Source of the DNA: Oikopleura dioica
Lineage: Eukaryota > Animalia > Chordata
Assembly (NCBI GenBank): GCA_907165135.1
Contig: OU015567.1
Coordinates: 6,076,001 to 6,140,000, forward strand
Length of the DNA: 64,000 bases
Reading direction: 5' to 3'
Shown here: piece after piece, positions 1 through 64,000 of the stretch
Layout of the letters: every line of letters begins with the position of its first letter
Position numbering within the stretch: position 1 is the stretch's first letter
The notes under the pieces: generated by a model
Told to the model about the DNA's origin: nothing
Database searches by the model: none
The model's input: the letters and a program-made list of their open reading frames with translations, nothing else
Made by a program: the position numbers and the translations under genes

Positions 1-160
1 TGAAAACTCATGTTTTTCGTGAAAACTCAGCTTTTTCGCGAACACTCAGGATTTCGTGAAAACTCAGGTTTTTCGCGAAAACTCACGTTTTTCGTGAAAA
101 CTCGGGTTTCTCGCGAAAACTCAGGATTTCGTGAAAACTCAGGTTTTTCGTGAAAACGTT
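1..160. repeat. Degenerate ~20-bp tandem repeat (gaaaactcaggtttttcgc-like), truncated at window start
   Basis: About 7 imperfect copies of gaaaactca(g/c)..tttttcg(c/t) visible; unit is partly self-complementary (gaaaac...gttttc). Confidence 0.75.
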
Positions 161-1075
161 GTCGTTTTTTCTCGAAGTTGAGTATTTTCAAGGTCGTAAT
201 CTTTCACTTCACTTCCTTCAAAACATATTTTTAACCATCATAAAAAATGCGAATTATGAGCAAATAAATAGAACGTCTGAAATTCTCGCGCCGCGTCATA
301 AATGCTCCACTGTCTAAGACTTTCTTTGTAGCTGGTCGAGGATTCTCAGACAGGGCGGTCCTCTCCTTCTTTCTTTGTTGTTGATTCCAAAAAAGAGAGT
401 AATTTTTTAATTGGCGAATTAGCGAATTTCCGGCTTTGGAAGGCTTCGAAGCCGCCTTTGCAGAATTATGAATGTTAAGTCTGTCCCGATTCGTAATTAG
501 CAGCGGCGGCGGCTTTGATGATTCCGAATTTCCGTTCAGCCCGACTGAATGCGAAAAATCCCCTCACCCGTTTTACGATATGGCGCTCACAAGGAAGTCA
601 TTCTCACTTTTTCCTTCCTTTTCCGAAAAACACGCTAGAAACAAAAAATTATCAGAGAAATTATCAGACCAGCCTTTTTTTAACCAAGCGATTTTGTCAA
701 TTTTGGACACTAAAAAAAAGGTAAATATCAAATTAAAAAATGAGGAAAGCACCTGTTTTTATGATGAGTCAGCATTTTAATGATCATTATCGTAGTTTTC
801 ATCATATGATTAAAAAAGAAAAATAATCGTTTGAAAAAAACCACCTTGTGAGAAAAATCTCCTTTGTTACGACCCAGGAACAGACCGAACCCCGGAAAAA
901 TAGAATTTAATTTTAACGACTGAACTCGCTCTTTTTCCCACCGCCAATCCATCATCAATTCTTTTCCTGATGATTTATCGGCCGTAAAAAAGTTTAACAC
1001 TCCAGCCACTTCCATTTTACCTTATTTGGATTCTTTTTTTTCTTCCATGATTTCAAACCTCAAAATTTTAAGCTC

Positions 1076-1208
1076 GAAAAATCGAGAAGCCGCTTGCGGC
1101 TTCGAGTCAAAAAATAGCGCGGCTAAAATGCTTTCTTGACTCGAAGCCACGCGTAGCGCGGCTAAAATCTATTTTTGACTCGAAGCCGCAAGCGGCTTCT
1201 CGATTTTC
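1076..1208. mobile_element. Palindromic MITE-like element
   Basis: gaaaatcgagaagccgcttgcggcttcgagtcaaaaa at the left end and its reverse complement at the right end. Shares the aagccgc/gcggctt motif with the MITEs at 1988 and 4302. Confidence 0.7.
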
Positions 1209-1987
1209 AATTCACCAAATCATTTTTTTCAACGATCAAAGAACCAGTTTTTGGCTTCTTTTTCGAACCAAAACAGGCCCTTTTTTCATTTGAAAAAGGA
1301 AAAGAAAACATGCAAGTGCGATGACAATGTGTCGAAAGCGTTCAACCCCGATCTGCCGTTTCCATTTGAAAAGGACCAAATTCGGCAGTTTGAGAGACAC
1401 TTAGGGACATCTGATTTTCGCGTTATCGGGGGGCTGCTGTCCGATTGCGATTTTCGCCCCGGGGCGCAGAATTCGCACTTCAAAGAGGTGTTGGGCACGC
1501 GGTGGCGTCGCAGATTGTCGCATTAAACCCTCTAGTTGGCGAAGTGGAAGCGTCACATTCTACTCAAACGTTCTATCGAAATCAGAATCAGACAGAAAGA
1601 GTCTGTCCATAGAGATAAGGAGACACTGCCAGCAGACACCGTAGCGCACATCCCATTCAAGCCAAAAAAAGAGAGAATCCAAAACAGGTAGAAATTTTCA
1701 TTTTTTTCAAGAAAGAATTCTTTGAACTTGTAAAATCCAAAATTGCGGCTCTTTTGATTACGAGAGTTTTTACGGTGTGCGAATGGCGAAAAAGAGAAAA
1801 AGTAGAAGCGGCTATTCCGCTTTGAATCGCCGGCATTTACAATTCTGGCTCGCAGCTTTATAACCATAATTAACGCACTAACCTTGGTTCAACAGCGAAT
1901 TTCAATTTTCTACCAGAGTTATTATGGGCTGCTCAAGTTTCAAAGGCGAACATTTAATGGTCAATCTTTCCACTGTGTTCTCTAAAC

Positions 1988-2233
1988 CTGGGCTCGGGAT
2001 CCTGTGTGCAAAACCTGAGTCAGGCTCTAAAAGAGCAAAAATGAAAAGCCGCGCAGCGGCTTTCTTGAAAACGAAGCCGCGAAGCGGCTTCGCGAGTATT
2101 GCCTTTTCACCCTATTTTAACATTCTTGCGAAGCCGCTTCGCGGCTTTGTTATTAAAAAAGCCGCTACGCGGCTCTTCATTTTCGCTCTTTTAGAGCCTG
2201 ACTCAGGTTTTGCACACAGGTTGCCGAGCCCAG
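1988..2233. mobile_element. hAT-like MITE (246 bp, long TIRs)
   Basis: Termini CTGGGCTCGG...CCGAGCCCAG, arms inverted over ~110 bp, 8-bp flanks ctctaaac/gtctaaac (7/8). An 8-bp TSD is characteristic of hAT. Confidence 0.8.
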
Positions 2234-2581
2234 GTCTAAACTAAGCAGAAATCATGGTTTATGGTTTTCTGAGTCAGGAACCTGAATTAATATACTGAAA
2301 TAATGAAAGTGAAAAATATTATGAATCCAAATCGGACTCATGGATTCCTTCCTCGTAAATCTGCATTCTCCCCCACCTCGTCACAGGCGAATAAGTTGGC
2401 CAATTTCAAGTTCTTTGTATGCCTATTTTGAAACGTAGAAGGAGTTAATTTCTGGCGTGGAAGAAGTCGTTTTTGTTCGCGCGCAGTTGACTGATTCAGA
2501 AAGACCAAAAAACTTAACCCGTAAAATCGTTTTTCAGGCAAGAAACTCAACGAAGAGAGAACGACTTCGAAAAAGTAAAAG

Positions 2582-3974
2582 ATGATGGAGCTGGAGCTCA
2601 TGAAAACTTCGCTGCCTCATGCTTGTATGAACGCGGAACTGCCGTCAGAGAAATCGATGATCACCAATGACGACATCGTCGAGGTGGTCGATTCTGGAAT
2701 CAGCGAAAGCGACAAAACTTTGGAGTTCGACGAGACATTGAACAACGCGATTATTCGACCCAACTTGGACAGCATCAGACGCATTCTCGGAGCGGATGGA
2801 ACTGAGCAAGCGCGAAAAGTTGTGGAAGAAAACACAGGGCTCATTCCAAAGTTTTACAAGGTAAGATCAGCTTTTCGAATCGAAAATAGAATTGCCCAAA
2901 TTCTAGCCCTACAAACTGCTCGAACAAACCGAATCTGGCAAGACTGTATCGCTCTACAAATGCAACTTCTGCGAGCAAGGTATGACTCATCCCTTCCTTG
3001 CTAAATTAATGTCCCTATCTGTAGTCTATCGAGGACACAACAGTATCGTCTACCACTGCCGCCGACACATTGGCGATTATCCATATCGCTGCGATGACTG
3101 TGGCTTCGTCGAGGTGTGCAAGGTCCGTCTTGAATGCTTGTTTCCCTCCTTTTTAAAGCTGTTTTCTAGTCTGGCCTCTCGTCTCACATGAATCGGACGG
3201 GTCACAAGAACTGTCGTAAAATCGACGCGACGCCCGTTCCCGGCCAGAACGCGGCCCAAGTCTCCACCCAAATCACCTCCAAAGCGCGCCCTCAAGCTGC
3301 CGATCTGGTAAATTGCCCTTTCCTTTGTTCCTTCATTTACGAATGATTATTTTCAGTTCAATCCCCTCAAAAGTCGCAATAATAAGCGTTCGCCCTCGTC
3401 CATGCCAGGTACGCCTTCTTCGCTAGAACCTTCCCTAATCTTCCCTAGATTATGTTCCATCAATGTCTCATTCGCCAAAACGCTCCAGAGTCGAGCAAAT
3501 CGACCTGCCAGTCCCAAATCCTCATCAAACTGCAAATCCCTGGAGGTAAAGAATCGCTCATCCTTCTGAACAAAAATTCACGAAAATTTATAGACCGGAT
3601 GTGCTCGAATCAATCAGAAATTTCCGCAAAAACTTTGACGCCGACGCTTTCAAAAGCTTCCAGAATAATCAGAAGAACTTTTGCATGGTCGGTGGCAAAG
3701 GCTTTTCGACGCCAAAAGCAGAATCCGATGAGGACTCTAAATTCAGGTACGTTTTTCTGACAATTTTTCTGAATAAAAAAATCTCTAAAGTGATCCAAAA
3801 TCGACGTCGGAGGACTCCGAAATCGAAGAAGTTGAAATCATAGAAGAGGAAGAGCCAGCCAAGCACTCGCAAAAGCCCTCCGAATCTACTAAAGAATGGA
3901 ATTTCTGCCAAAAGTGCCGAGCAGGATGGTACAAGAGCGAAGCCAATTTCCTCGTACACCCTTGTTTTGCCTAA
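2582..3974 (+). CDS. Multi-exon C2H2 zinc-finger protein
   Basis: Spliced reading gives LYKCNFCEQ|VYRGHNSIVYHCRRHIGDYPYRCDDCGFVEVCK|SGLSSHMNRTGH; short GT-AG introns; last exon ends FLVHPCFA* at 3974. Internal exon boundaries approximate. Confidence 0.7.
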
Positions 3975-4301
3975 ATAATAATCTATCTTTTTGTAAATTA
4001 ATTTAACACTATCAAAAAGAGCACCTCACTTGCCTTGAAGAACAACAAAAAGAGCGGCTCGACATTCAAACTAAAAAAAATAAAGCCTCAATACTTCAAT
4101 CTTCTCAAAACAAATTGATCGTAGCCGTAATACACCTTTCTCTGTTTTCATCACTTCTTATCATTTTATACCTTCTTTTTTCCTCTTTTTTTTCTTGCAA
4201 ATCTTGTACAGAGAGTTATCTACTTCAAATGAACCTATCTATTGCAAATGACATTACTGTATATTTTCAAGACTGAAGTCTTGGCTCGTCAACCTTTGTA
4301 C

Positions 4302-4470
4302 AAATACCTGAGTCAGGGTCTGAAAAGCTCATATGAAAAGCCGCGCAGTGGCTTATTTATAAACGAAGCCGCGAAGCGGCTTTGCTAATAATTCTATTTG
4401 CGGCTTCGCTTATAAATAAGCCGCTGCGCGGCTTTTCATATGAGCTTTTCAGACCCTGACTCAGGTATTT
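4302..4470. mobile_element. Palindromic MITE related to the 1988-2233 family (outer termini absent)
   Basis: aaatacctgagtcagggtctgaaaagctcatatgaaaagccgcgcag and its near-perfect inverse; shares cctgagtcagg and aagccgcg motifs. Confidence 0.75.
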
Positions 4471-4591
4471 CTATACAGTTTCCGTTGCTCAGACGGAAGT
4501 CATATGCAAAAATCTTCAAAAATAAAAAAAGTCCTACAAAAATAGTTTTTATACTTCGTTGTATTTACATTAAAATAACATATTCAAGTGC

Positions 4592-4960
4592 TTATACAGG
4601 GGTTCCTTCATCGACACAGCCGATAGAAAGGATCCTCTTGAAAAGAGTTGAAATAGAAGAAAAGTTGTTGTTGTAAATATCTTGTCGGATTCGGTACTCT
4701 TCGATTTTCTGAACCTTTCTTTTTTCAACATGGGCTTTTCGCGTCTTTGGTCGAAGAGAAGTTGATGCTTTTCGTGTTTTTCGGGAAGTTTCGACCTTTT
4801 TCAGCGAGCGAGCGAAGAAGGCGTCCATTTCGGAAAGGGCTAGGTCGGAAGTTCGGGCAGCAATCATTGCGTTGGTGTTGTTGATGATGATTGTTGGTTT
4901 TGATGATATTTTGCCAAATCGACTCATCATACCTTTATACTGAATGGTTTGGAGCGCCAA
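4592..4960 (-). CDS. Small basic hypothetical protein, copy A (paralog at 41203-41566)
   Basis: ORF ...[34 protein letters not shown]...GCVDEGTPV* is nearly identical to the ORF at 41203; true start uncertain. Confidence 0.55.
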   Translation of the reverse strand: MALQTIQYKGMMSRFGKISSKPTIIINNTNAMIAARTSDLALSEMDAFFARSLKKVETSRKTRKASTSLRPKTRKAHVEKRKVQKIEEYRIRQDIYNNNFSSISTLFKRILSIGCVDEGTPV

Positions 4961-5530
4961 AGAGATCTAATAATAACAGGTGAGCTCATTGTCAGGTGGC
5001 CATTACAGTCTAATGCGCAGGTGATACACTTAATGATCATCATTAGGGAGATTCGCCTGGCGATAAGCCTCGTAGCATACGATTTTATATGTTACATATA
5101 ATATGTACCTACCGATGATAGCAGACTCGAATCCGGGGTTACGCCGCCACTAAGAGAATCCTGTATTGCGATTGGCTGACCGGATAACCTGTTCGCCATC
5201 CGTGGCGAACAGCTTCAAATCCCGAGCAAAGGCCTGCTATCACCGGTATATATATATTATATACAGGTATACATACAGTTATTGGCGTACATTTTCACGC
5301 ACACTTATAGATCTGAAACCGATTTCCGTTCCGTTCTGACGGTGAATCACAAAGGTTTACACTTCAATCGGATATTTCAGACGTAAATGATCATTTTCAA
5401 ACCTTAAGAATGTGCGTCTTTTTTCGGAAAAAATAATCATTTTTCAACTGGAATAATTTCCATAAATTATGGACGATAATCATCTGCACTATAAAAGCGA
5501 CCTGATTTTTCAGAAAAATGTAAATCAAAA

Positions 5531-5797
5531 ATGAAATTTGCCAAAATTACTCTTTTTTCTGCTGCTTTCGCTGATCTTCTCTCAATAAACCGAGCGATGA
5601 ATACCTTCAACTTCCATCGGAATTCTGATGAAAAGCTGATGTTGTCGCCGGAAGAGGATCGACTCCTCCAAAACATTTTCAGATTCAACAGCGCTATCGG
5701 CAAAGAATATGAGCGTTTCGTAATCCGCAAACAAGCGGAAACCTCTTTCAAGAGACAGAAAAATCTGAACTTCCGAAAGTATCACAATAAAACTTAA
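5531..5797 (+). CDS. Small putative secreted protein (88 aa)
   Basis: MKFAKITLFSAAFA signal-peptide-like N-terminus, ATG after aaaa, AT-rich flanks; no family recognised. Confidence 0.45.
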   Translation: MKFAKITLFSAAFADLLSINRAMNTFNFHRNSDEKLMLSPEEDRLLQNIFRFNSAIGKEYERFVIRKQAETSFKRQKNLNFRKYHNKT

Positions 5798-6431
5798 TCA
5801 TCTGGCAAAGGATCTGCCTTAATCCTTATTCAGTAAGTTCTTCATAAAAAAACAAAAAATCTTCTCTCAGTCAACTTTATTTCATGTTCTTCGTTTTAGT
5901 GTGCTCAAAAACATTTTCTTTGTAAATTTTTATTGGTTTTCTCTCACCTGTATTTTTCTATTTTATTTCATGTTTTTTCGATGTGTTCAATAATTGTGTG
6001 ATTTTTCTTGCAAAAGTTCATCTGGATAAAAATACGAATAAAACTTACTGAATAAAGGTTACTTCAAAGAGTTTATTTATCAAGAAAAAAATGAAGAATC
6101 ATTTTTTATTATCAAATACAGTAAGTTAACTTCCGTCTTAATTTCTTGAGAAGGAAATACCTTTCTCTATGTCTCTGTAGAAATTTCTGACCAGAAGGAC
6201 ATCTTTATAAGGCCAAGGTCGAGCGGCCCTGGCAGTGGGAAATCAACAAGTCTAAGGATGACTGAGCGTAGTAAAACTTTCAACTGACTAATTCGACAAA
6301 GAAAGGCCGCGCGCAGGGCACTTAAAATCATTATTCTCTTCAATCTTTTTAAGAGCCACGACGAAATATAAAAGAAAATTACGAAAATATTAAAAACATA
6401 AAAACAAAAGATAGAGAGAAAAGGAAGAACA

Positions 6432-9400
6432 ATGAGCTCCAGAAGAGCGAGGTCAAAATCATCAAATAGCCTCAAATCGGTAAAATAAAAAATATAATTT
6501 TAAGGATCCCCAGTAGTATTATCCTTTTCGTTTTGCGCGTTCGCACTATTCTTCTGAGAACAAACATCGCGGGGCGCGCGCTCATTGGCGGGCGCTCCGC
6601 CAATAGCGCTCAAAATTTAAAATTCAAGTTCAAAATCATTTTTCTCAAAAGAGAAGTTTTGCATGTTTTGTGTTGTTGTTTGTATTGTTTTGGATTGTTC
6701 AACACGAATTCTTGAATAATTCATGTAATAGCCAGTATTTTTACCAGGTTTTTTTATAGATTTGCTTTCGAGAAAAAACACGAGAAGATATGAAGAAAAT
6801 CAACGAAGAAGAAATAAAGATAAGTAAAAAATTCAATAATTTTCTAATTTCAACATTAAATTTGGTGAGCAATGCGCTCCAGACTTAAAATAAGGGTTGA
6901 ATAAAAACTGGGAGAGCTTGGTATCACTTGTTTGGATCTCGGTCCTGGGAAGTTTCTCGCTCATAATTAGGCTTTTTTAGTATTAGTTAGATTTTTAAGT
7001 CTGTGAGCATCGTGCTCCCATTATATTTAAAAATTTAATAGTTATAATTTTTCTAAATTCAAATCTAATCTAAAATGGTGAGCAATGCGCTCCAGACTTA
7101 GTTAGGCTTTTTAGTATTAGTTAGATTTTTTAGTCTGTGAGCACTGTGCTCCCGTTTAATAGAATTTAGTAGATAATATTATTAACACGTTAAAATAGAA
7201 AAAATAAACTATATTTTCAGCCCCAGCGACTGGAAGGAAGCTGACTTCGGCATCAAGCAGCTCTACGACGCTAACTGGATTATTTGCAACCCAACTACTC
7301 CAGGTAAAGCTTACCAATTTAGATCTTTCTTCACTAAAATTCTAGCCAACGTCATGCACGTCCATCGACGACAGATCGCTCTTCCATTCCGAAAGCCCTC
7401 ATTCTCATGACTCCCAAATCTCTTCTTCGACTTCCAGAAGCTCGATCCGAATGGTCAGAAATGGACCCTGGCACACAGTACAGACGACTCATCGGTGAAG
7501 AAGGCGCTGCCTCCAAGGTAAAATAATATCCTTCATTCATTACTTAAACTTTGCTCCATTCAGAACCCAGATAACGTCAAGCGACTGATATTCTGCTCTG
7601 GAAAGGTCTACTACGATCTCGTCAAAGAGCGAGCTGCCCGAGGCTTCGAAAACGATATCGCTATTGCACGAGTTGAACAGGTACTTTCAGCTTAGAGAGA
7701 TCAAAGGCTACATTTTATTCTAGGTCGCTCCATTCCCATACGATCTCGTCATTCCCGAGCTCGAGAAATACAAGAACGCCGAAGTCTACTGGGTCCAGGA
7801 AAAGCACAAGAACATGGGTTTCTACGACTTCTGCAAGCCTAGACTGCGAACTGCATCCAACTGGTCCCGCCGAGTCCACTACGCTGGCCGAGACTCCGCC
7901 GCCTCCGCCGCTGCTGGTTCCAAACAAGTAAGATTTCAGCCAAATTTGCAAAAGCTATTTTGCGTTTCAGGTTCACAAGATCGAGCAGGACAAATTCATG
8001 AACGACGCTTTCCGAAAGGGCGCCAAGGGTCGATTGTACAAATAAGCCACCTATTCTATCACTTACAAAGTACTGATTCCTTCCACAAAGAAAAACTATT
8101 GTCCTTAAAGCTTGTGTGTTCCCTTTTCTCACCTCCGTTCCTGTTGTTCAATAATTTATTAAAATAATGCACCTACATGCACAAACCTCCCTCTCTTCCC
8201 TTACGTTCAACAAAAAAAAACTTTCTAAAAATCCAACTACTAAAAATTTTGCCTGTTTTGTGTCTGAGGAAAAAAAAACTGAAACTCTTATTTATTCGGC
8301 CATTCGTTGTTTTGGCCCCGCAATTCATTGTAGCCTTCAGTAACTGGTATCAGCTAATCAAAGTAAAAATACAAACTGTGTGTACTAATAAGTTGAAAAT
8401 ACAGTAGAGCGCAGTCCGATACAGTGCTCAAAAAGTTACTTGTAATGAGCAGTAAGGCGTCGAGTAAACCGATTTTGCGAAGAGTTTATGATCATTTAGA
8501 CAGGTAAGAACGATTCTAGACGTCGAAACGGCTCTAGAAATGAAAAAAACATGGCTTATCAACTTTTCAGTGAGCCTGAAGATCTGAGAAAAAAGCTCTC
8601 TCGGGTGCGTGATTCTTTCGATGCTTTGGACAAAGAACTTTTTCCCTCTGGCAGGCCGAAAGATATCTACCGAGAACCCCAGCTTTTTCCTGGAACAGAA
8701 GATGGGAGGGATAAACATCATCGTCGAGTCAGAACTGTCAAGCCTGTGTTGAAACGAATCGTTGATCCGATCGAACCTTCCAGCGGAGAAGAAGATGATG
8801 ATCTTGTGATTGTCGATTCGAAGCCGGGAAAATCAAGAAAGCACCGGAAAAGGTCGGGTTTCCGGGAAAGAAGAAAGAAACGAAAGCGGTCGAGATCTTC
8901 TAGTCCAAGTTAGAGTTGCAATTTCCCTTAGAGCATGCCCATTTTGATCTTTCTTTTTTCAACTCTTTCAAAAGTCGAAAGCATCGCTCAAGATCGCGCA
9001 GTCCTATCCGCCGGCGAAAGAATCGATCCAGAAGTACAAGCAGAAGTATGCATTACTGCTCGAAGCATCGATCGAAAAAGTCCAGAAGTGAAAAGAGGGA
9101 GAAACGCTTGAGTCGTCGGAAAAGCAGTTCTACGAGTAAAACACAAGAAAAACTTCCTCAGACTCTTCCTCCTCGACAGAACAACGACGAGCTCATCGAA
9201 TCTCCCAAATGCTGTTTCTAGTGGCGATCAGTCCTGTTCAAGAACTGCTAGCTCTGATGTCTCTCGCACAGGCGTTCTCCAAAAAGAACAAAAGGGCAGT
9301 ACAACCGATGTCTGGTCAGAAGCATCAATCAGAAATGCTCGACTCTCGATGATGATCGTGCAAGTGGATAAAATCCGAAACAAGGTGAAAAAAAATCGAA

Positions 9401-12400
9401 AATTCCCGAAGCACACGCTGAAATCTGTTGGATAGTTCCTCATCATCAGAGCCGATTACTGGCCGCTCGACTGAATCTGATGGAGATAAGAATGCTGACA
9501 CTAGGACTCTCCCTGCTCGAGCTGTTGCTAGTCAACTCGACGCTTATTTTTGATGGTAGCTTGTCTTACAGCAAACGCACGGTAGAGCATCTTTTCCTAG
9601 GTAATATCATCTGCCATCGTGGACAAGTAAATCGGTGAATCTGTTTGTCTCATCCGCGAAATGTTCAACTACGCTCGCGACAATCAACCCTGCATTATTT
9701 TTATGGACGAAATCGACGCTATCGGTAGCAGACATCTTTCAGAAGAAATCTCTGCTGATTGTGGAATCCAAAGGTATCTTTACTTCATTTTTTCTAAAGC
9801 TTAATGTCGCTCGCAGTACTCTGATGGAATTGCTCAATCAAATGGACGACTTCGACACGCTCGGAAAGGTGAAAATGATCATGGCGACGAACAGACCTGA
9901 CACGCTGGATCCTGCACTTTTGCGACCCGGTTGTTTGGACAAAAAGATCGAAATCCGTATGAAGCCACCTTAGAAAATCCTTGATCTAAACTCAATTCTA
10001 GCACTGCTAAATGAGCAAGCTCGACTTGACATTTTGAAGATTCACTCGCGTCCACTCGCTACTCACGGAGGAATTGACTTCGAGGTAATCTTGTTTTCGC
10101 TTCTCTCCCTTTTTCACCCCTTTTTAATAGGCGGTTGCCAAGCACTCGGATACATTTAATGGAGCTGATTTGCGAAACATTTGTACAGAAGCAGGTCTTT
10201 TTGCAATTCGATCCGAACTCTTCAACAAAGCCGACCACTCACTTTGCAAGAACAACGAGACAAACTATTTCTCTCTCTCTCTTTTCTTTTCTTATCATCA
10301 CTGTTTCTTTTTGTCAACTAGTCATTCAATACAAAGGCGATTGTTCACACGCATTCTTTAATTCAAAAAAAACTCGTGTTTTATCTTTCCTTTGCAATAT
10401 AAGATTCATGATGGAAATAGAAAACTCAGCACTCGTTTGATATTTCTGACAGTTATCCTTATCTGTCTGCAGCGCGCATAAATTTAGACAGTTTTGTAAT
10501 GGTGAAATTGTTGGCCGATCTCAAAGTAGGAGAAATTCGTAAAGAGCTTGCTTCGGTGCAAGAAAGTACGAGGGGCAAGAAAGCTGAGCTTCTCCAAAGA
10601 TTATCCGACTTTTTGACAAGCAATGACTTTAATCCCGATACCTACGATTTTGCTACTCATTCTCTGATGCCGGTATCTGACGGCGAAGGAGAACTTCACA
10701 TTGTCGAAAATGAGCAAGAATCCTCTGCCACGGACGCAGAAGACCATGAAGTCCAAGAAATTCACGATGGAACCTTGAGAGTGACAGTTTTCGAGTCGAA
10801 GGATGAAGCTGACAGCCAATGTGATAATCTCCAAAATGGGGTTAAATTCGTGCACAAGCCCCATCGGTCGTTTCTACGACTTATGCAATCCAAGGGGGTC
10901 CCCAAACGCGGGAAAGATTGGCGATCATGGGAAACGTCGGCTATCGGGGTCATTCTACAGCCAATTTTTGGGTTGGATGGTTTTGGCGATTACGACTTTG
11001 CAGTTGTGGAGGAAATAAAAAAAACTCGAACTGGGCTAGAGTTTAGACATTGCATAGAGAGATTAGACTTGTTCTATTCTCTAAACATAACACCAGATGA
11101 GAATGGGGCTGTCTTAGGTGATGAGTACATACACACCATCGACAAACTTCTCTGTGCAGAAAAGAAGCGATTTTGTCTTCCCCAGCGCCACGAACTTACT
11201 TCATTTATTTATACACCAAAAAGCAAATGGAAGAGAAAAGAAAAAAAACAAGTTAAATTGCACATCTCGCCTGATAACTACCCCATCCTCGAATGGAAAC
11301 ATTTCCAGTCCATCGCCGAATGTTTCATCACCAAAAAACATCGGTACTACAAACTTTACATGAAAGAACGAAGCAAAATGACGAATGGAGTTTTCCGGAA
11401 ACATATACGACAATCAGCAAGTGATTTTCATGCCCGATATGGTGATATAACAGCAAGATCCCATCTTGTGCAAATTGATCATATTGATGATTTTGAAAAG
11501 TCAGTATGAGTAAATTTACCGTTTAATCATTTTTCTACTAGTGCGACTCGAATCGCCCAAGAGGGCGCGATAGCTGAGGGAGATGGAGATATCAGCCTTG
11601 CAATCGAAAAATACGCCGAAGCAATCGCCTTGGATCCGACGAACAAGGTCTACTTCGGTTATCGATCGGACGCGCTCCTCCAACAAGAGCAGTTCCCCGA
11701 AGCTCTTAGGTAATAAGATTCAATTTTTATCCATCTCTCCTTTATTTCTAGTGACGCGGTGAAAGCAATTGAACTTGAGCCCACATGGCCAAAAGGCTAC
11801 GCCTTGAAAGGGCAGATTTTGATGGCAACAAAGAAATTTGAGGAGGCAAAAGTCGAGTTCGGAATGATGAAAAAGTTCGATGAATCTCCTGACGAAGCTA
11901 TCGAATGGTTAAATATCTGCCAGCAAGGTAAATCAAGCTCAAGGATCACTTACTTATTTTCACTTTTAGAAGAGGAAAAGGAATGTGCTCATCGTGAACG
12001 AACTGAAGAAAGCGTCAATCAAGCTACGTTGGAAAGAAAGCAAAAGGAGCAAGAGATCGCTTCGGCAGAAGATGAACAGCCTGCGCTCGAAGTAAAACGA
12101 AACGAGTATCGAGAAAAAACTGGTGTCGTCTTGGAGAAAGTCAGCAAAAGTAAGTTGATTAAGTCAGAACAATATTTACAAGAATTCAGAGCCTGTTCGG
12201 CGCAGAAAGCGTTTGTTGAGCAGTGACGAGGAAGACGCAGCGGCTAGTTCAAGCGATGAGAAGAAGAAGAAACAACGAGACTCGGATGAAGAGACACCTG
12301 TTCTATCGCCTTTCAATCCCAAGCACAATAATACAGAAGTCACTGAAGACGATTCGTCTTCCGATGATGATTCCAACGCAGAGGTAGCAGGAATAATCAA

Positions 12401-15400
12401 TTATAGAGCTAAGTTTATCATTAAGGCCGATGTACAACAGCAAGCGATGCTTTCGTCGATCAGTGGTGAAGAAGCCGGACCACCAAAGCCACAGAAAGAC
12501 ACTTTGGTTAGTTCAAACGATGGAGCATCTACTGATATTGCGGCTCCAACGCCGGTGGTCGCTGCTTTGGATGATCAGAAGATCGCTGAAATGCGTGCCA
12601 AGATCTGGGAGTCGAACGAAAAGCTCAAATTGCTGGGCGCTAGAATCCAGAAGTTCGATAATAAGAGCGTTAACAGGATGAGGTTTCGCTCTATGATCGA
12701 CTTCTTGCGTCTAGCTTACGATCAAATGTCGAAAAAGCTTCATCATCTCGTCGAAACCGCCGGCAAGGAAGGGCTTGCACCCTTGGAAATGGAAGTCGCA
12801 AGTTTGGGAAAATCGCTGGAGCAGTTGTCTAGCGATATTTTTGACGAAGAGATGCACTGGCACAATCAGCAGCATGAATTGGACAGAATCAACCAAGAAA
12901 AACGGCAGCCACATCAGCCAGCGATCGCAACTCCTCATCAACACAGTCAACTGTCAAATATGCCGTCACAGCATTTTCAACCTCCTCCTCAAATGAGCTT
13001 CAACCAGCGATTTACTCCCCAAAATAATTTTGGCCCCCCTCAGCAGATTCCTCCTCATCATCAGATTCCTCCTCATCAGCAGATTCGTCCTCATCATCAG
13101 ATTCCTCATCACAGACAGTTCATGCAACCACTTGGCAACAGCCAGATGAATTTGCCACGCCGTGGACCAGTGGCGAAAAATGGATGCAAACCAGCGCAAT
13201 CCACAAAAAGAAAAAGAACAAAGAATTAAAATGAAGCTGTTCTTTTTGTATTTTATAATTTTGTATTTTTCGAGCTCTTTATAAAACCGGAAAAGCTGTC
13301 ATTTTAGGATCCCGGCTCTCCTACAATATATCTCACATTTATGTGTAGAAGTTTATTAATTTATTTTCAGGTTCAGTTTACAAAAGCGAAAATATTTCCT
13401 AGGAAGTTTTTCCTGATCCGCTTTGAAGAGAAACAAACTTGGTGCGAAGCTCGCGACGATTTCGTTTTCGAGCAAAGAATTCCAGAAGGAAGCGAAGAAA
13501 AGTCTCTTGATAAGAATGGAAAGTTTATACGTGTTTTGCGCGAACGAGCGGAAAAGTTACTCAAGAATGAGGGTGGAAGTCGGCGCTGCGAAGGTAAGTC
13601 CGATCTTAAAACGAGATCGTAGGGCCTTCATTCACGACCTGGAAGATGAATTTAAAACGGTCAGAGTTGCATCGCTGAATTCTCTTTGCACCTTAGCCGC
13701 TAAAGAGTCCACTGGAGATTTCGCCAAGCAGTCGATGGACTACATGGTAGACATGCTCAACGATGAATTGGAAATTGTTCGCCTGAATGCGATTAATAAC
13801 TGCGTAAAATGGCTTCGCGAGTTCCTGTTATGCTGGAAGATCAGAATGAGAATGTATTGACGAGCTGTTTGCCCGATTCTAGGCGAGAAATTAGGTAAAA
13901 TCATTAAAGAATGGGCAAAAAAGATAATTTACGGGCGAAAAATTTATAAAGAAAGCGCTATTTCTCCGTTTCATCTTTATTTCAGAATTTCTACCCATCG
14001 ATTACTGTCCTGCTGCCGTCTTCTGTCCAAAAATGCCTGAATCGAACAGTAGAAGAGCTCATCCAAAGTCTTCAAAAGTTCCCCGAGGACGAATCATCCA
14101 TTTACGTAGCTGTTTGCTGCCTGTTAAATGCCGACGTCCCTCTTCATGCACAACAATTGTTGGCTCACAAGATCCAGAGCCCATTAGAAAAAGAAGCTGT
14201 CTGAGGCCTGGATCTGTTGGAAATCTGCGTTCGATCCTCTGGAAAACTCTTTCACAATGAAATCGGAAAATATAGATTTTTAAATGAACTTATCCGCGTT
14301 GTCTCTCCCAAATATCTTGGACCAAGGTAACGTGGCTTAAAACCTGGCTTATCGCATGAGCATCAGTCCGCTGCGCTCCCCCTCTCGCCTCGAGTTCGGA
14401 GGACTTTCATTTGGAGGACCTCTTTTTGCGCCCTCACGCAGATGTAGGGACTTGTAATTTGCTTGACCTCCCAAAGAAAAGCCACTTGACTAAAATTTAT
14501 TTTGTTTTTAGGTCATCACCGCAGGTTAAAACTAGAATTATTGAATTGATGTATGGTTGGACTATTGCATTAAAAGGTTGAGCTTTTCTTATTCTTACAG
14601 CTACTGACTTTGAGTTTAGACCAAATAAAGATTGCTGATGCGTATTCAATGCTCAAGAAACAAGGCATCGTCAAGAAGGACCCGAAATTCGACGACAGAA
14701 GATTTCTCCCTACTCCTCAACAAAAAGAAAGGTACCAATTTAATCAAAATCAGTGTTGAAACATTGTTCAGGTGCGCATTAATAAAAGACGATGCTGAGG
14801 AAAAGCGACTGGCGGAACTTCTTGCGTCCAAGAATCCAGAAGACATCGCCCTGGCAAATGAAATGATCAAAACCATGTACGAGCAAGACAGTTAAAAGAC
14901 CGATCGAGAGGCGCGCAAAATGCTTTTGATGACAGAAGCGAAGGAAAAATACATGCTCATGGATGATATGATTGCTGCTGGAGCTACGTAAGGCCAAGTT
15001 CTTCTCTCATTTATTAACACTCTCTGAATAAAGAGCGAAATCGGCGATGGCAACAGTCTATTCGGACTTGGAATCAATGAGGCCACAGCTCTTCCGTCTC
15101 GCGTCAGAAGCAAATGAAAACAACGATGAGTTGATGGCGGTCCTCAGGCTAACAGATGAAGTCAATCGAGTCATCAATGTCGTGAAAGATAAATACCCCA
15201 ATGTAGTGGAGCTTTCGAAGTAAATTCTTTCTCATATTTCCTCCCTATTATTGTATTCTAGCGCTTCTACGCCAACTTCAAATTGAAGCAGCGTTCCATC
15301 ATCTGGTCTCACTGCAACATCAAGTCCGGATACCCAAACTTCTCGCCTCCACGACCTCGGCGTCGACTTGAACCTGCTCGGCCTCGAGGATGATCCTCCA

Positions 15401-18400
15401 TCGAACAGACCAGCTCAAAGTAGTGGAAATGTGATCGACGATTTGAAAACTCTGAACAGTATATTTGGGTCCTCTCCAATGGGAGAAGCACCGTAAGTCT
15501 CAAGAATTTTCTCTTAATCAATTTATTAGCTACGATCCTTGGCAGAGGTAGTTTTATAAAGGATTTTGTTCATTTATGCATGCATTTATTATCAGCTAAC
15601 AATTTTGCCTTTACTCGTCGATTTTGATGATTACTGAAGTTCTAACAATTTTTTCAGTCAGCCAACTCTGCTGGATATTAACCCATCAGCACCTTCTGTA
15701 TCCGCCATGACGAGCCAAGCCAGTCCCCAAATCGCTGTTTGGCCCACTCCACCCGAAGTGGCGGCTTTGACGGGAATCAAAGTCAATCTCGCTGATTTCC
15801 AGGCTTCTTCGACGACAAGAACTCTTGTCGACGATGATGGAGTCAGAGTCATCCTTGTCCGAGGAGAGAATAAAATTCAAGACAGAAGTGATGTCCCTGT
15901 ACTGCTAGTCACTTTTGATTCGACAAATCCTGCACCTATCGAGAATTTAATGTTCAATGCTAAAGTTGCAAAACCTTTCAGGTAAGAATCCTTTTCACTT
16001 CGAATCCTTTCAAACATTTTCTTTCAGAATAAAACTATTACAGCCATCAGGCAACGAGTTCCCTGCGTTCAACCCCGTTTCATCAACTTCTTCGCGCATT
16101 ACACAATTGATTCTAGTGGGAGGGCCGCTCATCCCAAATCAACTGGCAGCTCTCTGCGCCAATACCTAAATAATGTATGGGTAGTAATTTATGACTGTGG
16201 TCTCTGTTCGTAAACGAATAAACTATTTTATCAATTTTACCAATTGACAGAAGCCCAAAATGGACATTTTGTCTTTTCTTAAGTTTTGAATCCTAGGAAG
16301 CATGCATACCGCGTAGCGGTAATATTGTTGAAGTATTAATTATCCATTGCAATTTTCCTACGCAAAAGAAAGGGCTTAATTGATATTCGTGCATGTATAT
16401 AATGCTAAAGGACGCAGGTACGCAGTTTTTACTAAAGTGAGATATGAAATGTACGTGGATTGTACTAAAAAATATGCATGCTTACTCAAGGAATAATAGC
16501 GATCACCTTCCAAGATGCAATTTTCAGAGTCCAAAAAAGCACCTGTTTCCGAAGTAAAAGTAAAAAGAAGGAGAAAGAAAAAGCCAAATATTTTCCTCGC
16601 TATCTTTACTAATTCTTTTTATGCGGCGAAGCCCCCTTCAAAATCAACAGATTCGTAGGACAGAGGCTTATCGGCCAACTCTGGATTCCTCTCACGATAA
16701 TCGGACTTTTTGGCCCACCAAAAGTACGAAAAAGATAGCAACAGACGAGTCTCATTTCCTGGAAATATCTCATCAACAAGAAAGTTTTCAAAAGTTGCAT
16801 GGAGTTTGCAGATTTTTCATTTTATTCAAAAAAACAGGAAAAGAGCAAAAGTTTCGGGATAAAATTTGATAAAGATAGTATTGCTTGTCATTTGATGAAC
16901 AAATTTAATAAAGCTAATATTGCTTGTCATTTAATAAACGAATATGATGAAGGTTGTCTATTATGGCAATAATGAAGAATAAGTTAATCATTTTATAAAA
17001 TTAAGCAGTAAGAGTATAAAGTAGTTTTAACAGAGTAAATGGTAAGAGGTACATTGTTTAGGTGAACTATAACGATTCATTTTATCATGATACGAACATA
17101 TATCTCATTTCATTTTACATATGAAATATTAAATTGCTTGGAATAAACAATGATATACCACAAATAGTGTTTCATTTTGAATACTTTGGAGCGTTTCTAT
17201 GCAAAATTTACTTTGTAAAGCTCATTTAGCTCATTAAGCATAGCTTTTTTTTGAATGGTTGTCTCTTTCGAAAGGGATTTTTTCACCTCATTTTTTATTA
17301 ATGAAGTGAAGGAGAAATTTTCTTCTTATATTCGCAAGAAAATAGGGCGCATAGCATGAGATCAAGAGTCGTAAATATTTGAACGACCTAGAAATTGACG
17401 TTCAAAAAGTTTTTCCGAGCGATGTTGTTTGGTAAACCTACTTCAGAAACTCACAATTGCCCTCAATTGTCCTTATCTGTCCGACTTGTTACGTAAAGCT
17501 ATGAACAGCATGCTCGAATCATTTGTTTTCTATTTCCGTGGTCCTTTATCCCTTTATCGGCTGATTTAGGAGCTTCGCTTTTTTCGCCATCATTTTCTGA
17601 TTCAGTTGACGATTCTTGATCCGTCAGACCGATTTAGCGGTTATAAGGAAACGCCGGTGAAGACAAGGCTCATTTTATCCAAGAAATTTATTTTTTTTGT
17701 GTTGACAATGGAAATCGACGCTCTCATGAGAGAACGCGAAGACCGCCTCGGTCTTCGAGATTTAGCCCTCGAAAAAGAGAGTGAAAGTAAGTCTGATATT
17801 AAGTAAGACAGAAAGATTATATGCGATTTAGGGGAGGATGAAATCAATGCACTGGAACAAGAGCGACAGGAATTGGAACTACGATTGTTTGAGATGGAAG
17901 AAAGGGTTATTGAAGCCCAGCAGGAAAGAGAAAGATATCAAGCACTTGCACAGCTAGCGCAAAATGATGCTGATCGACGTAAGCTTTTAAATTTAACACA
18001 GATAAAGACACTTATCCCGAATTTTAGTTGAGGATGAAATAATCGTGAGAATCAATGCTATGGAAAATGAAGAAGAAAACAACGACGAGGGTTTCGTAGA
18101 GGTGGATGAAGATTTGGATGATCTGAGCGACGAAGAGAATGCTGATTGATGATTTTTTTTTGACGAAGTACACTGAAAACAGGTTGACACTTGTAGCTGA
18201 CACAATTGGAATAAAATAAATAACTACCTTCAATACTATTTGTATTTTTCTATGCAGTCACTTCGCATTTGCAACATGGTTTGAACTTCAGATTCAGATT
18301 TATAAGTCAGCTGAAGGGAGTCGACTTGATTGAGGTTTCGAATATCTGGGAATTCTTTGAAGCCGATTTGCTTGCGTTTTGATTCAGAGTTCGTGCTAAA

Positions 18401-21400
18401 TTTTGCCAGCTAAATAACAAGCAATTCATCTTACATTAAAAAAACGATAAGTCTTTGAAATTCGACGAGTAGTAAAGACGGGTCGTTGAATTTCTTGGCA
18501 TTTTTTTCTAAGTCGTCTATGTCGTCGTAATTTTCAAAGATATCGTAATCAAAATAATCTCTTCTTTCTTTCTCCAACGACGCGAAAGAACTCCAATCAA
18601 GGGGAATAACCGGCAAGAACCTTGTTATTATAAATAAGTTTGAATGTTTTTGGCGTTTTACCTTACTACGTTTTTTCTAAATCTGCCATTTATTAGACCC
18701 GATAATATGTTTTCGTCTTGAAGCCCATTCAACTTCTTGAGTTTCAAGCAGGCCCAGAAATTTTCAGTTGGGAACCCTGGCCATAAACAAATCGTACATA
18801 CTCCATGAAAGTTATGACGCCAAGAAACACTGAAGTTTTCAAGATAAATCGCGTCGAAGATATTTAACTCTCCGTAGAGCCTTTCGATATCAATTGGATC
18901 GGCACGTCTTTTGCGGATGGTGATTTTGATTATATTTTTTCTAGTATTAAGAAGAAATAGTGTAAGCAAGCATCCGGGAATAATCGATTTAAACATAACC
19001 AGGCCAGCAGTTGAAATCAACGGATTAACAGAATTTCGCCGATTTTTGCAGCTCCCGATTTCCCAGCTGTCTATTTTCTCTGGGATTACAGAAGCCAGCT
19101 CATCAGGATTAACAGCACAAAATGCCTTCATTTACGTCTTTTTTCGTTTTTTTCTATTTTGAGGTGCAAAAACGGAACCGTGAACTAAGCTAATCAATTG
19201 TTTGCAAATGAATTGACACTGTTATTTTATAGTCGCGGAAGTTTTATTTCTTTGCGGAAAAAAAGGCGAAAAAGTGGACAAGTTGATCTGTGAAATGAAA
19301 GAATAAAAAGACAAGCTAAACGATGAGGATGAATAATTATAATAAGTCGAGTACTGGAGGAGTTGTTTTATTCGTCTGAGTCGGACGAAATCGTTATGAC
19401 TGCATCAGTTTTCGCTTTTTTCGTAGCTGGTTCCTTGAATAAGGTCTTTTGGATTGGTAGAATAACTTTGCATTTACCTGAATCTCCTCCGAGTTACGAC
19501 GAAATAAAAATCTTTTCCATGCCGGTTTTCCGGCGAGTCTTAATTTTGAAGTCAGAACTATTCTCAATAAGAGTTGAGACTAACTTTTGACGATATAAAA
19601 AGGGGTTCTTCTTTCGGGGCGTTGAAGGATTGATCCTTGTTGGGTCTTGATAATCAAAATTGATTGGAGTCGAAGGTCTAGCTGGCTAAAAGATAAAAGT
19701 CAGAATATGCACATAGAAGTAATAGATTGCCTGGAAGGAGTCGTCGTCGGAACTTTCCGAGTTGATGTTGCTTGCGAGTGCTTTAATTCTATCCGCAAGG
19801 CTCGTCTCGTCGTCGTTATCTCTCAGTTCTTTTTGAGTTTGCTCGTTCTCAGCATCGAAATCTCTCGTGTAAAGGTCTTGTGGGTCATCGTCCGCCACAG
19901 TTGGGTCATCATTGATTAACTCGCTCTCGGATCCTGCTTCCTCATCGCTTTCCTCCCTCTCTCCGAAGATCAGTCCTCGATGGACCGTTTGATCGAGATT
20001 TTCTTCATTATCCGTGTCATCCTTAATTATGAAATGAAACTCTCTTCGGAAAATTTAGACTAACTGAGCTAAAGTCTTCTATTTTCAAATCACACCGCGA
20101 TAATTGTCGCTCCAAAATTTCGTCTTCTGTCAAAATGACGGCTTCTGTTTGAGAGTCGGTGTCGGGGCAGTCAGGAAATTTTTTGCTGTTTTGGAAAAAT
20201 CTTGTAACCTTGACGCTGTCGAATTTTCCGATCGGGAGGCCGCAAAACGTATTTTGTAGTTTCCTAAATAAGATTAAGTTAGCTTTTATCAGAAAAATTG
20301 AAAACTTACGAGAATAAACGCGCTTGCATCAAAAATTCTGCAATCGAAACATCCTCACTCAAGTTTTTGACGACTTCATTGGCATACAATGGTTCGTACA
20401 ACGGTTTATTGCGCGCGATCTTTTTCAATTCGTTATCAACGTCGTTGCTGTCAAAGACCATCTGACCGGTAAAGGGCGTTATCGCTCTTGATTCAAATTA
20501 TGATTGTTTCTTGAAGAAAAACTTACTTTGAAATCAGTGAATAAAACCGGCCGTCGAGAATTCCTCCTTGAAAAGATGCAGGGTCCAGGCATTTTTCCGT
20601 TGCTTTAACGAGAGTACATCCATCCCGGTTTCCAATATCCATCAGGATTGTATGAACCTGGATTTTTCCGTCAAATCGCATCATGTATCGCGCGTTTTCA
20701 AAACGTACGAAAGAGAATTGAGGAACATCCCCGAATTCTTTAAGAACAATTTGATGCCTCGGAGTCGGTGCGACAATCCTCAGCAATATTATCGAACTTC
20801 CGTCCATGACGCAGTGAAGAGTTAGTTCGATTAACCTGATTACAAATAAGAACTTTTTACTAGGGGTTTTTCATACCTGTCATTGTAAAATTTTTTAGAT
20901 CCGTCTTCAATTGTAAACAACCATCCGCAAAGGCCTATGTCTTCGAAACCTTTGTTGGCAATCCATTGATTCTCACGTATCTTTTTCGGAGGTATTCGTT
21001 TTAAGCCGCAAGAGCTTTTTATTTCTTGGAATTTTCTCATGGTTCGTTTTTGCAAAAAAAAAACTTTGATGTTTTTTGGGGGGATTATCACGAAGGATGA
21101 ATGTCGTGAGAATTGCTGTTGGAAGGAGAATATTTGTCGCTGTTGCACTTGAGGGAGCTATTTGAAATAGCACGATTGAGCTAAGTTTTCATGACCACTT
21201 CGCAGTTGCTCCAAAGCAAACCCATAAACGCTCGTTTCCTAAAATTTTCGCACCAAAGAACTAAGAAACCACGTTCAAAGAGAAAACACAGCGATGAATT
21301 GCAACTGGTTTCCCGCAATTTGCGGCGAGAAGAACGAGGTAATAAAAAGATTTTTACAGAATTAATTCACATGAAAAATAGGAAACAGAGTCATATAAAG

Positions 21401-24400
21401 TTACTACGGAAACTGTTAGTCGAGAAACTACCGCTTCTTATTTTGAGTTTTCCAAGAGCGTAAATGATCTGGAATCTTCCTTGCCCCAGACTCGACCCAC
21501 ATTTATGCCCGAGTCAATATCCGTAGAGACTTCTATTCCATCATCTGTCACTACGGATATGAACACATTTTTGTCCACTTCTGGCCAAGAGGTTATCGAG
21601 CCGATCACATTTTTGTCGACTGCTGGCCAAGAGCTAATCGAGCCGGACGCATTTTTGTCGACTCCTGGCCAAGAGCATATCGAGGTTTATTCTGAGCGTC
21701 TGACATCAATGTTTCGTGAAGATACCTCAGCTGCAATTTCATTTTCATTTACATCTCTACAAGACCAGAGTCAGGCTATTTTTGAATCTCAGACCACCAT
21801 CCATTTTCGAGACACTACAGCTGTAACTACGCTTGAGGATTTTTCCCATAAAGCAACGACTGCTGTTTTCGAGGCCGAGACTCTAGGTTATTTCACAGAG
21901 GCTTCTCAAACTAAAAGTTCCGTAATTTCACAAACATTGACTCAGACGGGTTTGAAGGCGCAAACAACTCAGACTTCTTTCGTGCAGACGTCAACGTCTT
22001 TTGACATGTCTGGAGTAAGAGCGCTTTGAAAAAACGAAAGACTAAAAAGCTATTTCAGACGGATGGAACAACGGAGACTGCCATAGCAAGCAAAGAAGCA
22101 AACATTCCGGGTTGGCTGATCGCGGTCCTGGTTATTCTTGCAATGATTGTTCTCGTCGTTTGCATCGGCTGTGGTTATCTTGTAAGTTTTTATCATCTGA
22201 AACTATAAACAAACTGAATAAGGTGTACCGGCTGTACAAGTGCATCAAGGGATCCCAGCGAGAGCATGACTACGAGATGGGGCGTCCGAACAAAGACAAG
22301 GATCGAAAGAATGAACACAGCGACCAGGAAAACAAAGAAGATGACCCGCATCGAACAAGCCACCCCAAAAACGCTGGAATGGGCTTCAGGGACAGTGATC
22401 AAAACCATCGGCCTGATGAAACTAAGAAGGATGACAATGGTGATGCCGGTGATGAAACTAAGAAGGATGAAAATGGTGATGCCGGATCAGACAATTCACA
22501 AGGTGATTTTCTCAATAGAATTTTTTTTGGCAATTCCTAACTTTCATTAAAGGCGGAAACAGCTCCAATCAAAAGACCAAAAAGGATGAGAAGACCGAAA
22601 ATACGAATACACAAGGTAATACCAGTTTTCACTTTTCTACCGATTTTAACATATCAAATAAGACGGAGGAACAAATATGGACATCAAGGAAGAGAAAAAA
22701 CAAACAATTTCCAAAGACGCGGCGAAAAAAATCCCAAAAAAAAGTAAGTTTTTCTCCGAGAAAAATGCCACAAAATTAACTCTTTCCTCTAGAAAACGTG
22801 TTTAATCGCGGAGGAAAATTTCCATGGAACCCAAGCCCAAAATCAAGCAATTCCCAACCATCGACAAGCTTTTTGGCGCCGATTACTTCACCAATACAAG
22901 CTGGATTACAGACAGGTAACTTTGACAACAATTTTTTCAGCTCCTACTCACCTCTTTTTTAGCTGCAAACAAGATCGCGACTACCCTCCCACGAAACCTT
23001 ACCGTCCAATTCGAGCAGGATAACAAAAGTAATTTATTTTTATCAGACAAGTATCCAAACTTCTTTTAATTAGCGGTCACCGTTCGATCGGTCAACAAAA
23101 TTGAGGTCAAACCGAAGCCAATGCCTGGAAAAGTTACAAAGCGACCCCCAAATCGACCACAAGCACTTCAACAGCAAAGATCAGAGTCACGACGTGTGTC
23201 ACTTCCAGAGCCCCGACCTGTTTCTCCTCCAGCAACTCGATCTGAGCCTCTCCAAGAATCACGACCTGAGCCTCTCCAAGAATCACGACCTGAACCACTT
23301 CCAGAGCAACGACCTGAGCCGCTTCCACAGCAACGACCTGAGCCTCTCCAAGAATCACGACCTGAACCAAGACCTGAACCTCTCCGAGAACTACGACGAA
23401 GCAATCGTCTTATGACACCGAAGAACTACGTTGAGTTCTCTTCAGACGAGAGTCTTTAAATCGCCCTACATCTCACGAAATCCGCATAAGAGATAACTTT
23501 TGAAGCCCCTGTAAATTCTCAAATCTGCTTTTCATGCGTAAGAAAAGATAATCTAAATAAAGAGTGAATTGTGTGAAAATCCGTTTGAATTTATTTGTTA
23601 GCATGTTAAGGTTGACATAAACGAAAAAAATAATGAAAACATAAATGAATGAAGGGATCAAATATATCCAGATGCGTTCTTGAGTGGGGTTGCAGTCACT
23701 TGGTCATCAGCAATCTGCCATTTTACATAGACATTGTTCAGTGCATTCTTTGTTGTTTTTCGAATGACGATCTCGTTCTTACGGGCTACCATGCCTGTCA
23801 TTGTAGCGCTGAACTTTTCATCGTCAAGGAGAGAACGTACGAAATGCTCCACCGGTGTTTCAATATCCTTTTTGACGCCTTATTATGAGTTGAAAGAATG
23901 GTTTTATCCTTATAAGTGAACTTGAATTAGCTTACTGAGTACTTTCTAACCCAAGCCTTTCGTTGATTTTTTTATTTTTATATCCCCCTTATCATTTTTA
24001 CCCTTGAGAATATAACATTTAGAGCTCAAGCCACAATAGGTGCCTTGCCCATATATCCCACCCTCGATTTTGAATAAACCCGGCGTTTTCTCCAATTTTT
24101 TTCAGCAATTTTTCGGCTTCCTTCTTAGAGTTATTTGATTCTCGCAGCATCTGGTCAGTGACTTTTTCAGGAACCATCCATGTGTCAACGAAATTTTTCC
24201 ATGACTCCTTCTTCTCAGATTTGACGAGTGTTTCAACATCATCACCTGTATAAGCAATCATAATCGAATCGGTGTCTGCGTAGCAAAGTTTGAATGATCC
24301 TTCCTTCAGATGAGTGCATATATTATCAATGAAATTGAACATGACCAATTTGCTTTTCTGATAGACTTAAAAAATATTAAGAGACCAATTCACGAACAAA

Positions 24401-27400
24401 GACATACTAAATGCTGAAATATGTGTTGGAACGCTATCTCTCTGCGTTTTCTTCTTTTTGACAATTTTGACCAAAGATGTGGGTCCTTCAGCACTGATGA
24501 TTTCATTTTTTTCGAGCAAAGGCGATCTGATGTAGCGGTATAAATCAGCATCATCGATGTATTTTGTTTCCCTGTATTTAGAAACATTCTTGCCAAACAA
24601 ACCAGTGACAATATTAAGTACCAGCTTTGAAAGTTTTTCGCCAACTTTGTTCTCGGCAATATGATACCGGATTCGATCAGCGACCAGTCTATCGACGAAA
24701 GGAGCCATCGGTTTTTCCTTATTGTACATAAGAAGATAATGAACCTTCTAAAAGCGACATGATTAAGTTTTAAAAATCTTTTAGCGAACCTTAATAATAT
24801 ATCCCATATCCAAATAAAAATACAGTAGAGGAGTGATTAGAAGCATTTTTTCTCCGCCAGAATTATATATCAATGTGTTCTGGCTCACAGGCATCTCAAG
24901 ATTTCCGATTTTTTGATTTTCAGATAGCATATTTCTTTCTATCTTTGTTTTCTTAAAAATCATAGGAAATTTCAGATCTCCATATCGATTATAAACAGCT
25001 TTACTTGGCTCAATTTCCACCATTGCGAATCCAAAAACTTTTCGTTCTATCAGAGCATCGATTAGATCTTTTTCTCTTAGTTTCTTATCGTGGAAAAGAA
25101 AAGGACACCAATCTGGAGCCCAATTTTCTCTGGCATTACGAGCGAACTCTTCATCGGCCATGTTTCTTTTCATAAATTTGTCGAAGTGACATTCTCGCTT
25201 TATTTTAAGGATGTCGATTTTCTTCTCTATGAATTTCTTTCTTTCCTTGTCTCGTTCTTCGTCAGCGTCCTCATTTGTTTGGATTTTACATGAACGACAT
25301 TTATGCCAATAGCAGCCGTAAAACTCAACTCCCCATCTGATATTGTCTTTCTCATAATATCCATCAAGAGAATACTTCCCAATTTTCTTTTCGCCTATGT
25401 GATATGCATGTTGGATATCCACACCAGATTGATGTCGCAGATATTCTAGATACTGCAAGCTTTTGAGGGAGATTGATTCCTTGCCCTCATAGAGCAGATT
25501 CAACTTGAAATATCCAACATCACCAGCACGAGTAGCGTCACCGATATCCCCGGGATATACAGCGATTCCAGGACCACATGGCAGAGAATCCTGTAGAGTA
25601 AAAGGATACAAACTATTTGCATCAAGCTGTTTAATCATTTTGAAGAGTTCGCCATTGTCAGCATATCGGGCGGCATGTGGAAGAGGCCCATCTGGTTGGT
25701 TCAATTCGATCAGTCGGTGAAACACGTGCGTCATTCCTCCTGTCAAGGCTTCACGGATGTCCTTTCTCAATTCAGCATCAGTGATCGAGTAGATGGGTGT
25801 CGCACGCGCGTATTTACCAAACGCAATCTTTTCAGCAACTTGCGCCAATGAGATATATTGATGGATATTCACATTAAATTTTTCGGCAAACTGGTTACTG
25901 TATTCTACAATGCCTTGGCTTAGCATGTCTGTGTCGATGAGATTATAGACACGCAGCCAATCGAGCATCGTTTCACATTTTTCTTCTTCGAATAAGTCCT
26001 TTGAAGCCAAGTATTTATCAAGAGAGATATTGAAGAATTTTTTGGAGTCTTCGTTGATTACAAAGCAGCGAAGAGAGTTTTCCGCAAAGTATTTGATTTC
26101 ATCAGTTTGAATTTCCCATTTTTTTGCGAGGAGCTCGATATTCTCATCTGTGTTTTCGTAGCAACACTCAAAACTATCTGCTAGACTGTTGAGTTTTTCT
26201 ACAGGGACATCAATTTCAGCAGCAAGATCATCAATCGTCCAGCAGTGTTCAATAAGAAATTTGTTGACCAGGTGAACTTCTTTCTCGACAGGAATGTAGA
26301 AAGAGCTATAAAAGTCGGAGTACGGTGGAAATCCTTTGTAACTGATGAGCTCGTCAGTGTCTTTGAAACGTTCGTATGGGTAAACGGCTTTTGCTATCTG
26401 CAATCCAAGCGATTGAACAAACTATTGAACAAAAATTAAGAGAGGATTTTCAATCTGCCCTTTTACCTTTTCCAGAGACGTCCCTCTTTCAACGAGATTC
26501 ATCATGTCCTTGAATTTGATATTGCCATAGGAAGCAAGCATTGTTCCGGCGCCTCTTTGGATCATATTCATCTTTGGCTCAAAACGAGTATCCTTGTCTC
26601 GCTTTGTGACTAGTAAGTGGGGATGTCTACGACGAACAACTTCAGTCAGAGCATTGATTATAACAGTCAAGTCGAAGCGTTCGCTATTCCAGCCGTAAAC
26701 ATTGAGAGAATAGAAATCGTCAAGATACTTGAGCCGATCGCAGAGTTCTGCTTGCTTTTCAACTGGAAAATTGTGAAATTTCTCACTATTCTTCAATCGG
26801 ATCAAGCGCCATTTTTCATTATCGATCTTTTTCGAAAGAGTCCTATTAAATTCTTCCTGAATATCACATAAGTCCACGTAAAATTCATCAAGCAAGGAGA
26901 AAAGAGATTCTTGACTTGTCCCTCGGCGCCATAGAAATTTCTTTGTGTACTCGTCTCCGGCTGGGTTGTACGCATGCCATGCAATAGAGATCAGCTTATA
27001 CGCAGACAATTCCTCAGTCGTGGAACTTATGTTCTTCTCTTTTTCGGACCTTGGGACAGAAGCAGTTTCAATGTCAAAAGCCACAAAGCTTTGATGAAAC
27101 TCATTTGTACGCAAAATCTTGTCGTAAATCAGATCGTAACGAGTGTGATCAGTAAACATTCCATATTTCTTCTGTTTATGTGAGAAAGTTGTTCTGTCAG
27201 TGCATGTTTCCAGATGTTTCGAAAACTTTGCACGATCTGAGCAGCTGAAGGAGCAATTAGGCGTTGGACAGAGGTCAAAATTGATTTGCTCGGGCAGAAG
27301 CTTAAAGAATGTACTATCCGAGAATGTTTTCGTCTGATCATCCTTCGAAAGCTCCAGTTGAAGTATTTTTCCAGAGCCACAATAAAAATCTAGCTGTCTG

Positions 27401-30400
27401 GAAACTCTGTCAGCACCAGGCCTTGACAGTCTGCGCCAAAGAACAAGTTTGACATTAAACAACCTCGAGAAATTCTTGTAATTGGAGACTGTGATATCAC
27501 TCGTTTGTGCGAAGTCGATCCATTTCTGTCGTATTTCGGCTGCTTTTTTGAAAAACAACCTCGGGCACTTGTATAAATCCTTGTTTTTCACTTTCGCAAC
27601 GGCTTCGAAGATGGTCAGCTCAAGAGTATTTATCCGGTCAATTCCATGGTTGATAAATCCATCGTCAAGAAGCTTAAGCTGATTGAATCCATTAAAACGC
27701 TGGTCTTTGAAGAAAAACGTCAGACCGACACTGCCTGGACCCGGATGCTGCGTTTTATAAAAAAGACTATCGCCGCCATTCGCTGTTTTCTGATAGATTG
27801 TGAAATGGACATTAAAGTCGCTTTCCAGTGCTTTTCGAAATTTCAAAACTTATCGTTTAATGCCATTTATTATTAAAATTTTGAATATTTTCCTGATAAA
27901 CATGGGATTTTAAAAAGTCCGTATTTCTTCTGAAAGTCGATAAATTTGGAGTAATCAGCACGACAGGGATTTTTTGCACGTTTCGGATCTATGAGAGTCT
28001 TCAGTTTCTCTAATCGACGCTTGTCAGGTTTTTTCTTCTCCTGATTAAGAAGAACTCCAAGATAAGTAAGATTGTAAAATTGGTTGTTATCTTCTTTCAA
28101 ATGTAAAAATCTCATTTTTATCGGAAAATCATACTTTCCTGTTTTATGTATGAAAAAATTGACAGCGGAAATTCACCATACATGCGAAATTTCGCACGTG
28201 CACATGAGAAGACAAATAGTTATTTAAAAAATTCTGTTTCGAGGAGTTCTACGCCGTCCTTTCAACAAGCTGTCAAAGTAAAATCAAGAACTCCCGATTA
28301 CAGGATTTTTTTCAACTAAATAAGAGTCAGAATTCCAGAATGAGCGGAAAATTCAAAGAGTCAGAGATTGATTTCTTTCGGGAGTTAACAAAAGAAAAAT
28401 TGAATATAAATGAACTTCTTACAGAAGAAGAATATAAAGTGATGAATGATCACCAGGAAAGAAAGCAGATTTTAGATTTTATCGATAAAGGAAGTTGTCT
28501 GTATTTCTGTTAAGCTCTCTGGCTTTAGTAGACTTGCGAATAACTTGGAGTACTATCTTCAGTACAAGTTTCGACTATCTCATAAATCCCTCAAAGTTAA
28601 GGGAATGCCGAAAACCTATATCGATCGATGTATTCTGTCAATTCCATACGTCAACAATAACAAACTGAGCGAAGTGACTCGTATGATTACCGAAAATTTG
28701 TTTTTTCCTTACCAAATCGGTGTTGATGCATGGTTCATGAGCGCGTCGCAGAAGATGATCGGTTTGCTAACTGTTTCTCAAGTTTTAATAGCCGATGAAT
28801 AAACTTAAGATGGAAAAATTCAAGAAGACCTGAGGCTGTACTACTCGGGCTCTTCAACATGGATCAATGACACAAGAAAGGGTTATTAATTTTGTAGAAA
28901 AATCTTTGAACGCTCTTTAAAAACCTCATTGAAGAAAAATAAAAAATGATGAAGATGTTACTCAACTTCTCTCAGAGACCAAAGATGAGACATTAGAGTA
29001 AGTGTTTCTTCAAACTTTAGTTATAAGAATTATATTTTACAGAGAACGCCTTTTGGCAAGTCACGAGTTTGACAGGACTAACTTTCATCATTCGGGTGTG
29101 AGCTTGCGCCAGGTGCTTTTGCTTCGATATGAAATCGAAAAAACATATGGTAAATTACTTTTAATTAAATGAAAAATAATATGATCCTATTAGTTTATCC
29201 GAGCAATAAACTTCAAATTCGCGAAGAAGACGAGCAAGAAGAGGCGCAAGAAAGGGCAAAGTCAAATATTAGTATTCCATGAGTAACTGTTTCTCACTTC
29301 TGATTTAACACGATCCGACGGATTTCATTCTTCTCAATAAACTAGAAAGAGCAATTTAAAATGTTCAGTTTTTCAAAAACCGATAAGTTTGACACTTTGG
29401 GATACGAGGACTGTAAAATCCAAGAAGCTGCTCCTTATTGCAACACTGATGATACTCTTGAATTTCACATTGTTCCGCAAAAGAGATATTTCAAGGCGTG
29501 TGATTCTCGGCTGCATTTTCATATTGAAATTCCTGAAAATCATGTATTGGACAATGACTTTTGTGCGAAGCTCTTCAAAGGGCTTCCTAAGATTGAAATC
29601 GCAGAAGACCCAATTACAAGCAAATCATGTGATTTAGACTCTGCGTTTTCTTCTCATTTCTTGAATAAGTCATTATTCGATCAAACAACAATCGACTCAA
29701 CTTTTCCGATTATGGGCGTCTATGATATTTTCGAAGCTGACCAAGACGACATCGGCAGAAGTATTATTGAGAATCGAAAAATGTATGCGAAGGAGTTTTT
29801 AAAAGAAATCGAATTCGAAGGAAAAACTTACAACACTAAATGGCTGAGATACGAATTCAAAATCCCAATAAATCATGGAATCGCTCGAGCACCAATTATT
29901 TTACCAGCTGGACTTGGAATCCATCTCTCGTTTGAGCGTGCTCCAGCAAAATTTTCGCTTTTAAAAAAGAAGAGTATGCTTGATGCGACTGACGATGTCG
30001 GTGATGTGGTTGAGATTGACTATGATTTTCCGGATCCAGTTGTTAAGCTCGTCAGGCCTGTTTTTAAAGCAATGTTTGTTTTCTCTGAATCATTGGAAAG
30101 GGAAATGAAAAAGTATGCGACTTCGAAATTCGAAACCACGTTCTTGGACTACTGTATAAGAAGACCTACCTTAGACAAAGGCGATACTGATTACACTGTT
30201 AATCTTACTAAAGGAGCGTTCCCGAAATACGCGGTTCTTTCTGTTACCAGTCTCAAACGCTCACATGGAGATTACAAGCAGTCACTGACAAAACTAGAAC
30301 GTGGAAACATAGAGCAAGTTGATGTTCTCGTTGATGGTTCGAGTCTCCCTGGTTACCCCCTTAAAACAGATATGGATTTTTACGAAAATTTCCTTATGAT

Positions 30401-33400
30401 GAGCGAACGATATCTCAATCCCTGGAGCTCCGGTGTTTTGCCACAACCACATTATCTCAAAACCAACTTCTTTGTTTTGATCAATTTTGAAATGCTCGGA
30501 AGACGCAATGCTGCTCAACTCGTGGTCAAAATAAAATTCACTCAGTCACTTGATGATAAACACCTTCTTCTGTTCATGCCTATAATTGAAAAAAAACTGA
30601 CAATTACTCCTGAAAATGATGTTACTGTAGAAGCTGTGTAATAAATCTGATTTAATCTCAACCGTAAAGATTGTTATAATTTTCATCCGACCATGAAATC
30701 TTATTTTGTTTCCCTTGCGACCTATTTGATCCGATCAAAAATACGGATTTTACGGCGTTCAAAGATATGATCTTATCTTTTGTCAGAAGATGTCTCAGTG
30801 AGTATGAAATTTTCTGATCTTGGCGTATATAACCGAGTAAGAGTCAATTTCTATTGTAAGATATTCTTATTTTTAAACAATGAAGATGACAACATGGAAG
30901 AAATAAGAGACGACGATTTTGAAAAAACCCACGAGAGTTTATTAACCTTAAAATGATTCATTATTCTTTAAAACTTTGTTATCCTTGAACAGCATTTATG
31001 CTCGTTTTAATTTTGTTACTGTTTCTTAAAATGATACCGTATTTTATCAGATACTCCTATTACCAAAACTAATTTTTTAACAAATTAAATCAAATAATAC
31101 ATATTTCTAAAATGATCTGATCGGTGAGATTTCAGACAGGACAATGAGATCGTAGGGTATAATCGGAACCGGTGTGTTTGACATCAGAAATCGAATTAAG
31201 GTATGTTATGCAAGGAAAATATATTTAACTCTATTCAGGATCCGGAATCCATTATTGCGAAGAAACGAGTGGAACTTTTTTGACCAAACTATAGGTCCCA
31301 GGTTTGATCCTTTTTGTAAAATTTTTTTTTCAATATTCTCTTAGAGTTCTTCTCTGACGAATATTCTTTCGCCATCGAGTTTTGCTGCAAGGAGTATCTG
31401 ATAAAAATCCGAAAAAGCAAAATCAAGATGCTCCTGTTGTTCCAAAGGTATTTTTGTCCTTCAGAGTTTTTCTCACGCGAATATTTTTTCGCCTTCGAGT
31501 TTTGATGCAAGGAGTATGTGATAAAAACCCAAATCAGCATAAGCACGATGTTCATGCTGCTCTAAAGGTATTTTTGTCTTTCAGAGTTTTTCTCACGCGA
31601 ATTTTTTCGCCTTCGAGTTTTGCTGCAAGGAGCATCTGATAAAAATCCGAACCAGCAGAAACAAACATGAACTATATCAGGAAATTAAGAAGAAAACAAG
31701 AGATATTCAGGCTGTTCCTTGATAGCAAAGTATTAAAGAAGGTATTTTAGTCTCGAAAATCACTTACAAAACTTTAAAATCAATTTTTGAAGGCTTTAAA
31801 TCCTGTTCAGCTGCTAAATCAAAATGAAAATGACAAAAAGAAAAGTAAGTGATATTAAGGCTGTTCTTGGATAGCGAAATATTGAAGAAGGAATGAATTC
31901 AGATCAAATGCGATGTCTGCTCACAGTCAGCACCACTACGCAGGCTGTTCTGGGATATCAAAGTATTGAAGAAGAAGTAAGTCTCAAAAATCACCTTCGA
32001 AAAATCAAAATTTTTTTTAGGCTTAAAATTTCGTTCAACCAATATTTGCAACCTTAGTTCTTGGAGAGCAAAGTATTAAAGGAAGCTTAAATCTCGGTCA
32101 AGAGCTTTGCACCAAACAACTACCAAGCCGCACAAAAAAACAAATAAATTCTGTATCTGCTTATCTGCAAACCAATAGAAATAAAATTATATTATTTTTT
32201 CAGTTTATTTTCGAAAAGAGTTTCTTAATTGTCGCAGTATTTTCAATTGCATTTTCTGTGAATAATTTCATAAAAGACAACAATGATTTCTCACATTCGA
32301 GTGACCAAAAAAGAAAAGTGATGGCAAAAAGACCACAGTTAGAATGAGTTCTCATTTGAATTTTCGGGGAAGTGATGAGAGTTCGATCACCCATCTCAGT
32401 TTTGAGAAATAGGTGGAGATTTTCGTATGCACTATTTTTTATGTAGCCGAGAGGGTCCATTATTTCGATAACATCATTTTTTACTATAAGACTTATCCAA
32501 TGCGTTCCATTTGTATGAATTAGAAAGCCAACAGGAAAAGAAAGAATTGTGAATTTGATTAAATCGTCAGCAAAGAAAATTCCCCCAAAATTCGCGAGAC
32601 CGTGCAAAAGCTCTTCAGCGCTAAATAAATTAAAGAATCAGCGATTAACTTATTTCAGACCTTTCGGCGTCCATTTGATCTTCTCTTCTTTCCTGATTTC
32701 TTTTTTGATTTCCTTTTTTTTCCGGCGCCTCTGATCCTCTTTGGGACAAATCGAATTTTACGGCTAAGCTTATTTTTATCAATAAATTTTTATTTCCCCT
32801 TACCAGAGCCCTTTCTTTGGCATCTCTTCAGTCAATTTTTATGAATAATGAGAGAAACAAATTTAAAATCTAACACGTTCGAATATTTACACTGGGTAAA
32901 TTTACAAATCATCGAGAATGATCTGAATATGATCACTCATCGATCTTTAGAACAAGCGAAATGTAGGTCACATGACTCGGTAGCCTAGAATATTATTTTA
33001 AAAAGAATTTATTTTAAAAAATATCACCTGAGCGAGACATAAAATTCTCCTCCGCTTATCATATCCCACTGCTCAGCTCCTGATGGCGAGTCAAATTGAA
33101 CCCCGTTTGGAATCGTTAGAAGTATTTTATCCGGATTAAAAACCGATGGATTGATCAGATTGCACCGAATGTCCATAAAATCAAGCTGATCGTCATTTGA
33201 TCGGCAGCAGTAGCTCATAACTGATACATAAGATCCCTGGAGAGGATGTCTGAACCACCATTTAATCATCTTCTCTCCGGGTAAATTTGTAATATCTGCC
33301 GAGTCAGAATTTAAACGGATCAGTCGCATTCTTAAAAAAACCATCTTCAACTATCTTTCATGAGGGTCTTTTTCGGAGAACAAGATTCAGTTCATTCTCA

Positions 33401-36400
33401 TAAAGAGGTCGCAAAAGTTTTCCACGAGGTCCTTCGACACGATAGTAACAAATGTCGCCTGATTTTTGCACTTTCCAAATCGTGTAGAGGTCTTTTGTCC
33501 ATTTCATCATGTAGCCTTTCTCAAATGTTGCTTTTCGCTTTGCTTTTGGACTCGCAATAATAATTGGAATTCGCACCTTATCGCCAACTCCAAACTTACA
33601 GATCAAGTTTTTAGTTTCTGCATTTGGAAATTTTTTATGGTAAAATTCACGAAAATTGTCGATAGTTATATCTATTGGGGCAATCCCAAGCCGGCTATGC
33701 TTCCGTTTGTTTATGTTATCGCTTAATTGAAGATAGACATTTATCCAAGTTTTAGTTCTATTTTCGTCCATAAACTGTTGGATCATTTTTTTAAAAGTTC
33801 GGCTATATAATAAAGATCTATTAACGAAAAAATATTGATATTACATGAAGCGCTCAGCCATCGTAGCTTTGTGAGGTCCTCCGAGCTTGTATTGGACCAT
33901 TCCAAATTGTTCAACGAGAACTTTATTAATGAATCCTTAAAAAATCAACTTATAATCGATACTAGAGAAGTTGACGCTTGCCTTCGACACGCGGCGCGTA
34001 TTCTTTTCCACCATCGCTCGAAAAAGTCGAAGGTATATGCTCCATCGACTCAATTATTTCTTTCAATGAGGCCGCAGTTTCCTCAGAAGTAAGTGTTTTC
34101 TGAGCTTTTACCCAGTTTCTACTGCTATAAACATCAATCACGACTAAAATGTATTTATATCCGCGATTTTGACGACCATACATACTGTAATCACTAAAAC
34201 AATTTTTTTTTTCAGTTTTTATTGAGAAATTTGCTTACATAGTATCAGATTGAATTTGAGTATAAGGGCCATAAACAACTGTTCGTCTACGCTTAAATTT
34301 TCTAATGATACGCCGATGTCGAGATAGAGTTTCTTTTTCACGCAAATAACGCTGTAGATCAGTTGAATAAGCAGTGATCTGTTTCGGATCAATGTAAAGC
34401 TGGTCAAGTTTAATCTTCTTCTGAGGAGGAGTTTGATCCGGAGCTTGCGCTGCCACTGTCGGAGCCGCTGCTGTCGCTCTCGCTGTCTGATCTTCCACTT
34501 GATCCGGAATCCGAATATCGGGCTCCTGAGGTGGTTCCACCTGATTCAAATTGTTTTCGACTTGCCGGGCTGTTTGGAGGGGCGATTTGTCCGATTTTCT
34601 CTTCCTTGTTGTCATCGCATGTGAGTTTTTGCTTCTTTTTGCTTTCTGGATCATCTGGATACCCGTCCTCGTCCGACCTCTTTGCGAGCGGTCGTTTCCA
34701 CGCGCTACTCGAGGAGCTTCCTTCTCCAAGGCGTTGTTCTCGTCTTCGTCCCGCTTTTTTGAGTAGTTTCGAAGCTTTATGACTTTTCTTGTCATTGTTT
34801 CCGAAGTACCCTTGGACATTTAGTTTTTTTTCAAGTTTTCCTTAAAGTCATACATTTATCTAAAGTTTATATCTAACCTACCAGTAAATATTCCTTCTTC
34901 AGTCTTGTAGACCTTGCAATGGCGTTTTATCTCAGCGAGTGGAAAAATAACACTTCGTGGCATAATTCTGAATGAGTTATGCCGAGGCAATCCGATGAAT
35001 TCATGAAGTTATTTTTTCACGCCTTTTTATTTACACAAATCAGGATTAAATTCAGAATAGAGTTTTGAAATGCCACAATGGAATTCTTCGCGGAGCTTAC
35101 GGCAACTAGTTATTACCACAAGAACAGAAATTTCTTTTTGGACGGTCAGATAACAGAGATATTGAAACGTCCAAACGATTCCCTCCAAAACTACAAAGCT
35201 GGAGATAAAATTTCGATAAAATTCTCACCGGAAATTGCAGGAGAATTTTCTTGGCTCATTGGAAACAGAATTTGCTTTTTTAAAGCGGTTCGTGCGGAGC
35301 CGAAGAAATTCCCTAAAAACGGTGTTACTCACGAGCTTATCGTCACTGAAGCAAAAAAATGCGTTCTCTCTCTGGCAGAGTCATAGACGACATCAAATTT
35401 CACCACCCCGCATCTATTCAAGTCATCGGCGCAAGCGGGTAAAGTTCTTATCTTTTTTCGAGAATTAAAAATATTTTCAGAACTGGAAAAACAAAATTTG
35501 TTGAAAAGCTGATACGACATCAATTTTTTACAAAAAAAATCAGACATGTTTTTTATTTTGGAGCCATCAATAATTTACCGATCGATTGGGACAACAAGTT
35601 GCCTGATGATATAACTATAAAGTACCAAGAAGGGCTTCCTACAACTTCAGATTTCATAAATGTTCCGAAAAGAAGCGTCATCGTGATTGATGATCAGTTC
35701 AGTGACGCTGTTAATTCACCTGATATCAATAGAGCTTTTACTAACGACAGAAGAAAATTTGATTTTAATCTCATCTTGATTACTCAAAACCCATTTGAAA
35801 AAGGGAAATTTACGACTGGAAATCGGCGTAATACTGAGATCACTGTCTTGCTAAGAATGTACGCCGATCAAAGTCATTTCAAAGTCTTCGGCAAACAATA
35901 TGGCGTGGAGCGCGAGTTAGAAGAAGCTGTCAAGGACATGAAATCAAGACCTGAAGATGTGCATGCCCATATTGTTATAAATGGCAGTATAAAACTCAAA
36001 GATCAAAACTTAAGAGTCATGTCAAATATATTTGGTGATTCTCCTTATTTGCAACCCTCACTTCCGATCTGCTACACTCAAAAACATCATTGAAATAAAT
36101 CATCCTCTGTTTTTAACCTTGCTTTACTGTATTTATTTGATAAATCATTTTTTGATGAGCAGTTTTTTTCAAATTTAGGACGAATCTTCGGTATCCGATT
36201 CGTATCCTGGAAGGTAGACTGGACTTGGAATTTCTGCTTTGAGCCATCCTAATTCGGGGTCAGCGAGGAGGTCTGGGGTGATTGCAAGGTCTCCAAATTT
36301 TTCTAAATTGATTTTATAATAAGTTTCCAAGGATTTTTTTAACCGTCTACCTTGAATCGAAATCTGAGCCATTTCGAAGAACTCCTGCATCGCCCTACAG

Positions 36401-39400
36401 CTACGTCTTTTGAGACCTCCGATGAATGATTTCTTCTCAAAAGTTGGGACGTCATATCGTTGGCAGATTTTGTATCCGAGAGCTTAAATAAATTGGTTTA
36501 TTGATAAAAATTCTGAGCACTTACAAATAACATAAGAATATGTCAAGAAAGCTCGCTCAACGGAGGTTCCTGCTTTTGTTGTCACGTCTTCAAAGTGGCC
36601 GATCAGGTCATCGGCCAGAAGGTCAAATTCCAAATCTCTGCTCGAATTGCAGAGTTTCACATATGAATCAAACCGTTTGTTGTAGAACTCCTCGTTGGCG
36701 ATATCCTGTGTTATCAAGACAGCGATACGATTTCTAAGGAGATCGACTAACTCTCCATAGCCGTAGTCTGATGCCTTTTTGACTCCAGTGTAAGTCTGGG
36801 CCAGTCTTCGAAGAGTTATTCGAGCGCTAAAGTCATTCATTCTCTCAAAGCTCTGAGTGATGCTAAATTTGTCCGAAGGCTTCATTTTATGCAGAACACA
36901 TGCGAAAAATAACACCTCATCAAAATTTTTTGTCTGCCAAGATAATCTAAATAAAATTCAAGACATCATGTGAAAAACTCATTATAGCGCTGAATAGAAA
37001 TTCGCTTCAATTGTTTAAAAGAAAGAAATGAAAAGAGAGATTTTTCCATATAATTTTTTTATTACCAAATGCAAGAAGCAACCGAATTGTTTGCGAAACC
37101 ATTTACTCGTCCAGCTGATAAGAAGCGACTTTCTCAAAAAAGGATATTTCTCTTTTAAACAGAGATCTGGCTTCTGTGTTCTATTCTCGGCGCCCATTGA
37201 CTTTGTTCGTCCGATATATGTCACAGTCGATCGTTCTGACAGAATAGAAAGATTGGATGAAGGCACACGAAGACGACTCCTTATTCGCAAAAATAGGGGA
37301 TCTCTGAAGATTGCTATTCCTGCGCGAGTTTTCGAACATAACTGTGAATCAAATGTCTGCAAAGATCGGACCAAAATTCTGAAAAATCTACGAGTACTGT
37401 TTCATACTGATTCTTACCTCCCAGATATGGTCATTACTTCAGAGAGTGAAATCGGACAACTCTTTTCCGCAGGTCTCTGGGATCAGCCAAAAACTGTCAC
37501 TTTCCATCAATAAAGCTTTATCCAAAAAAAATTATGTTGACCCTTATTTATGCATTTATTTTAAAAAAGCATTGATTAGGATATTGAAATTTGAGCGTTC
37601 GGAGCAAAGGGTGTGAACGGCCACCCTCAAGACAACAGAATCCATGTTGCTCGGACTCTGGCACTAAATTCTAATTACGCGATTAGCCTGCCAAAATCAT
37701 AAAAATAAAAATTCAAATTGGTATCTAAAGAGTTTCCTTTATTATCAAAATAACTTAGCTAAGAACAAAAATTTTCAGTACGAAGCAGTATTTCTCACAG
37801 GATCGATCGAAAAGGTCAGCTCGAAGTTTTTTCGTCGCTCTCTTGATGAGTGTTTTTCTGATTTCTCCAGCGTCATTTTTATTCAGATGTCCATCTTTCT
37901 CGATGACTCGTAGAAGAGTTCCAGTCAAACGTAATGCAAGCAAACCATCGACGCTTGAGGACCGCCCATCGACCCAGTGGTATCGATACATTTGCTCATA
38001 GAAACTGATGATCGTATTATGGGCGTCACGCTTAGTCTTTTTTTGTTTTTTGCCGTAATACTTGTTTTTAGCTTGTTTGAAGGCATCTCGAATGTAAGTT
38101 GCTGATCGTTGTTCCATTTCGGTTTCGTACAAGATAAAATCGATTATTTTTTTCAGTGCTTGGTTCTCCTTAAGAAAAATTAACGGCAAAAGCATTTTTT
38201 GATTTGATTACCGGGGTGATATAAGCCGTCTCATTTTTCGGCAAAATGATTGCTTCACATCCTGCATTCAGCTGTTCTTCCGTGAGCGTCGGAGCGGCAG
38301 TGGTAGTTGCCGCTATTAAGCGAAGTTGGCCGAGATTAAAAATGATAACAAAAAAAAGAATAATCCCTGCAAGAATTCTCTCACGTGTCTCTTCCATTTT
38401 ACGGAATGGAATGATATCAAGAATTAAAAAAAAAAGAAACTTTTCTTCGCTTAAAAAGTGTTATTTTTGACACTTTTTTTTGGCTGAGGTTTTTACAAGT
38501 TTTCATGCGTGCATATTAAGAAATACAATCTTGATGGTAATTATTTTATTGCAGTATAATTTCATAGATGGAAACAATTTTTAACAATATGTTAGTGGAA
38601 GGAAGAAATTTCAGTAGAAAATAAAATATAAAGTTTTGACATTTTATGAACCATATAAGGAATTTTAGAAAATTTTAAAATGATTAAACCTGAAAGGCTA
38701 TCATCCGAGTTTTCATTTTACTGGTTCATTTTATGAATAAAAAAATGATTGATCAAATCGTGCAAAAAAACTTGCTTGATCATAAACACGCAGAAAAATT
38801 TGATTCATTTAATCACTTTTAAAGAGACTGTTGAAGATTTCGATTCATTTTATTTAAAAAATAATAGGGAAACTTTGATTGATTTTATCGAGTACTTCGT
38901 TTCTAATTTAAGATGCCGGACAATGATGCCGATTAACAAGTTCAAGTTCTTCAGGATTTCGATTCATTTTATCATTTAGTTTGATAAGTTTTATCATTTA
39001 GTTTTGATAAATGCCGGACTATGATCGTGAAATTGCAGAGGATTACGATTCATTTAATCATTTAAAATATTTCTTGTCGTGATCTTGAAGTCGTGGCTTC
39101 ATTGTAATTGGCGATAATGGATCTCTCTTCTAATCAGTTTTTATTTTTTTTCATATTTTTAGTGTGATTGAAATCGCAAGTTGGATTTGTTTATAAGGGA
39201 AAATTTCTCAATAAAACAGCGCCGTTATTTTTTTCTAGGCTGCTTAAATTTGAAAGACCTATTTCTCAAAGTTGATTCTATTGAATTTAGGTTAGGGGTC
39301 AAATAAATTCTGAGACGATCATCTAAAAAAATCTTCTGTGAAATAAGCCGCACTTTAATGCAGAGCGTGTGCCCATGCTGAGCGCGTGCCCATGCTAAGC

Positions 39401-41885
39401 GCGCGCCTCTTGCGTAGCGCTTGAATATTCTGAGCTTACATGCACGCGCTCAGCAGAGCGACGCGCTCAGCAGAGTAGCGCACTCAGCATATTGAGAAAC
39501 ATGGGAGTAAAATCAGTATACAAACACATTCTTGCAGAGGTGCGACTTAAATTGAATGCGCGCGAGCAATGTTTGTTTTCCGAAGAATAGTGCGAACGCG
39601 CAAAACGAAAAGGATAATACTACTATCCCCCCTCGTCAAGATGACTTTAAATTGAAGTCGAGGGTTGGATCTAAAAGTGTCTATTGAGATTAAGGGTGTA
39701 TCTAAGATAGCTTCGGAGTAAAACTTGCTCCTATGAAGCCCAAATTCGCAATTCTTGATGAGGGGGGTCCTTAATATTTATAATTGACAAAGAAACTTTT
39801 AACTAAAAATGATAGAAAGGCGATTCCTCTTCTGTCGAGCTCTGGTTCGTCTCTGGCGACGGGGAAGATTTCGGAGAACAAGAAGAAATCAACCCAGAAG
39901 ATCTGGTTTTTTGGTCAAAGAACTCGGTCCTCTGGCAAAACGTCTGGTCAAAAGACCCGTCAAAACGAACTTCAGAAGAGAAAAAACTACAGAAAGAGAT
40001 TTACGAGAAAATTGAAGAAAATGGAATTCCGAATATTTTGAGGTCCGAAATTTGGCCGACGATAGCAACAGAGTCGGAGTTCGAATTGCTCAAGCTTCAG
40101 GAAGAATACATGCGATTAAGGGGCAAGAAATCAAGCTGGCAGTCGGAAATCGCAGCGGACATAACGCGGACGTTTCCCGGCCACCCAAAATTCGCAAAAG
40201 GCGACGAGGCACAGATGGAGCTCTTCAGAATTCTAACCGCTTACAGTTTGCACGATCCCGAACTCGGCTACAGCCAGGGTACGAATTTTATCGCCGCCAC
40301 GATTGTTCTCATGATGCCAGAAGAACGCGCATTCGCCGTTTTCGCGTCACTGATGAAGCGTTTCAAGTAAATTCATCACTCACTTCTCCATCCATTTACT
40401 TGTAGCTTGCGATTACTCTATTTGAACGAGTGCGAAGGGTTGAAACGCCAGCTTCATTTTTTGTCCGAAACAGTTCGAATCAAGAGCAGCAAATTAAAAA
40501 CACACCTGGATGATCAAATGATCGAACCAGGAATTGGGCTCGGCAACCTGTGTAGAAAACCTGAGTCAGGCCCTGACTCAGGGTCCGAAAATTACCAATG
40601 AAAAGCTGCAGTGTCAGAAATCCGGGGTAATTTTGCCAGGCAGCTTTTCATCAAAGATTTTTCGGACCCTGTGTCAGGCCCTGACTCATGTTTTCTACAC
40701 AGGTTGCCGATCCCAACCTAGGAATGTACGCTACTCAGTGGCTCCTTTCCTGCTTTACTTCTCGCTTTCCCCTTGCATTTTCCAAGCGAATCCTCGATTT
40801 ATTGCTCCTGAAACCAGATGACACACAAGAACTGCTTATGAAGCTAACCACTTCGATGCTTCTATTCCACCGTAGCGAAATCTTCGAGTGCGAGATCGAC
40901 GACTTTATGGATTATTTCCGATCAGTTCTGCCGGCTCATTTCGCCATTCGAACGCTCCCGGAAGATGGAGACGGGCCGAGTTATTACGAACACAGCGAAA
41001 AATTTTTACGATTTGCAAGAGGCTTCCGGTAAGAGATCTTTTAAGTCTCCTCTTTGAACGGTCCGTAGATTGGAGCGATGGAGGAGAATTATGATTGAGC
41101 ATTCTTGGAGTCAGCAACGATCAAAATGCAAAAGGAAGAGGCAACAGAAAAACTTTTCGTAAAATTTAATATTTTTATTTACAAAATATTTGTTACAGAT
41201 GTTCATACAGGAGTTCCTTCATCAACACAGCCGATAGAAAGGATCCTCCTGAAGAGGGTTGAAATAGAAGAAAAGTTGTTGTTGTAAACATCTTGTCGAA
41301 TTCGATACTCTTCGATTTTTTGAACTTTTCTTTTTTCGGCATGGGATTTTCGTGTCTTCGGTCGGAGAGAAGTTGATGCTTTTCGTGTTTTTCGGGAAGT
41401 TTCGACCTTTTTCAGCGAGCGAGCGAAGAAGGCATCCATTTCGGAGAGGGAGAGTTGAGAAGATTGAGTGGCGATCATTGTTGGTTTTTGATGATATGAT
41501 TGGATTTGATGGTGAACTGATTTTGATCCGCGTATTTATGCTAGCCTGGATCTGGTGCGCCGCCAAAATCGAGCAGGTGGGAGAAAACTGCAGCTGATTT
41601 TGCTGCTAATGAGGTTCATTAGCGAGATCAATTGTTTGATAAGATTAATTACTGATAAGCAATTAAGATTATTAGATATCGATAGTTGCTATTTTAAAAT
41701 GTAAGGTATATTCTGTTTCCTCAAAAAGAGCAGCTTCAAATAAGGACGAACTGATAAAAGAGCTGTCTGCGAAAAACGAAGCCTTGTTGGTGGAAAACGA
41801 AGATCTAAGAATCAAAAACGATCACCTGAAATCACAACTTGATGAAATCAGCGGAAGATGGACCGAAATCGCGCTCAGAAAATAA
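6432..41885 (+). CDS. TBC-domain Rab GTPase-activating protein (RABGAP1/EVI5-like); intron 1 contains the 33-kb element
   Basis: Exon 1 6432-6479 ([18 protein letters not shown] donor at 6480) joins in frame to the exon at 39793 (KLLTKNDR). TBC motifs [35 protein letters not shown]; C-terminal coiled coil, stop 41883-41885. One -1 frameshift in an A-run near 40020 (possible sequencing error). Confidence 0.8.
6512..6570 (+). repeat. Left terminal inverted repeat of the Polinton
   Basis: Starts with AGTAGT, typical of Polinton termini; reverse complement of 39566-39624. Confidence 0.95.
7221..8045 (+). pseudogene. OGDH: 3' fragment of 2-oxoglutarate dehydrogenase E1 (captured, introns retained)
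   Basis: Spliced [14 protein letters not shown]|[32 protein letters not shown]..|[19 protein letters not shown]..|[23 protein letters not shown] matches the OGDH C-terminus. No upstream exons; 1-bp deletion at ~7397. Confidence 0.85.
8551..9221 (+). CDS. Arg/Ser-rich hypothetical protein (2 exons)
   Basis: ORF 8551-8913 spliced (gttag...aaaag) to an RSRSRS-rich exon ending at 9221; low complexity, no family recognised. Confidence 0.5.
9506..10217 (+). pseudogene. PSMC6: Internal fragment of 26S proteasome AAA-ATPase Rpt4 (captured, introns retained)
   Basis: [12 protein letters not shown]|[38 protein letters not shown]|[38 protein letters not shown]|[13 protein letters not shown]|[18 protein letters not shown]. 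In-frame TAA at 9628-9630; Walker A lost; both ends truncated. Confidence 0.9.
10499..13229 (+). CDS. SAP-domain + unknown domain + TPR + coiled-coil + Q/H/P-rich protein, apparently intact
   Basis: [28 protein letters not shown] is SAP-like. Later exons give three TPR-like repeats ([34 protein letters not shown]). Introns I could place keep the frame to TAA at 13229; C-terminal 18-bp QIPPHH repeats. Confidence 0.7.
13620..14123 (+). pseudogene. INTS4: Internal HEAT-repeat fragment of Integrator subunit 4
   Basis: [44 protein letters not shown] / [18 protein letters not shown]|[10 protein letters not shown] / [17 protein letters not shown] matches INTS4; two frameshifts, one retained intron. 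Confidence 0.8.
14124..16169 (+). pseudogene. GGA: GGA adaptor fragment (VHS-GAT-hinge-partial GAE), truncated at both ends
   Basis: [48 protein letters not shown] (VHS); [21 protein letters not shown] (GAT); [17 protein letters not shown] (GAE). Stops at 14202-14204 and 14893-14895; many short introns retained. Confidence 0.88.
17708..18149 (+). CDS. Small acidic coiled-coil protein (3 exons)
   Basis: [26 protein letters not shown]|..[19 protein letters not shown]..|..[13 protein letters not shown] joined by two short GT-AG introns. Confidence 0.55.
18431..19131 (-). CDS. Hypothetical protein (multi-exon)
   Basis: 157-aa ORF followed by a short intron-like gap and a further coding-like exon; no family recognised. 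Confidence 0.4.
19500..21040 (-). CDS. Hypothetical multi-exon protein with acidic C-terminal region
   Basis: Exons [13 protein letters not shown]|[13 protein letters not shown]| and a D/E-rich exon ([17 protein letters not shown]) separated by ~40-50 nt introns; 3' end approximate. Confidence 0.45.
21481..23459 (+). CDS. Mucin-like single-pass membrane protein with long repetitive cytoplasmic tail
   Basis: S/T-rich region with 14-aa repeats ([14 protein letters not shown]); TM segment [23 protein letters not shown]; short-intron exons leading to 24-bp RPEPLQES repeats (stop at 23459); N-terminus uncertain. Confidence 0.55.
23658..28115 (-). CDS. polB: Protein-primed family B DNA polymerase of the Polinton (6 exons)
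   Basis: VAFDIET (Exo I), [10 protein letters not shown] (Exo II), [16 protein letters not shown] (Pol I), [13 protein letters not shown] (Pol II), CYADTDS (Pol III), KTPGLFKIE. Introns at 27849-27892, 26422-26466, 24748-24789, 24366-24407 and ~23879-23950/23956; 1-nt frameshift in T7 run at 24096-24102. Confidence 0.93.
28340..29282 (+). CDS. Multi-exon hypothetical Polinton protein, divergent from polB
   Basis: [19 protein letters not shown]... with several short intron-like gaps and an acidic last exon ending TGA at 29282; exon structure approximate. Confidence 0.45.
29361..30641 (+). CDS. Major capsid protein (double jelly-roll, Polinton PY-like), intronless
   Basis: 426 aa; [17 protein letters not shown]; [14 protein letters not shown]; [11 protein letters not shown]; VDVLVDG..PGYPL; NFFVLINF; LVVKIKF follow the Polinton MCP pattern from memory; sits among the core genes. 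Confidence 0.8.
   Translation: MFSFSKTDKFDTLGYEDCKIQEAAPYCNTDDTLEFHIVPQKRYFKACDSRLHFHIEIPENHVLDNDFCAKLFKGLPKIEIAEDPITSKSCDLDSAFSSHFLNKSLFDQTTIDSTFPIMGVYDIFEADQDDIGRSIIENRKMYAKEFLKEIEFEGKTYNTKWLRYEFKIPINHGIARAPIILPAGLGIHLSFERAPAKFSLLKKKSMLDATDDVGDVVEIDYDFPDPVVKLVRPVFKAMFVFSESLEREMKKYATSKFETTFLDYCIRRPTLDKGDTDYTVNLTKGAFPKYAVLSVTSLKRSHGDYKQSLTKLERGNIEQVDVLVDGSSLPGYPLKTDMDFYENFLMMSERYLNPWSSGVLPQPHYLKTNFFVLINFEMLGRRNAAQLVVKIKFTQSLDDKHLLLFMPIIEKKLTITPENDVTVEAV
31343..31680. repeat. Three copies of a 120-bp tandem repeat
   Basis: agagtt..tct..cgaat.tt.tttcgcc.tcgagttttg.tgcaaggag.at.tgataaaaa.cc begins at 31343, 31463 and 31583. Confidence 0.85.
32200..32823 (-). CDS. Adenain-like (C5) cysteine maturation protease
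   Basis: GTHWISL (His), EIMDPLG (Asp), [14 protein letters not shown] (Gln/Cys). Intron 32621-32660 links MDAES|AEELLHG; a further upstream intron at 32769-32803 gives an in-frame ATG at 32823. Confidence 0.88.
32933..33350 (-). CDS. Small beta-rich protein, candidate minor capsid (penton)
   Basis: 108-aa ORF plus a short last exon ([16 protein letters not shown]); [21 protein letters not shown] weakly recalls the Polinton penton motif; lies between INT and PRO. Confidence 0.4.
33358..34819 (-). CDS. int: Retroviral-like (c-integrase) DDE integrase, 4 exons, intact
   Basis: QIQSDTI|[42 protein letters not shown]|[25 protein letters not shown]. Introns 34194-34238 (GT), 33936-33981 (GC), 33803-33844 (GT) all keep the frame. 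Confidence 0.93.
35078..35386 (+). CDS. Small hypothetical protein overlapping the ATPase start
   Basis: 102-aa ATG ORF with alternating hydrophobic pattern; overlaps the ATPase ATG (35359) by 28 nt. Confidence 0.5.
   Translation: MEFFAELTATSYYHKNRNFFLDGQITEILKRPNDSLQNYKAGDKISIKFSPEIAGEFSWLIGNRICFFKAVRAEPKKFPKNGVTHELIVTEAKKCVLSLAES
35359..36093 (+). CDS. A32/FtsK-like genome-packaging ATPase (2 exons)
   Basis: [27 protein letters not shown]|TGKTKF (Walker A split by 42-nt intron 35439-35480), VIVIDD (Walker B), LILITQN. Confidence 0.9.
36175..36915 (-). CDS. Hypothetical Polinton protein (at least 2 exons)
   Basis: 143-aa ORF plus downstream exon ending [10 protein letters not shown]; no family recognised. 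Confidence 0.5.
37028..37513 (+). CDS. Hypothetical Polinton protein (161 aa, Cys-containing)
   Basis: ATG ORF followed by aataaa at the stop; no family recognised. Confidence 0.5.
   Translation: MKREIFPYNFFITKCKKQPNCLRNHLLVQLIRSDFLKKGYFSFKQRSGFCVLFSAPIDFVRPIYVTVDRSDRIERLDEGTRRRLLIRKNRGSLKIAIPARVFEHNCESNVCKDRTKILKNLRVLFHTDSYLPDMVITSESEIGQLFSAGLWDQPKTVTFHQ
37755..38397 (-). CDS. Putative secreted or signal-anchored protein (2 exons)
   Basis: [25 protein letters not shown] hydrophobic leader; in-frame GT-AG intron (ITP|ENQALKK); helical basic body. Confidence 0.55.
39566..39624 (-). repeat. Right terminal inverted repeat of the Polinton
   Basis: Reverse complement of 6512-6570; ends ...TACTACT followed by TSD ATCCCC. 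Confidence 0.95.
39625..39774. mobile_element. TTAA-flanked 148-bp MITE (Kolobok-like termini), split by the Polinton; its first 8 bp are at 6504-6511
   Basis: Rejoined site reads TTAA-GGATCCCCCCTCGTCAAGA...TCTTGATGAGGGGGGTCC-TTAA, a near-perfect TIR pair with TTAA duplication. Confidence 0.8.
40534..40716. mobile_element. hAT-like MITE forming an entire intron of the TBC gene
   Basis: TIRs ttgggctcggcaacctgtgtagaaaac / gttttctacacaggttgccgatcccaa; flanks accaggaa/cctaggaa (6/8); removal of 40531-40721 restores IEPG-MYATQW. Confidence 0.85.
41203..41566 (-). CDS. Small basic hypothetical protein, copy B, nested antisense in the last TBC intron (41160-41730)
   Basis: Near-identical to 4592-4960 across the C-terminal ~90 aa; polyadenylation-like aataaa downstream. 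Confidence 0.55.
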
Positions 41886-42696
41886 ATCCTGCTTTTCTTA
41901 TTCTTTCTTATTTTAGCCTTGCAAACATTCCGATGAGAATTTACCTATTGTACTACCCTTGTAATACTTTTAAATATATATTAAACGCAACCGAATCTCT
42001 ATTCATCGAGCATAACCGTGAATTTTATGCAATGATGTAAATATTTAATCGACCATTTGATTCCTCTTGAATGAGTTGATCTTTTCCGGGAACTTAATCG
42101 TATCGAGAATTCAAGCAAATGCTTTTTCGGGCAGAATAAAACAGATTCTCCATCCAAGATCATTCATTTGAAATCCGCATTCTGGTTCAAAGATGGTCTA
42201 TGAATGTTTCGAAATTGGTCCCAAGATGGCGCATTTATTGCTGAATAAATCAGAAAATAATAATAAAACGATACTACGTACAACTACTAATTTCCTAACG
42301 ATGCTGAATTGGCCTTTTCCTTTGGAAAGTGAGAAGAGATAGAATGTGTGACAAATATTTCGCGTGTGAGAAAGAGTGAGAGGAGCGCCGAAACAAAATT
42401 TAATGAGAGCCTGTTTAAATAGGAAACACAGTTTTATATCCGAACGGTGAACTGCGTTGCTTTTGTGGCATATTTGAGCTTTTGCGTTTTTATATGCTGC
42501 CGGTGCTATTCACGCGAGAACGAGTCTCCCCCTCGCCATTCAGAAATAAGAAACAGAGAGAAAGAGAAACTGATTTTTCCGTTTTTCGAGCTCCAGGTAG
42601 TCGGCAGTTGAATTTTCGTCAATCACTGTAATGCAACTGTAAACTGCCTACTAGCTCGGAAAGTCTATTCGACACACTCATTCAAGAGACACATAT

Positions 42697-44719
42697 TTAT
42701 TGAGAAAAGCGTTCCCTGTAATCGAGAGAGTTTGAATAATTTTGAGCAGCAAGTGCTGAATAATAAATACAATCATTAACGGAAACGCCTGTAAAAGTAT
42801 TTCCTAAAAGTTTGATGCCATTTTCTTGCGCGAGTTGTTGAACTTTCTCGGAGTTTTCGAGGTGGTACTTGTTCATCAGAGGAATATCGGCTAAAGAAAT
42901 GTAGAAAACTGAGACTTAAGGGTGTCAACAACGATTTCCCCTTTATTCGATCGTTTTTGACACCCTTGAAAGGGTCTTACTTGGGCTCGGCAAACTGTGT
43001 TGAAAACCTTAGTCAGGCAACGCGGCTCTGCAGAACCTGACTCAGGTTTTCAACACAGTTTGCCGAGCCCAGGGTCTTACCAGTAACTTGATGTGTCCAA
43101 GAAACTTGAAAAGAGTCATCGAGAATTGCTCCTAATGCATCTTGCACCAGATTAGGCAGTTCTTTTTGAGGACGAGTAGACATGATTGTATACCTGGCTC
43201 CTCTGCCGTCGTGCTCTGGCATATTACTGTATCACAGGATAGAAAGTAGAATATAAAATCAAACTTTTTAGATTTGCCTTGAGCAAACTTAATGATAAGT
43301 TACATCCCGTCCCAAGAATCATAAATGACGCCGAGTATATCCGGATTCTCACAACTGGGCACGAGGAAGCCAAAACCAGGATTCTTCGGCAAGATCATAT
43401 TTTTCAACTCGACCAGGGTCACATAAACATTCGTCGATTCAAATCCTTCTAGGAGTTCAAAAAGCTCCTGGGGAAAGTCGTCAGGGTGGAGAAGAGTGCT
43501 GAGGATTTTGGGACTCGAAGTAGCGAAAATCTGGTTGAAGGATTTTTCTTCGCCGTTGCTATCCGCTATTGTAAGATGTTTTCCCTCTTTTCTGATCAGC
43601 TCCGCGGATGTGTTAACATGAACCGTTGCATTTTCAGCACGGTCGATTTCTTCGTTCATTTTGAGAATCATGTCTTCGAGTCCGTTTTTCAAACTCCAAA
43701 CTTTCGCCTTTGAACTTTTCGCACTGTCCATCGGCTGCGAAAAATAAGGCTCCAAAAACGGCTTGGCCGGAAAAGTATAGTCCGTGTTCCCAATTGATTT
43801 TAATATGTTCAGAGCGGGAATGCCAGTCATGAAGTATTTCTCCACCGCCGCCAGGGTATTTGGAACTGTGAGGTTTTTGGAACTCGTGGCATAGATTCCT
43901 CGAGTCATCGAATCGCTTTCAGAGGTTCAATCGTTTCGTTTTGAAATCAACGAAGAAGACGATGGATTAATCGAACCGTTCATAAAATAATCTGCTGGTT
44001 TTTGTCCGAAGGTTTTTTTGATAAGATTGTACAAGCTCACATCTCTCGGGTGGTTTTGCTTCTTGAAAAGGCCGAGGCCCATTTGCACCTTCTCCGCCCA
44101 GGTAAGCTTGTTGAACAAAAGCGCGCTGGGAAGAGAGTAAGGAAGGCGGGTGACTTGGCCGTCGAACATGGCGAAGCGGAATCGAGCGGCGGGGTCCTTT
44201 GCGGTTCGTAAAATGATGTCGTTTTCTTGCCAAGGCTTTTTTCTGAGAAGAAAGTTTTCGGAATGGATTTTTGTATAAAAGTATAAAAGCCGGGACCTTT
44301 CCTAGACCAAGTTCTGTCATCAAAGACAGTGCATAAGCCGAAGACTGTAAATTCGTCGCCACTCTGACTGAATGAGGTCCTGTTTCGAATAAACCGCCGG
44401 ATGGAGTTTTCATGGTCTTGATCCAACCACCCGTGGTGCTTGAGCTTTCGTAGAGATGGACATGGTGTTTCGGGCAATATCGTGCCAAGCGGTAGGTTGC
44501 GCTTAGTCCACTGATGCCTTTTTTCTAGCTCAAAAAATTTCTACTCAGTTTAAGCCAATAAGATTATTATTGTATGTTTGTTATTGTATATTAAATACTA
44601 TTGTTCAATCAGATAAGCCTTTTGATTGGCCCACAATCACAAAAATTTATATCAAAAATTAAAAACAGAAAACATAAATTTCGAGCTATTCCTGCACCAA
44701 TGATACCAACTTTCGGCAT
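42697..44719 (-). CDS. PPOX: Protoporphyrinogen oxidase
   Basis: MPKVGIIGAG|ISGLSATYRL, YESSSTTGGWIKT, FETGPHSVR, GFGFLVPS..ILGVIYDS, GNTFTGVSVNDCI; GA-AG and probable GG-AG introns. Confidence 0.92.
42981..43072. mobile_element. 92-bp hAT-like MITE in a PPOX intron
   Basis: TTGGGCTCGGCAAACTGTGTTGAAAACC...CCGAGCCCAG with perfect 8-bp TSD ggtcttac. Confidence 0.88.
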
Positions 44720-44904
44720 TGTAATTTTCTTCGAGAAATCCCGCCTTCGCCAAAAATGGTCGAGCTGCAGTCGATGAGTTAATTCTCTCTCGGGCAACGA
44801 ACTGGCGCGGGAGCCAATAAGGATCAAGAAAAAGGTGAGCTCCGCCATTTTTCAAAAGCGCGTTTTTTCCCTTTTCCTCCACCTCCACCCTCCGAGAAAA
44901 GAAA

Positions 44905-45620
44905 ATGCCACCGAAAAAGAAGAAGGCAGGAAAGAAAACGTCCAAGACGAAAGAAGTTGGCGGAACGAAAGAACAGGAATTGAAAAAACTAGAATTGGAG
45001 AATGAAATGCTCAAAATGGAAGTCGCCAGAAACATTTCTCTCGCCAGAAAGGCCCAAGATGGTAAGTAAAAGTACTTTTTATTCATTCGAAAAATGTCAT
45101 TTTAGAGCGGCAAAAGATGGCTCAAGAACTGACGGAAGAGGAAACAAAGCAAGTGACGAAGCAAGAGTACCTGACCGATGTCGCAGAGAGTTTCCAGCGC
45201 TCCTTGAAGCAAGAAACGCTAAAAAGAGTCACAGAAGAGGGAGAGTACCAATCGCAGATAAATTCGTTGATGCGAAGAATCGAGCATTTGGAGACGAATC
45301 TTTCTGAGTCCAAATCAGCCCACGAGGTAATTTCCTTTCCTGTGCGAATTCGATTCTAAATGATTTAGCAAGCGATGAACGAGAAAAACGAAAAGATCAA
45401 AAACTTGACGACCAAAATCGAAAGCTTGGAAGCAAACTACCAAAGTGTCCTTCACAATGCCTTCATGGACCTCTCGCACAAGATTTCCGCCCTCAAAGTC
45501 GAGTGGGAAGACGACGGGCTCGACTATCTCAAGAAATATGGCTCGCTTTTGCTCGATTTCGGCCTCAGTCCGGCGGAGCTCAAGGCGCAGTATTCTGATC
45601 TCGACGAATTTCAGCTCTAG
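44905..45620 (+). CDS. CCDC153: Coiled-coil domain-containing protein 153 (DRC12)-like
   Basis: MPPKKKKAGKK N-terminus, coiled coil, C-terminal EANYQSVLHNAFMDL..KVEW..LLDFGLSP resembling CCDC153. Confidence 0.65.
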
Positions 45621-45751
45621 TTTTTCAACCTTTTTCTCTCAATTTTTTTCTTTCACTACAGAAATCTCTATTTTTTTTATTTAAAAATGTTCGACAAATA
45701 TTTTCATAATGAAATTTTTCTCTTCTAACCAGCCCTTTTTCCTCTTTTAGA

Positions 45752-47550
45752 ATGAACTTTCAAGGGATGGTTCGTCCAGGAATGACCGGACCACCTGGTT
45801 TTGGCGGTCCTCCATCAGGACCACCCGGTCAGTGGCGAGGAGGACCCCCGGTCGGTTATCGTCCCCCAGTTCGTCCCGCTCAGCCTTCCCGACCTCAGCA
45901 ACCAGTGAAAAGGCCAGCGCCGCAAGGAATCATGAACGAAAACCAAAAGATCAAGCCGATGAAGCAGAAAAAGCCTGGTGACCGTGTTTTACCACCTAGT
46001 GTTAGAGATCTCGTCCCCGAGAGCCAAGGTTCTTTTTTTCGCAAGAAAACATCCTCTCAAAAATTGTAGCTTACGCTGATCTTCTTCATCTCGAGCGGCG
46101 AGTAGACTACACTATCATGCGAAAGCGACTAGAAATGCAAGAAGCGTTGAAACGGCCACAGAAGATCAAGAAGAAGCTTCGATTGTTCATCACCAATTCC
46201 TTCTCTCCCGCAAATCCAGCGGATCAGAACCACCAAACTGGTTCTTGGGAGCTTCGAGTAGAAGGCCGACTTCTTGGTAAACCATCAATAAAGTGCTCTT
46301 CTCTCTATCTTTCCCTTTCAGAGCCAGAGGCGTTGACAAGCAATAAGAATCCAGAAGCAGCATCTGGTAAAGTCAAGCGAAAGTTCTCGACGTTCTTCAA
46401 ATCGCTCGTCATTGAGCTCGACAAAGACATCTACGGCCCCGATAATCATTTGGTCGAGTGGCACAGACAGTCGAATACTCAGGAGACCGATGGTTTTCAA
46501 GTCAAAAGACAAGGTAAAACTCGAACAGCATTTCAAAGAATCATGTGTTTTTAGGAGACCAGGATGTAAAATGCACGATGATGTTTATGCTCAATCACGA
46601 GCCAGCTCAATTCAAGGTTTGAAGATGAAATTACTTTATTTTCAGTCAATTTATACATTACTGTAGCTCGACATGCGACTCGCAAGGCTTCTGGGAATCC
46701 ACACGGCAACAAGAAGCGTCATTGTTCATGCTCTGTGGCAATATATCAAGACAAACAAGCTCCAGGTACATTCTTAAAAATTACAATTGAAAAGCCTCGC
46801 TTTCAGGATCCAAATGATCGAATCTGGATCAACTTGGACCAGTACTTGCGCCAAATTTTCAACACTGAAAAGATCCGCTTCGCCGATATTCCCGGCCGAT
46901 TGCATCCTCTCCTTTCACCCCCTGACCCGATCGCTATTCACCACAAAATCAGCTGCGATCCGAACGAATCGACAAGAAACAAGACGACTTGTTACGACAT
47001 CGAGGTGGAAATCGACGATCCGCTTCGTCAAGTCCAGTCCAACTTCCTTCGAGACACAGCTACAGCGGTAGTTTTATCCATTTTTAGAACAAATGACGAC
47101 ATTTTTTTCAGAATGAAATTCAAACGCAAGATCGAAAGATTCTCCAAAATATTGAAATGATCAAAGAGCTTCGCGTTGCGCGAGACTTTTACATTGGATT
47201 TTCAAACAACCCACAGGAGTTCATTACTGACTGGATTGCTTCTCAATCTAAGGATCTTAGAGGTTGGTCATTTGGTCAAGGCTAGATTGAATAATCCTTC
47301 TTTTTAGGAATGCAGGACATGGCGGGTAATCCAGACAACGAACGCAAAAGCGAAACCTTCAAAGAAGAATGGGTCAATGAGGTTTGTTCGCTCTCCTTCT
47401 CCCTATCCCTAACGAAATCGATTAGGCTGTCATGCGATATTTCTACAATAAGATTCAAACCCGCCGCGCCGAGTTGGAAAAAGCGATTAATGAGCAAAAC
47501 AAGTAACATGTCTTCTATTCCTATTCTTTCACTTTCTTAGTAAAAATTGA
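45752..47550 (+). CDS. SMARCD1: SWI/SNF subunit BAF60 (SWIB domain)
   Basis: VRDLVPESQ|[80 protein letters not shown]; paralog number not resolvable. Confidence 0.93.
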
Positions 47551-47693
47551 CCGTCTACTGCCACTTTTACAGTCCCCCGTTTTTCATTGAACATAATTAC
47601 CTGTATTGCATATGCATAACACTGCTCTATCTAACCAAATGATTCATAAATTCTCTAATTTGAAAGAAATACAACAAGTTTTTGGATCAGAAA

Positions 47694-48459
47694 ATGTTGC
47701 GTGTCACAGTCAGTCGACGATTCAAATCGGTATCGGACAAATGGGTCAAACAGAACTTTCAAGAAGACTTGACCCTGGCCTCGACAAAGCCAAAACTAGA
47801 AAATAATATTTTCTCCGGGCTTTTCCGAAAAGAAATACTGGAACCAGAGAAGAAACCCTTCAAGCTTCCGTGGCACAGAAGACTTCCAAAGAATAGCAAA
47901 GCCGGATATGGTAAGAATTTTTCAACAGCAGCAGATTATCATTGTTGTCTTCAGAAATCGAGCAAGCGATAAAAGAAGTACCGAGTAATGTAAAGAAGGG
48001 AGGAATCAGTTTTACGACGCTGAGGCTGAAGAAATATTTGCGCGCGGTGCAGTCGGCAATGTTCAGAACAGTTTTAATTTGCCTTCTTCCGACCATGTGT
48101 GTTTGCTTTGCACACTTGAATCCGTGGTATACGATTGATGAACATCTGATGAGCCAGTCTCGCTGGAAACTTGCCAGATTAAAGGTACTTTTGAGCGCTT
48201 TCGAACTGATTAAATTTCTGTTTAGGCGCATGTGGAATCTTTAAAAGAAGCTGAGTTGGAGCAAATAAGCACGATGAAAGCTCTATGCGAGGAGAAAAAC
48301 ATTTCATTGGACATCAAAACAACAGCAGAAAAGCTTCGAGAAGATGGTGCCCAAGCACTAGAAATCTCCCCGCAATTTCACCCGATTAATATTGTTACTG
48401 GTCAGGAAACACCCGAAGATATCGCGGCGAAAACTGGCTTTAAACTTGCTGTTCCATAA
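47694..48459 (+). CDS. Hypothetical membrane protein with mitochondrial-presequence-like N-terminus (3 exons)
   Basis: MLRVTVSRRFKSV start, hydrophobic segment TVLICLLPTMCVCF, coiled-coil tail; family not recognised. Confidence 0.6.
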
Positions 48460-48526
48460 ATTCAACATTTCTTCTTCATTATTTTCTTTCTAGAACTTGT
48501 TAGAACGATTTATTTTCAGTCAAAAC

Positions 48527-50059
48527 ATGTCGGACAGAGAGCAAAATGACGATTACAAAAATGATGAGGGACGATTATCATATCCAGATGAAGATTCAAG
48601 ACATCATTCGCGAGAACCTGAAGATCCGAGGGATCCTAGGAGAAGTTCGAGGAGATCACCGAGTTATGATGAACAGAGGACAAACTACAGAGATGACCCT
48701 CGTAAAAGCCCGGATGATATGGACATCGAGCCTGAGCGACCAGAAAGTCCAAACGGTTCTCCGAGACAGGTAATTTTTCAGAGCAATATTTGCGGTTAAA
48801 AATGAGTTCAGGGTGACAGAAGAAACAATCAAACTCGCGGCTCAGCTGATTTCCAAAAAATGAACTGGAAAGTGGTGAGTCGAGTGTTGATACCAGCTAA
48901 AACGGCTGGCAGTGTGATTGGCATTGGCGGGAGCACGATAAAGCAACTCAGGGAAGAATACGGTTGCTCAGTGATGATTCCAGATTCGAATAGTCCGGAA
49001 AGAATTCTCACAATCAGAACGCAAAACTATCATCTCGGTAATTAAATGACAGAGCCACGGAATGATGCTTATTACTAATTATTAGGAGGGAAAGTGATTG
49101 GAAGATGTGCAGAGCAACTAGACGAGTTCTTGCGAAAAAACATTCCAATTCGTTTGATGGTCTCCGAAATAGCCCTATCCGTACTGCCAGATGATCTTGA
49201 AAGCTATTGCAAAAGTGAATGGAACGCTGATATCAGAATTATGCCCATGAATTGCCCATTTTCCACAGGTACTTTTACTTATCTGTAGCGATATTGAACT
49301 GTCTCTTCCATCTGTAGATCGATTGATCATCATTGGAGGATCTCCAAATGCCAAGGGAAGCTCATCTGGGTACATTCTCGATACGATTCATGAATCTAAC
49401 GTTGACGAAAGCAATGCCAAGGTATCAAAAGCTCTTTCTTTACCATCGCAATGACATATTTCCAGCCTTACAATCCCGACCGCTGGAACAACTCAGAATA
49501 CGGCGGCTTCGGAGGCAGCTATATGAACGACAATCTTTTACGCGACCAGCGAGTCCGAGACAATCAACAACAATCAAGCAAGCCCGTCCAAATATCTGCC
49601 CCACAGCCAGTCAGAGACAAATTTGGAAGGGATCAAGTTTGGATCAAGAAATTTACACTCCCTTCGAAGTACTTCATCTATATTGTCGGCAACGCAGGGG
49701 CAAGGATAGAAGAGATTCGAAAAGGGACAAACACGCTGATAAAATACGGCCCGGAGCAGGATGGTCAAAGACTCATTCAGGTCACCGGAACCAGTGAACA
49801 AATTGACAGGAATGGTGCGAAAAGAAAGATGTTGTTTTTACGACTTTTGAGTATTAGTTTTGTTCTTAGAGATAACTTTGAATCGGCGAGGGTAACTACT
49901 GATCTAAAATTCATAAGTTGTGTCCGTATGAATAATAAATTCAGGCAAAATACTTCTCAGAGACTCAAGATTGTTGTCTCCTCAAAAAGCTCTTTCTTTT
50001 TGCACCTCAAAAGCGCATTGTACATCATCAAAAGCATAGTCAAGCGCCATATTGACTAG
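48527..50059 (+). CDS. KH-domain RNA-binding protein, hnRNP K-like
   Basis: RVLIPAKTAGSVIGIGGSTIKQLREEYGCSVMIPDSNSPERILTI (KH1); YIVGNAGARIEEIR..QVTGTSEQID|SALYIIKSIV (KH3). Confidence 0.8.
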
Positions 50060-50210
50060 CTCTTTATTTCTAAAAAAAATCGTTTGCTTCGGAAACCCAT
50101 TGTCCTTTCTTCAGACTTTGCAATTCTCAATTCTCGTATTTTCGCACTTTTCAAATTCATCCATTCGCTGCTCACAAAAGCCTCTCTTTCAGACTGAAAT
50201 AAAACCAAAG

Positions 50211-50440
50211 ATGACTGAGACAGCTAACACTGGCTTGGACAGCGCTTACGTCAAGGAGCAGCTTGGTGATGTTCTGACCGATCTTCTCTCCGAACTCGTG
50301 CAGGTGCAGCCCAGCGACCCCATTGAATGGCTTGCCAATGCTTTGAGACAGCACGCCCGCGCCCAATCGGTAAGTCTTTTCATCCCTTTTTCCTGTCTTT
50401 TTCTAAGAAGCAATTTTAGACTCCAGCGGCGACTGCTTAG
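50211..50440 (+). CDS. Small DPY30/RIIa-domain protein (DYDC-like)
   Basis: DSAYVKEQLGDVLTDLLSELVQVQPSDPIEWLANAL motif; 2 exons. Confidence 0.75.
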
Positions 50441-50751
50441 GAAGCACGAATATGAAGATGACTCAAAAGAGTCGAATCCACTCCATTTTCTTTTTATAAC
50501 CAATAAAACCATCTATTTTTCCTTACACTCATAAGTGTTTCTATTTCATTTTGATTAATTGTGTTCAGTAATCATAATTTCCCGCGTCCTAGAATGATTA
50601 GGCGGGCACCTACATTACTCGTTCCTACGAGAGGAGAAATCGAGGCCGCCTGGCACGCTGCTCGGGGAAATCAAACTAACGAGGTTGGTACTTGCTGTTT
50701 GTTTATTTTTACATCAAATTTGTACAGATTGGCAGTTTTATACCGTAATAA

Positions 50752-51135
50752 TCATACAACGGTCCATTTGTCGGCGTAAAAAGAGCTCATGTCCGGCGAG
50801 TGCTTCGAAAATCTCTCGATTCTTGCGTCGATCGGGTCATCTTCGTGAGACCAAGAGGTGTCGCAGCGACTGGAGTACAGACTGCTCGGATCTCTGACGA
50901 TGTTTTCTGATGGGACGGTTCTGATGTAGTTGCCAAAGTTGCTCTCTAAAGATCGACGCAGTCTGTATTTGTATTCGCGGCCTCGCTTCGTGATCTTCTC
51001 TTTCTTTTCCTTGTCGATTAGGATGTTTGCTTGCCAAAGGGTGAATACGAGAAGTCCCATTGTGATGATAAGCAAAACCCCGAGAATAATGATGACTAAA
51101 ACTTGAGCATCAATTTTAGGAATCATGTTTTTCAC
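50752..51135 (-). CDS. Small single-pass membrane protein
   Basis: VLVIIILGVLLIITMGLLVFTLW TM helix followed by a basic stop-transfer segment. Confidence 0.55.
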   Translation of the reverse strand: MKNMIPKIDAQVLVIIILGVLLIITMGLLVFTLWQANILIDKEKKEKITKRGREYKYRLRRSLESNFGNYIRTVPSENIVRDPSSLYSSRCDTSWSHEDDPIDARIERFSKHSPDMSSFYADKWTVV

Positions 51136-51792
51136 TTTCTATTTTTTCGGTCTCTGAGTGTGTTATTTTTGTCTCGTTGTTACGATTTATGTGTGTTTAT
51201 GACGACAAAAGTCGCCGTGACTCTTTTTATAATCTCTGAGCGTAAGTGCACCCTAGCGCACCTAGCACCACCCTACGAGCGCACCCCAGCAGCTTGCGAC
51301 AATTCGCAATTTCCGCAAGGTGCAACGACCAGTACTATCGACCCCTCGAAATTACAAATAAGCTCCAGCCGGCCTCGGATAAGGAGGATACTAGCTCGGA
51401 TAAGAAAATTTGATCTAAGGGGTTTCTTGAAAAGTGTGAGAACTTACCTTCTTTTAAGAAAAACACTTCCATGAAAGCGAAAAAAGGCAACAACGTACTT
51501 CAGCGAATTGGATTGGAAAAGTCGGCGATGAGCCTTGATGACACAACAATGTCCCTGCAGTAGTTACTGTATCTTTCATTCCTCATTTTTTGCTCAAAAC
51601 TCTGCCAGTTACTGTCAGTGACAACTGAAACGGATAACCTGACCTCGGCCCTTTTAGACAGTCGATTGGAGCAACAAAAAAACGCTTTAGGAGCACCCTA
51701 AAATAAGGCGTGAAAAAAAGAATCGCTTCCCTAGAATCATAAAATCAAATAAAGATAAAATTTGATTTAGCCGGTACGTTGATCTATGCATC

Positions 51793-54700
51793 ATGCATCT
51801 GTATAACTTGACGCTACAGAAATCTACGAATATAACCCATGCCGTCCATGGAAACTACTCGGGGCAGAAGCAGCAGGAAATTGCCGTCGCCCGCGGTACT
51901 CTGTTGGAAATCATCAAGGTATATAAAATTGTAGGCTAATCCCCACTCAATCTCATTTTTTTTCAGCCGGATCCGAATACCGGAAAAGTCCACACAATCT
52001 GCTCTCGGGAATGTTTCTCACTTATTCGATCCATGATCTCCTTCCGTCTTACTGGTGGTACAAAGGATTACATCGTCCTCGGCTCCGACTCCGGCAGAAT
52101 CAGCATTCTCGAATACAACCCTGAAAAAGGCTCGCTCGACCGAGTTCATTGCGAGACTTTCGGCAAGTCGATGAGTCGCCGAATCGTGCCCGGTCAGTTC
52201 CTTGCTCATGATCCCAAGGGTCGGGCAATTATGATCGCTGCCTGTGAAAAACAGAAACTCGTCTACATCCTCAACAGAGATGCGCAAGCTCGACTAACGA
52301 TCTCGTCCCCTCTTGAAGCTCACAAAAGCTCCACGATTCACTTTTACCCAGTCGGACTCGACGTTGGATTCGAAAATCCCGTCTTTGCCGTTATCGAACT
52401 CGACTACGAAGATGCCGATGCAGATCCAACCGGCGAAGCTGCTCAAGAAGCGAAACAATCCCTCACCTTTTACGAGCTCGATCTTGGATTGAATCACGTG
52501 GTCAGAAAGTACACAGATCCGCTCGAATGTGCTGCCAATATGCTCATCCCAGTTCCTGGCGGTTCTGATGGTCCTGGCGGAGTCATCGTCTGCGCGGAAA
52601 ACTATTTGATCTACAAGAACTTTGGCGATCAGCCAGACATTCGCTTTCCCATTCCACGAAGACGAAATGATCTGGACGATCCTGAGCGAGGAATGATCAT
52701 CGTTGCCCACGCGACTCACAAGACCAGATCTATGTTTTTCTTCTTGCTCCAGACCGAGCAGGGTGACATTTTCAAGGTTACGCTTGAAACCGAAGAAGAC
52801 ATTGTCACAGAAATGCGTTTGAAGTACTTCGATACTGTCCCTGTTGCTTCGTCTCTTTGTGTCCTTCGAACTGGTTTCCTCTTTGTCGCCGGGGAGTTTG
52901 GCAATCACAATCTTTACCAGATCACTCGACTCGGGGAGGATGACGATGAGCCTGAGTTTTCATCAGCAGAACCTCTTGAAGAGGGGGAAACTTTCTTCTT
53001 CACTCCTCGTGGGCTTCGAAACCTCGCTCTCACCGACGAAATGGATTCGTTATCGCCCGTTCTTAATTGCGAAGTCGCAGATTTGGCGAATGAAGATACG
53101 CCACAGTTGTACGTCACTTGCGGACGCGGACCTCGCTCGACTTTACGAGTCCTCCGACACGGTCTGGAAGTATCCGAAATGGCCGTTTCCGAACTTCCGG
53201 GGAATCCCAACGCTGTTTGGACGGTCAAAACCTCGGCCGATGCTGATCATGATTCCTATATCATCGTTTCCTTCGTCAATGCTACTCTTGTACTTTCCAT
53301 TGGTGAAACAGTCGAGGAAATCACCGATTCCGGCTTTCTCGGAACCACGCCTACTTTGTCTACTGGTTTGATGGGCGAAGATGCTCTGGTCCAAATCTAT
53401 CCAGAAGGCATTCGCCACATTAGATCAGATCGACGCGTTAACGAGTGGAGAGCACCTGATCGCAAGCAGATTGTCCGATGCGCCTGCAATCGCCAGCAAG
53501 TTGTTATCGCCCTAACTGGTGGAGAAATCGTATACTTCGAGATGGATCCCACGGGTCAGCTCAACGAATACACTGAGCGAAGAGAGTTTGGCAGTGAAAT
53601 TGTCGCCCTCGACGTCGGAGACGTTCCTTCTGGCGAGCAGCGATGTCGATTTTTAGCCGTCGGCCTTTCTGATGGAACTGTGAGGATCATTTCTTTAGAC
53701 CCATCCGATTGCCTACAGCCGAGAACTATGCAAGCCCTTCCAACTGTTCCGCAGGATGTGGCCATTACAGAGCACAAGGGCCAGTATGTCCTTCAAATCG
53801 GCCTTCAAAATGGAGTTCTCCTGCGAACCACGATTGATTCTGTCACCGGTGAAATTTCAGATACTCGAACCAGATATCTCGGAACAAAGGCAGTCAAGCT
53901 CTACAAAGTAATGACCGAAGGCGAAAACTCCGTCCTCGCTGTATCTTCGCGTTCTTGGCTCTCCTACAGACATCAGCAGCGATTCCACTTGACTCCACTA
54001 TCCTACGAAGCTCTTGACAGCGCAACTGGCTTCAGCAGCGAGCAGTGTCCAGAAGGAATCGTCGCCATCGCCGGTAACACTCTCCGTATTCTCGCTCTCG
54101 AAAAACTCGGTGCTGTCTTCAACCAAGTGCGCAATCCACTTCAATTGACCCCGAGAAAGTTTGTCATTCATCCTGACACGGCGAATCTAGTCATTGCCGA
54201 GTCTGATCACAACGCTTTCACTGAAGAGACGAAAAAGCAGCGCAAGAATGCTATCGCTGAAGAAACTGTTGCTTCGGCAGCGCCAGAAGAACGAGCTTTG
54301 GCCGCTGAAATGGCCGCTGCTTTTCTCAAAGAGGAGTTGCCAGAGTCCGACTTCGGCTCACCACGAGCTGGCATGGGCATGTGGGCTAGTAAAATTTCCA
54401 TCATTTCGCCAGAAACAGGAGGTACTCTTCATCACGTGTGGCTTGAGCAAGGACAGGGAATCCACTCGATGTGCTTGACAAAGTTCCAGTCTGTTGGTAT
54501 GATCGATTGGTACTTGCTTGTTGGAACTAGTAACTCGTTGATTTTGAACCCTCGCCAGAGCCAAGGAGGATCACTTCATGTTTACCGAATACACGCTGGT
54601 GAGCGATTTGAATACCTTCACACAACTTACACTGAGGATGCTCCAACTGCGATCACACCCTTCCAGGTAAAATTTAGGACACAAAAATTGTTAAAAGGGG

Positions 54701-55782
54701 CACTCTGAAAGTTGAAATCAAGGAGGAAAATCCTAATCTTTAGGGCCGTGTTCTCATCGGCGTCGGAAACTTGCTTCGAATCTACGACCTTGGAAAGAAG
54801 AAAATGCTCCGAAAGTGCGAGCTCCGATCGATTCCGTACAGAGTGACAAAGATTATTACTGCCGGACAGAGAATTATTGCATTTGATCAGCAAGAATCGG
54901 CGTTTTTCATCAAATACAGAATAAAAGAAAATCAGCTCACAATCTTCGCTGACGATACTTATCCAAGGTAGCAGAAAAGAGTTCAATACAAATGCTCATC
55001 ATTTTTAGATGGGTGACAGCAGCGTGTATGCTGGATTATTCGACTGTAGTCATTGCCGATAAATTTGGAAGTGTTTCCGTCATTCGACTGCCATCAGAGA
55101 CGAACGAAGATACACAGGTGCTTTTCACGTCGCTTCTTGCATTTGATAAAGAGGGTTTAGGACGATCCCAGTGGAGCAAAGGCTCTCTGGTCGAGAGGAA
55201 ACTTGAACGGTGCGTCGCAGAAGGCGGAAACTATCAACAACTTCTTTGTGGGAGACATGATTACTTCTATTCAGGTTTGTTTTTTTTTTTCGTTTCATCG
55301 ATTGCTTAATATTCCACAGAAAACAATCTTGATTCCGGGTGGTGGTGAGTGCATCGTGTACGCAACGATGTCAGGAAGAATTGGAATTCTAGTGCCCTTC
55401 GCAAGTAACGAAGATGCGGACTTTTTCCAAAATCTGGAGATGCACATGAGACAGGAACACTTATTTTTGGCACGGGCTCATTTCCTGTTGATTGTCTTGT
55501 TGCGGTCTAAAGTTTGATCTTTTGAAACAGTAAAACGAACCCAAAAAAGACTGGACGTGATCATCTGGCATTCCGAGGATATTACTATCCCCAGAAGAGC
55601 GTCGTTGATGGTGATTTGTGCGAAGCATTCTCGCTTCTCGGCCAAGATCAACAGAAAGGAATTGCGGAGGTCAGGCAGACATTTTCTAGCTCTCTTTTCA
55701 CCACAGACTTTAGGAAATGGATCGACAACTTGCGGAAGTTTCGAAAAAGCTGGAAGATATTAGAACACGATTCGCCTTTTAG
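51793..55782 (+). CDS. SF3B3: Splicing factor 3B subunit 3 (SAP130)
   Basis: MHLYNLTLQK start; FRLTGGTKDYIVLGSDSGRISILEY; HLGLEVSEMAVSELPGNPNAVWTV-like core; ends KKLEDIRTRFAF*. Confidence 0.98.
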
Positions 55783-55907
55783 TTTAATTCTATGTCTACT
55801 TTACATGTTCAAATACCTTTTAAACTATCTACTGCCGTTTTGTTTCATTCGTCATAAAAATGAATCGTGATTGAATCTGAATCGTCCACTGTAATTATTC
55901 GACTAGA

Positions 55908-57530
55908 ATGTCCGGTGTAGAAGTCTCACTCGGCGTAGACGTCGGCACGGGCTCTGTTAGATGCGCCGCATTTGACATGACGGGCAAACAACACGGAGAG
56001 GCTTTTACGTCTCCGATTCGCATTTCATCGCCCGCTCCACAGTTTTATCAACAATCGACGAAAGATATTATGGCAAATATCGAAAGTGTCATAAAACAAA
56101 CTCTTTCCTCCGCTTCTCTGAATGTGACTGGAATCGGATTTGCTGCGACGTGTAGTCTTGTATTCCTCGATGAAAACTTTGATGGTGTTTCTGTTCATCC
56201 AGATGATCCTGATTCCGAAGAGGACATAATTGTTTGGATGGATCATAGAGCGGAAAATGAAACTTCCAAGCTAAATGATCTGGAAGCTAAAGCGCATGAT
56301 TTCGTTGGCGGCCGCTTTTCGCCAGAAATGGAGCTCCCCAAGTTAAAATGGGTCAAAGAAAAGCTCCCTACAACTTGGGAAAAAACGAAACATGTGTTTG
56401 ATCTTGCTGATTTTTTGTCCTTCAAAGCTAGTTTGGTTCAAGCTCGCTCGGTCTGCACGCTTGTCTGTAAATGGGGCTGGCTTGCGGAGATGCAAGATTG
56501 GGAAGAAAAGCTCTTGGTAGACTTTGGGCTGGAAGATTTGAAAAGTAAAACGCAGGGGGTTGTGAAGCTCCCTGGCGAAGCAATTGGACATATTTCTGAA
56601 GCGTTTTCGAAATCGACTGGGTTGGATAAAAACGTTTCCGTCAGCGCGAGTCTTATCGATGCGCATTCTGGAGCTCTCGGTGTTCTCCAAGCTAGTGTTG
56701 ATTCGTCCAGTTCAAGTTGTAGACTCGCTTTGATTGCTGGGACATCTAACTGTCACATGATGTTGATTCCAGAGTGCAAGTTCGTGCCCGGTGTTTGGGG
56801 ACCCTATGAATCAGCAATTCTTCCTGGCGAATTCTTACTTGAAGGGGGGCAGACATCTGCAGGTTCCACTATCGATTGGCTCGTGAATCTTACAAAATCA
56901 ACCTTTGCTGAGCTAGAATCAAAGGCTCAGAATCTACCGGCTCTTACGGATGTATTATGCATACCAGATTTCCATGGCAATAGAAGTCCCCTCGCAAATC
57001 CTCTTATACGTGGATCTTTTCATAATCTCGCAATTCATTCCGCAGCTGAAGAATTATTCCTTTCCATTATTCAAGGGCTGGCAATGGGTACGAGGATGAT
57101 AATCGAGCAAATTGAGAATAAATCTGAGGTGATTGTCAACGAACTTGTTTTAACTGGTCGACTGGCTAGATCAAAGGTATGACGTCAGAAGTCAATTAGT
57201 GTACCTCGTTACCGTGTAATTATAATGTCGATAGTCGTAACAAACAGTTTGTAGCCCCTGACGACTTGTCTTTTTACAATTTTTAAGTTATTTCAACGCG
57301 TCCACGCTGACGTGACTGGAAAACCAGTCGTCGTCGTCGACACCGACAACGGAGTCCTACTCGGCGCTGCGATGCTCGGAGCCACAGCCAGAGGAACCTT
57401 CGACTCTTTGAAAGCTGCGCAAAGAGCCATGTCTCCCAAGGGGACCCTTGTCGCGCCTGATTTTACTCTGCAAGAATTTTATTCTGAAAAATTCGAAAAA
57501 TTCAAACGCGCTCTTTCTACTCGATTCTAA
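55908..57530 (+). CDS. FGGY: FGGY-family carbohydrate kinase (D-ribulokinase-like)
   Basis: LGVDVGTGSVR, IIVWMDHRA, SPEMELPKL, IDAHSG, LIAGTSNCH, PDFHGNRSP; 2 exons. Confidence 0.93.
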
Positions 57531-57639
57531 AATACCTACAACTTACAATTGTAATTATTCTAATTCTGCGATTCTGCTGATTCAAAAAAATGTTCCGAAT
57601 AGTTCTCTAAAACAAAGCTTACCCAAAGATTTAGACCTG

Positions 57640-59793
57640 ATGGTCGTATCAGTAGCGGCTCCTCTCATTGCTCCGCGCAGATGGCTTGGGAAGGGCATTA
57701 TTGACTCGAATACTGTAATTGACCTTACTTGCCCGACAAGTCCCAACGCTGATATCTTCTATACGACCGACGGATCAAAGTGACAATTTAAATCAAATTA
57801 TTGTTTATTATCATCTACGTAGACCGACCGAACGAGTCAGCAGAACGATCAACACGCGCACCTACCGATACGATGGCACCGGCATCTTGTTACGACAAGG
57901 AAAGAGAGCAGTTAAAGCGATCGCAGTTTTGTCATCAGGACGATCATCTAATGTTATCACGAAGGAGTTTGTGGTCCAGTGGGCACCGTCAGAGTCTGAC
58001 GAGGAAGATAATGAAAGTAAGTGCTATAAAAAATATGTTAAAACTCTACTTTGGTATGTTATCGTCGATGTCTTTCTGATAATCTTGGCTCAAATTTTTA
58101 TCAGTTAAAATTTAATATTAAAAAATTCACTGATGCAATAACTTCAGATAACGAGATGCACGAAATCATCGAAGCGTCGAGAGAATCAAGATTACAAACA
58201 AGCCGGTAGGATACCTTTAAAAAGTTCAAATGACGCTTAACTTTCAGGACGATGATGGATACAACTAGGACTGTTGGAAACGACGTTCTCTTCCGTCGAG
58301 TCGCAACGGGTGAGCGACTGCCAACGACAAATCAAGCTCCTGGACTCACCCTAGCCAACACAAGAGTGATGAATGAAACTAAGATGCATGCATCTACCGG
58401 GCCAATTCAAGCTAATTTCAACTGTAAGTCGCCAAACGATATTTTCTCTTGACACTCGTTCCAAGCTTCTTACGGTCCAAGCCAGTATGATCTGCCACCA
58501 CCACCAAAGCTGAATGGCAATTTGATCCGTTGCTCTGGTTGTGGAAGAGTCAACAACCCCGACTCGCGTTACTGCGATTGGTGTGGAGCTCTTCCTGGCG
58601 CTCAGGAAACATGGGAAACCGTTCCCTTCCCCATTCGTCCCAAGCCAATGCAACCTACTCCAAGGGCAGTTCCTACTCTCGTCACTAGAAACGGCTCAAC
58701 GCAAACCGTCGGCCTCTTCTACCCTGGAGGCCATCGCATTCAAAAGGAATCCGACGAAATCTTCCAAAAAATGGAGCGTCAAACAACCGCCCTGGCTAAT
58801 TCAAAAGCAATTTCAGCAATTTCCCCAGGCAACGGAAAATGGAACCAGCAAATCGACCACATCAATCAGCATTTGAAGACGTATGCGCAACAGAACAAAG
58901 CGTTTAGGGAAGCGATTTCAGAACCCAGACTTGAAAAGATCATCGGCGCTGAAATTCACGATGAAGAAGATGTGATTCAAGTCAGGATGACCTTCCCAAT
59001 CGCACGTGATGCGAAAGGAAAATATGTTCCGAGAAAAGAAGTGCCGAAGAAAGTCGCTTTTGGATCAACAACTTTTGAGGAACCAAGAAAGTCCCAAAAG
59101 ACGAAGAAAGAAGAAATCCCTGCCGAAGAACGGATTCTTCTCAACGAGCTGAAAAAGAAGCGCTGCAACCTCGAACGCGTAGAAGAATGCCTCGCTGCCG
59201 GTGCCGATCCGAACATCAAGGACGAGCATGGAACGCCCGCGCTAAGCATCGCCGTCAGCAACTATCACTTTGAAGCGGCCAAGCAAATTATCGAAACTAA
59301 GAGTTTTTCCATAACTTACCGCTCGACTGAAGACCAGAACACCTTCCTCCACTTAGCAGTCATGGCCGGTGAATCCCCCGAAAGTATCTATCTCGTCGAC
59401 CTTCTCTTGCAAAAGGGAGCTACAGAACGAAAGAACAAGGCCGGGGAACTTCCAAGCGATATTGCGAGAAAATATCGCTACACAAAATTTCTCGAGCTTC
59501 TTGAACCCGAACTCGTCTCCTCAAAAGCGTCCAAGTCAGCTTCAAAAGCAGCTACTCCTTCCACAAAATCAACTCCAAGAGGAGCTACAAGTAACTCGAA
59601 ATCACCAACTCCCAATTCCCGACCGCCATCTAGTCATTCTCAAACAAAGCCGGCATCCGAGAAATCTTCCACTTCTTCTCGATCATCCGTGAGCGAGAAG
59701 TCAAACAAGCCTAAATCCGCTCGCTCTGGCTCAGTTAGCTCTACTCGCTCACGACCAATGAGCAATCGCTCTTCAGTCCTTGATGGCTTCTGA
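57640..59793 (+). CDS. DZANK1: Double zinc ribbon and ankyrin repeat protein, paralog 1
   Basis: IFYTTDGS..AVKAIAVLSSGRSSNVITKEF N-terminal domain; CSGCGRVNNPDSRYCDWCG ribbon; ankyrin repeats (GADPNIKDEHGTPALSIA). Confidence 0.8.
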
Positions 59794-59960
59794 AAATGAA
59801 TCGTTGTTAAAATCCAATCATCTTCCTGAGTAATCCTCTATGTCTTCCAAAATCATTGATCTATATTTTCTACTTCTGATCTTCTCTTTTTATTTTTCTA
59901 TGTTCAAGATATTTTTAATATTTAAATAAAATCCTAAATTCTTTGATTTAATTTCTCAGA

Positions 59961-62843
59961 ATGTCCGCCGGTCAGTTGGCCTCGCCAATGATCCTGGCGG
60001 TTGACACGTCAAAGATTTTGAATCAGAAGAAAATGATCGTTGCGCATGACTGTCTTTTTGAAATCGACCCGCCAAGTCCTGACTGTAATATCTTCTATAC
60101 AATTAATAAAGAAAGACCTGCTTCGTTTGAGCTGCCGAAGAGAGTGAGAAAAATGACAGTTTCTCAGCGACAAACTGTGCATTACAAAAAGTACTTTTGG
60201 CTTACTCCAGGAAAGCGCACGATAAAGGCGATGGCAATTGATGCCAAAGGAAGAGAAAGTAATGTCGTTACAAGAGTGTTTACTGTATCAGAGCCAGAAG
60301 GAGACGATTATTCGAACGTAGAAGGATACAAATGCGCGGACGCTATCGTGGAAGCTCAATTGAATCCAAAGAAACATGAGATCCAATCGATCACATTTTC
60401 CGAGCGCGGCTGGAACGAGGAAACTCAGAATTCAATGTTCTTCGAGGAGCCCCTGGAACCAGAGCTGCCGAAATGCCTCTACTGCGGATGTGAGTACGCC
60501 TTGTCCGCTGAAGAAGCGCGTTTTTGCTCGCAATGTTCGAAGCCAATTCCTCGTTACAACGAATGCGAACCTGACAAGGTCTATCCCGGCTGCACGGGTG
60601 TCTGTTTAAAATGCTCCTCGCTGATTCCACTCGATGCGTCGAACTGTCCAGTCTGCGATGAGTCAATTCCAGAACGAGCGGTAGAAAGCTGCCAGTATGA
60701 TGAAATCTCTGGTGATAGGATTTGCGATGCGTGCTCGCGAAAATCCGCTCCCGAAGCGACCCATTGCCAATTTTGCGATAAAAATTTCCGATCCCGGTCA
60801 TGGTTGGCCAAGCGATCCCGCCGAAAATGAATCCCGCTGCGATGGAGCAAATTTGCACGGGTTGTGAGCGACGTTGCGCTCCAGAGGCACGAATTTGTGA
60901 TTGGTGCGGAGTCCCCTTAGGTACTCAATAATCCGGATTTTGGCCAATCATCATTTATTATTATTTTTAGCTTCTGCAGAGAAAATCCAGTGCGTCATTT
61001 GTTTCACTGAACTTCCCCCATTTGTTACGTTTTGCGCTGTTTGTGGGGTGTATTTTGATTCTCCGCCGAGATTAGACCCTAGACTAGGATCGACAAATGC
61101 CCTCGAAATCCGGATCGGGTTTTCATCGGGTTTTCTTGAAGTCGGAATTTTCCGATCGGGTTTTTGTCGGGTTTTCGTCGGGTTTTTGTCGGGTTTTTTA
61201 TCGGGTTTTCGTAGGATATTTTTCGGGTTTTTGTCGGGTATTTTTCGGGTTTTTATCGGGCTTTTATCGGGTTTTTGTCGAGTTCTCGTTGGGTTTTCAC
61301 GACACTGAAGTTGAGTCAAATATAACGAATCCAAATATGCGAAAATGGACATAAGTTTTGGCTTACAGAATTTTTGGAGCTGTCTGTGAAGAAACTGATG
61401 AGTAGATCCGAAGAGAAACCCGACGAAAAAACCCTACAAAAATCCGAAAAATGACCCTACAAAAACCCGATTTTATAGGGTCGTCACAATTTCAGCGTCG
61501 GGTTTTTGTAGGGAAGGCAGAATCCAACAAAAACCCGACAAAAACGTCGGTTTTCGATCGGGTGTCGGGTGGGACTTGTCGATCCTAGACCCTAGAAACT
61601 CATCGTTAGGCGAGATAGCCACGCTGCCATTTGAACAACTTCCCAGGTTACTTGCAAGCTTTTTTTGCCTTCTCCTAAAAGCTATTTGTTCTTAGATGGT
61701 CTACTGGTCCACTTCCTCTCGTAGAATACGAAGAAACTCCTCGGCCAACTCGAGACACTCCCACACCAATCATCCCAAAATTCGCGAATAAATCCATCCA
61801 AGCCCCGCCAATTCTCAAAGCTCGAGCATCAACACGAACTCTTCCTCATCCGAAACGCTCCCTCTCCGTCATTTCTTCTGGCTCTGGTCTTTGGAGAAAA
61901 CAGCTCGAGCACATTTTGGGGCACCACGAAAACTTGGCGGAGAAGGATTCAGTTTACAGGCAGAAAGTCGCTGATTTACGAATGGGTAGTGTCGTAGAGT
62001 CGGAAATTGCATTGAGCGCTGACCCTGAAAGCGATCAGCAGTGCATGTCGATTATTTTGTCCTTCGCGAGTCCTGACAGTCCGGATTATCCGAGCTCGAA
62101 GACATCCAGTGCCTGGGAGCTTTACAAAACATCACCGGTTAAGAAAACAGAGACGGCAAAGCCAAAACAGAAGAAGAAACCTAAGAAAGCAGCTCCGAAA
62201 TCGACCGCAGAAAAGATTCTCGATGCGCTCAGCCACGAGGAAAGAATGCTGCTGGCTGAGGTTGGCCCCCGCGGCCAGCACAGACTTGGCCAGGTTGCGC
62301 TCTTGCTGGATAGTGGCAAGTTTGAAAAACTTTCTAGTATTAATTGCCAAAATGAGAAAGGATTCACACCACTATATTTGGGTACGAAAAACTTATTCTT
62401 CTTTCCTTCGAGCGATTTTTAGCTGTGAGCGGCAACCACGTGGAAATCTCCAAGCTGCTTATAAATGCTATTCTGGACAAAGAAGACCATCCTCGAAAGA
62501 AAAACACTTCTTTGAACCACAAATTCGGAAAAGAACTCAATTCCGTTCTTCACATCGCAACTGAGCAGGGCAATATTCTTCTCGTTCACGCCTTACTTGA
62601 GTACGTCAACTATCTCTTTCTTATGTAATTTTCAAATAGAGCCGGTGCGAGTATGAAGATGAAGAATGCAAAGGATCAGACCCCATTTGATCTTGCTCAA
62701 TGCGGAAGCAGTTCCAAAATAACCGCTTTGTTCAACCAACATCAAGGAAAACTTCTCCTCGAGTCTCAACTACGTAAGATTTTCAAAACGACTTCCGTAA
62801 CACAGACTCTTTAGAATCGAATCAACTCATGAAGACCTTTTAA
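59961..62843 (+). CDS. DZANK1-like paralog 2 (frameshift near 60782 and exonic MITE; possibly disrupted)
   Basis: CNIFYTIN..TIKAMAIDAKGRESNVVTRVF; multiple CxxC ribbons; ankyrin repeats at 62300-62760. Confidence 0.7.
61084..61588. mobile_element. 505-bp hAT-like non-autonomous element with internal cgggtttttgt minisatellite arms
   Basis: TIR ctaggatcgacaa/ttgtcgatcctag; perfect 8-bp TSD accctaga (61076-61083, 61589-61596). Confidence 0.9.
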
Positions 62844-63009
62844 TCCATCAACTTTTGATGATCCACCCTCAAAATCCTCCTCTTTCTGTACAAAGTGTTT
62901 CTTTACTGATCTATTTTTCTACAACCCAACTTTTTCAAGATTTCTTATTTTCTTATGACTTTCAAAATTTCTTCTTCTTAGTTTAATCTTGCTAGAATCA
63001 AAAGAAATC

Positions 63010-63702
63010 ATGTTCGGAGGCGGGGGATTCGGGTCAAACAGTAACAGCGGCTTCGGCAATTCTGGCGGAAGCTCGTTATTTGGAAATAACCAGAACAAGA
63101 GCAACTCGCTTTTTGGAAACAATCAGAATAATTCTGGTAAGAGTTACACATTTTTTGCTTTTTTATCCAGTTCTAGGTGGAGGAATGTTTGGCGGTGGAA
63201 ACAACACCTCTAACAGTTTCTCCTTCGGAGGAAACAGCAATTCGAACAGTGGAACATCCCTCTTCGGCGGCAACAATACATCATCATCATCCAGGTATCT
63301 TTCGGCAAAAATACAGTTTTATGAGGCCTTTTTTCCAGTCTTTTTGGAAACAATAGCAACAACCAAAATTCCTCGTCGCTTTTTGGCAGTTCAAACAACC
63401 AGAACAACTCTGGCGGTGGCCTATTCGGCAATAGCAACAATCAATCCAGTGGTTCTTCCCTTTTTGGCAATTCTGGAAGCAGCTTTGGCAACTCTGGCAA
63501 TGGAACTGCTCAAAAATTTGAGGTGCCTTATTCTTTTTCTCCTTTTTTCTTTTTCAAACAATTTTAGCCGAAAATGTCTACCGATACAAATCCACGGGGC
63601 GGCTCGCAAAACATCAAAATGCTCTGCTACTCTGCCATGTCTCACGCGCAAAACAAATCCTTGGAAGAACTTAGAATAGAAGACTACATGTCCAACAGAA
63701 AA
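63010..63702 (+). CDS. NUP98: Nucleoporin NUP98 5' exons (FG repeats + GLEBS); continues beyond the window
   Basis: SLFG/FG repeats, then CYSAMSHAQNKSLEELRIEDYMSNRK (GLEBS-like). Confidence 0.85.
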
Positions 63703-64000
63703 GTAAGTTTTAAAAGATCCTAAAAATACCTTTGACCTTGAGTGAACCTTGAGCTTCAAAGTAGCCAAGAAAAGATAGTAGGGTTCGAATAATTAGTGAT
63801 AAGTCACACGTCAAAATTGCGCTTGAAAATGAAAATAAAAAGAGAATAGAATGAATCCGCCTATTTTCGTTTTTACGGGAGCGACAAACGTAAAGAATAT
63901 TTTAGTAAAATTTTTTTATCAAGAAAATTATATAATTTTATTGGTAATAAAATTGAAGAAAATTGAGCAGAAAATTACTTCCTTTATATTTTTTTATCGA

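Follow-up and report, generated by a model that had tools for sequence, protein, structure and literature searches.

How an intron of 33,336 nt can arise in a genome whose median intron measures ~49 nt (PMC8008620) is the question raised by the locus described here, which lies in a 64,000-nucleotide stretch of Oikopleura dioica DNA (the window). Intron 1 of a RabGAP-TBC gene, as assembled, runs from GT to AG over positions 6480..39815 of the plus strand. We give a probability of about 0.88 to an account in which an original intron of 65 nt, by reconstruction, received a MITE and then a Polinton, the latter being a recently mobile, cargo-bearing element whose core genes are likely spliced and which probably traps the transcript of its host gene.

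Nested organization of the locus

The host gene is assigned by a RabGAP-TBC domain match (PF00566, E 1.9e-25, above cut-off), and the Oikopleura dioica gene model P0003 agrees exactly with the window. Its exon 1 (6432..6479, plus strand; 16 codons, phase 0) matches the N-terminus of the orthologous proteins P0032, P0033 and P0040 and exon 1 of the metagenome loci L001-L004, and exon 2 (39816..40366, plus strand) holds the start of the RabGAP-TBC domain. Within intron 1 sits a 148-bp, TTAA-flanked MITE, and inside the left inverted repeat of that MITE lies a Polinton/Maverick of 33,113 bp (6512..39624), delimited by its ends, its duplication, an empty allele and its core genes. Read along the plus strand, the intron begins with a 24-nt 5′ remnant of the original intron (6480..6503), which ends in the left TTAA (6500-6503), followed by the first 8 bp of the MITE left inverted repeat (6504..6511). 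Of these, 6506-6511 form the left copy of the Polinton duplication ATCCCC. Beyond the Polinton come the right copy of ATCCCC (39625..39630), the other 140 bp of the MITE, including its right inverted repeat (39631..39770), the right TTAA (39771..39774), and a 41-nt 3′ remnant of the original intron, in which the acceptor AG occupies 39814-39815 (39775..39815, plus strand).

The sequence-only reading had proposed that excision of 6512-39630 restores a 148-bp MITE with matching terminal repeats and TTAA flanks, and this is borne out by the junctions and by a control on TTAA pairs. The excision joins 8 + 140 = 148 bp between the two TTAA motifs, and the restored terminal repeats match in 17 of 19 columns, the other two being a gap and a mismatch. 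Once emptied, the window contains 228 TTAA pairs spaced by 80-600 bp, of which the MITE pair scores 14 and the other 227 at most 4; with the Polinton in place, the 851 TTAA pairs of the window score at most 7.

The Polinton ends hold because an exact Polinton-free, MITE-bearing allele exists. In DNA run X5 (study P2), letters 1-55 of a 297-nt contig (depth 57.7) align with 6457-6511 and letters 50-297 with 39625-39872, with 0 differences in either part, and ATCCCC is single in this allele. The two matches are treated as one contig because their length and depth are equal and 55 + 242 = 297. MITE sequence likewise follows 6511 in a further X5 contig of 222 nt, which has 2 differences. What validates the element ends drawn by the earlier reading is the repair of the inverted repeat, together with the duplication and the Polinton-free allele; the intron size, to which it had also appealed, does not.

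Assignment of the element to the Polintons

Polinton ends are described as (AGT)2 or (AG)3 with terminal inverted repeats (PMC8097293). The present element has (AGT)2 ends and 59-nt terminal inverted repeats, the left one (6512..6570) starting with AGTAGT and being 95% identical to the right one (39566..39624), which ends with ACTACT, together with the 6-bp duplication ATCCCC. A protein-primed family B polymerase lies in pieces on the minus strand (23560..27849, 3′ limit approximate), where one piece matches PF03175 (E 2e-4) and another PF00136 (E 2e-3), neither match reaching the curated cut-off, and where what we take to be the polymerase motifs follow in order along the interval. The double jelly-roll major capsid protein occupies an unbroken plus-strand frame of 426 aa (29361..30641), with an Atlas value of 0.96 to a PF21738 cluster; its structural model, whose pLDDT is only 49, gives Foldseek E-values down to 1.5e-9 with major capsid proteins and a VIA Z of 8.8 (rmsd 9.1, 288 aligned). 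No sequence match to the capsid was found among solved structures, the capsid search returned four metagenome proteins and no named gene model of Oikopleura dioica, and scans of viral contigs with the capsid, a polymerase piece and a capsid alignment yielded no relatives.

An adenain-like cysteine protease (32200..32637, minus strand) is supported by PF02902 above cut-off and by PF00770 (E 0.018). The retroviral-type integrase is again in pieces (33358..34300, minus strand, 5′ limit approximate), one of which matches PF00665 (E 2.8e-7) with 31.2 bits, slightly short of the cut-off at 32.6. A plus-strand frame at 35400..36093 (5′ limit approximate) gave no relevant Pfam match and is likely a packaging ATPase, as suggested by presumed P-loop and Walker B-like motifs identified by eye.

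Because these core genes occur together with the ends and the 6-bp duplication, the element is assigned to the Polintons (PMC8097293, PMC10748475, PMC6431247), with which it shares the ends, the duplication, the family B polymerase, the rve integrase, the protease and the double jelly-roll capsid. At 33 kb it exceeds the typical Polinton size of 13-25 kb and stays below the upper range of 40 kb given in the same sources; its ~9 kb of host-type cargo sets it apart from the Polinton/Maverick elements described there. Mavericks have been annotated in Oikopleura dioica (PMC8502044 / PMC5240408).

Several observations indicate that this Polinton forms a family with a few copies that has moved recently. 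Among the records listed, each of the four DNA runs contains its terminal repeat joined at 6511/6512 to different flanking sequence, so that the same end is present in other insertions. In run X1, the Polinton ends have depths of 257 and 292 compared with 94.6 at the host-Polinton junction, a rough hint of about three copies. The literature searched describes neither this element nor introns in Oikopleura Polinton genes, although either may be in print. Denoeud 2010 and Naville 2019 are reportedly the main papers on transposons of this species.

Host-gene cargo in the left part of the element

All cargo pieces lie on the plus strand in the left part of the Polinton. The first comprises 3′ exons of OGDH (2-oxoglutarate dehydrogenase E1) with four host-sized introns (7221..8045; PF16870) and corresponds to residues 793-1008 of the full-length P0015, whose gene is on another chromosome. 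A second OGDH copy, in model chr2.g6973 (P0004), is equal to that of the window over the 199 residues compared, and the two share three substitutions relative to P0015. It is followed by a piece of the proteasome ATPase Rpt4/PSMC6 (9631..10220, limits approximate; PF00004, PF17862), whose best matches among solved structures are to subunit 10B (E 1e-20), and by SAP-domain, TPR and Q/H-rich frames (10499..13229; PF02037, TPR). This Rpt4-SAP-TPR-Q/H block recurs in the X-region model XSR.g15471 (P0046), which differs from P0055 of the present locus by 3 substitutions and 14 gap columns, with 960 identical positions; a search with the SAP frame gave nine matches, of which P0046 alone was close. 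Farther to the right are an internal piece of Integrator subunit 4 (INTS4; 13624..13857, E 2.4e-12 to INTS4 chains) and GAT and GAE parts of a GGA adaptor (14629..15982; PF18308, PF03127; GGA1 appendage E 1.1e-4), in which a VHS domain was not found.

Introns are mapped in the OGDH piece and implied for the Rpt4-to-Q/H block, and because introns were kept, capture from the genome rather than from RNA is favoured. Host DNA would have been captured once from genomic DNA and then spread with the Polinton, and the other cargo copies would lie inside Polintons as well. A transcript of the host gene that enters the Polinton would meet, after ~700 nt, the acceptors and the 3′ end supplied in sense orientation by the OGDH piece, and for this reason is likely trapped downstream of exon 1; the predicted join from 6479 to 7221 reaches a stop after 23 codons.

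The cargo could instead belong to a second element, a Helitron or another capturing transposon lodged inside the Polinton, with copies that move independently of it. We regard this as unlikely. In its favour, Helitrons typically collect gene pieces that all run along one strand (PMC6431247), and Polintons with nested transposon cargo are on record, as in insects (10.1101/2025.02.07.637071). On the other side, no Rep or helicase family appears among the 145 frames scanned in the element (31 + 114), an absence that non-autonomous Helitrons would show anyway; a hairpin-plus-CTRR end, sought with one strict pattern, is absent from 6512-24000, and a second pair of long repeats is absent from the element. 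In addition, a 729-nt X1 contig starting from 6525, of which 46 letters aligned, has a depth of 257 against 94.6 at the junction and hints that the left end up to the cargo is common to other copies.

A Polinton carrying its own cargo, which remains the preferred reading, has partial counterparts among known systems. Nematode Mavericks likewise bear intron-bearing, host-derived DNA beside the left terminal repeat; their cargo spans 2-5 kb with a whole gene, and their core genes are intronless (10.1101/2022.07.12.499685). The present cargo differs in being made up of fragments from four or more housekeeping genes that are unrelated to one another and come from the same species, with no sign of cross-species transfer. 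Pack-MULEs are known to move same-strand strings of gene pieces with introns to new loci. Gene-capturing Helitrons similarly transport same-strand, intron-bearing gene pieces (PMC6431247), whereas the carrier here is a capsid-encoding Polinton in which hallmarks of MULEs or Helitrons were not found.

Intron-like stretches in the core genes

The reading frames of the core genes are broken at nine points (five in the polymerase, three in the integrase and one in the ATPase). Six of the nine fall in clean GT-AG stretches of 42, 42, 42, 42, 45 and 45 nt, all of them multiples of three and host-sized, and for this reason the polymerase, integrase and ATPase genes are likely spliced. The stretches lie at 26466-26422, 24789-24748 and 24407-24366 in the polymerase (minus strand), at 34238-34194 and 33844-33803 in the integrase (minus strand), where a third, near 33960, has uncertain limits, and at 35439-35480 in the ATPase (plus strand), where 42 nt interrupt the P-loop. 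Toward the 3′ end of the polymerase, no short intron fits the two breaks near 24120 and 23930-24005, which may represent real damage, longer introns or assembly errors. A changed genetic code as the source of the polymerase stops was ruled out, the stops being a mixture of TAA and TAG.

In a looser scan, all eight positions considered (seven distinct breaks) were spanned by a stretch scoring 5.3-15.6, some of these positions having been picked after inspection of a stricter scan, and 27851, 24020 and 32639 having been omitted as frame ends; the polymerase runs on beyond 24020. With the stricter scan (GT[AG]...[CT]AG), such a stretch was present at 5 of the 11 positions covered. A background of 0/5000 is too low because it was sampled from open frames. 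The fair comparison is the antisense strand of the polymerase, ~6% of which is covered by frame-keeping stretches scoring at least 5 (seven in 4.8 kb), and high intron-like scores are common on both strands.

The latter frequency is one of the points in favour of regarding the core genes as decayed fossils, the stretches as chance and the element as having been moved by a helper copy. Besides the two polymerase breaks that lack a fitting short intron, this explanation can draw on the eroded state of most vertebrate Mavericks (PMC8097293). It is nonetheless rather improbable, as six breaks coincide with GT-AG stretches of 42-45 nt that are multiples of three and within the host size range, the capsid and protease frames are open, and the cargo copies are >99% identical in protein.

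If the core genes are instead spliced, as we favour, they would be transcribed in the nucleus and processed as host genes are. Introns were not observed in intact vertebrate Mavericks according to PMC8097293. Intronless core genes are a common rather than a defining Polinton trait, and the six clean stretches, as likely introns, depart from this pattern. A parallel is offered by the polinton-like viruses of dinoflagellates (PMC12166617), which are also Polinton-type, possess spliceosomal introns and live in an intron-gaining host; the introns there are introner transposons, whereas the stretches described here are host-sized (42-45 nt) and occur in an animal. A self-comparison of the element revealed no repeat character in them.

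Integrity of the 33-kb block

Alternatively, the 33-kb block could have come about through an assembly join, or could combine two Polinton copies with ordinary host genes lying between them. Its left half is indeed full of intron-bearing host sequence, and none of the records listed spans the whole block. This explanation is nevertheless very improbable, since an identical 6-mer stands at both ends, the empty allele lacks exactly the 33-kb block, and the host sequences are pieces, with the full OGDH gene on another chromosome. Moreover, the left host-Polinton junction is spanned in two runs, X1 (record 4, 6428-6540) and X2 (record 9, 6230-6541), both of which belong to study P1 and may be the window's own source, X5 coming from another study. 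One contig of run X6 leaves 6511 into sequence unlike this MITE.

Acceptor and original size of intron 1

The acceptor of intron 1 is AG 39814-39815, on which the reading frame, RNA reads, orthologous proteins and orthologous loci agree. Nine AGs occur between 39775 and 39899, and exon 1 stays in frame with the TBC domain when joined at 39815 or 39839. In RNA run X11, 23 reads are loose before 39815, and their loose end corresponds to a diverged exon-1 end (agreement 0.98); these reads stem from a population that has diverged (151 of 153 fall below 90% similarity) and are uninformative on the 33-kb intron itself. Another RNA run, X8, contributed just 8 reads. Five orthologous proteins were compared, two of them without the N-terminus, and the remaining P0032, P0033 and P0040 continue uninterrupted from exon 1 into 39816 with identities of 186/199, 180/199 and 180/199; when the exons are joined at 39792 instead, 29 of 85-90 columns are identical to the orthologues. 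Four of five metagenome loci cover the site: L001, L003 and L004 have introns of 54, 54 and 62 nt with neither MITE nor Polinton, and in L002 the exons are joined at the position of 39815. Exon 2 therefore starts at 39816, and not at 39793 as had been proposed.

With the MITE alone, the intron measures 217 nt, and without both elements 24 + 41 = 65 nt. The latter value is a reconstruction because a MITE-free allele from the window's population is absent from the four DNA runs and the orthologous introns hardly align, as seen in the one alignment of the L001 intron with the 65-nt remnant. An intron of 42 or 194 nt had been expected at the orthologous locus; the Polinton-free allele has 217 nt and the orthologues 54-62 nt. 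The sum behind the 42 nt, 24 + 18 between GT 6480 and AG 39792, is arithmetically right, but AG 39791-39792 is not the acceptor. All 13 mapped introns, four of which come from the OGDH cargo, measure 39-49 nt, and 12 of them end in TAG or CAG. The fit of 42 nt to this typical size carried no weight, because the 11-base span in which an AG would yield an intron of 39-49 nt contains one by chance in 37% of cases at AT-rich sites, and in 51% when all sites are counted.

The same nesting with an empty intron of 42 nt and an acceptor at 39792 can be practically dismissed, for although the AG is present, the sum is 42 and the mapped host introns are all of similar size, its frame stops after 98 aa and is off that of the TBC domain, the join lies at 39815 in the RNA reads as well as in the orthologous proteins and loci, and the intron would end in AAG. 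The acceptor scores, -1.7 for 39792 and +1.7 for 39815, differ weakly. Frame, RNA and orthologues rule out 39792 as the principal acceptor; it may serve as a minor alternative one.

Order of insertions and significance

The MITE has terminal inverted repeats, a TTAA duplication and purine-purine ends (GG...CC), all of which fit Kolobok-type MITEs. The ends of piggyBac, by comparison, are pyrimidine. With Kolobok/T2-type MITEs, for which TTAA duplication and purine-purine ends are described (PMC6004289), it shares TTAA, GG...CC, short inverted repeats and the lack of coding capacity, its ends being GG compared with AGGRR in Xenopus T2. Summed contig depth over the MITE is ~1500 in X1 and 970 in X5, against 114-211 and 149-200 over exon 2, a rough sign that it is a repeat, though depth is not a copy number; the window contains no second MITE copy.

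The proposed order, intron, then MITE, then Polinton, is likely and is supported by the orthologues, the MITE-only allele and the position of the duplication. The intron is older than the MITE because its position is common to diverged lineages. That the MITE in turn preceded the Polinton follows from the location of the duplication within the MITE left repeat and from the MITE-only allele. A Kolobok-type transposase would have moved the MITE into a TTAA, after which a Polinton integrase would have inserted the 33,113-bp element, splitting the left repeat and thereby likely fixing the MITE in place.

Nesting itself is ordinary, and the new part, unless already in print, is the cargo-laden, probably intron-bearing and recently mobile Polinton. 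The nesting provides a clean dated series, from intron to MITE to Polinton, in which an empty allele still segregates. Set against a genomic median of ~49 nt (PMC8008620), the 33-kb intron offers a direct test of spliceosome bridging. Taken further, at slightly less than even odds, the locus may represent a recently mobile animal Polinton that combines spliceosome-dependent polymerase, integrase and ATPase genes with a chain of host-gene pieces bearing live acceptors, and thus a mobile gene trap and exon shuffler; if true, a virus-like exon shuffler would operate in the most compact chordate genome. Host-sized introns in Polinton genes, if real, would point to a long nuclear life and bear on whether animal Polintons are viruses or transposons, and the recurring multi-gene cargo, if carried by Polintons, would add them to the exon-shuffling elements. 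For annotation, the locus carries a warning: the public gene models P0003 and P0004, at two loci, join exons of host genes to this cargo.

A putative MITE-derived intron in the TBC gene

Intron 3 of the host RabGAP-TBC gene (window 40531-40721; 191 nt, GA...AG) consists over its full length of a 185-bp high-copy MITE plus a single copy of a 6-bp duplication. Both splice sites of this putative intron appear, by sequence, to be supplied by the 6-bp duplication of its MITE, and the element is missing from all four of the orthologous loci that span the site. We therefore regard TBC intron 3 as a candidate intron of recent origin, created by a transposon. Additional MITE-like inverted repeats are located at window 1078-1207, 1983-2238, 4291-4481, and 42980-43073, two of which share their ends with the intron-3 element and are accompanied by 6-bp duplications. 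An 11-nt tandem array enclosed by a pair of inverted repeats (window 61084-61588) is probably a further MITE.

Variation in other introns

The last TBC intron (window 41135-41728) measures 594 nt, compared with approximately 50 nt in three of the orthologous metagenome loci (L002, L003, and L005), and contains a 298-nt copy that is 87% identical to a coding-like sequence at window 4572-4869. In L003, the match to exon 2 (L003:814-1405) is approximately 40 nt longer than that in L001, which suggests that an extra intron may be present in the L003 lineage. L002 lacks introns 1 and 4 but retains intron 2 and the last intron; this locus would be either a transcript from which only some introns had been spliced or an assembly of mixed origin.

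Alleles at the Polinton insertion site

In X1, one of the two DNA runs that carry the Polinton, a second allele was detected over window 6316-6505 at a depth of 45 versus 94, aligned as far as position 6457, and a second allele carrying the intron-1 MITE was found at window 39689-39869. Two contigs from another run, X6, match window 6463-6511 with two differences, up to position 6511 at the left end of the Polinton; one of them continues past this point into a C-run and sequence unlike the intron-1 MITE, and may derive from a different element, or from a different subfamily, that shares this end.

Polinton interior and fused gene models

Short direct repeats with small hairpins lie just inside the left end of the Polinton (window 6836-7180), and GC-rich imperfect inverted repeats lie near its right end (window 39358-39490). 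Between them, window 17700-23460 harbors several frames of no known family that show short intron-like gaps, together with one 42-nt and one 24-nt tandem repeat; these frames are likely accessory genes of the Polinton. The 2-oxoglutarate dehydrogenase (OGDH) cargo of the element (window 7221-8045) is joined in the public gene model P0003 to an upstream zinc-finger gene (window 2582-3928), with TBC exon 1 skipped, and a second public model, P0004, joins a PDZ gene to the second OGDH cargo copy. Both fusions are likely to be either annotation artefacts or real trapped transcripts.

What the first reader, a model, noticed from the sequence alone, without database searches (positions are those of the whole stretch)
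6512..39624. 33.1-kb Maverick/Polinton inserted as one unit, with full core gene set plus ~17 kb of cargo
Seen: AGTAGT termini, 43-bp perfect TIR, 6-bp TSD ATCCCC, and pPolB, integrase, ATPase, protease and MCP. Known: Polintons are usually ~15-20 kb, have 6-bp TSDs and AG-starting termini. Inference: this is an unusually large, cargo-carrying polintovirus-like element. About half of it is non-core DNA, comparable in principle to the cargo-carrying Mavericks of nematodes. I cannot check whether this family is already catalogued.
Basis: partly seen in the sequence, partly recalled or inferred. Interest (0 to 1): 0.92.

Follow-up and report, generated by a model that had tools for sequence, protein, structure and literature searches.

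The report
Decayed Maverick carrying host gene pieces
This is a real but decayed virus-like Maverick/Polinton transposon, made unusually long (33 kb) by a roughly 9-kb block of host-type gene pieces; it is one more example of a known kind, not a new one.

Summary
The ends are as described. A 59-nt terminal inverted repeat has its first 43 nt perfect, with AGTAGT...ACTACT tips and a direct 6-bp ATCCCC duplication on both sides. This is the canonical chordate Maverick end motif.

Core genes:
- Protein-primed polymerase B: present, but with five in-frame stops and probably one frame change.
- rve integrase: present, with at least one stop and one frame change.
- Clan-CE cysteine protease: a weak match.
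- Major capsid protein: intact at 426 aa. A confident model (pLDDT 93) matches double jelly-roll capsids.
- Packaging ATPase: not confirmed, and no canonical P-loop occurs in any frame.
- Penton protein: not found.

The "17 kb of cargo" splits in two. About 9 kb (7.2-16.2 kb) has host-like GC and carries pieces of cellular genes, all on one strand: an OGDH C-end, an Rpt4 C-part, a GGA piece, a SAP-domain ORF and others. About 8 kb is unassigned, with virus-like GC. Without the host-like block the element is about 24 kb, within the known range.

Distant relatives are annotated as fused gene models in Oikopleura dioica. Whether the block moved with the element could not be tested, because I did not fetch other copies. 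Verdict: a fossil copy, a new member of a known kind, of moderate interest.

The parts
6506..6511 (.). left copy of the 6-bp target-site duplication (ATCCCC)
6512..6570 (+). left terminal inverted repeat, tip AGTAGT
6571..7199 (.). left subterminal AT-rich stretch (GC about 0.30) with short direct repeats
7200..16200 (+). host-like block: GC 0.40-0.47 like the flanks, with pieces of cellular genes all on the + strand
   Evidence: composition; domains; no blastn similarity to either flank
7727..7960 (+). 2-oxoglutarate dehydrogenase E1 C-terminal piece. It is certainly a fragment: only about 1.2 kb separates it from the terminal repeat
   Evidence: Pfam PF16870 E 2e-19; matches residues 806-882 of the 895-residue chain 7wgr_A; upstream frames gave no hit
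9806..10220 (+). 26S proteasome ATPase Rpt4/PSMC6-like piece: C-terminal part of the AAA domain plus the lid, in two frames, with no Walker A anywhere upstream
   Evidence: PF00004 E 9e-11; PF17862 E 1e-7; best PDB hits are Rpt4/PSMC6 at E 2e-19; no P-loop pattern
10499..11509 (+). intact 336-aa ORF with an N-terminal SAP domain and no detectable homologue
   Evidence: PF02037 E 7e-6; word-based search found nothing
11759..13229 (+). two long open frames (155 and 338 aa; acidic, coiled and Pro/Gln-rich) with no family hit
13627..13803 (+). weak HEAT-repeat-like stretch, below Pfam's cut-off
14788..15979 (+). GGA-like piece: N-GAT extension, plus a very weak adaptin-ear-like stretch
   Evidence: PF18308 E 6.5e-9; PF02883 E 0.085
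16201..24005 (.). unassigned part of the element with GC 0.28-0.47 (mostly 0.33-0.42), ORFs on both strands without any family hit, and repeat-encoded ORFs at 21481-22029, 22112-22540 and 23121-23459
24006..27849 (-). [quoted passage not shown]
   Evidence: weak PF03175 and PF00136 hits; tblastn to P0153 E 8e-58 and 2e-35; P0153 carries PF03175 at 53 bits; counts
29361..30641 (+). major capsid protein, double jelly-roll, intact (426 aa)
   Evidence: 287 relatives; model pLDDT 93, pTM 0.90; Foldseek hits to iridovirus, PBCV-1, mavirus and Sputnik capsids at E 1e-12 to 1e-18, TM 0.55-0.66
31343..31700 (.). 120-nt tandem repeat (about 2.7 copies) between the capsid and protease genes
32200..32637 (-). 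Ulp1/adenain-like (clan CE) cysteine protease, a short ORF
   Evidence: PF02902 E 1.9e-4, 21.7 bits against a cut-off of 20.7; PF00770 E 0.018; PDB search uninformative
33361..34819 (-). retroviral-type (rve) integrase, broken: at least one in-frame stop and at least one frame change
   Evidence: PF00665 E 2e-7, 31.5 bits against a cut-off of 32.6; tblastn to P0063 E 1e-11; P0063 carries rve; counts
35443..36093 (+). candidate packaging ATPase with a degenerate P-loop and a Walker-B-like run; unconfirmed
   Evidence: translation; no hits; no canonical P-loop
36175..38460 (-). unassigned minus-strand ORFs near the right end
39566..39624 (-). right terminal inverted repeat, tip ACTACT on the + strand
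39625..39630 (.). right copy of the 6-bp target-site duplication (ATCCCC)

Best explanation
A Maverick/Polinton (polintovirus-like element) entered this site once. Its rve integrase made a 6-bp staggered cut, which left ATCCCC on both sides of the AGTAGT...ACTACT terminal repeats (shown). From what is established for the family, such elements copy themselves with a protein-primed polymerase B, integrate with the integrase and encode a double jelly-roll capsid (inferred). This copy is a fossil: the polymerase and integrase reading frames are broken and the ATPase has no proper P-loop, while the capsid gene is still open (shown). Its length comes from about 9 kb of host-type DNA in the accessory region just inside the left terminal repeat. 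That block has host-like GC and pieces of cellular genes all in one orientation (shown). I infer that the block was already in the element when it integrated here. The argument is that the element looks only a few per cent decayed (3 mismatches in 59 nt of terminal repeat; five stops in 1276 polymerase codons). By contrast, the OGDH-like piece is certainly truncated at the block's edge and the Rpt4-like copy lacks its Walker A. A copy taken from working genes after such a recent insertion would be expected to be more complete. The other 8 kb of 'cargo' has the composition of the viral part and is probably lineage-specific accessory or decayed viral genes.
For: Ends and duplication. The end motif 5'-(AGT)2//(ACT)2-3' with a perfect 6-bp duplication is the commonest one in vertebrate Mavericks (PMC8097293). 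pPolB. Integrase. Protease. Capsid. Breaks counted. Host-like block: composition; domains; no P-loop. Accessory regions flank the core modules in vertebrate Mavericks, and nematode Mavericks carry a high-GC host-derived region next to one terminal repeat. Relatives of the capsid, polymerase and integrase are gene models of Oikopleura dioica.
Against: Only one copy was seen, so carriage of the block is not shown. No library hit supports the ATPase and no penton gene was found. The rve hit (31.5 bits) and the window's own polymerase hits lie just under Pfam's cut-offs. Only open frames of 70 codons or more were scanned, so short exons of the Rpt4- and GGA-like genes may have been missed and those genes may be more complete than they look. 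The in-frame stops could in principle lie in introns, but five introns that all keep the frame are unlikely, and the alignment to P0153 runs through them. The source organism of the window was not identified.
Confidence: 0.68

Rival explanations
1. The Maverick integrated as an ordinary element of about 24 kb, and the 9-kb host-type block was put into it later, at this locus, by repair of a break, ectopic recombination or another mobile element. The 33-kb unit never moved.
For: The block has the GC of the surrounding chromosome. At least its OGDH-like piece is a truncated gene. No second copy was examined.
Against: No duplication, inverted repeat or other insertion signature bounds the block. 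It has no similarity to either flank. The pieces look more eroded than the modest decay of the element would allow for a later arrival. That last point is an inference.
Confidence: 0.25
2. The element is intact and potentially functional, and the apparent stops and frame changes lie in short introns of a host with very small introns.
For: If the host is Oikopleura, its introns peak at 47 bp (PMC5240408). The capsid ORF is intact.
Against: All five polymerase stops lie in one continuous frame, which introns would have to preserve five times. The alignment to the relative runs across them. Intact vertebrate Mavericks have intronless ORFs. No canonical P-loop exists in any frame. No intron model was built here.
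Confidence: 0.05
3. The pair of ends is not one element: it is either two separate Maverick ends enclosing host DNA or an assembly join, and the matching hexamers are chance.
For: Half of the interval is not core viral DNA.
Against: A 6/6 match of the flanking hexamers in direct orientation has a chance of about 1 in 4096. The window has no Ns. Only two copies of the tip exist in 64 kb. Viral-type composition continues from 16.2 kb to the right end.
Confidence: 0.03

Closest known systems
Vertebrate Mavericks (Barreat and Katzourakis 2021, PMC8097293)
   Same: Identical end motif 5'-(AGT)2//(ACT)2-3' and a perfect 6-bp duplication. The terminal repeat length (59 nt) is within their 46-1447 bp range. 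The same hallmark genes are present, with accessory regions outside the core, and most copies are mutationally degraded.
   Different: At 33.1 kb it exceeds their 12.7-24.6 kb range. The gene order and orientation (pPolB, capsid, protease, integrase, ATPase-like) do not follow their two inward-facing modules. The capsid and polymerase are too divergent for Pfam or word-based searches.
Cargo-carrying Mavericks of nematodes (Widen et al., bioRxiv 10.1101/2022.07.12.499685)
   Same: A region next to one terminal repeat that stands out by higher GC and host-type genes.
   Different: There the region is 2-5 kb with complete, functional cargo genes shared among copies and species, and the elements carry a fusogen. 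Here it is about 9 kb, it includes at least one clear gene fragment, no fusogen was detected, and sharing among copies is untested.
Polintons with transposon cargo in insects (bioRxiv 10.1101/2025.02.07.637071)
   Same: Polinton-related insertions enlarged by foreign DNA.
   Different: There the cargo is other transposons. No transposase or reverse-transcriptase domain was found in this element.
Pack-MULE and Helitron gene-fragment capture (reviewed in PMC6431247)
   Same: Pieces of host genes lie inside the borders of a DNA transposon.
   Different: This is a different transposon class with a different replication mode. It is also not shown here that the pieces come from unlinked loci rather than from one contiguous host segment.
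Maverick-like gene models of Oikopleura dioica (CAG5089850.1, CAG5104698.1; MAV class in PMC5240408)
   Same: The same capsid family, with polymerase and integrase relatives.
   Different: Only 27-34% identical in protein, so a distant lineage. The closest capsid relative (73%) is from a metagenome contig.

Membership tests
Maverick/Polinton | terminal inverted repeats | tested here: met
   59 nt, 3 mismatches, 43 perfect from the tip
Maverick/Polinton | 6-bp target-site duplication | tested here: met
   ATCCCC on both sides, in direct orientation
Maverick/Polinton | conserved end motif 5'-(AGT)2//(ACT)2-3' or (AG)3//(CT)3 | tested here: met
   AGTAGT...ACTACT; motif as given in PMC8097293
Maverick/Polinton | [quoted passage not shown] | tested here: met
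   The window's own Pfam hits are below cut-off, but tblastn to P0153 gives E 8e-58, and P0153 carries PF03175 at 53 bits. The gene is broken.
Maverick/Polinton | retroviral-type (rve) integrase | tested here: met
   PF00665 E 2e-7, 31.5 bits against a cut-off of 32.6; relative P0063 at E 1e-11. The gene is broken.
Maverick/Polinton | double jelly-roll major capsid protein | tested here: met
   Model pLDDT 93; capsid matches at TM 0.55-0.66, E down to 7e-18
Maverick/Polinton | adenain/Ulp1-like cysteine protease | tested here: met
   PF02902 at 21.7 bits against a cut-off of 20.7; a weak PF00770 hit. The support is thin.
Maverick/Polinton | FtsK/HerA-type packaging ATPase | tested here: inconclusive
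   Only a degenerate GKT and a Walker-B-like run; no hit in Pfam, PHROGs or PDB; no canonical P-loop
Maverick/Polinton | minor (penton) capsid protein | tested here: inconclusive
   No frame of the element matched one by sequence.
'Intact' Maverick in the sense of PMC8097293 | all conserved ORFs open and intronless | tested here: not met
   Polymerase: five stops and probably one frame change. Integrase: at least one stop and one frame change.
Cargo-carrying Maverick (nematode type) | host-derived region of distinct GC next to a terminal repeat | tested here: met
   7.2-16.2 kb, GC 0.40-0.47 against mostly 0.33-0.42; cellular domains
Cargo-carrying Maverick (nematode type) | complete cargo genes | tested here: not met
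   The OGDH-like piece is a C-terminal fragment. The Rpt4-like copy lacks a Walker A. The SAP ORF is open but has no homologue.
Cargo-carrying Maverick (nematode type) | the same cargo in other copies or species | not tested
Transduplicating transposon (Pack-MULE-like) | fragments from several unlinked host loci | not testable with these tools

The most novel reading that the evidence does not exclude
The 9-kb block is true mobile cargo. On this reading, a larvacean Maverick lineage picks up multi-gene stretches of host chromosome in its accessory region and moves them inside a capsid-encoding element. That would make it a vehicle for gene duplication, exon shuffling or horizontal transfer in a genome otherwise poor in transposons.
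Probability: 0.2. Interest if true: 0.65.

Novelty: new member of a known kind. Interest (0 to 1): 0.38.

Why it matters
It adds a well-delimited Maverick from a probable tunicate host. Its capsid family (287 representative clusters) has no Pfam model and no named relative, and its polymerase is very divergent. It also shows that two annotated Oikopleura dioica 'genes' are fused Maverick remnants. The block of host gene pieces is a candidate case of host DNA uptake by a Maverick outside nematodes and insects, but one decayed copy cannot show that. For genome annotation, the practical gain is that about 33 kb, including several apparent cellular gene pieces, should be masked as transposon-borne pseudogenes.

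Tried and rejected
- Alternative genetic code (only TGA as stop) to explain the TAA/TAG stops in the polymerase. Rejected: the capsid ORF ends at a TAA exactly where its relatives end.
- Block as a copy of neighbouring host DNA. No blastn similarity between the element and either flank.
- Block as a nested transposon. No bounding inverted or direct repeats, and no transposase or reverse-transcriptase domain in any scanned frame.
- PHROGs scan of ten frames: nothing useful.
- PDB sequence searches of the polymerase pieces, capsid, ATPase-like frame and protease: nothing useful.
- Word-based homologue searches with the largest polymerase piece and the SAP ORF: no hits.
- First capsid model from 5 sequences: poor (pLDDT 49). 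Replaced by the 40-sequence model.
- Rfam and tRNA scans of the window: empty.
- Pfam scan of all 40 capsid relatives: no family.
- The source organism could not be identified from the window itself.

Full report
OBSERVATION. The interval is bounded by an inverted repeat at 6512-6570 and 39566-39624. It is 59 nt long with 3 mismatches, and the 43 nt nearest the tips are perfect. The tips read AGTAGT and ACTACT. The hexamer ATCCCC lies directly outside both tips, at 6506-6511 and 39625-39630. It is in direct orientation, so it is a duplication and not part of the inverted repeat. The 24-nt tip occurs only at these two places in the window, with none expected in 100 shuffles. Beyond about 60 nt the two ends are no more alike than random sequence.

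WHAT THE ENDS MEAN. A survey of vertebrate Mavericks reports 5'-(AGT)2//(ACT)2-3' as the commonest end motif. It occurs together with perfect 6-bp duplications. That survey gives terminal repeats of 46-1447 bp and element sizes of 12.7-24.6 kb (PMC8097293). The ends here therefore meet the family's definition in detail, but the length of 33.1 kb does not.

CORE GENES. Because the tools take no protein read through a stop, every open frame was searched on its own.

- Polymerase (24006-27849, minus strand). The window's own Pfam hits to DNA_pol_B_2 and DNA_pol_B are below cut-off. The largest pieces hit nothing in Pfam, PHROGs, PDB or the word-based search. The link came indirectly. One long protein returned by the capsid search, P0153, aligns to this region by tblastn at E 8e-58 and 2e-35. 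P0153 itself carries DNA_pol_B_2 at 53 bits. The translations also show polymerase-like palm and exonuclease motifs. The gene is broken: five in-frame stops (3 TAA, 2 TAG) lie in one continuous frame of 1276 codons. The other two frames have 54 and 115 stops. There is probably one frame change as well.
- Integrase (33361-34819, minus strand). It has an rve hit at E 2e-7, with 31.5 bits against a cut-off of 32.6. It aligns to P0063 at E 1e-11, and P0063 carries rve. It has at least one in-frame stop and at least one frame change.
- Protease (32200-32637, minus strand). It passes the Peptidase_C48 cut-off narrowly and also touches the adenovirus protease family.
- Capsid (29361-30641, plus strand). 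This is an intact 426-aa ORF. It has four close relatives, the best at 73% identity, all from metagenomes. A profile search found 287 representative clusters. None of 40 aligned members hits Pfam or PDB by sequence. A model from the 40-sequence alignment is confident (pLDDT 93, pTM 0.90). It matches the double jelly-roll capsid proteins of an iridovirus, PBCV-1, mavirus and Sputnik, and of many giant viruses and virophages, with TM 0.55-0.66 and E down to 7e-18.
- ATPase. The frame at 35443-36093 shows a GKT and a Walker-B-like run. Nothing matched in any library. The generic P-loop pattern is absent from all six frames of the whole element.
- Penton. No penton protein was found.

THE 'CARGO'. 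Composition splits the non-core half in two.

From about 7.2 to 16.2 kb the GC is 0.40-0.47, like the flanking chromosome. The remainder of the element is lower on average, mostly 0.33-0.42, with short local excursions from 0.28 to 0.47. The high-GC block carries cellular-type pieces, all on the plus strand:
- The C-terminal end of 2-oxoglutarate dehydrogenase E1 (E 2e-19), matching residues 806-882 of an 895-residue solved chain.
- The C-terminal part of the AAA domain and the lid of the proteasome ATPase Rpt4/PSMC6.
- An open 336-aa ORF with a SAP domain and no homologue at all.
- Two further long open frames without hits.
- A weak HEAT-like stretch.
- A GGA N-GAT piece.

The dehydrogenase piece must be a fragment. 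Only about 1.2 kb lies between it and the terminal repeat, and the frames there match nothing. The Rpt4-like copy has no Walker A in any frame. Short exons may have been missed, so the Rpt4- and GGA-like genes may be less incomplete than they look.

The block is not a copy of either flank, and no insertion signature bounds it. The remaining 16.2-24.0 kb has ORFs on both strands, some encoded by short tandem repeats, and no family hits. I take it for lineage-specific or decayed viral accessory DNA. Without the host-like block the element measures about 24 kb, inside the published range.

SURROUNDINGS. The right flank from 43 kb on is a dense run of intact host exons with strong domain hits: amine oxidase, SWIB, KH, a DDB1/CPSF1/SF3B3-type double propeller, an FGGY kinase and ankyrin. 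This contrasts with the scrappy pieces inside the element. The immediate flanks are repeat-rich. No Rfam family and no tRNA was found.

HOST. The window's organism was not identified directly. The two long relatives are annotated gene models of Oikopleura dioica, CAG5089850.1 and CAG5104698.1. Each is a fusion of a capsid-like part with a polymerase-like or integrase-like part. They are only 27-34% identical to this element. A 'MAV' class exists in the O. dioica transposon annotation (PMC5240408).

MECHANISM.
- Shown: one integration event with a 6-bp duplication; hallmark genes of a self-synthesising, capsid-encoding element; present-day breakage of the replication and integration genes.
- Inferred from the family's established biology: protein-primed replication from the terminal repeats, integrase-mediated insertion, and a possible particle stage.
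- Inferred here: the host-type block sits in the accessory region next to a terminal repeat. This is where vertebrate and nematode Mavericks also keep non-core genes. It was probably acquired before this integration, because the element itself looks only a few per cent decayed, whereas the OGDH-like piece is truncated and the Rpt4-like copy is incomplete.
- The rival, that the block entered the resident copy later, cannot be excluded with one copy.
- Introns as an explanation of the stops are unlikely. Five of them would each have to preserve the frame, and the alignment to the relative runs across them.
- An alternative genetic code was rejected.

NOVELTY AND SCORE. Cargo-bearing Mavericks are known from nematodes (10.1101/2022.07.12.499685) and insects (10.1101/2025.02.07.637071). 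Degraded copies are the rule (PMC8097293). This is a new, divergent member of a known kind with an unusually large host-derived block. Interest is moderate.

STEPS LEFT OUT. I did not fetch the DNA of other copies or relatives. These would have been the contigs behind the metagenome capsid hits, the O. dioica loci, or a collection scan with the terminal repeat. This is why mobility of the block as a unit remains untested.

My own reasoning also worked through the positions of stops and of a frame change in the polymerase and integrase from those bounds. After noticing this I printed only counts and outer bounds. tblastn stretch bounds inside the broken genes were still printed afterwards. In my reasoning I also recalled a few short catalytic motifs and part of a cellular protein sequence (the proteasome ATPase) from memory. 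The consensus lines printed by the alignment tools were not used.

Noticed in passing
window 1983-2238, 4291-4481, 40534-40716, 42979-43073: A family of palindromic, MITE-like repeats (arms 36-117 nt, 81-97% complementary) occurs on both sides of the element.
   Followed up: partly
window 4594-4905 and 41205-41511: A 312-nt dispersed repeat, 88% identical, has one copy in each flank in the same orientation. It is not part of the element.
   Followed up: partly
window 2-170 and 61134-61309 (inverted partner near 61424-61471): Tandem arrays with periods of 19 nt and 11 nt in the host flanks.
   Followed up: no
window 31343-31700: A 120-nt tandem repeat (about 2.7 copies, 84% matches) lies between the capsid and protease genes. 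Its function is unknown.
   Followed up: no
window 21561-21686 and 23159-23392: Repeats of 42 nt and 24 nt lie inside open frames and encode short peptide repeats in the unassigned part of the element.
   Followed up: no
window 6836-7180 and 39358-39489: Subterminal short repeats lie just inside both ends: 25-49-nt direct repeats on the left and two inverted arrays of a 17-nt unit on the right. They may be binding sites but were not tested.
   Followed up: no
proteins P0153 (CAG5089850.1) and P0063 (CAG5104698.1), Oikopleura dioica: Two annotated host gene models are fusions of a capsid-like part with a polymerase-like or integrase-like part, so they look like Maverick remnants called as genes.
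   Followed up: partly
window 24006-27849, minus strand: Between two palm motifs of the polymerase there is a Cys/His-rich stretch that reminded me of a Vsr-type endonuclease insert. That likeness is from memory only, and no library hit supports it.
   Followed up: partly
window 43300-64000: A dense run of intact host genes on the right flank (amine oxidase, SWIB, KH, DDB1/CPSF1/SF3B3-type propellers, FGGY kinase, ankyrin). One exon is 922 codons long, so the host genome is compact.
   Followed up: partly

Follow-up and report, generated by a model that had tools for sequence, protein, structure and literature searches.

Host-derived gene units in a row beside one end of a Maverick element on chromosome 2 of Oikopleura dioica

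The element, its ends and its core genes

The window, the whole stretch of 64,000 nucleotides that was analysed, corresponds to chr2 6,076,001–6,140,000 of the Okinawa assembly OKI2018_I69 of Oikopleura dioica, and all positions refer to it unless another sequence is named (Table 1). It holds a Maverick (Polinton) with the Maverick end motif (AGT)2//(ACT)2 at both TIR ends, in agreement with the (AGT)2...(ACT)2 / AG...CT ends known from Mavericks (PMC8097293). Outside the TIRs lie the two copies of the TSD, a 6/6 match with a chance of about 1/4096, and the TIR pair has no further copies in the 64-kb window (n=2). The sequence-only reading of this DNA had placed a block of captured genes inside a Polinton, and the true Maverick ends together with the 6-bp TSD bear this out. 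With its TIRs and TSD the 33-kb unit does not fit a Helitron, which lacks both and has 5'-TC and CTRR-3' ends with a 3' hairpin, and neither the ORFs of the block nor those of the core contain a Rep or helicase domain.

Table 1. Features of the element and its immediate borders.
Feature	Position	Strand	Remarks
Left TSD copy, ATCCCC	6506–6511	none	identical hexamer after the right end
Maverick/Polinton	6512–39624 (~33 kb)		TIRs, 6-bp TSD, rve integrase; weak polymerase B and protease signals
Left TIR	6512–6570	+	begins AGTAGT; 59 nt, 95% complementary to 39566–39624
AT-rich spacer	6571–7220 (650 nt)	none	short GC-rich stretch beside the TIR; internal direct repeats
OGDH fragment	7221–8401	+	last five exons, four introns, stop codon, ~350 nt of 3' flank
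RS-rich gene	8446–9221	+	three open exons, GT-AG introns of ~66 nt
PSMC6/Rpt4 fragment	9661–10259	+	second half of the AAA domain and lid, introns kept
SAP-TPR gene	10499–13229	+	N-terminal SAP, TPRs, coiled coil, Q/P-rich tail; ORF open
INTS4 internal piece	13570–13809	+	human residues ~360–437 of 963, E 8e-12
GGA gene copy	14109–16169	+	VHS, N-GAT, GAT and ear; nearly full length, introns kept
Interior	16170–24018	none	AT-rich DNA; ORFs encoded by tandem repeats with units of 42, 36 and 24 nt
Protein-primed polymerase B-like gene	24019–27846	-	four ORFs in one frame, 5 in-frame stops
426-aa ORF	29361–30641	+	no family match
Adenain/Ulp1-like cysteine protease remnant	32200–32607	-	135-aa ORF; Peptidase_C48 E 1.5e-4, Peptidase_C5 E 0.015
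Integrase region	33024–34819	-	four ORFs over three frames, rve core in one
Right TIR	39566–39624	-	ends ACTACT; pairs with the left 59-nt TIR
Right TSD copy, ATCCCC	39625–39630	none	perfect match to the left copy

The polymerase reading frame extends over about 1270 codons, and two neighbouring ORFs show similarity to DNA_pol_B_2 (E 4.6e-4) and DNA_pol_B (E 2e-3), both weak and below the curated cut-offs of Pfam; PDB and Pfam searches with the two large ORFs of the polymerase region gave no match. The protease signal is equally weak, with both Peptidase matches under the curated Pfam cut-offs. The rve core of the integrase is located at 33962–34183 on the minus strand (E 3.8e-7) and scores 30.8 bits, just under the curated cut-off of 32.6, and the integrase region contains at least two frame changes or introns. 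For the 426-aa ORF a single-sequence structure model reached a pLDDT of 30 and is unusable. Jelly-roll capsid and packaging ATPase found no family match among the 92 ORFs searched, such proteins being poorly covered by Pfam. With its polymerase and integrase genes interrupted, the chr2 copy of the element looks inactive.

By composition the cargo, with a GC content of 0.42–0.43, is like host genes, and the core has 0.35–0.40. [quoted passage not shown]

Six host-derived units occupy positions 7221–16169, forming a row of 9 kb that adjoins the left TIR, and all of them are read from the plus strand, for which the chance probability is about 1/32. They follow each other head to tail with gaps of at most about 440 nt, a spacing that fits the layout of O. 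dioica operons as defined in PMC11067885. The same six units had been named in the sequence-only reading, as a co-oriented train of gene fragments with their introns retained and the recognisable ones truncated, and each of them is confirmed on that strand and at the positions in Table 1. As a train of fragments the row is only partly described, since OGDH, PSMC6, INTS4 and GGA are disabled pieces, while the RS-rich and SAP-TPR genes are open and apparently complete. Truncation likewise applies to OGDH, PSMC6 and INTS4, but apparently not to the RS-rich and SAP-TPR genes, and hardly to GGA with its nearly full length. The retained introns are there, in the form of four OGDH introns common to the parent, GT-AG introns in the RS-rich gene and introns kept in GGA and PSMC6, and the two units said to carry in-frame stops are OGDH, by a nonsense change, and GGA.

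No Pfam family was matched by the RS-rich gene. In the PSMC6 piece an exon of 50 residues shares about 86% identity with residues 258–307 of the 397 in Rpt4, and the public gene model covers positions 49–131 of the AAA profile in addition to the AAA lid. Both the SAP and the TPR domains of the next gene are matched. The INTS4 match is short, about 240 nt or 80 residues with flanks at 13340–13985, and a search of the sequence upstream of the piece gave no match. GGA is matched by VHS from about residue 24, by N-GAT and GAT, and by the ear domain (residues 12–82 of 154), and is disabled by at least one in-frame stop, within the VHS exon.

Gene fragments that keep their introns are classically gathered by Helitrons and MULEs (PMC6431247), and the row might have been built by such an element which later inserted into the Maverick, and to which the spacer at 6571–7220 and the AT-rich DNA past 16170 might then belong. 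However, neither TIRs nor a direct duplication bracket the region 7.2–16.2 kb, the ORFs of 50 aa or more on the two strands of the block encode neither a transposase nor a Rep, helicase or RT domain, and a hairpin-plus-CTRR Helitron end is not evident at 16170–16400, though this is a weak test. A nested insertion, which the sequence-only reading had itself named as a possible refutation, is on this evidence improbable.

The OGDH piece, its parent and the second copy on XSR

Human OGDH in the PDB matches the first unit (E 2e-21), and the Pfam domain OxoGdeHyase_C is found at 7522–7692 and 7724–8164. The piece corresponds to residues 805–1020 of the 1020-aa O. dioica protein, that is the last 216 codons, and the 3'UTR. 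An intact parent, PAR.g12687, encoding 1020 aa, is located on another chromosome, and to this locus (L008, 9253–10430) the piece is 95.3% identical over 1182 nt, including the 3' flank and four introns of 42–43 nt that are common to both copies. The homology begins exactly at 7221, within a parental exon, and ends about 340 nt beyond the stop codon with unrelated sequence thereafter; nothing in the spacer at 6571–7220 is homologous to the parent. Since the introns are matched and the left breakpoint lies inside an exon, the OGDH piece is a DNA-level capture of a duplicate, not a retrocopy, as had been proposed for the block.

The copy carries one nonsense change and one frameshift. Dating by dS, which had also been suggested, was carried out for OGDH and gives dS 0.072, dN 0.006 and omega 0.08, which speaks for a recent capture. 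Free drift since the split predicts about 17 non-synonymous changes in the copy and only 4 are seen (Poisson p ~2e-4), so that most of the divergence lies between working alleles and the capture is young. The sequenced animal has a heterozygosity of 3.6% (PMC8008620), with which the divergence is compatible. Together this indicates that OGDH was captured recently and from a different allele.

The units lie on one strand with operon spacing and are of the housekeeping type that is frequent in operons (PMC11067885), and they could thus have been captured in one step as a single operon-like host segment, with later internal deletions. Against this, none of the other cargo genes is found within 6 kb on either side of PAR.g12687, whose neighbours are unrelated genes, and the OGDH flank gives way to unrelated sequence about 340 nt past the stop codon, which makes a single capture quite improbable. 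Serial capture from unrelated loci, as originally suggested, is shown only for OGDH against the rest, OGDH being the one unit of the six whose parent was found, and the row would to that extent derive from more than one unrelated locus.

A gene model that joins the PSMC6 piece to the SAP-TPR gene is annotated on chr2 (chr2.g5610, P0130) and again, nearly identical, on XSR (XSR.g15471, P0121). The two proteins differ by 3 mismatches and one gap of 14 residues in 963 aa and share their start at one internal PSMC6 position. This near-identity is closer than that of typical alleles here, and points to a recent copying that involved the cargo. The fusion itself probably stems from the gene predictor, and by this locus both public models are marked as chimeric, a proteasome ATPase piece having been joined to a gene unrelated to it.

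As the assembly was built from Nanopore and Hi-C data (PMC8008620) and the public models contain this fusion, the mosaic might be thought an artefact of annotation or of a mis-join. But the OGDH piece, at 95% identity, falls short of a full match to its parent and has lesions of its own, and is therefore not made of misplaced parental reads, and the junction of PSMC6 and SAP-TPR occurs at two places in the assembly. An artefact is very improbable.

Proposed origin and related systems

The reading we favour, and consider probable, is that a Maverick took up host pieces beside its left TIR and then integrated, loaded, on chr2. Unspliced pieces of host DNA, between a few hundred bases and about 3 kb in length and drawn from more than one locus, would have been taken into the left-TIR arm, likely by end joining or by template-switch repair of breaks in the element DNA; both the order and the number of captures we infer. 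Classical NHEJ has been lost in O. dioica, where breaks are repaired by microhomology-mediated joining, MMEJ (PMC11067885). Given the operon-like head-to-tail layout, the row, with the RS-rich and SAP-TPR genes and the four disabled pieces, could be read from the TIR side. The loaded 33-kb unit would then have integrated at ATCCCC by way of its (AGT)2 ends, and because the polymerase and integrase genes of this copy are interrupted, both enzymes were probably supplied in trans by another copy. On XSR there is a sister copy, judged from the protein, that comprises at least the PSMC6 piece and SAP-TPR. Support for a move of the whole loaded element is only indirect and comes from the TSD and the XSR gene model.

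Alternatively the row could have accumulated in place, a dead Maverick on chr2 being patched with host DNA after landing, and the XSR copy would then be a segmental duplication. A TSD outlasts internal insertions, and patching after landing is thus compatible with the intact hexamers; the copy looks inactive, with its five polymerase stops and an integrase spread over three frames, repeat-rich DNA flanks the element, and O. dioica genomes are heavily scrambled, with breaks repaired by MMEJ (PMC11067885). Random patching, however, would not yield six pieces on the same strand within 9 kb beside a TIR, the XSR and chr2 models are nearer to each other than alleles usually are, and cargo adjacent to a TIR is a known Maverick pattern. 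Accretion in place is for these reasons rather unlikely, and uptake before integration is the reading that we retain.

The closest known system is the nematode Mavericks, which carry intron-bearing cargo thought to be taken from the host next to a TIR (10.1101/2022.07.12.499685, Widen et al.). Element type, a block on the TIR side and a GC content above that of the core are shared. In contrast, the Oikopleura block of about 9.6 kb occupies the end remote from the integrase, on the 3' side of the polymerase, consists of six units with four disabled pieces of housekeeping genes, and includes an OGDH piece whose intact parent has been proven within this genome. The sequence-only reading had held such capture to be not well described for Polintons, and this is right for a row of fragments but not for intron-bearing host-derived cargo, which the nematode work has published. 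The capture of fragments with introns is well known from plant Pack-MULEs and Helitrons and barely described for Mavericks. With the plant elements (PMC6431247) the present one shares intron-keeping DNA copies of unlinked genes (here OGDH), breakpoints inside exons, several joined pieces that annotation takes for chimeric genes, and a carrier that is probably not self-sufficient. It differs in its carrier, which is neither a Mutator nor a rolling-circle transposon but a virus-like element of 33 kb that is self-synthesising, has an rve integrase and retains its core genes in interrupted form, and in that all pieces lie on one strand.

Insect polintons also carry foreign DNA, and the same cargo recurs in two or more of their copies (Pannagram preprint, 10.1101/2025.02.07.637071), but their cargo consists of other transposons (LINE, gypsy), not of host gene pieces. 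Teratorn and the Starships/Enterprise (PMC6431247, PMC8092012) are alike as large mobile units with passenger genes; their enzymes are, however, piggyBac and tyrosine recombinase, and their passengers are whole genes and not pseudogene pieces.

It is possible, though we put it forward tentatively, that the element represents a 'Pack-Maverick' family of virus-like transposons, in a chordate without classical NHEJ, in which unspliced housekeeping pieces are picked up repeatedly, arranged beside the TIR as a one-strand operon-like array, and spread to new chromosomes with the formation of chimeric genes such as that of the PSMC6 piece and SAP-TPR. Mavericks are known to transfer small numbers of complete cargo genes from one nematode to another, and a multi-piece housekeeping mosaic would widen this picture if its pieces are demonstrably DNA-level copies of intact parents that were later duplicated onto a second chromosome. 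Mavericks could then also reshuffle the exons of an animal host and multiply them. O. dioica is well suited to this, with an extremely scrambled genome without classical end joining and with operons that can express newcomers lacking a promoter. Should the family be real, Mavericks would do in animals what Pack-MULEs and Helitrons do in plants, namely act as a vehicle by which exons are shuffled and genes duplicated.

Termini, core genes and flanks of the element

A repeat search of the window gave one standout inverted-repeat pair of 59 nt with 95% identity, located at the two ends of the Maverick/Polinton, and the first 28 nt of this terminal inverted repeat (TIR) are absent from the rest of the window. 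The element begins with AGTAGT and ends with ACTACT, and each terminus is adjoined by the 6-bp target-site duplication ATCCCC. Vertebrate Mavericks have been reported to carry the motif (AGT)2//(ACT)2 together with perfect 6-bp duplications (Barreat and Katzourakis, PMC8097293), and the termini and the duplication of the Oikopleura element are exactly the motif described for them.

The three core genes are all on the minus strand (see the table). Five in-frame stops interrupt the polymerase frame, and four ORFs scattered over three frames make up the integrase region; judged from these interruptions, some of which may lie in introns, this copy of the Maverick looks inactive. No capsid or packaging ATPase genes were recognized in the family search of the core ORFs, the PDB search with the two large ORFs of the polymerase region gave no useful match, and a PHROGs search of the core ORFs gave nothing. 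The single-sequence AlphaFold model of a 426-aa ORF has a pLDDT of 30. None of 10 window ORFs, taken from cargo and core, was present in the collection used for the cluster look-up, and the Rfam and tRNA scans of the whole window were empty. The interior also holds four tandem repeats, some of which sit in ORFs coding for S/T-rich or P/E-rich repeats. A possible promoter is the GC-rich stretch that borders the left TIR on its inner side, contains CCAAT-like boxes and is directed at the cargo row.

A 312-nt direct repeat flanks the element on both sides at a distance of about 1.6 kb, indicating that the surroundings of the insertion are rich in repeats or have been duplicated locally. MITE-like palindromic repeats are found on both sides as well; they are mutually related, with arms of 58-117 nt that are 81-93% complementary. 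To the right follow host genes with introns of 42-75 nt, encoding SF3B3, an FGGY carbohydrate kinase and an ankyrin/Fn3-associated protein. The SF3B3 gene (51.7-55.9 kb; OKI2018_I69 chr2.g5626), whose cluster includes O. dioica proteins, shows no amino-acid mismatch to the window and its locus (OU015567.1:6125793-6133782) corresponds to window 49793-57782 at 100%, which places the window at chr2 6,076,001-6,140,000 of the Okinawa assembly GCA_907165135.1. A nematode host, suggested by the ttttcag acceptors and the operon-like arrangement, was rejected on the strength of these host genes. An exact look-up with the FGGY kinase ORF returned no record.

Features of the element, its cargo row and its flanks (window positions)
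Feature	Position	Strand	Remark
MITE-like palindromes, left	1983-2238, 4291-4481
Direct repeat	4594-4905, 41205-41511		88% identical
Inverted-repeat pair (TIRs)	6512-6570, 39566-39624
GC-rich stretch	6571-6610
OGDH piece	7221-8401	+
RS-rich gene	8446-9221	+
SAP-TPR gene	10499-13229	+
Tandem repeat, 42-nt unit	21561-21686
Tandem repeat, 36-nt unit	22414-22485
Tandem repeat, 24-nt unit	23159-23392
Polymerase-B-like region	24019-27846	-	~1270 codons; two weak family-B matches
426-aa ORF	29361-30641
Tandem repeat, 120-nt unit	31343-31700
Adenain/Ulp1-like protease remnant	32200-32607	-	domain-family match
rve integrase core	33962-34183	-	E 3.8e-7
MITE-like palindromes, right	40534-40716, 43031-43073
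Host genes	51739-57782

Composition of the cargo row

The units across 7221-16169 are all on the plus strand, as the sequence-only reading had it. That reading had also taken the recognizable units to be truncated fragments, which is right for the OGDH, PSMC6 and INTS4 pieces, whereas the frames of the RS-rich and SAP-TPR genes are open and the GGA copy is nearly full length. The protein-level searches were run exon by exon. The C-terminal domain of the OGDH piece was matched in both Pfam and PDB. The RS-rich gene, which has no family match in Pfam, has three exons that are open across two GT-AG introns. In the PSMC6/Rpt4 piece one exon shares about 86% identity with residues 258-307 of Rpt4, and the piece spans the AAA profile from position 49 into the lid; a PDB search with 10078-10437 gave no useful match. 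The INTS4 piece has about 80 residues matching human 360-437, and upstream of it nothing recognizable was found in a PDB search with 13308-13619. The GGA copy contains the VHS domain from about residue 24, N-GAT and GAT, and the ear domain, with one in-frame stop located in the VHS exon.

In the open reading frame of the SAP-TPR gene the conservation is confined to the SAP exon of 55 residues, which has relatives in marine samples at about 60% identity. For residues 56-336 of the SAP ORF (window 10499-11509) two Okinawa models of O. dioica are the sole relatives among 1.84 billion representatives, with no relative even among the Bergen O. dioica proteins, and a word-index protein search with the ORF gave no match within the length range searched. 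The SAP-TPR gene may be lineage-specific, or a mosaic itself.

The units are separated by gaps of 110-440 nt, and since the operon definition applied to O. dioica asks for genes that share a strand and are separated by no more than 500 bp (PMC11067885), the row would count as an operon. The GC content of the cargo is 0.42-0.43, resembling host genes, and that of the core is 0.35-0.40. It could be argued that the row came in with a Helitron or MULE nested inside the Maverick, and TIRs or duplications bracketing the 7-16 kb block had been named as the sign of such a secondary insertion; the block was searched for them and has none of its own. Neither do its ORFs of at least 50 aa on both strands contain any transposase, Rep, helicase or RT domain, which argues against this explanation.

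The parent of the OGDH piece and the age of its capture

One OGDH exon, scanned against metagenomes, retrieved a full-length OGDH mRNA from a sister lineage, to which the cargo aligns as five exon blocks and a 3'UTR, and the ORF of this mRNA led to an O. dioica cluster. The intact parent that the sequence-only reading proposed to look for was thereby found on another chromosome of the same genome, as the Okinawa gene PAR.g12687 of 1020 aa. The piece matches the parental locus as a single block with 95.3% identity over 1182 nt, which takes in four introns and continues through the stop codon into about 350 nt of 3' flank, indicating that it was captured as unspliced DNA; the proposed DNA-level capture with retained introns therefore holds for OGDH. 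The parental exon extends upstream past the point equivalent to 7221, so the left breakpoint lies in an exon, and the acceptor-like ttttcag ahead of 7221 is part of unrelated spacer DNA. The right breakpoint is about 340 nt beyond the stop. A normal host operon caught between two element ends was rejected as an explanation, since OGDH is a duplicate truncated in mid-exon. The neighbours of PAR.g12687 are HLH, GGACT, mitochondrial carrier, 2OG-Fe(II) oxygenase, galactosyltransferase and CCDC81, with no other cargo genes among them.

The mismatch between cargo and parent is 2.0% in the exons and 1.3-4.5% in the 3' flank, and in introns 1 to 4 it is 10, 24 (7521-7563), 31 (7682-7723) and 0%, so that the introns diverge very unevenly for two sequences that are probably alleles. 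Over 214 codons there are 10 synonymous, 3 amino-acid and 1 nonsense changes and 1 frameshift, giving dS 0.072, dN 0.006 and omega 0.08. With free drift since the split the expected number of non-synonymous changes is about 17 (Poisson p ~2e-4 for at most 4), and this deficit indicates that most of the divergence arose between working alleles. The sequenced O. dioica individual has a heterozygosity of 3.6% (PMC8008620), so capture from another allele in the same population is enough to explain the divergence. By these substitution counts the OGDH piece has been a dead copy for a short time, and the capture is recent. For scale, dS is 0.79 between the OGDH cargo and the sister-lineage mRNA, and 1.56 between the host SF3B3 and its own sister-lineage mRNA.

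A 240-aa OGDH C-terminal protein (CBY41122.1), located on a 5.2-kb scaffold of the Bergen assembly, was considered as a second captured piece and rejected. Only a single residue and a gap in the model separate it from the full-length Bergen OGDH, so an allelic scaffold is the simplest explanation and a captured piece the less probable one.

A second copy and the origin of the row

Full-length relatives of the SAP ORF are limited to XSR.g15471 (963 aa) and the window's own model chr2.g5610 (977 aa), which share an internal PSMC6 start methionine and then continue into the SAP-TPR gene. The public annotation thus merges the PSMC6 fragment and the SAP-TPR gene (window 9661-13229) into one protein of 963-977 aa, a fusion that may reflect a genuine chimeric gene or may have been produced artificially by gene prediction. 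The two models differ by 3 mismatches and one gap of 14 residues, less than the typical allelic difference in O. dioica, and from this near-identity at least the PSMC6::SAP-TPR part of the row is judged to be recently copied between chr2 and XSR, in either direction. The main rival to a row loaded by the element is that it accreted in place and was then segmentally duplicated. Mis-assembly is unlikely, since the OGDH piece is only 95% identical to its parent and has private lesions, and since the PSMC6::SAP-TPR junction is present twice in the assembly.

If the row was loaded by the element, host DNA may have served as filler or template in the repair of breaks in the element DNA. O. dioica is described, in a passage of PMC11067885 citing Deng et al. 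2018, as having lost classical NHEJ, with joining being microhomology-mediated. With their tight spacing on one strand, pieces lacking a promoter could be read operon-like from the TIR side, and the loaded unit, having retained its ends, could have been integrated by the enzymes of another copy. Mavericks/Polintons are not mentioned in the O. dioica genome papers PMC8008620 and PMC11067885. In insect polintons the cargo consists of transposons (10.1101/2025.02.07.637071), and strings of intron-bearing host gene fragments characterize Pack-MULEs and Helitrons (PMC6431247); the Oikopleura locus joins the two patterns, cargo in a Maverick/Polinton and a string of host fragments of the Pack-MULE/Helitron type.

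What the first reader, a model, noticed from the sequence alone, without database searches (positions are those of the whole stretch)
13620..14330. In-frame INTS4::GGA chimera within a single exon
Seen: ...[23 protein letters not shown] (INTS4-like) runs without intron or frameshift into [20 protein letters not shown] (GGA VHS) near 14120-14140. Two unrelated genes were joined at DNA level in frame. This is direct evidence of exon shuffling inside the element, now decaying (TGA at 14202).
Basis: seen in the sequence. Interest (0 to 1): 0.7.

Follow-up and report, generated by a model that had tools for sequence, protein, structure and literature searches.

The report
Gene-fragment seam in tunicate Maverick
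A 33-kb virus-like transposon in a small marine tunicate carries pieces of several host genes stitched end to end; the join between its INTS4 and GGA pieces is real and in frame, but a frameshift about 30 codons upstream, shared with other copies, makes it likely a chance by-product of DNA repair rather than a working new gene.

Summary
The seam is real. INTS4 residues 332-468 (13624-14122) meet GGA residue 34 onward (from 14124) with no intron or shift. An independent DNA contig bridges it, and an annotated Oikopleura dioica gene model (P0001) has the same join. Both parent genes exist unfused. The seam lies in a ~10-kb train of host gene fragments (OGDH, PSMC6, SAP, TPR, INTS4, GGA) inside a 33-kb Maverick/Polinton with 59-bp TIRs, a 6-bp target duplication, polB, integrase, protease and capsid genes. 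Joining was at DNA level: introns survive on both sides and INTS4 is cut mid-exon without a donor site. The frame match carries little weight. It has a 1-in-3 prior, the neighbouring seam is out of frame, no ATG feeds the seam frame, and a frameshift ~30 codons upstream is shared by other copies. The TGA at 14202 is absent from P0001 and run X1. RNA runs gave no junction reads, but the two raw-read runs came from another lineage, so expression is untested. Best reading: Pack-type fragment capture by end-joining repair, likely non-coding.

The parts
6506..6511 (.). left 6-bp target-site duplication
   Evidence: identical to 39625-39630
6512..6570 (.). left terminal inverted repeat, (AGT)2 end
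   Evidence: 59 nt, 95% complementary to 39566-39624; 3 contigs in X1 and 3 in X5 leave here with disagreeing flanks
7724..7933 (+). captured 3' piece of 2-oxoglutarate dehydrogenase (further exons upstream to about 7220, read by eye)
   Evidence: Pfam PF16870 E 2e-19
9605..10208 (+). captured piece of proteasome ATPase PSMC6/Rpt4
   Evidence: Pfam AAA; best PDB hits 26S subunit 10B, E 1e-20; P0001 alignment
10421..11506 (+). SAP-domain open frame, cargo, donor not identified
   Evidence: Pfam SAP above cut-off
11540..13229 (+). TPR-containing gene piece(s) with introns, cargo, donor not identified
   Evidence: TPR families in P0001; STIP1 TPR hit E 1e-6; limits read by eye
13371..13614 (+). 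exon of an unidentified gene plus the first 21 nt of its intron
   Evidence: one relative P0045, 78% identical; an X1 contig leaves the window at 13614 into intron-like sequence; Atlas gave no family at 0.9 or more
13615..13623 (+). 9 nt assigned to neither donor (filler) at the upstream seam
   Evidence: between loose ends at 13614 and 13624; no copy of its first 7 nt within 300 bases
13624..14122 (+). captured INTS4 piece (native residues 332-468), intron 13895-13985 kept, frameshifts near 13805 and 14029-14033
   Evidence: native INTS4 loose ends before 13624 (X1) and behind 14119 (X8)
14122..14127 (+). INTS4::GGA seam; base 14123 fits neither parent in register; 1-4 nt inside native GGA exon 2
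14124..16164 (+). captured GGA gene from exon 2 (residue 34) to near its end, introns kept, several stops and a frameshift
14202..14204 (+). premature TGA, not shared by P0001 or run X1
24022..27849 (-). [quoted passage not shown]
   Evidence: Pfam PF03175 E 2e-4 and PF00136 E 2e-3 on two pieces, both under cut-off; frames listed
29361..30638 (+). double jelly-roll major capsid protein, predicted
   Evidence: low-confidence model (pLDDT 49) matches iridovirus, mavirus, Sputnik and PBCV-1 capsids at E 3e-8 to 1e-6; homologue P0044 scores 0.97 to a DJR cluster
32203..32637 (-). adenovirus/Ulp1-like cysteine protease
   Evidence: Pfam PF02902 above cut-off, PF00770 weak
33361..34234 (-). retroviral-type integrase, in pieces
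   Evidence: Pfam rve E 2e-7, just under cut-off, on 33965-34234
35443..36090 (+). candidate packaging ATPase (Walker-A-like motif seen by eye; not confirmed)
   Evidence: no fitting Pfam, PHROG or PDB hit
39566..39624 (.). right terminal inverted repeat, (ACT)2 end
39625..39630 (.). right target-site duplication

Best explanation
The INTS4::GGA join is one seam in a train of intron-containing host gene fragments carried by a Maverick/Polinton; it was likely made by error-prone end-joining or template switching on DNA, landed in frame likely by chance, and likely encodes no working protein. Shown: element ends, donors, breakpoints, presence of the seam in other copies or alleles, unfused parents, lesions. 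Inferred: a break in the element's cargo region was patched with genomic DNA from INTS4 and from GGA, recently (99 of 107 compared INTS4 residues still match the native protein); the patched element was then copied, and each copy gathered its own lesions.
For: Introns kept on both sides of the seam. The native INTS4 transcript contig (X8) and protein (P0010) run on through the breakpoint mid-exon with no GT at the seam. The upstream seam joins mid-intron to mid-exon over 9 unassigned nt and is out of frame. In the window the seam frame has no ATG back to a stop at 13892 (spliced) or 13947 (unspliced), and the INTS4 frame stops at 14038. The frameshift at 14029-14033 is also in an X1 contig (13966-14122, depth 373, 0 gaps) and shows in P0001's frame pattern, while native X8 has a gap against the window in that exon. 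O. dioica lacks classical NHEJ and repairs by the alternative route with insertions (passages of PMC11067885; PMC6635534). Template switching with blunt or short-insert junctions is described for animal Pack-TIRs (PMC8277862).
Against: Only two seams were resolved, so 1 in frame of 2 is a weak test of chance. The GGA break lies within 1-4 nt of a native splice acceptor (about 1-3% for one end). No microhomology is seen in register, although alternative end-joining often leaves some. P0001's gene model reaches the seam frame through a different donor in the INTS4 exon, so a spliced route round the shared frameshift is conceivable. No informative RNA run of the window's own lineage was laid apart from one contig.
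Confidence: 0.78

Rival explanations
1. The frame was kept by selection: less-decayed copies express a spliced multi-domain chimera (as in the 1112-aa model P0001) that uses an alternative donor to pass the INTS4 frameshift.
For: The seam is in frame; P0001 has a sense codon at the 14202 position and an open model through AAA, SAP, TPR, HEAT, VHS and N-GAT; stops at 14202 and 14893 and the 13805 shift are not shared by X1.
Against: P0001 is a gene model with 1 member on 1 contig and ends in a shifted frame after GGA residue 218; it skips GGA's third exon; two replacement changes and a frameshift are shared by both copies in the INTS4 piece; no junction reads in 3 RNA runs, 2 of them uninformative.
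Confidence: 0.07
2. The seam is a splice product fixed in DNA (RNA-templated repair or intron loss), which would explain why GGA starts at its exon-2 boundary.
For: Native GGA has a phase-2 intron just there (L002, L003 against spliced L001), and the same-lineage X1 contig leaves at 14127 into an acceptor-like end.
Against: Native INTS4 offers no donor at the breakpoint; the first 1-4 nt of GGA exon 2 are not cleanly kept; introns 136 nt upstream and 200 nt downstream survive; the neighbouring seam is not at native splice sites; with an assumed 12 fragment ends, one this close to a splice site is expected 23-54% of the time.
Confidence: 0.08
3. INTS4 and GGA are neighbours in this lineage's genome and the seam is a deletion inside one captured stretch.
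For: Same strand; O. dioica gene order is heavily scrambled between lineages (PMC11067885, abstract and passages), so other lineages do not settle it.
Against: In both native genomic loci found, GGA follows the 3' end of EFTUD2/Snu114, with no INTS4 match. Not tested in the window's own lineage.
Confidence: 0.05
4. Assembly chimera.
For: This copy has several lesions not seen in runs X1, X3, X5, some of which could be sequence errors.
Against: X3 contig bridges the seam by 88 and 433 letters; P0001 has the same join with different substitutions.
Confidence: 0.02

Closest known systems
Mavericks/Polintons with cargo genes in nematodes (bioRxiv 10.1101/2022.07.12.499685; passages read)
   Same: TIR-bounded element with polB, integrase, protease and capsid; intron-containing cargo next to the left TIR
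   Different: There the cargo is a 2-5 kb region with whole genes of two families (wasp proteases, krma kinases); here it is about 10 kb of truncated pieces of at least six host genes, several of them housekeeping, joined end to end and decaying
Pack-MULEs, Helitrons and animal Pack-TIRs (PMC6431247, PMC8277862, PMC13317346; passages read)
   Same: Intron-containing host fragments captured at DNA level, several donors per element, chimeric frames, mostly pseudogenes; blunt or short-insert junctions
   Different: The carrier is a self-synthesising, capsid-encoding Maverick rather than a cut-and-paste or rolling-circle element; 'maverick' does not occur in the main text of the Pack-TIR survey
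Bs1 of maize and Ssk-FB4 of Drosophila (passages in PMC13317346 and abstract of PMC8277862)
   Same: Chimeric frame built from captured fragments inside a mobile element
   Different: Those are transcribed and translated; here neither is shown and the frame is broken upstream of the seam
Classical exon shuffling (own knowledge)
   Same: Brings pieces of two genes into one frame
   Different: Classical shuffling recombines in introns of matching phase and moves whole exons; here both breaks are inside exons and both domains are cut

Membership tests
Maverick/Polinton | terminal inverted repeats with (AG)3 or (AGT)2 ends | tested here: met
   motif as given in PMC8097293
Maverick/Polinton | perfect 6-bp target-site duplication | tested here: met
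   6506-6511 equals 39625-39630
Maverick/Polinton | [quoted passage not shown] | tested here: met
   PF03175 and PF00136 on adjacent pieces, under cut-off because the gene is in pieces
Maverick/Polinton | retroviral-type integrase | tested here: met
   rve E 2e-7
Maverick/Polinton | adenovirus-like cysteine protease | tested here: met
   PF02902 above cut-off, PF00770 weak
Maverick/Polinton | double jelly-roll major capsid protein | tested here: met
   the model is low-confidence but its top PDB hits are all DJR capsids
Maverick/Polinton | packaging ATPase | tested here: inconclusive
   candidate 35443-36090 without a fitting library hit
Maverick/Polinton | minor capsid protein | not tested
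   no targeted search made
Pack-type (transduplicating) element | host gene fragments between the TIRs with the parent genes intact elsewhere | tested here: met
   INTS4: P0010 and X8; GGA: X1 loose end in the same lineage, L001-L003 in others
Pack-type (transduplicating) element | introns retained (DNA-level capture) | tested here: met
Pack-type (transduplicating) element | cargo moved with the element to more than one site | tested here: inconclusive
   several flanks at the TIR and a second version P0001, but P0001 may be an allele and the other flanks may belong to relatives without cargo
Classical exon shuffling | breakpoints in introns, whole exons moved | tested here: not met
   INTS4 cut mid-exon at 13624 and 14122; GGA cut just inside exon 2
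Functional chimeric gene | open frame from a start codon across the seam | tested here: not met
   with native splice sites, for this copy
Functional chimeric gene | transcription across the seam | tested here: inconclusive
   no junction depth in X8, X9, X12; X9 and X12 are another lineage (0 of 45 and 0 of 62 reads at 95% or more)
Functional chimeric gene | purifying selection among copies | not testable with these tools
   only one copy is held as DNA; P0001 as protein only

The most novel reading that the evidence does not exclude
This Maverick family is a gene-assembly line in a chordate that lacks classical end joining: it strings host fragments together in one orientation, and in less-decayed copies splicing turns the train into a translated AAA-SAP-TPR-HEAT-VHS-GAT chimera whose GGA half could redirect ARF-dependent traffic, carried between genomes in a capsid.
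Probability: 0.07. Interest if true: 0.75.

Novelty: new variant of a known kind. Interest (0 to 1): 0.36.

Why it matters
The seam alone is what fragment-capturing transposons routinely make. The setting is less ordinary: a capsid-encoding Maverick behaving like a Pack-MULE, with recent pieces of at least six host genes, in an animal that has lost classical NHEJ and has a heavily scrambled genome. Its seams are a small natural record of how that animal joins unrelated DNA ends, and they show that some long multi-domain gene models in its annotation (such as P0001) are element cargo rather than host genes.

Tried and rejected
No whole genome is held for this window, so copies could not be counted. 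Viral contigs: P0001 found only unrelated AAA ATPases (15 of 48 stretches); the capsid query found none (0 of 9). JGI metagenomes: 4 of 583 pattern matches were relatives, three GGA and one INTS4, none spanning both halves. RNA runs X9 and X12 gave no depth over 14050-14119, but their reads are native transcripts of another lineage, so this is no evidence on expression; 7 of the 24 listed runs were laid. Contig depth (element about 1-3 times the flank in X1, X3, X5) is not used as a copy number. The exon at 13371-13593 at first looked like further INTS4 but does not align to P0010; its donor stayed unidentified. PHROGs and PDB did not identify the ATPase candidate. A templated origin of the 9-nt filler nearby was not found. 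Deng et al. 2018 is not held and is known only through passages of two papers that cite it. bioRxiv 10.1101/2024.01.15.575659 has no passage on cargo or capture. The scan's own notes had nothing on this element.

Full report
Observation. Frame 3 is open across 14123/14124 up to a TGA at 14202, within one exon that runs from the acceptor at 13985 to the donor at 14327. The upstream part is INTS4: the frame 13417-13857 hits INTS4 structures at E 3e-12 to 8e-12, and the annotated Oikopleura dioica INTS4 (P0010, 887 aa) aligns residues 332-468 to 13624-14123. The downstream part is GGA; native larvacean GGA proteins align from residue 34 at 14124 to about residue 520 at 16164, over retained introns.

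The seam is not an assembly error. A contig of DNA run X3 covers 14035-14556 with one other letter and 11 gap letters. Of 6 proteins found among 46 candidates with the seam-spanning query, one (P0001, a gene model on chromosome 2 of an O. dioica assembly) covers both halves and five cover GGA only. P0001 differs from the window at several residues, so it is another copy or allele; which of the two could not be told.

Setting. Inverted repeats of 59 nt at 6512-6570 and 39566-39624 end in (AGT)2/(ACT)2 and are flanked by an identical 6-bp sequence, the pattern given for Mavericks in PMC8097293 (passages). Between them lie pieces of a family B polymerase, an integrase and a protease and a 426-aa frame whose low-confidence model (pLDDT 49) matches double jelly-roll capsids (homologue). 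Polymerase and integrase are in pieces, so this copy is probably defective. From about 7220 to 16200 the element carries host gene fragments, all on the + strand: OGDH, PSMC6, a SAP-domain frame, a TPR gene, an unidentified exon, INTS4 and GGA. Three contigs each in X1 and X5 leave the left TIR with disagreeing flanks, so elements with these ends sit at several sites; whether those carry the cargo is not shown.

Breakpoints. On the INTS4 side, a spliced native transcript contig (X8, 95-99% alike) follows the window to 14119 and then continues into INTS4; an X1 contig ends at 14122. P0010 and the genomic locus L004 show uninterrupted coding sequence there, and the native letters at the breakpoint offer no GT donor. 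On the GGA side, genomic loci L002 and L003 against the spliced L001 show a phase-2 intron just before residue 34, and an X1 contig leaves the window before 14127 into an acceptor-like end. In register, 14121-14122 fit INTS4, 14123 fits neither parent, 14124-14125 fit GGA and the match is firm from 14127; no shared microhomology is seen. The break is thus 1-4 nt inside GGA exon 2. For one random end that closeness to an acceptor has a chance of 1-3%; for at least one of an assumed 12 fragment ends near any splice site it is 23-54%. The next seam upstream is of a different kind: the unidentified donor ends 21 nt into its intron at 13614, INTS4 starts mid-exon at 13624, and 9 nt fit neither. Both parents are unfused natively, and in the two native genomic loci found GGA follows EFTUD2, not INTS4 (other lineages, about 80% identical in DNA).

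Does the frame mean anything? Probably not. A random join is in frame one time in three, and the upstream seam is out of frame (the upstream exon's frame stops at 13676). In this copy the seam frame has no ATG back to the previous stop, and the INTS4 frame stops at 14038 after a frameshift in the A-run at 14029-14033. That shift is not private: an X1 contig at depth 373 crosses it with no gap, P0001 shows the same change of frame, and the native X8 contig has a gap against the window in that exon. Other lesions are copy-level: the indel near 13805 is contradicted by all depth in X1, X3 and X5, and so is the stop at 14893; the TGA at 14202 is absent from all X1 depth (3 contigs) and from P0001. 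The X3 bridging contig differs from the window at a single unshown place, so it may carry the TGA. Over 107 compared INTS4 residues, 3 differences from P0010 are shared by both copies (one of them also in another lineage's native protein), 5 are window-only and 1 is P0001-only: a recent capture that is drifting. Against this reading, the P0001 model passes the shared shift by an earlier donor in the INTS4 exon, and no support for or against that splice was obtained.

Expression. X12 (62 reads laid, 59% of the run read) and X9 (45 reads, 4% read) had no read at 95% identity or more and no depth over 14050-14119; they are native transcripts of another lineage and say nothing about the element. 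X8 gave only the native INTS4 contig. Expression of the chimera is untested.

Mechanism. Shown: DNA-level, intron-retaining capture of two donors, joined blunt or with one extra base, inside a Maverick, present in more than one copy or allele. Inferred: repair of breaks in the element by alternative end joining or template switching. O. dioica lacks classical NHEJ and its alternative route yields insertions (passages of PMC11067885 and PMC6635534 citing Deng et al. 2018; the paper itself is not held). Template switching with microhomology, blunt ends or short insertions is the model for animal Pack-TIRs (abstract and passages of PMC8277862).

Comparison with print. Mavericks with intron-containing cargo next to the left TIR are known in nematodes, as whole genes in 2-5 kb (passages). 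Trains of fragments from several genes are known for Pack-MULEs and Helitrons (passages). Searches for Oikopleura with Maverick or Polinton, and for Maverick or Polinton with captured fragments (listings only, except the papers named) showed no paper on this element or on a fragment-packed Maverick. The library lacks most subscription journals, and no supplement was read; repeat annotations in the supplements of the O. dioica genome papers may list the element.

Verdict. Observation confirmed; interpretation partly supported. The seam is a real but probably accidental product of fragment capture. The carrier, a Maverick packed like a Pack-MULE, is a new variant of a known kind and is the more interesting object. 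Interest 0.36.

Noticed in passing
window 7220-16200: All seven recognisable cargo pieces lie on the + strand. Some neighbours may be native operon pairs, so independent captures may number only 4-5 and the bias is weak.
   Followed up: partly
window 13594-13623: The upstream seam creates a 29-nt GT..AG interval from a cut intron plus filler; the P0001 model uses its AG as acceptor for INTS4.
   Followed up: partly
P0001 (annotated gene model): A 1112-aa 'gene' in the public O. dioica annotation is Maverick cargo (AAA, SAP, TPR, HEAT, VHS, N-GAT), not a host gene.
   Followed up: yes
window 4572-4869 and 41183-41480: A 298-nt direct repeat (87%) lies on both sides of the Maverick, outside its target duplication, with similar open frames on the - strand.
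   Followed up: no
window 1983-2238, 4291-4481, 40534-40716, 42982-43071: A family of short palindromic, MITE-like repeats with related ends.
   Followed up: no
window 17690-18150: A short intron-containing coiled-coil/acidic gene on the + strand inside the element, after the GGA piece; not identified.
   Followed up: no
window 23159-23392, 21561-21686, 31343-31700: Tandem repeats of 24, 42 and 120 nt inside the element.
   Followed up: no
window 39740-40380: Coding sequence just beyond the right target duplication resembles a TBC (Rab-GAP) domain (recalled, no call).
   Followed up: no
L002 1-488, L003 1-650: Native GGA starts about 300 nt after the end of EFTUD2/Snu114 on the same strand, an operon-like pair.
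   Followed up: partly
window 2-170 and 61134-61309: Tandem arrays of 19-nt and 11-nt units.
   Followed up: no

Follow-up and report, generated by a model that had tools for sequence, protein, structure and literature searches.

Why would the core genes of a virus-like element carry tiny introns of the kind found in the genes of its animal host? A reading made from the sequence alone had proposed such introns at one locus of Oikopleura dioica, against a background of intron-poor Polinton genes, and the sections cited here on vertebrate (PMC8097293) and nematode (bioRxiv 10.1101/2022.07.12.499685) elements do describe core genes that are intronless. The window that we analysed is the whole 64,000-nt stretch (contig OU015567.1, 6,076,001 to 6,140,000, forward strand), and all coordinates are positions in it. 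It holds an integrated, multi-copy Maverick/Polinton of 33 kb (6512-39624) with its inverted ends and target duplication intact. The two 59-bp terminal inverted repeats (left, 6512..6570, forward strand, starting AGTAGT; right, 39566..39624, reverse strand) are 95% identical (E 7e-23) and have AG-type ends, and the 6-bp target-site duplication that is a criterion for Mavericks is present with identical letters on both flanks (6506..6511 and 39625..39630, both forward strand). Maverick/Polinton inverted repeats usually extend for hundreds of bases, and those seen here are shorter. Near-identical polymerase gene models occur in at least three copies on two O. dioica chromosomes. The left arm (7221..16150, forward strand, bounds approximate) contains intron-bearing, host-like gene fragments with Pfam content of 2-oxoglutarate dehydrogenase C-terminus, AAA ATPase, SAP, TPR, HEAT and adaptin-ear-like type, which are likely captured cargo.

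Tiny inserts are indeed present in the core genes, where homologs are without them. Ten of those listed by the sequence-only reading were found (five in the polymerase gene, three in the integrase, one in the ATPase and one of 40 nt in the protease), while a further protease intron of 35 nt was not found in the protease region. Six more candidates lie in a minor-capsid-like gene (one), a gene at 36.2-37.0 kb (one) and a gene at 28.3-29.3 kb (four). Five of the six core genes (polymerase, integrase, ATPase, protease and minor-capsid-like) contain inserts, and the likely major capsid gene does not.

The protein-primed DNA polymerase B gene (polB; 23658..28117, reverse strand) has six exons, which fall below the Pfam cut-off; library matches at E<=0.001 number 1862, and 19 polB homologs carry PF03175. 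A scan for the polB locus gave no matches in viral contigs or metagenome. Intron 2 (26422-26466, GT-AG, 45 nt) gives a spliced length within 2 residues of that in 78 of the 79 spanning homologs, intron 3 (24748-24789, GT-AG, 42 nt) the exact length in 119 of 136, and intron 4 (24366-24407, GT-AG, 42 nt) a length within 2 residues in 108 of 111; in a MAFFT alignment that took in the first 19 homologs, only the sites of introns 3 and 4 gave information. Intron 5 (23879-23956, GC-AG, 78 nt; a GT-AG alternative of 72 nt is disfavoured) also appears in sister gene models and lies in a region of variable length, where a 27-residue excess is seen in 1 of 92 homologs. Intron 1 (27849-27892, GA-AG, 44 nt) could also be read, in frame, as a GT-AG intron of 53 nt. 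After it come 230 codons lacking Met; 31 of 150 homologs align in that stretch, and none in the homolog alignment spans the intron. Its GA donor stands in an AG|GAA context, which is the GA-donor context given for O. dioica in the part of PMC7072748 cited here.

Public gene models splice polB introns 2-4 in three copies and intron 5 as well in two; the public polB model begins downstream of the GA-AG intron and has no functional name. According to the portion of PMC8008620 used here, O. dioica models of this kind come from AUGUSTUS run with RNA hints, and at this locus they may be pure predictions. The idea that introns hide these genes from annotation is correct for surveys based on open reading frames alone, which would fragment them, but not for the public models, in which the ATPase intron and polB introns 2 to 5 are already spliced out. 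The window copy of polB also contains a frame change near 24.1 kb, within a homopolymer, that the sequence-only reading had missed, and the sister copies represented by public models share the inserts and have no break at that site.

The retroviral-type integrase gene (33358..34819, reverse strand) is split by introns at 34194-34238 (45 nt), 33936-33981 (GC-AG, 46 nt) and 33803-33844 (42 nt). One exon matches Pfam rve (E 2e-7, 31.5 bits against a cut-off of 32.6), and the protein matches the integrase adjoining an ATPase in loci L004 and L005, with a gap-free match of 59 columns to L004 across the spliced junction of the first intron. The GC-AG intron could instead be a GT-AG one of 55 or 40 nt, either of which keeps the frame. 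Since such alternatives exist both here and at polB intron 1, the non-canonical donors claimed for these two sites are likely, not proven.

The packaging-type ATPase gene (35359..36093, forward strand) has a 42-nt intron (35439-35480) that splits the Walker A motif; the public model P0026 splices this intron and has Walker A and B-like motifs. Metagenome matches comprise seven distant, mostly decayed loci, two of which adjoin an integrase, while searches found no Pfam match to the packaging ATPase family and no matching loci in viral contigs. In one decayed homolog, L002, the reading that keeps the intron scores 66 against 54 for the X-joined reading, which runs counter to splicing. The adenain-like cysteine protease gene (32200..32674, reverse strand) matches Pfam Peptidase_C48 at 21.7 bits, above the cut-off of 20.7, and C5 weakly (E 0.018), and its single intron (32621-32660, GT-AG) measures 40 nt. 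Just upstream is a small basic open reading frame (32655..32823, reverse strand) with a candidate intron of 40 nt (32764-32803); among the variants listed, copies vary in length inside it. A candidate GT-AG intron of 43 nt (32985-33027) interrupts the minor-capsid-like gene (32933..33329, reverse strand), whose minor-capsid (penton) label we assume from a motif, and for which Pfam and PHROG searches gave no family match.

The likely major capsid protein gene, of the double jelly roll type (29361..30641, forward strand), is free of introns. Its product has an Atlas feature score of 0.96 to DJR-like/Capsid_N clusters, with a recognition value under the bar set by the tool, a single-sequence AlphaFold pLDDT of 30, and no match in Pfam, PHROG or PDB; the remaining PDB sequence searches likewise brought up no relevant entry. 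The lack of introns is not significant: at the density seen in the remaining core genes about two would be predicted, and the probability of none is ~0.13. Two unassigned genes also hold candidate introns. One (28340..29281, forward strand) has four candidate introns (28762-28809, 28882-28934, 28998-29042 and 29150-29193), and the other (36175..36957, reverse strand, start not fixed) has one (36483-36524, GT-AG, 42 nt).

The inserts have the general character of introns. They begin with GT, GC or GA and end with AG, their AT content is 67-83% compared with 59-64% in the four exons measured, stop codons occur in two or all three frames of each of those listed, and removal restores the homologous protein at polB introns 2-5, integrase intron 1 and the ATPase intron. 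The core genes contain 11 introns in ~8.3 kb of coding sequence, or 1.3 per kb. The median length is 44 nt (n=16) in the element against 42-43 nt for 16 candidate introns, chosen by eye, in the host-type genes of the left arm. In the cited parts of PMC8008620, PMC7072748 and PMC5240408 the introns of the host are similar, with sizes near 42-49 nt, GA-AG introns in AG|GAA context and GC-AG introns; the first of these gives a median of 48-51 nt and 11% non-canonical introns. Non-canonical introns number 2-3 of 11 in the core genes versus that 11% genome-wide, with at most one GA donor, which has a GT alternative; the host-restricted expression proposed by the sequence-only reading is conjectural. 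Intron density is lower than in the host, the mean core exon being ~490 nt compared with a reported O. dioica median of 152 nt. An introner family was considered and, within the window, rejected, as the 16 introns resemble each other at shuffle level only (best score 23 against 23.9 +/- 2.6). Elsewhere in the window only chance matches of 13-16 nt to the introns were found.

From these features we consider it very likely that the inserts in the polymerase, integrase, ATPase, protease and minor-capsid-like genes are spliceosomal introns, probably gained singly during residence in host genomes and predicted to be spliced by the host. The genes of the element would be transcribed in the nucleus by host RNA polymerase II, and their introns would be removed by the spliceosome of the host. 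Mavericks replicate from DNA to DNA, without reverse transcription. As there is no such step, every daughter copy would inherit an intron once it is gained, with constraint left only on the ends of that intron and on how long it is. Intron positions would then turn over among the lineages of a wider intron-bearing clade.

The age of the introns can be judged from break points shared with metagenomic relatives, as read from the ends of their proteins. P0040 (84% protein identity) ends exactly at polB intron 2, P0029 (56%) exactly at polB intron 3, and P0023 (96%) and P0027 (78%) end or begin exactly at the ATPase intron; P0029 belongs to the sister branch (support 100) in a midpoint-drawn FastTree polB tree that includes partly fragmentary rows. 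That relatives at 56%, 78% and 84% break at the same sites suggests that some introns are old, and the long residence that had been proposed is consistent with positions held in common at 56-84% identity. P0125 (41%) spans the polB intron 2 site, and ENA/JGI products of 1807-1849 aa span the sites of introns 2-4 or 2-5, which fits intron gain within this lineage.

A different history would be that most of the introns were already present in an old Maverick ancestor when it infected larvaceans, with Oikopleura merely trimming their sizes, so that the pattern reflects ancestry and loss instead of gain. In its favour, 50 of 150 polB homologs stop short, many of them with donor-like tails, and several of these ends cluster inside polymerase motifs, where the tails would fit a GT donor (four at query position 1127, three at 1225, two at 1230 and three at 1233); P0067, from a neighbouring branch (31%), ends exactly at polB intron 4 with a phase-compatible tail. 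However, the window polB lacks the motif introns of those relatives, the sites of its introns 2-4 are spanned by most homologs, and with 50 early ends over ~800 positions we estimate that one exact match to four junctions is not rare. We regard this history as unlikely. The same early ends bear on the suggestion that the introns are peculiar to this host, which we do not uphold: many distant relatives stop at donor-like tails at other sites, and from these protein ends it looks like a wide intron-bearing clade rather than a quirk of O. dioica.

It is also conceivable, but very improbable, that the inserts reflect decay, being mutations or introners in a defunct copy that happen to look like introns but would not be removed by splicing in a functioning life cycle. 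The polB frame change in the window copy would agree with this, as would the entry of introners into integrated maverick-polinton proviruses after integration (PMC11957031, in the part cited) and the scoring of such inserts as decay in vertebrate surveys (PMC8097293, likewise). Against it, the inserts are common to sister copies whose frame stays open at 24.1 kb and to relatives down to 56% identity, the introns are mutually unrelated, and the ends and target duplication are intact. Variants between copies, taken as the best 40 of 494 and the best 12 of 126 with the best supported first, point the same way, with exon changes mostly silent (19 of the 26 exon substitutions listed, 20 being at third positions). 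Among the variants listed, one contig in which 86 of 694 bases are intronic has 16 substitutions, and 9 of these lie in polB intron 5 (P 3.5e-5); length variants occur inside at least three introns, including polB intron 4 (one run) and the minor-capsid-like intron (run X5). In the DNA contigs of four runs 8 joints appeared, all of them away from introns; contigs drop rare forms, and intron-free copies could be missed. RNA over 21000-39650 amounted to 7, 3, 9 and 0 reads (three bulk runs and one single-cell run), all partial and with no joints, which speaks neither for splicing nor against it.

Introns are a usual mark of domesticated transposon genes. That the element is a domesticated host locus, such as a defence or germ-line gene cluster, is nevertheless scarcely credible: beyond its introns the case has a T in polB motif B where Y is usual (Y in 83 of 122 aligned homologs), but related O. 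dioica polB families likewise lack this tyrosine, the near-identical models on two chromosomes argue for a mobile family, and the inverted ends and target duplication are intact in a copy that carries a frame change.

If the inserts are spliced, as we favour, gene prediction that takes no account of introns would go wrong in this Maverick lineage. Surveys call Maverick genes with software made for prokaryotes or take inserts for decay, so a clade with introns would be counted too low and mistaken for dead elements. Intron positions could act as a slow clock and document residence in hosts as against horizontal transfer, and as the ancestral state was probably intron-free, the element could be a clean system for studying intron gain in an animal with high intron turnover. 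A second O. dioica family (P0183/P0034), P0038 and P0044 all stop at one site, a codon starting with GA after CAR, which would follow from a shared, unrecognised GA-AG intron. Tentatively, all Oikopleura Mavericks may belong to a large, overlooked marine intron-bearing pPolB clade with fast intron turnover, in which some GA-AG introns could be removed only by larvacean-type spliceosomes, which would bind an element that encodes a capsid to the lineage of its host. Were GA donors confirmed, splice-code compatibility would be a testable limit on host range.

Intronless core open reading frames are a common published description of Mavericks, not a definition, and the O. dioica element departs from it. 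A large Maverick survey assumes, in the part available, that introns are absent, and the passages drawn on from PMC10748475, PMC8502044, PMC11067885 and PMC9860276 contain nothing on introns in Maverick core genes. Vertebrate Mavericks, as presented in the cited part of PMC8097293, share the inverted ends, 6-bp target duplication and pPolB, integrase, ATPase, protease and capsid genes, yet the reading frames of all 134 intact elements are intronless, compared with the 11 core introns described here. Nematode Mavericks (bioRxiv 10.1101/2022.07.12.499685, sections cited) share the core gene set and, close to the left inverted repeat, cargo of host origin that contains introns; their introns are confined to 2-5 kb of cargo and the core is intronless, whereas the O. 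dioica element has core introns and a left arm of ~16 kb. Dinoflagellate maverick-polinton-like proviruses (PMC11957031, portion cited) resemble it in having intron-type inserts inside full-length integrated elements, but there the inserts are introner transposons present in repeated copies, most of them younger than the integration, while the O. dioica introns are mutually unrelated and common to diverged relatives. Introner-bearing proviruses are already published, and the intron-bearing core genes of this Maverick differ from the published intronless cores of vertebrates and nematodes.

The element that carries the introns under study is 33.1 kb long, ends in 59-bp inverted repeats (6512-6570, starting AGTAGT, and 39566-39624; 95% alike) and is flanked on either side by an identical 6-bp duplication. 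Its right half, where these introns lie, encodes a protein-primed polymerase, an integrase, a cysteine protease, an ATPase that shows Walker motifs, a likely capsid protein of the double jelly-roll type and a putative minor-capsid-like gene, labelled from a motif. The element is a Maverick/Polinton and, because its ends are intact, appears to have been recently mobile. The largest polymerase exon is 100% identical to P0001, a named Oikopleura dioica gene model, whose 90% cluster holds two further models and covers two chromosomes. Near 24.1 kb the polymerase of the window copy carries a frame shift in a homopolymer run; two sister-copy models read through it, and in three runs the contigs do not match the window at this point; it may be either an assembly error or a private mutation. 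The public model of a sister copy, P0002, fuses an integrase-like N-terminus to the polymerase; either the model is wrong or this copy has an internal deletion. The stretch that separates the capsid gene from the protease gene (31343-31960) has three 120-nt repeats and a region whose structure varies among copies.

The sequence-only reading had described tiny, host-style introns in these core genes. Three-frame reading and a boundary script recovered ten of them at the lengths given, but not a 35-nt protease intron, and a second candidate nearby sits in a small basic ORF upstream. The script also gave six extra candidates in three other genes, while the capsid gene is a single ORF. The 16 element introns have a median of 44 nt, matching the host in size, as left-arm host-like genes have a median of 42-43 nt (16 candidates chosen by eye) and one study gives 48-51 nt (PMC8008620). 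They are sparser than in host genes, with 11 introns per ~8.3 kb and a mean exon of ~490 nt in the core genes against a host median exon of 152 nt in the same source. A repeated introner family was rejected by similarity comparison of the 16 introns in the window, and repeats at intron junctions span 0-5 letters.

That the segments are coding insertions is contradicted by the homologs. The comparison used the 150 best-scoring homologs among 1862 in the library, and an X was placed in the query at every break. Of these homologs, 78 of the 79 spanning polB intron 2 (26422-26466, minus strand) lie within 2 residues of the spliced length, as do 108/111 at intron 4 (24366-24407), where the 14 extra residues of one homolog are an alignment gap upstream; intron 3 (24748-24789) gives exactly the spliced length in 119/136. 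The test is weaker at intron 5 (23879-23956), because length varies among the 92 homologs there and one has 27 extra residues. Among 80 homologs that have the K-x-x-x-K-G motif, none goes on in the way a 72-nt GT cut predicts, and the GC cut of 78 nt is the one taken in two sister models. Intron 1 (27849-27892) is spanned by none of the best 150 of 1862; since 230 Met-free codons follow it and 31 of the 150 align within them, an exon upstream is required. For integrase intron 1 (34194-34238, minus strand), the spliced reading aligns gap-free across 59 columns with the homologous locus L004, whereas the intron-kept reading requires gaps. The decayed ATPase of locus L002 argues against an intron at 35439-35480, scoring 66 with it kept and 54 spliced. 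At polB introns 2-5, integrase intron 1 and the ATPase intron, to which the comparison extends, the inserts are not coding insertions; integrase introns 2 and 3 (33936-33981 and 33803-33844) are candidates. In polymerase motif B (24600-24625, minus strand), T replaces the usual Tyr (Y in 83/122 aligned homologs; V in related O. dioica families), which may affect fidelity or substrate choice.

Metagenome-assembly proteins, assumed to be called without splicing, bear on age. P0040 (84%) diverges into unrelated sequence at polB intron 2. The break of P0029 and of two members of its cluster (55-56%) is at intron 3, with a tail fitting a GTAAGT donor. In the ATPase, P0023 (96%) and P0027 (78%) both start in an intron-like tail, directly ahead of the Walker A second half. 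P0029 is sister to the window's family (tree support 100). By contrast, P0125 (41%) runs uninterrupted across the site of intron 2, and the sites of introns 2-4 or 2-5 are crossed by ENA/JGI products (1807-1849 aa) that branch with further O. dioica families. From these common breaks and spanning products, the introns are older than much of the divergence, yet not universal.

The non-canonical donors are likely. The GA donor of polB intron 1 has the context AG|GAA, as reported for O. dioica (PMC7072748). The public polB model begins downstream of this intron, as a missed GA-AG intron would cause. An in-frame 53-nt GT cut is an alternative here. For the GC cut in the integrase, GT cuts of 55 or 40 nt would serve as well, and homology does not favour any of the three. 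GC-AG introns are processed by ordinary spliceosomes. The proposed host restriction therefore depends on one uncertain donor and on short size.

DNA contigs from four runs covered all 30 bins, and none of the eight joints listed skips an intron. In record 1 of run X1 (23680-24373), 9 of 16 differences, all included in the best 40 of 494 substitution rows, fall inside polB intron 5 (P 3.5e-5). Among the 35 polB variants in those 40 (5 outside polB dropped), 26 are exonic, 19 silent and 20 third-position; three of the best 12 of 126 length variants lie inside introns. From four RNA runs labelled as this species came 19 reads, all partial, and no joint, for which population divergence or silence could each account. 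That the putative introns are real is well supported by indirect evidence. We consider it quite probable that the host transcribes and splices the genes, that introns were gained during residence in host genomes and that they are kept because copying is from DNA to DNA, all together.

Early ends occur in 50 of the best 150 of 1862 homologs. Several of them cluster within motifs of the polymerase where the window lacks an intron, and their tails are compatible with a donor; the pattern comes from the ends of proteins whose source is mostly unknown. As a lead, Mavericks that bear introns seem to form a broad clade in which introns turn over, the O. dioica family having host-sized introns. This weakens the emphasis on O. 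dioica as host. O. dioica has at least three further annotated pPolB families (P0028, P0039, P0183) at ~26-40% identity, most without functional names. In one of these other polymerase families (P0183, P0034) and in two relatives, P0038 and P0044, every protein stops just past one VYQ motif, where E or D follows; a GA-AG intron common to them all and missed in annotation would have this effect.

The ~16-kb left arm holds, inside the element ends (7221-16150), pieces of several host-like genes that contain introns: 2-oxoglutarate dehydrogenase C-terminus (E 2e-19), AAA ATPase (E 9e-11), SAP, TPR, HEAT and adaptin-ear-like, likely a multi-gene cargo capture. Further unassigned ORFs on both strands (16200-23460) had no Pfam matches and accompany tandem repeats (21561-21686, 22414-22485, 23159-23392). 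Related palindromic MITE-like elements occupy both flanks (1078-1207, 1983-2238, 4291-4481, 40534-40716, 42982-43071), and 4572-4869 and 41183-41480 are two copies of a 298-nt repeat. Judged by their translations, the genes in 39816-63800 are probably ordinary host genes (TBC-domain, protoporphyrinogen-oxidase-like, SMARCD-like, SF3B3-like, sugar-kinase-like).

The presence of Mavericks in O. dioica is established (PMC5240408), a protist survey assumed introns absent (PMC10120064), and introners are published in dinoflagellate proviruses (PMC11957031). Within the available parts of the literature searched, we found no report of spliceosomal introns in animal Maverick core genes. The description of Polinton genes as intron-poor is borne out in two studies: intact vertebrate Mavericks have zero introns (PMC8097293), whereas the present element has 11 in its core genes, and in nematode Mavericks the cargo bears introns and the core genes do not (10.1101/2022.07.12.499685), whereas here the core genes carry them.
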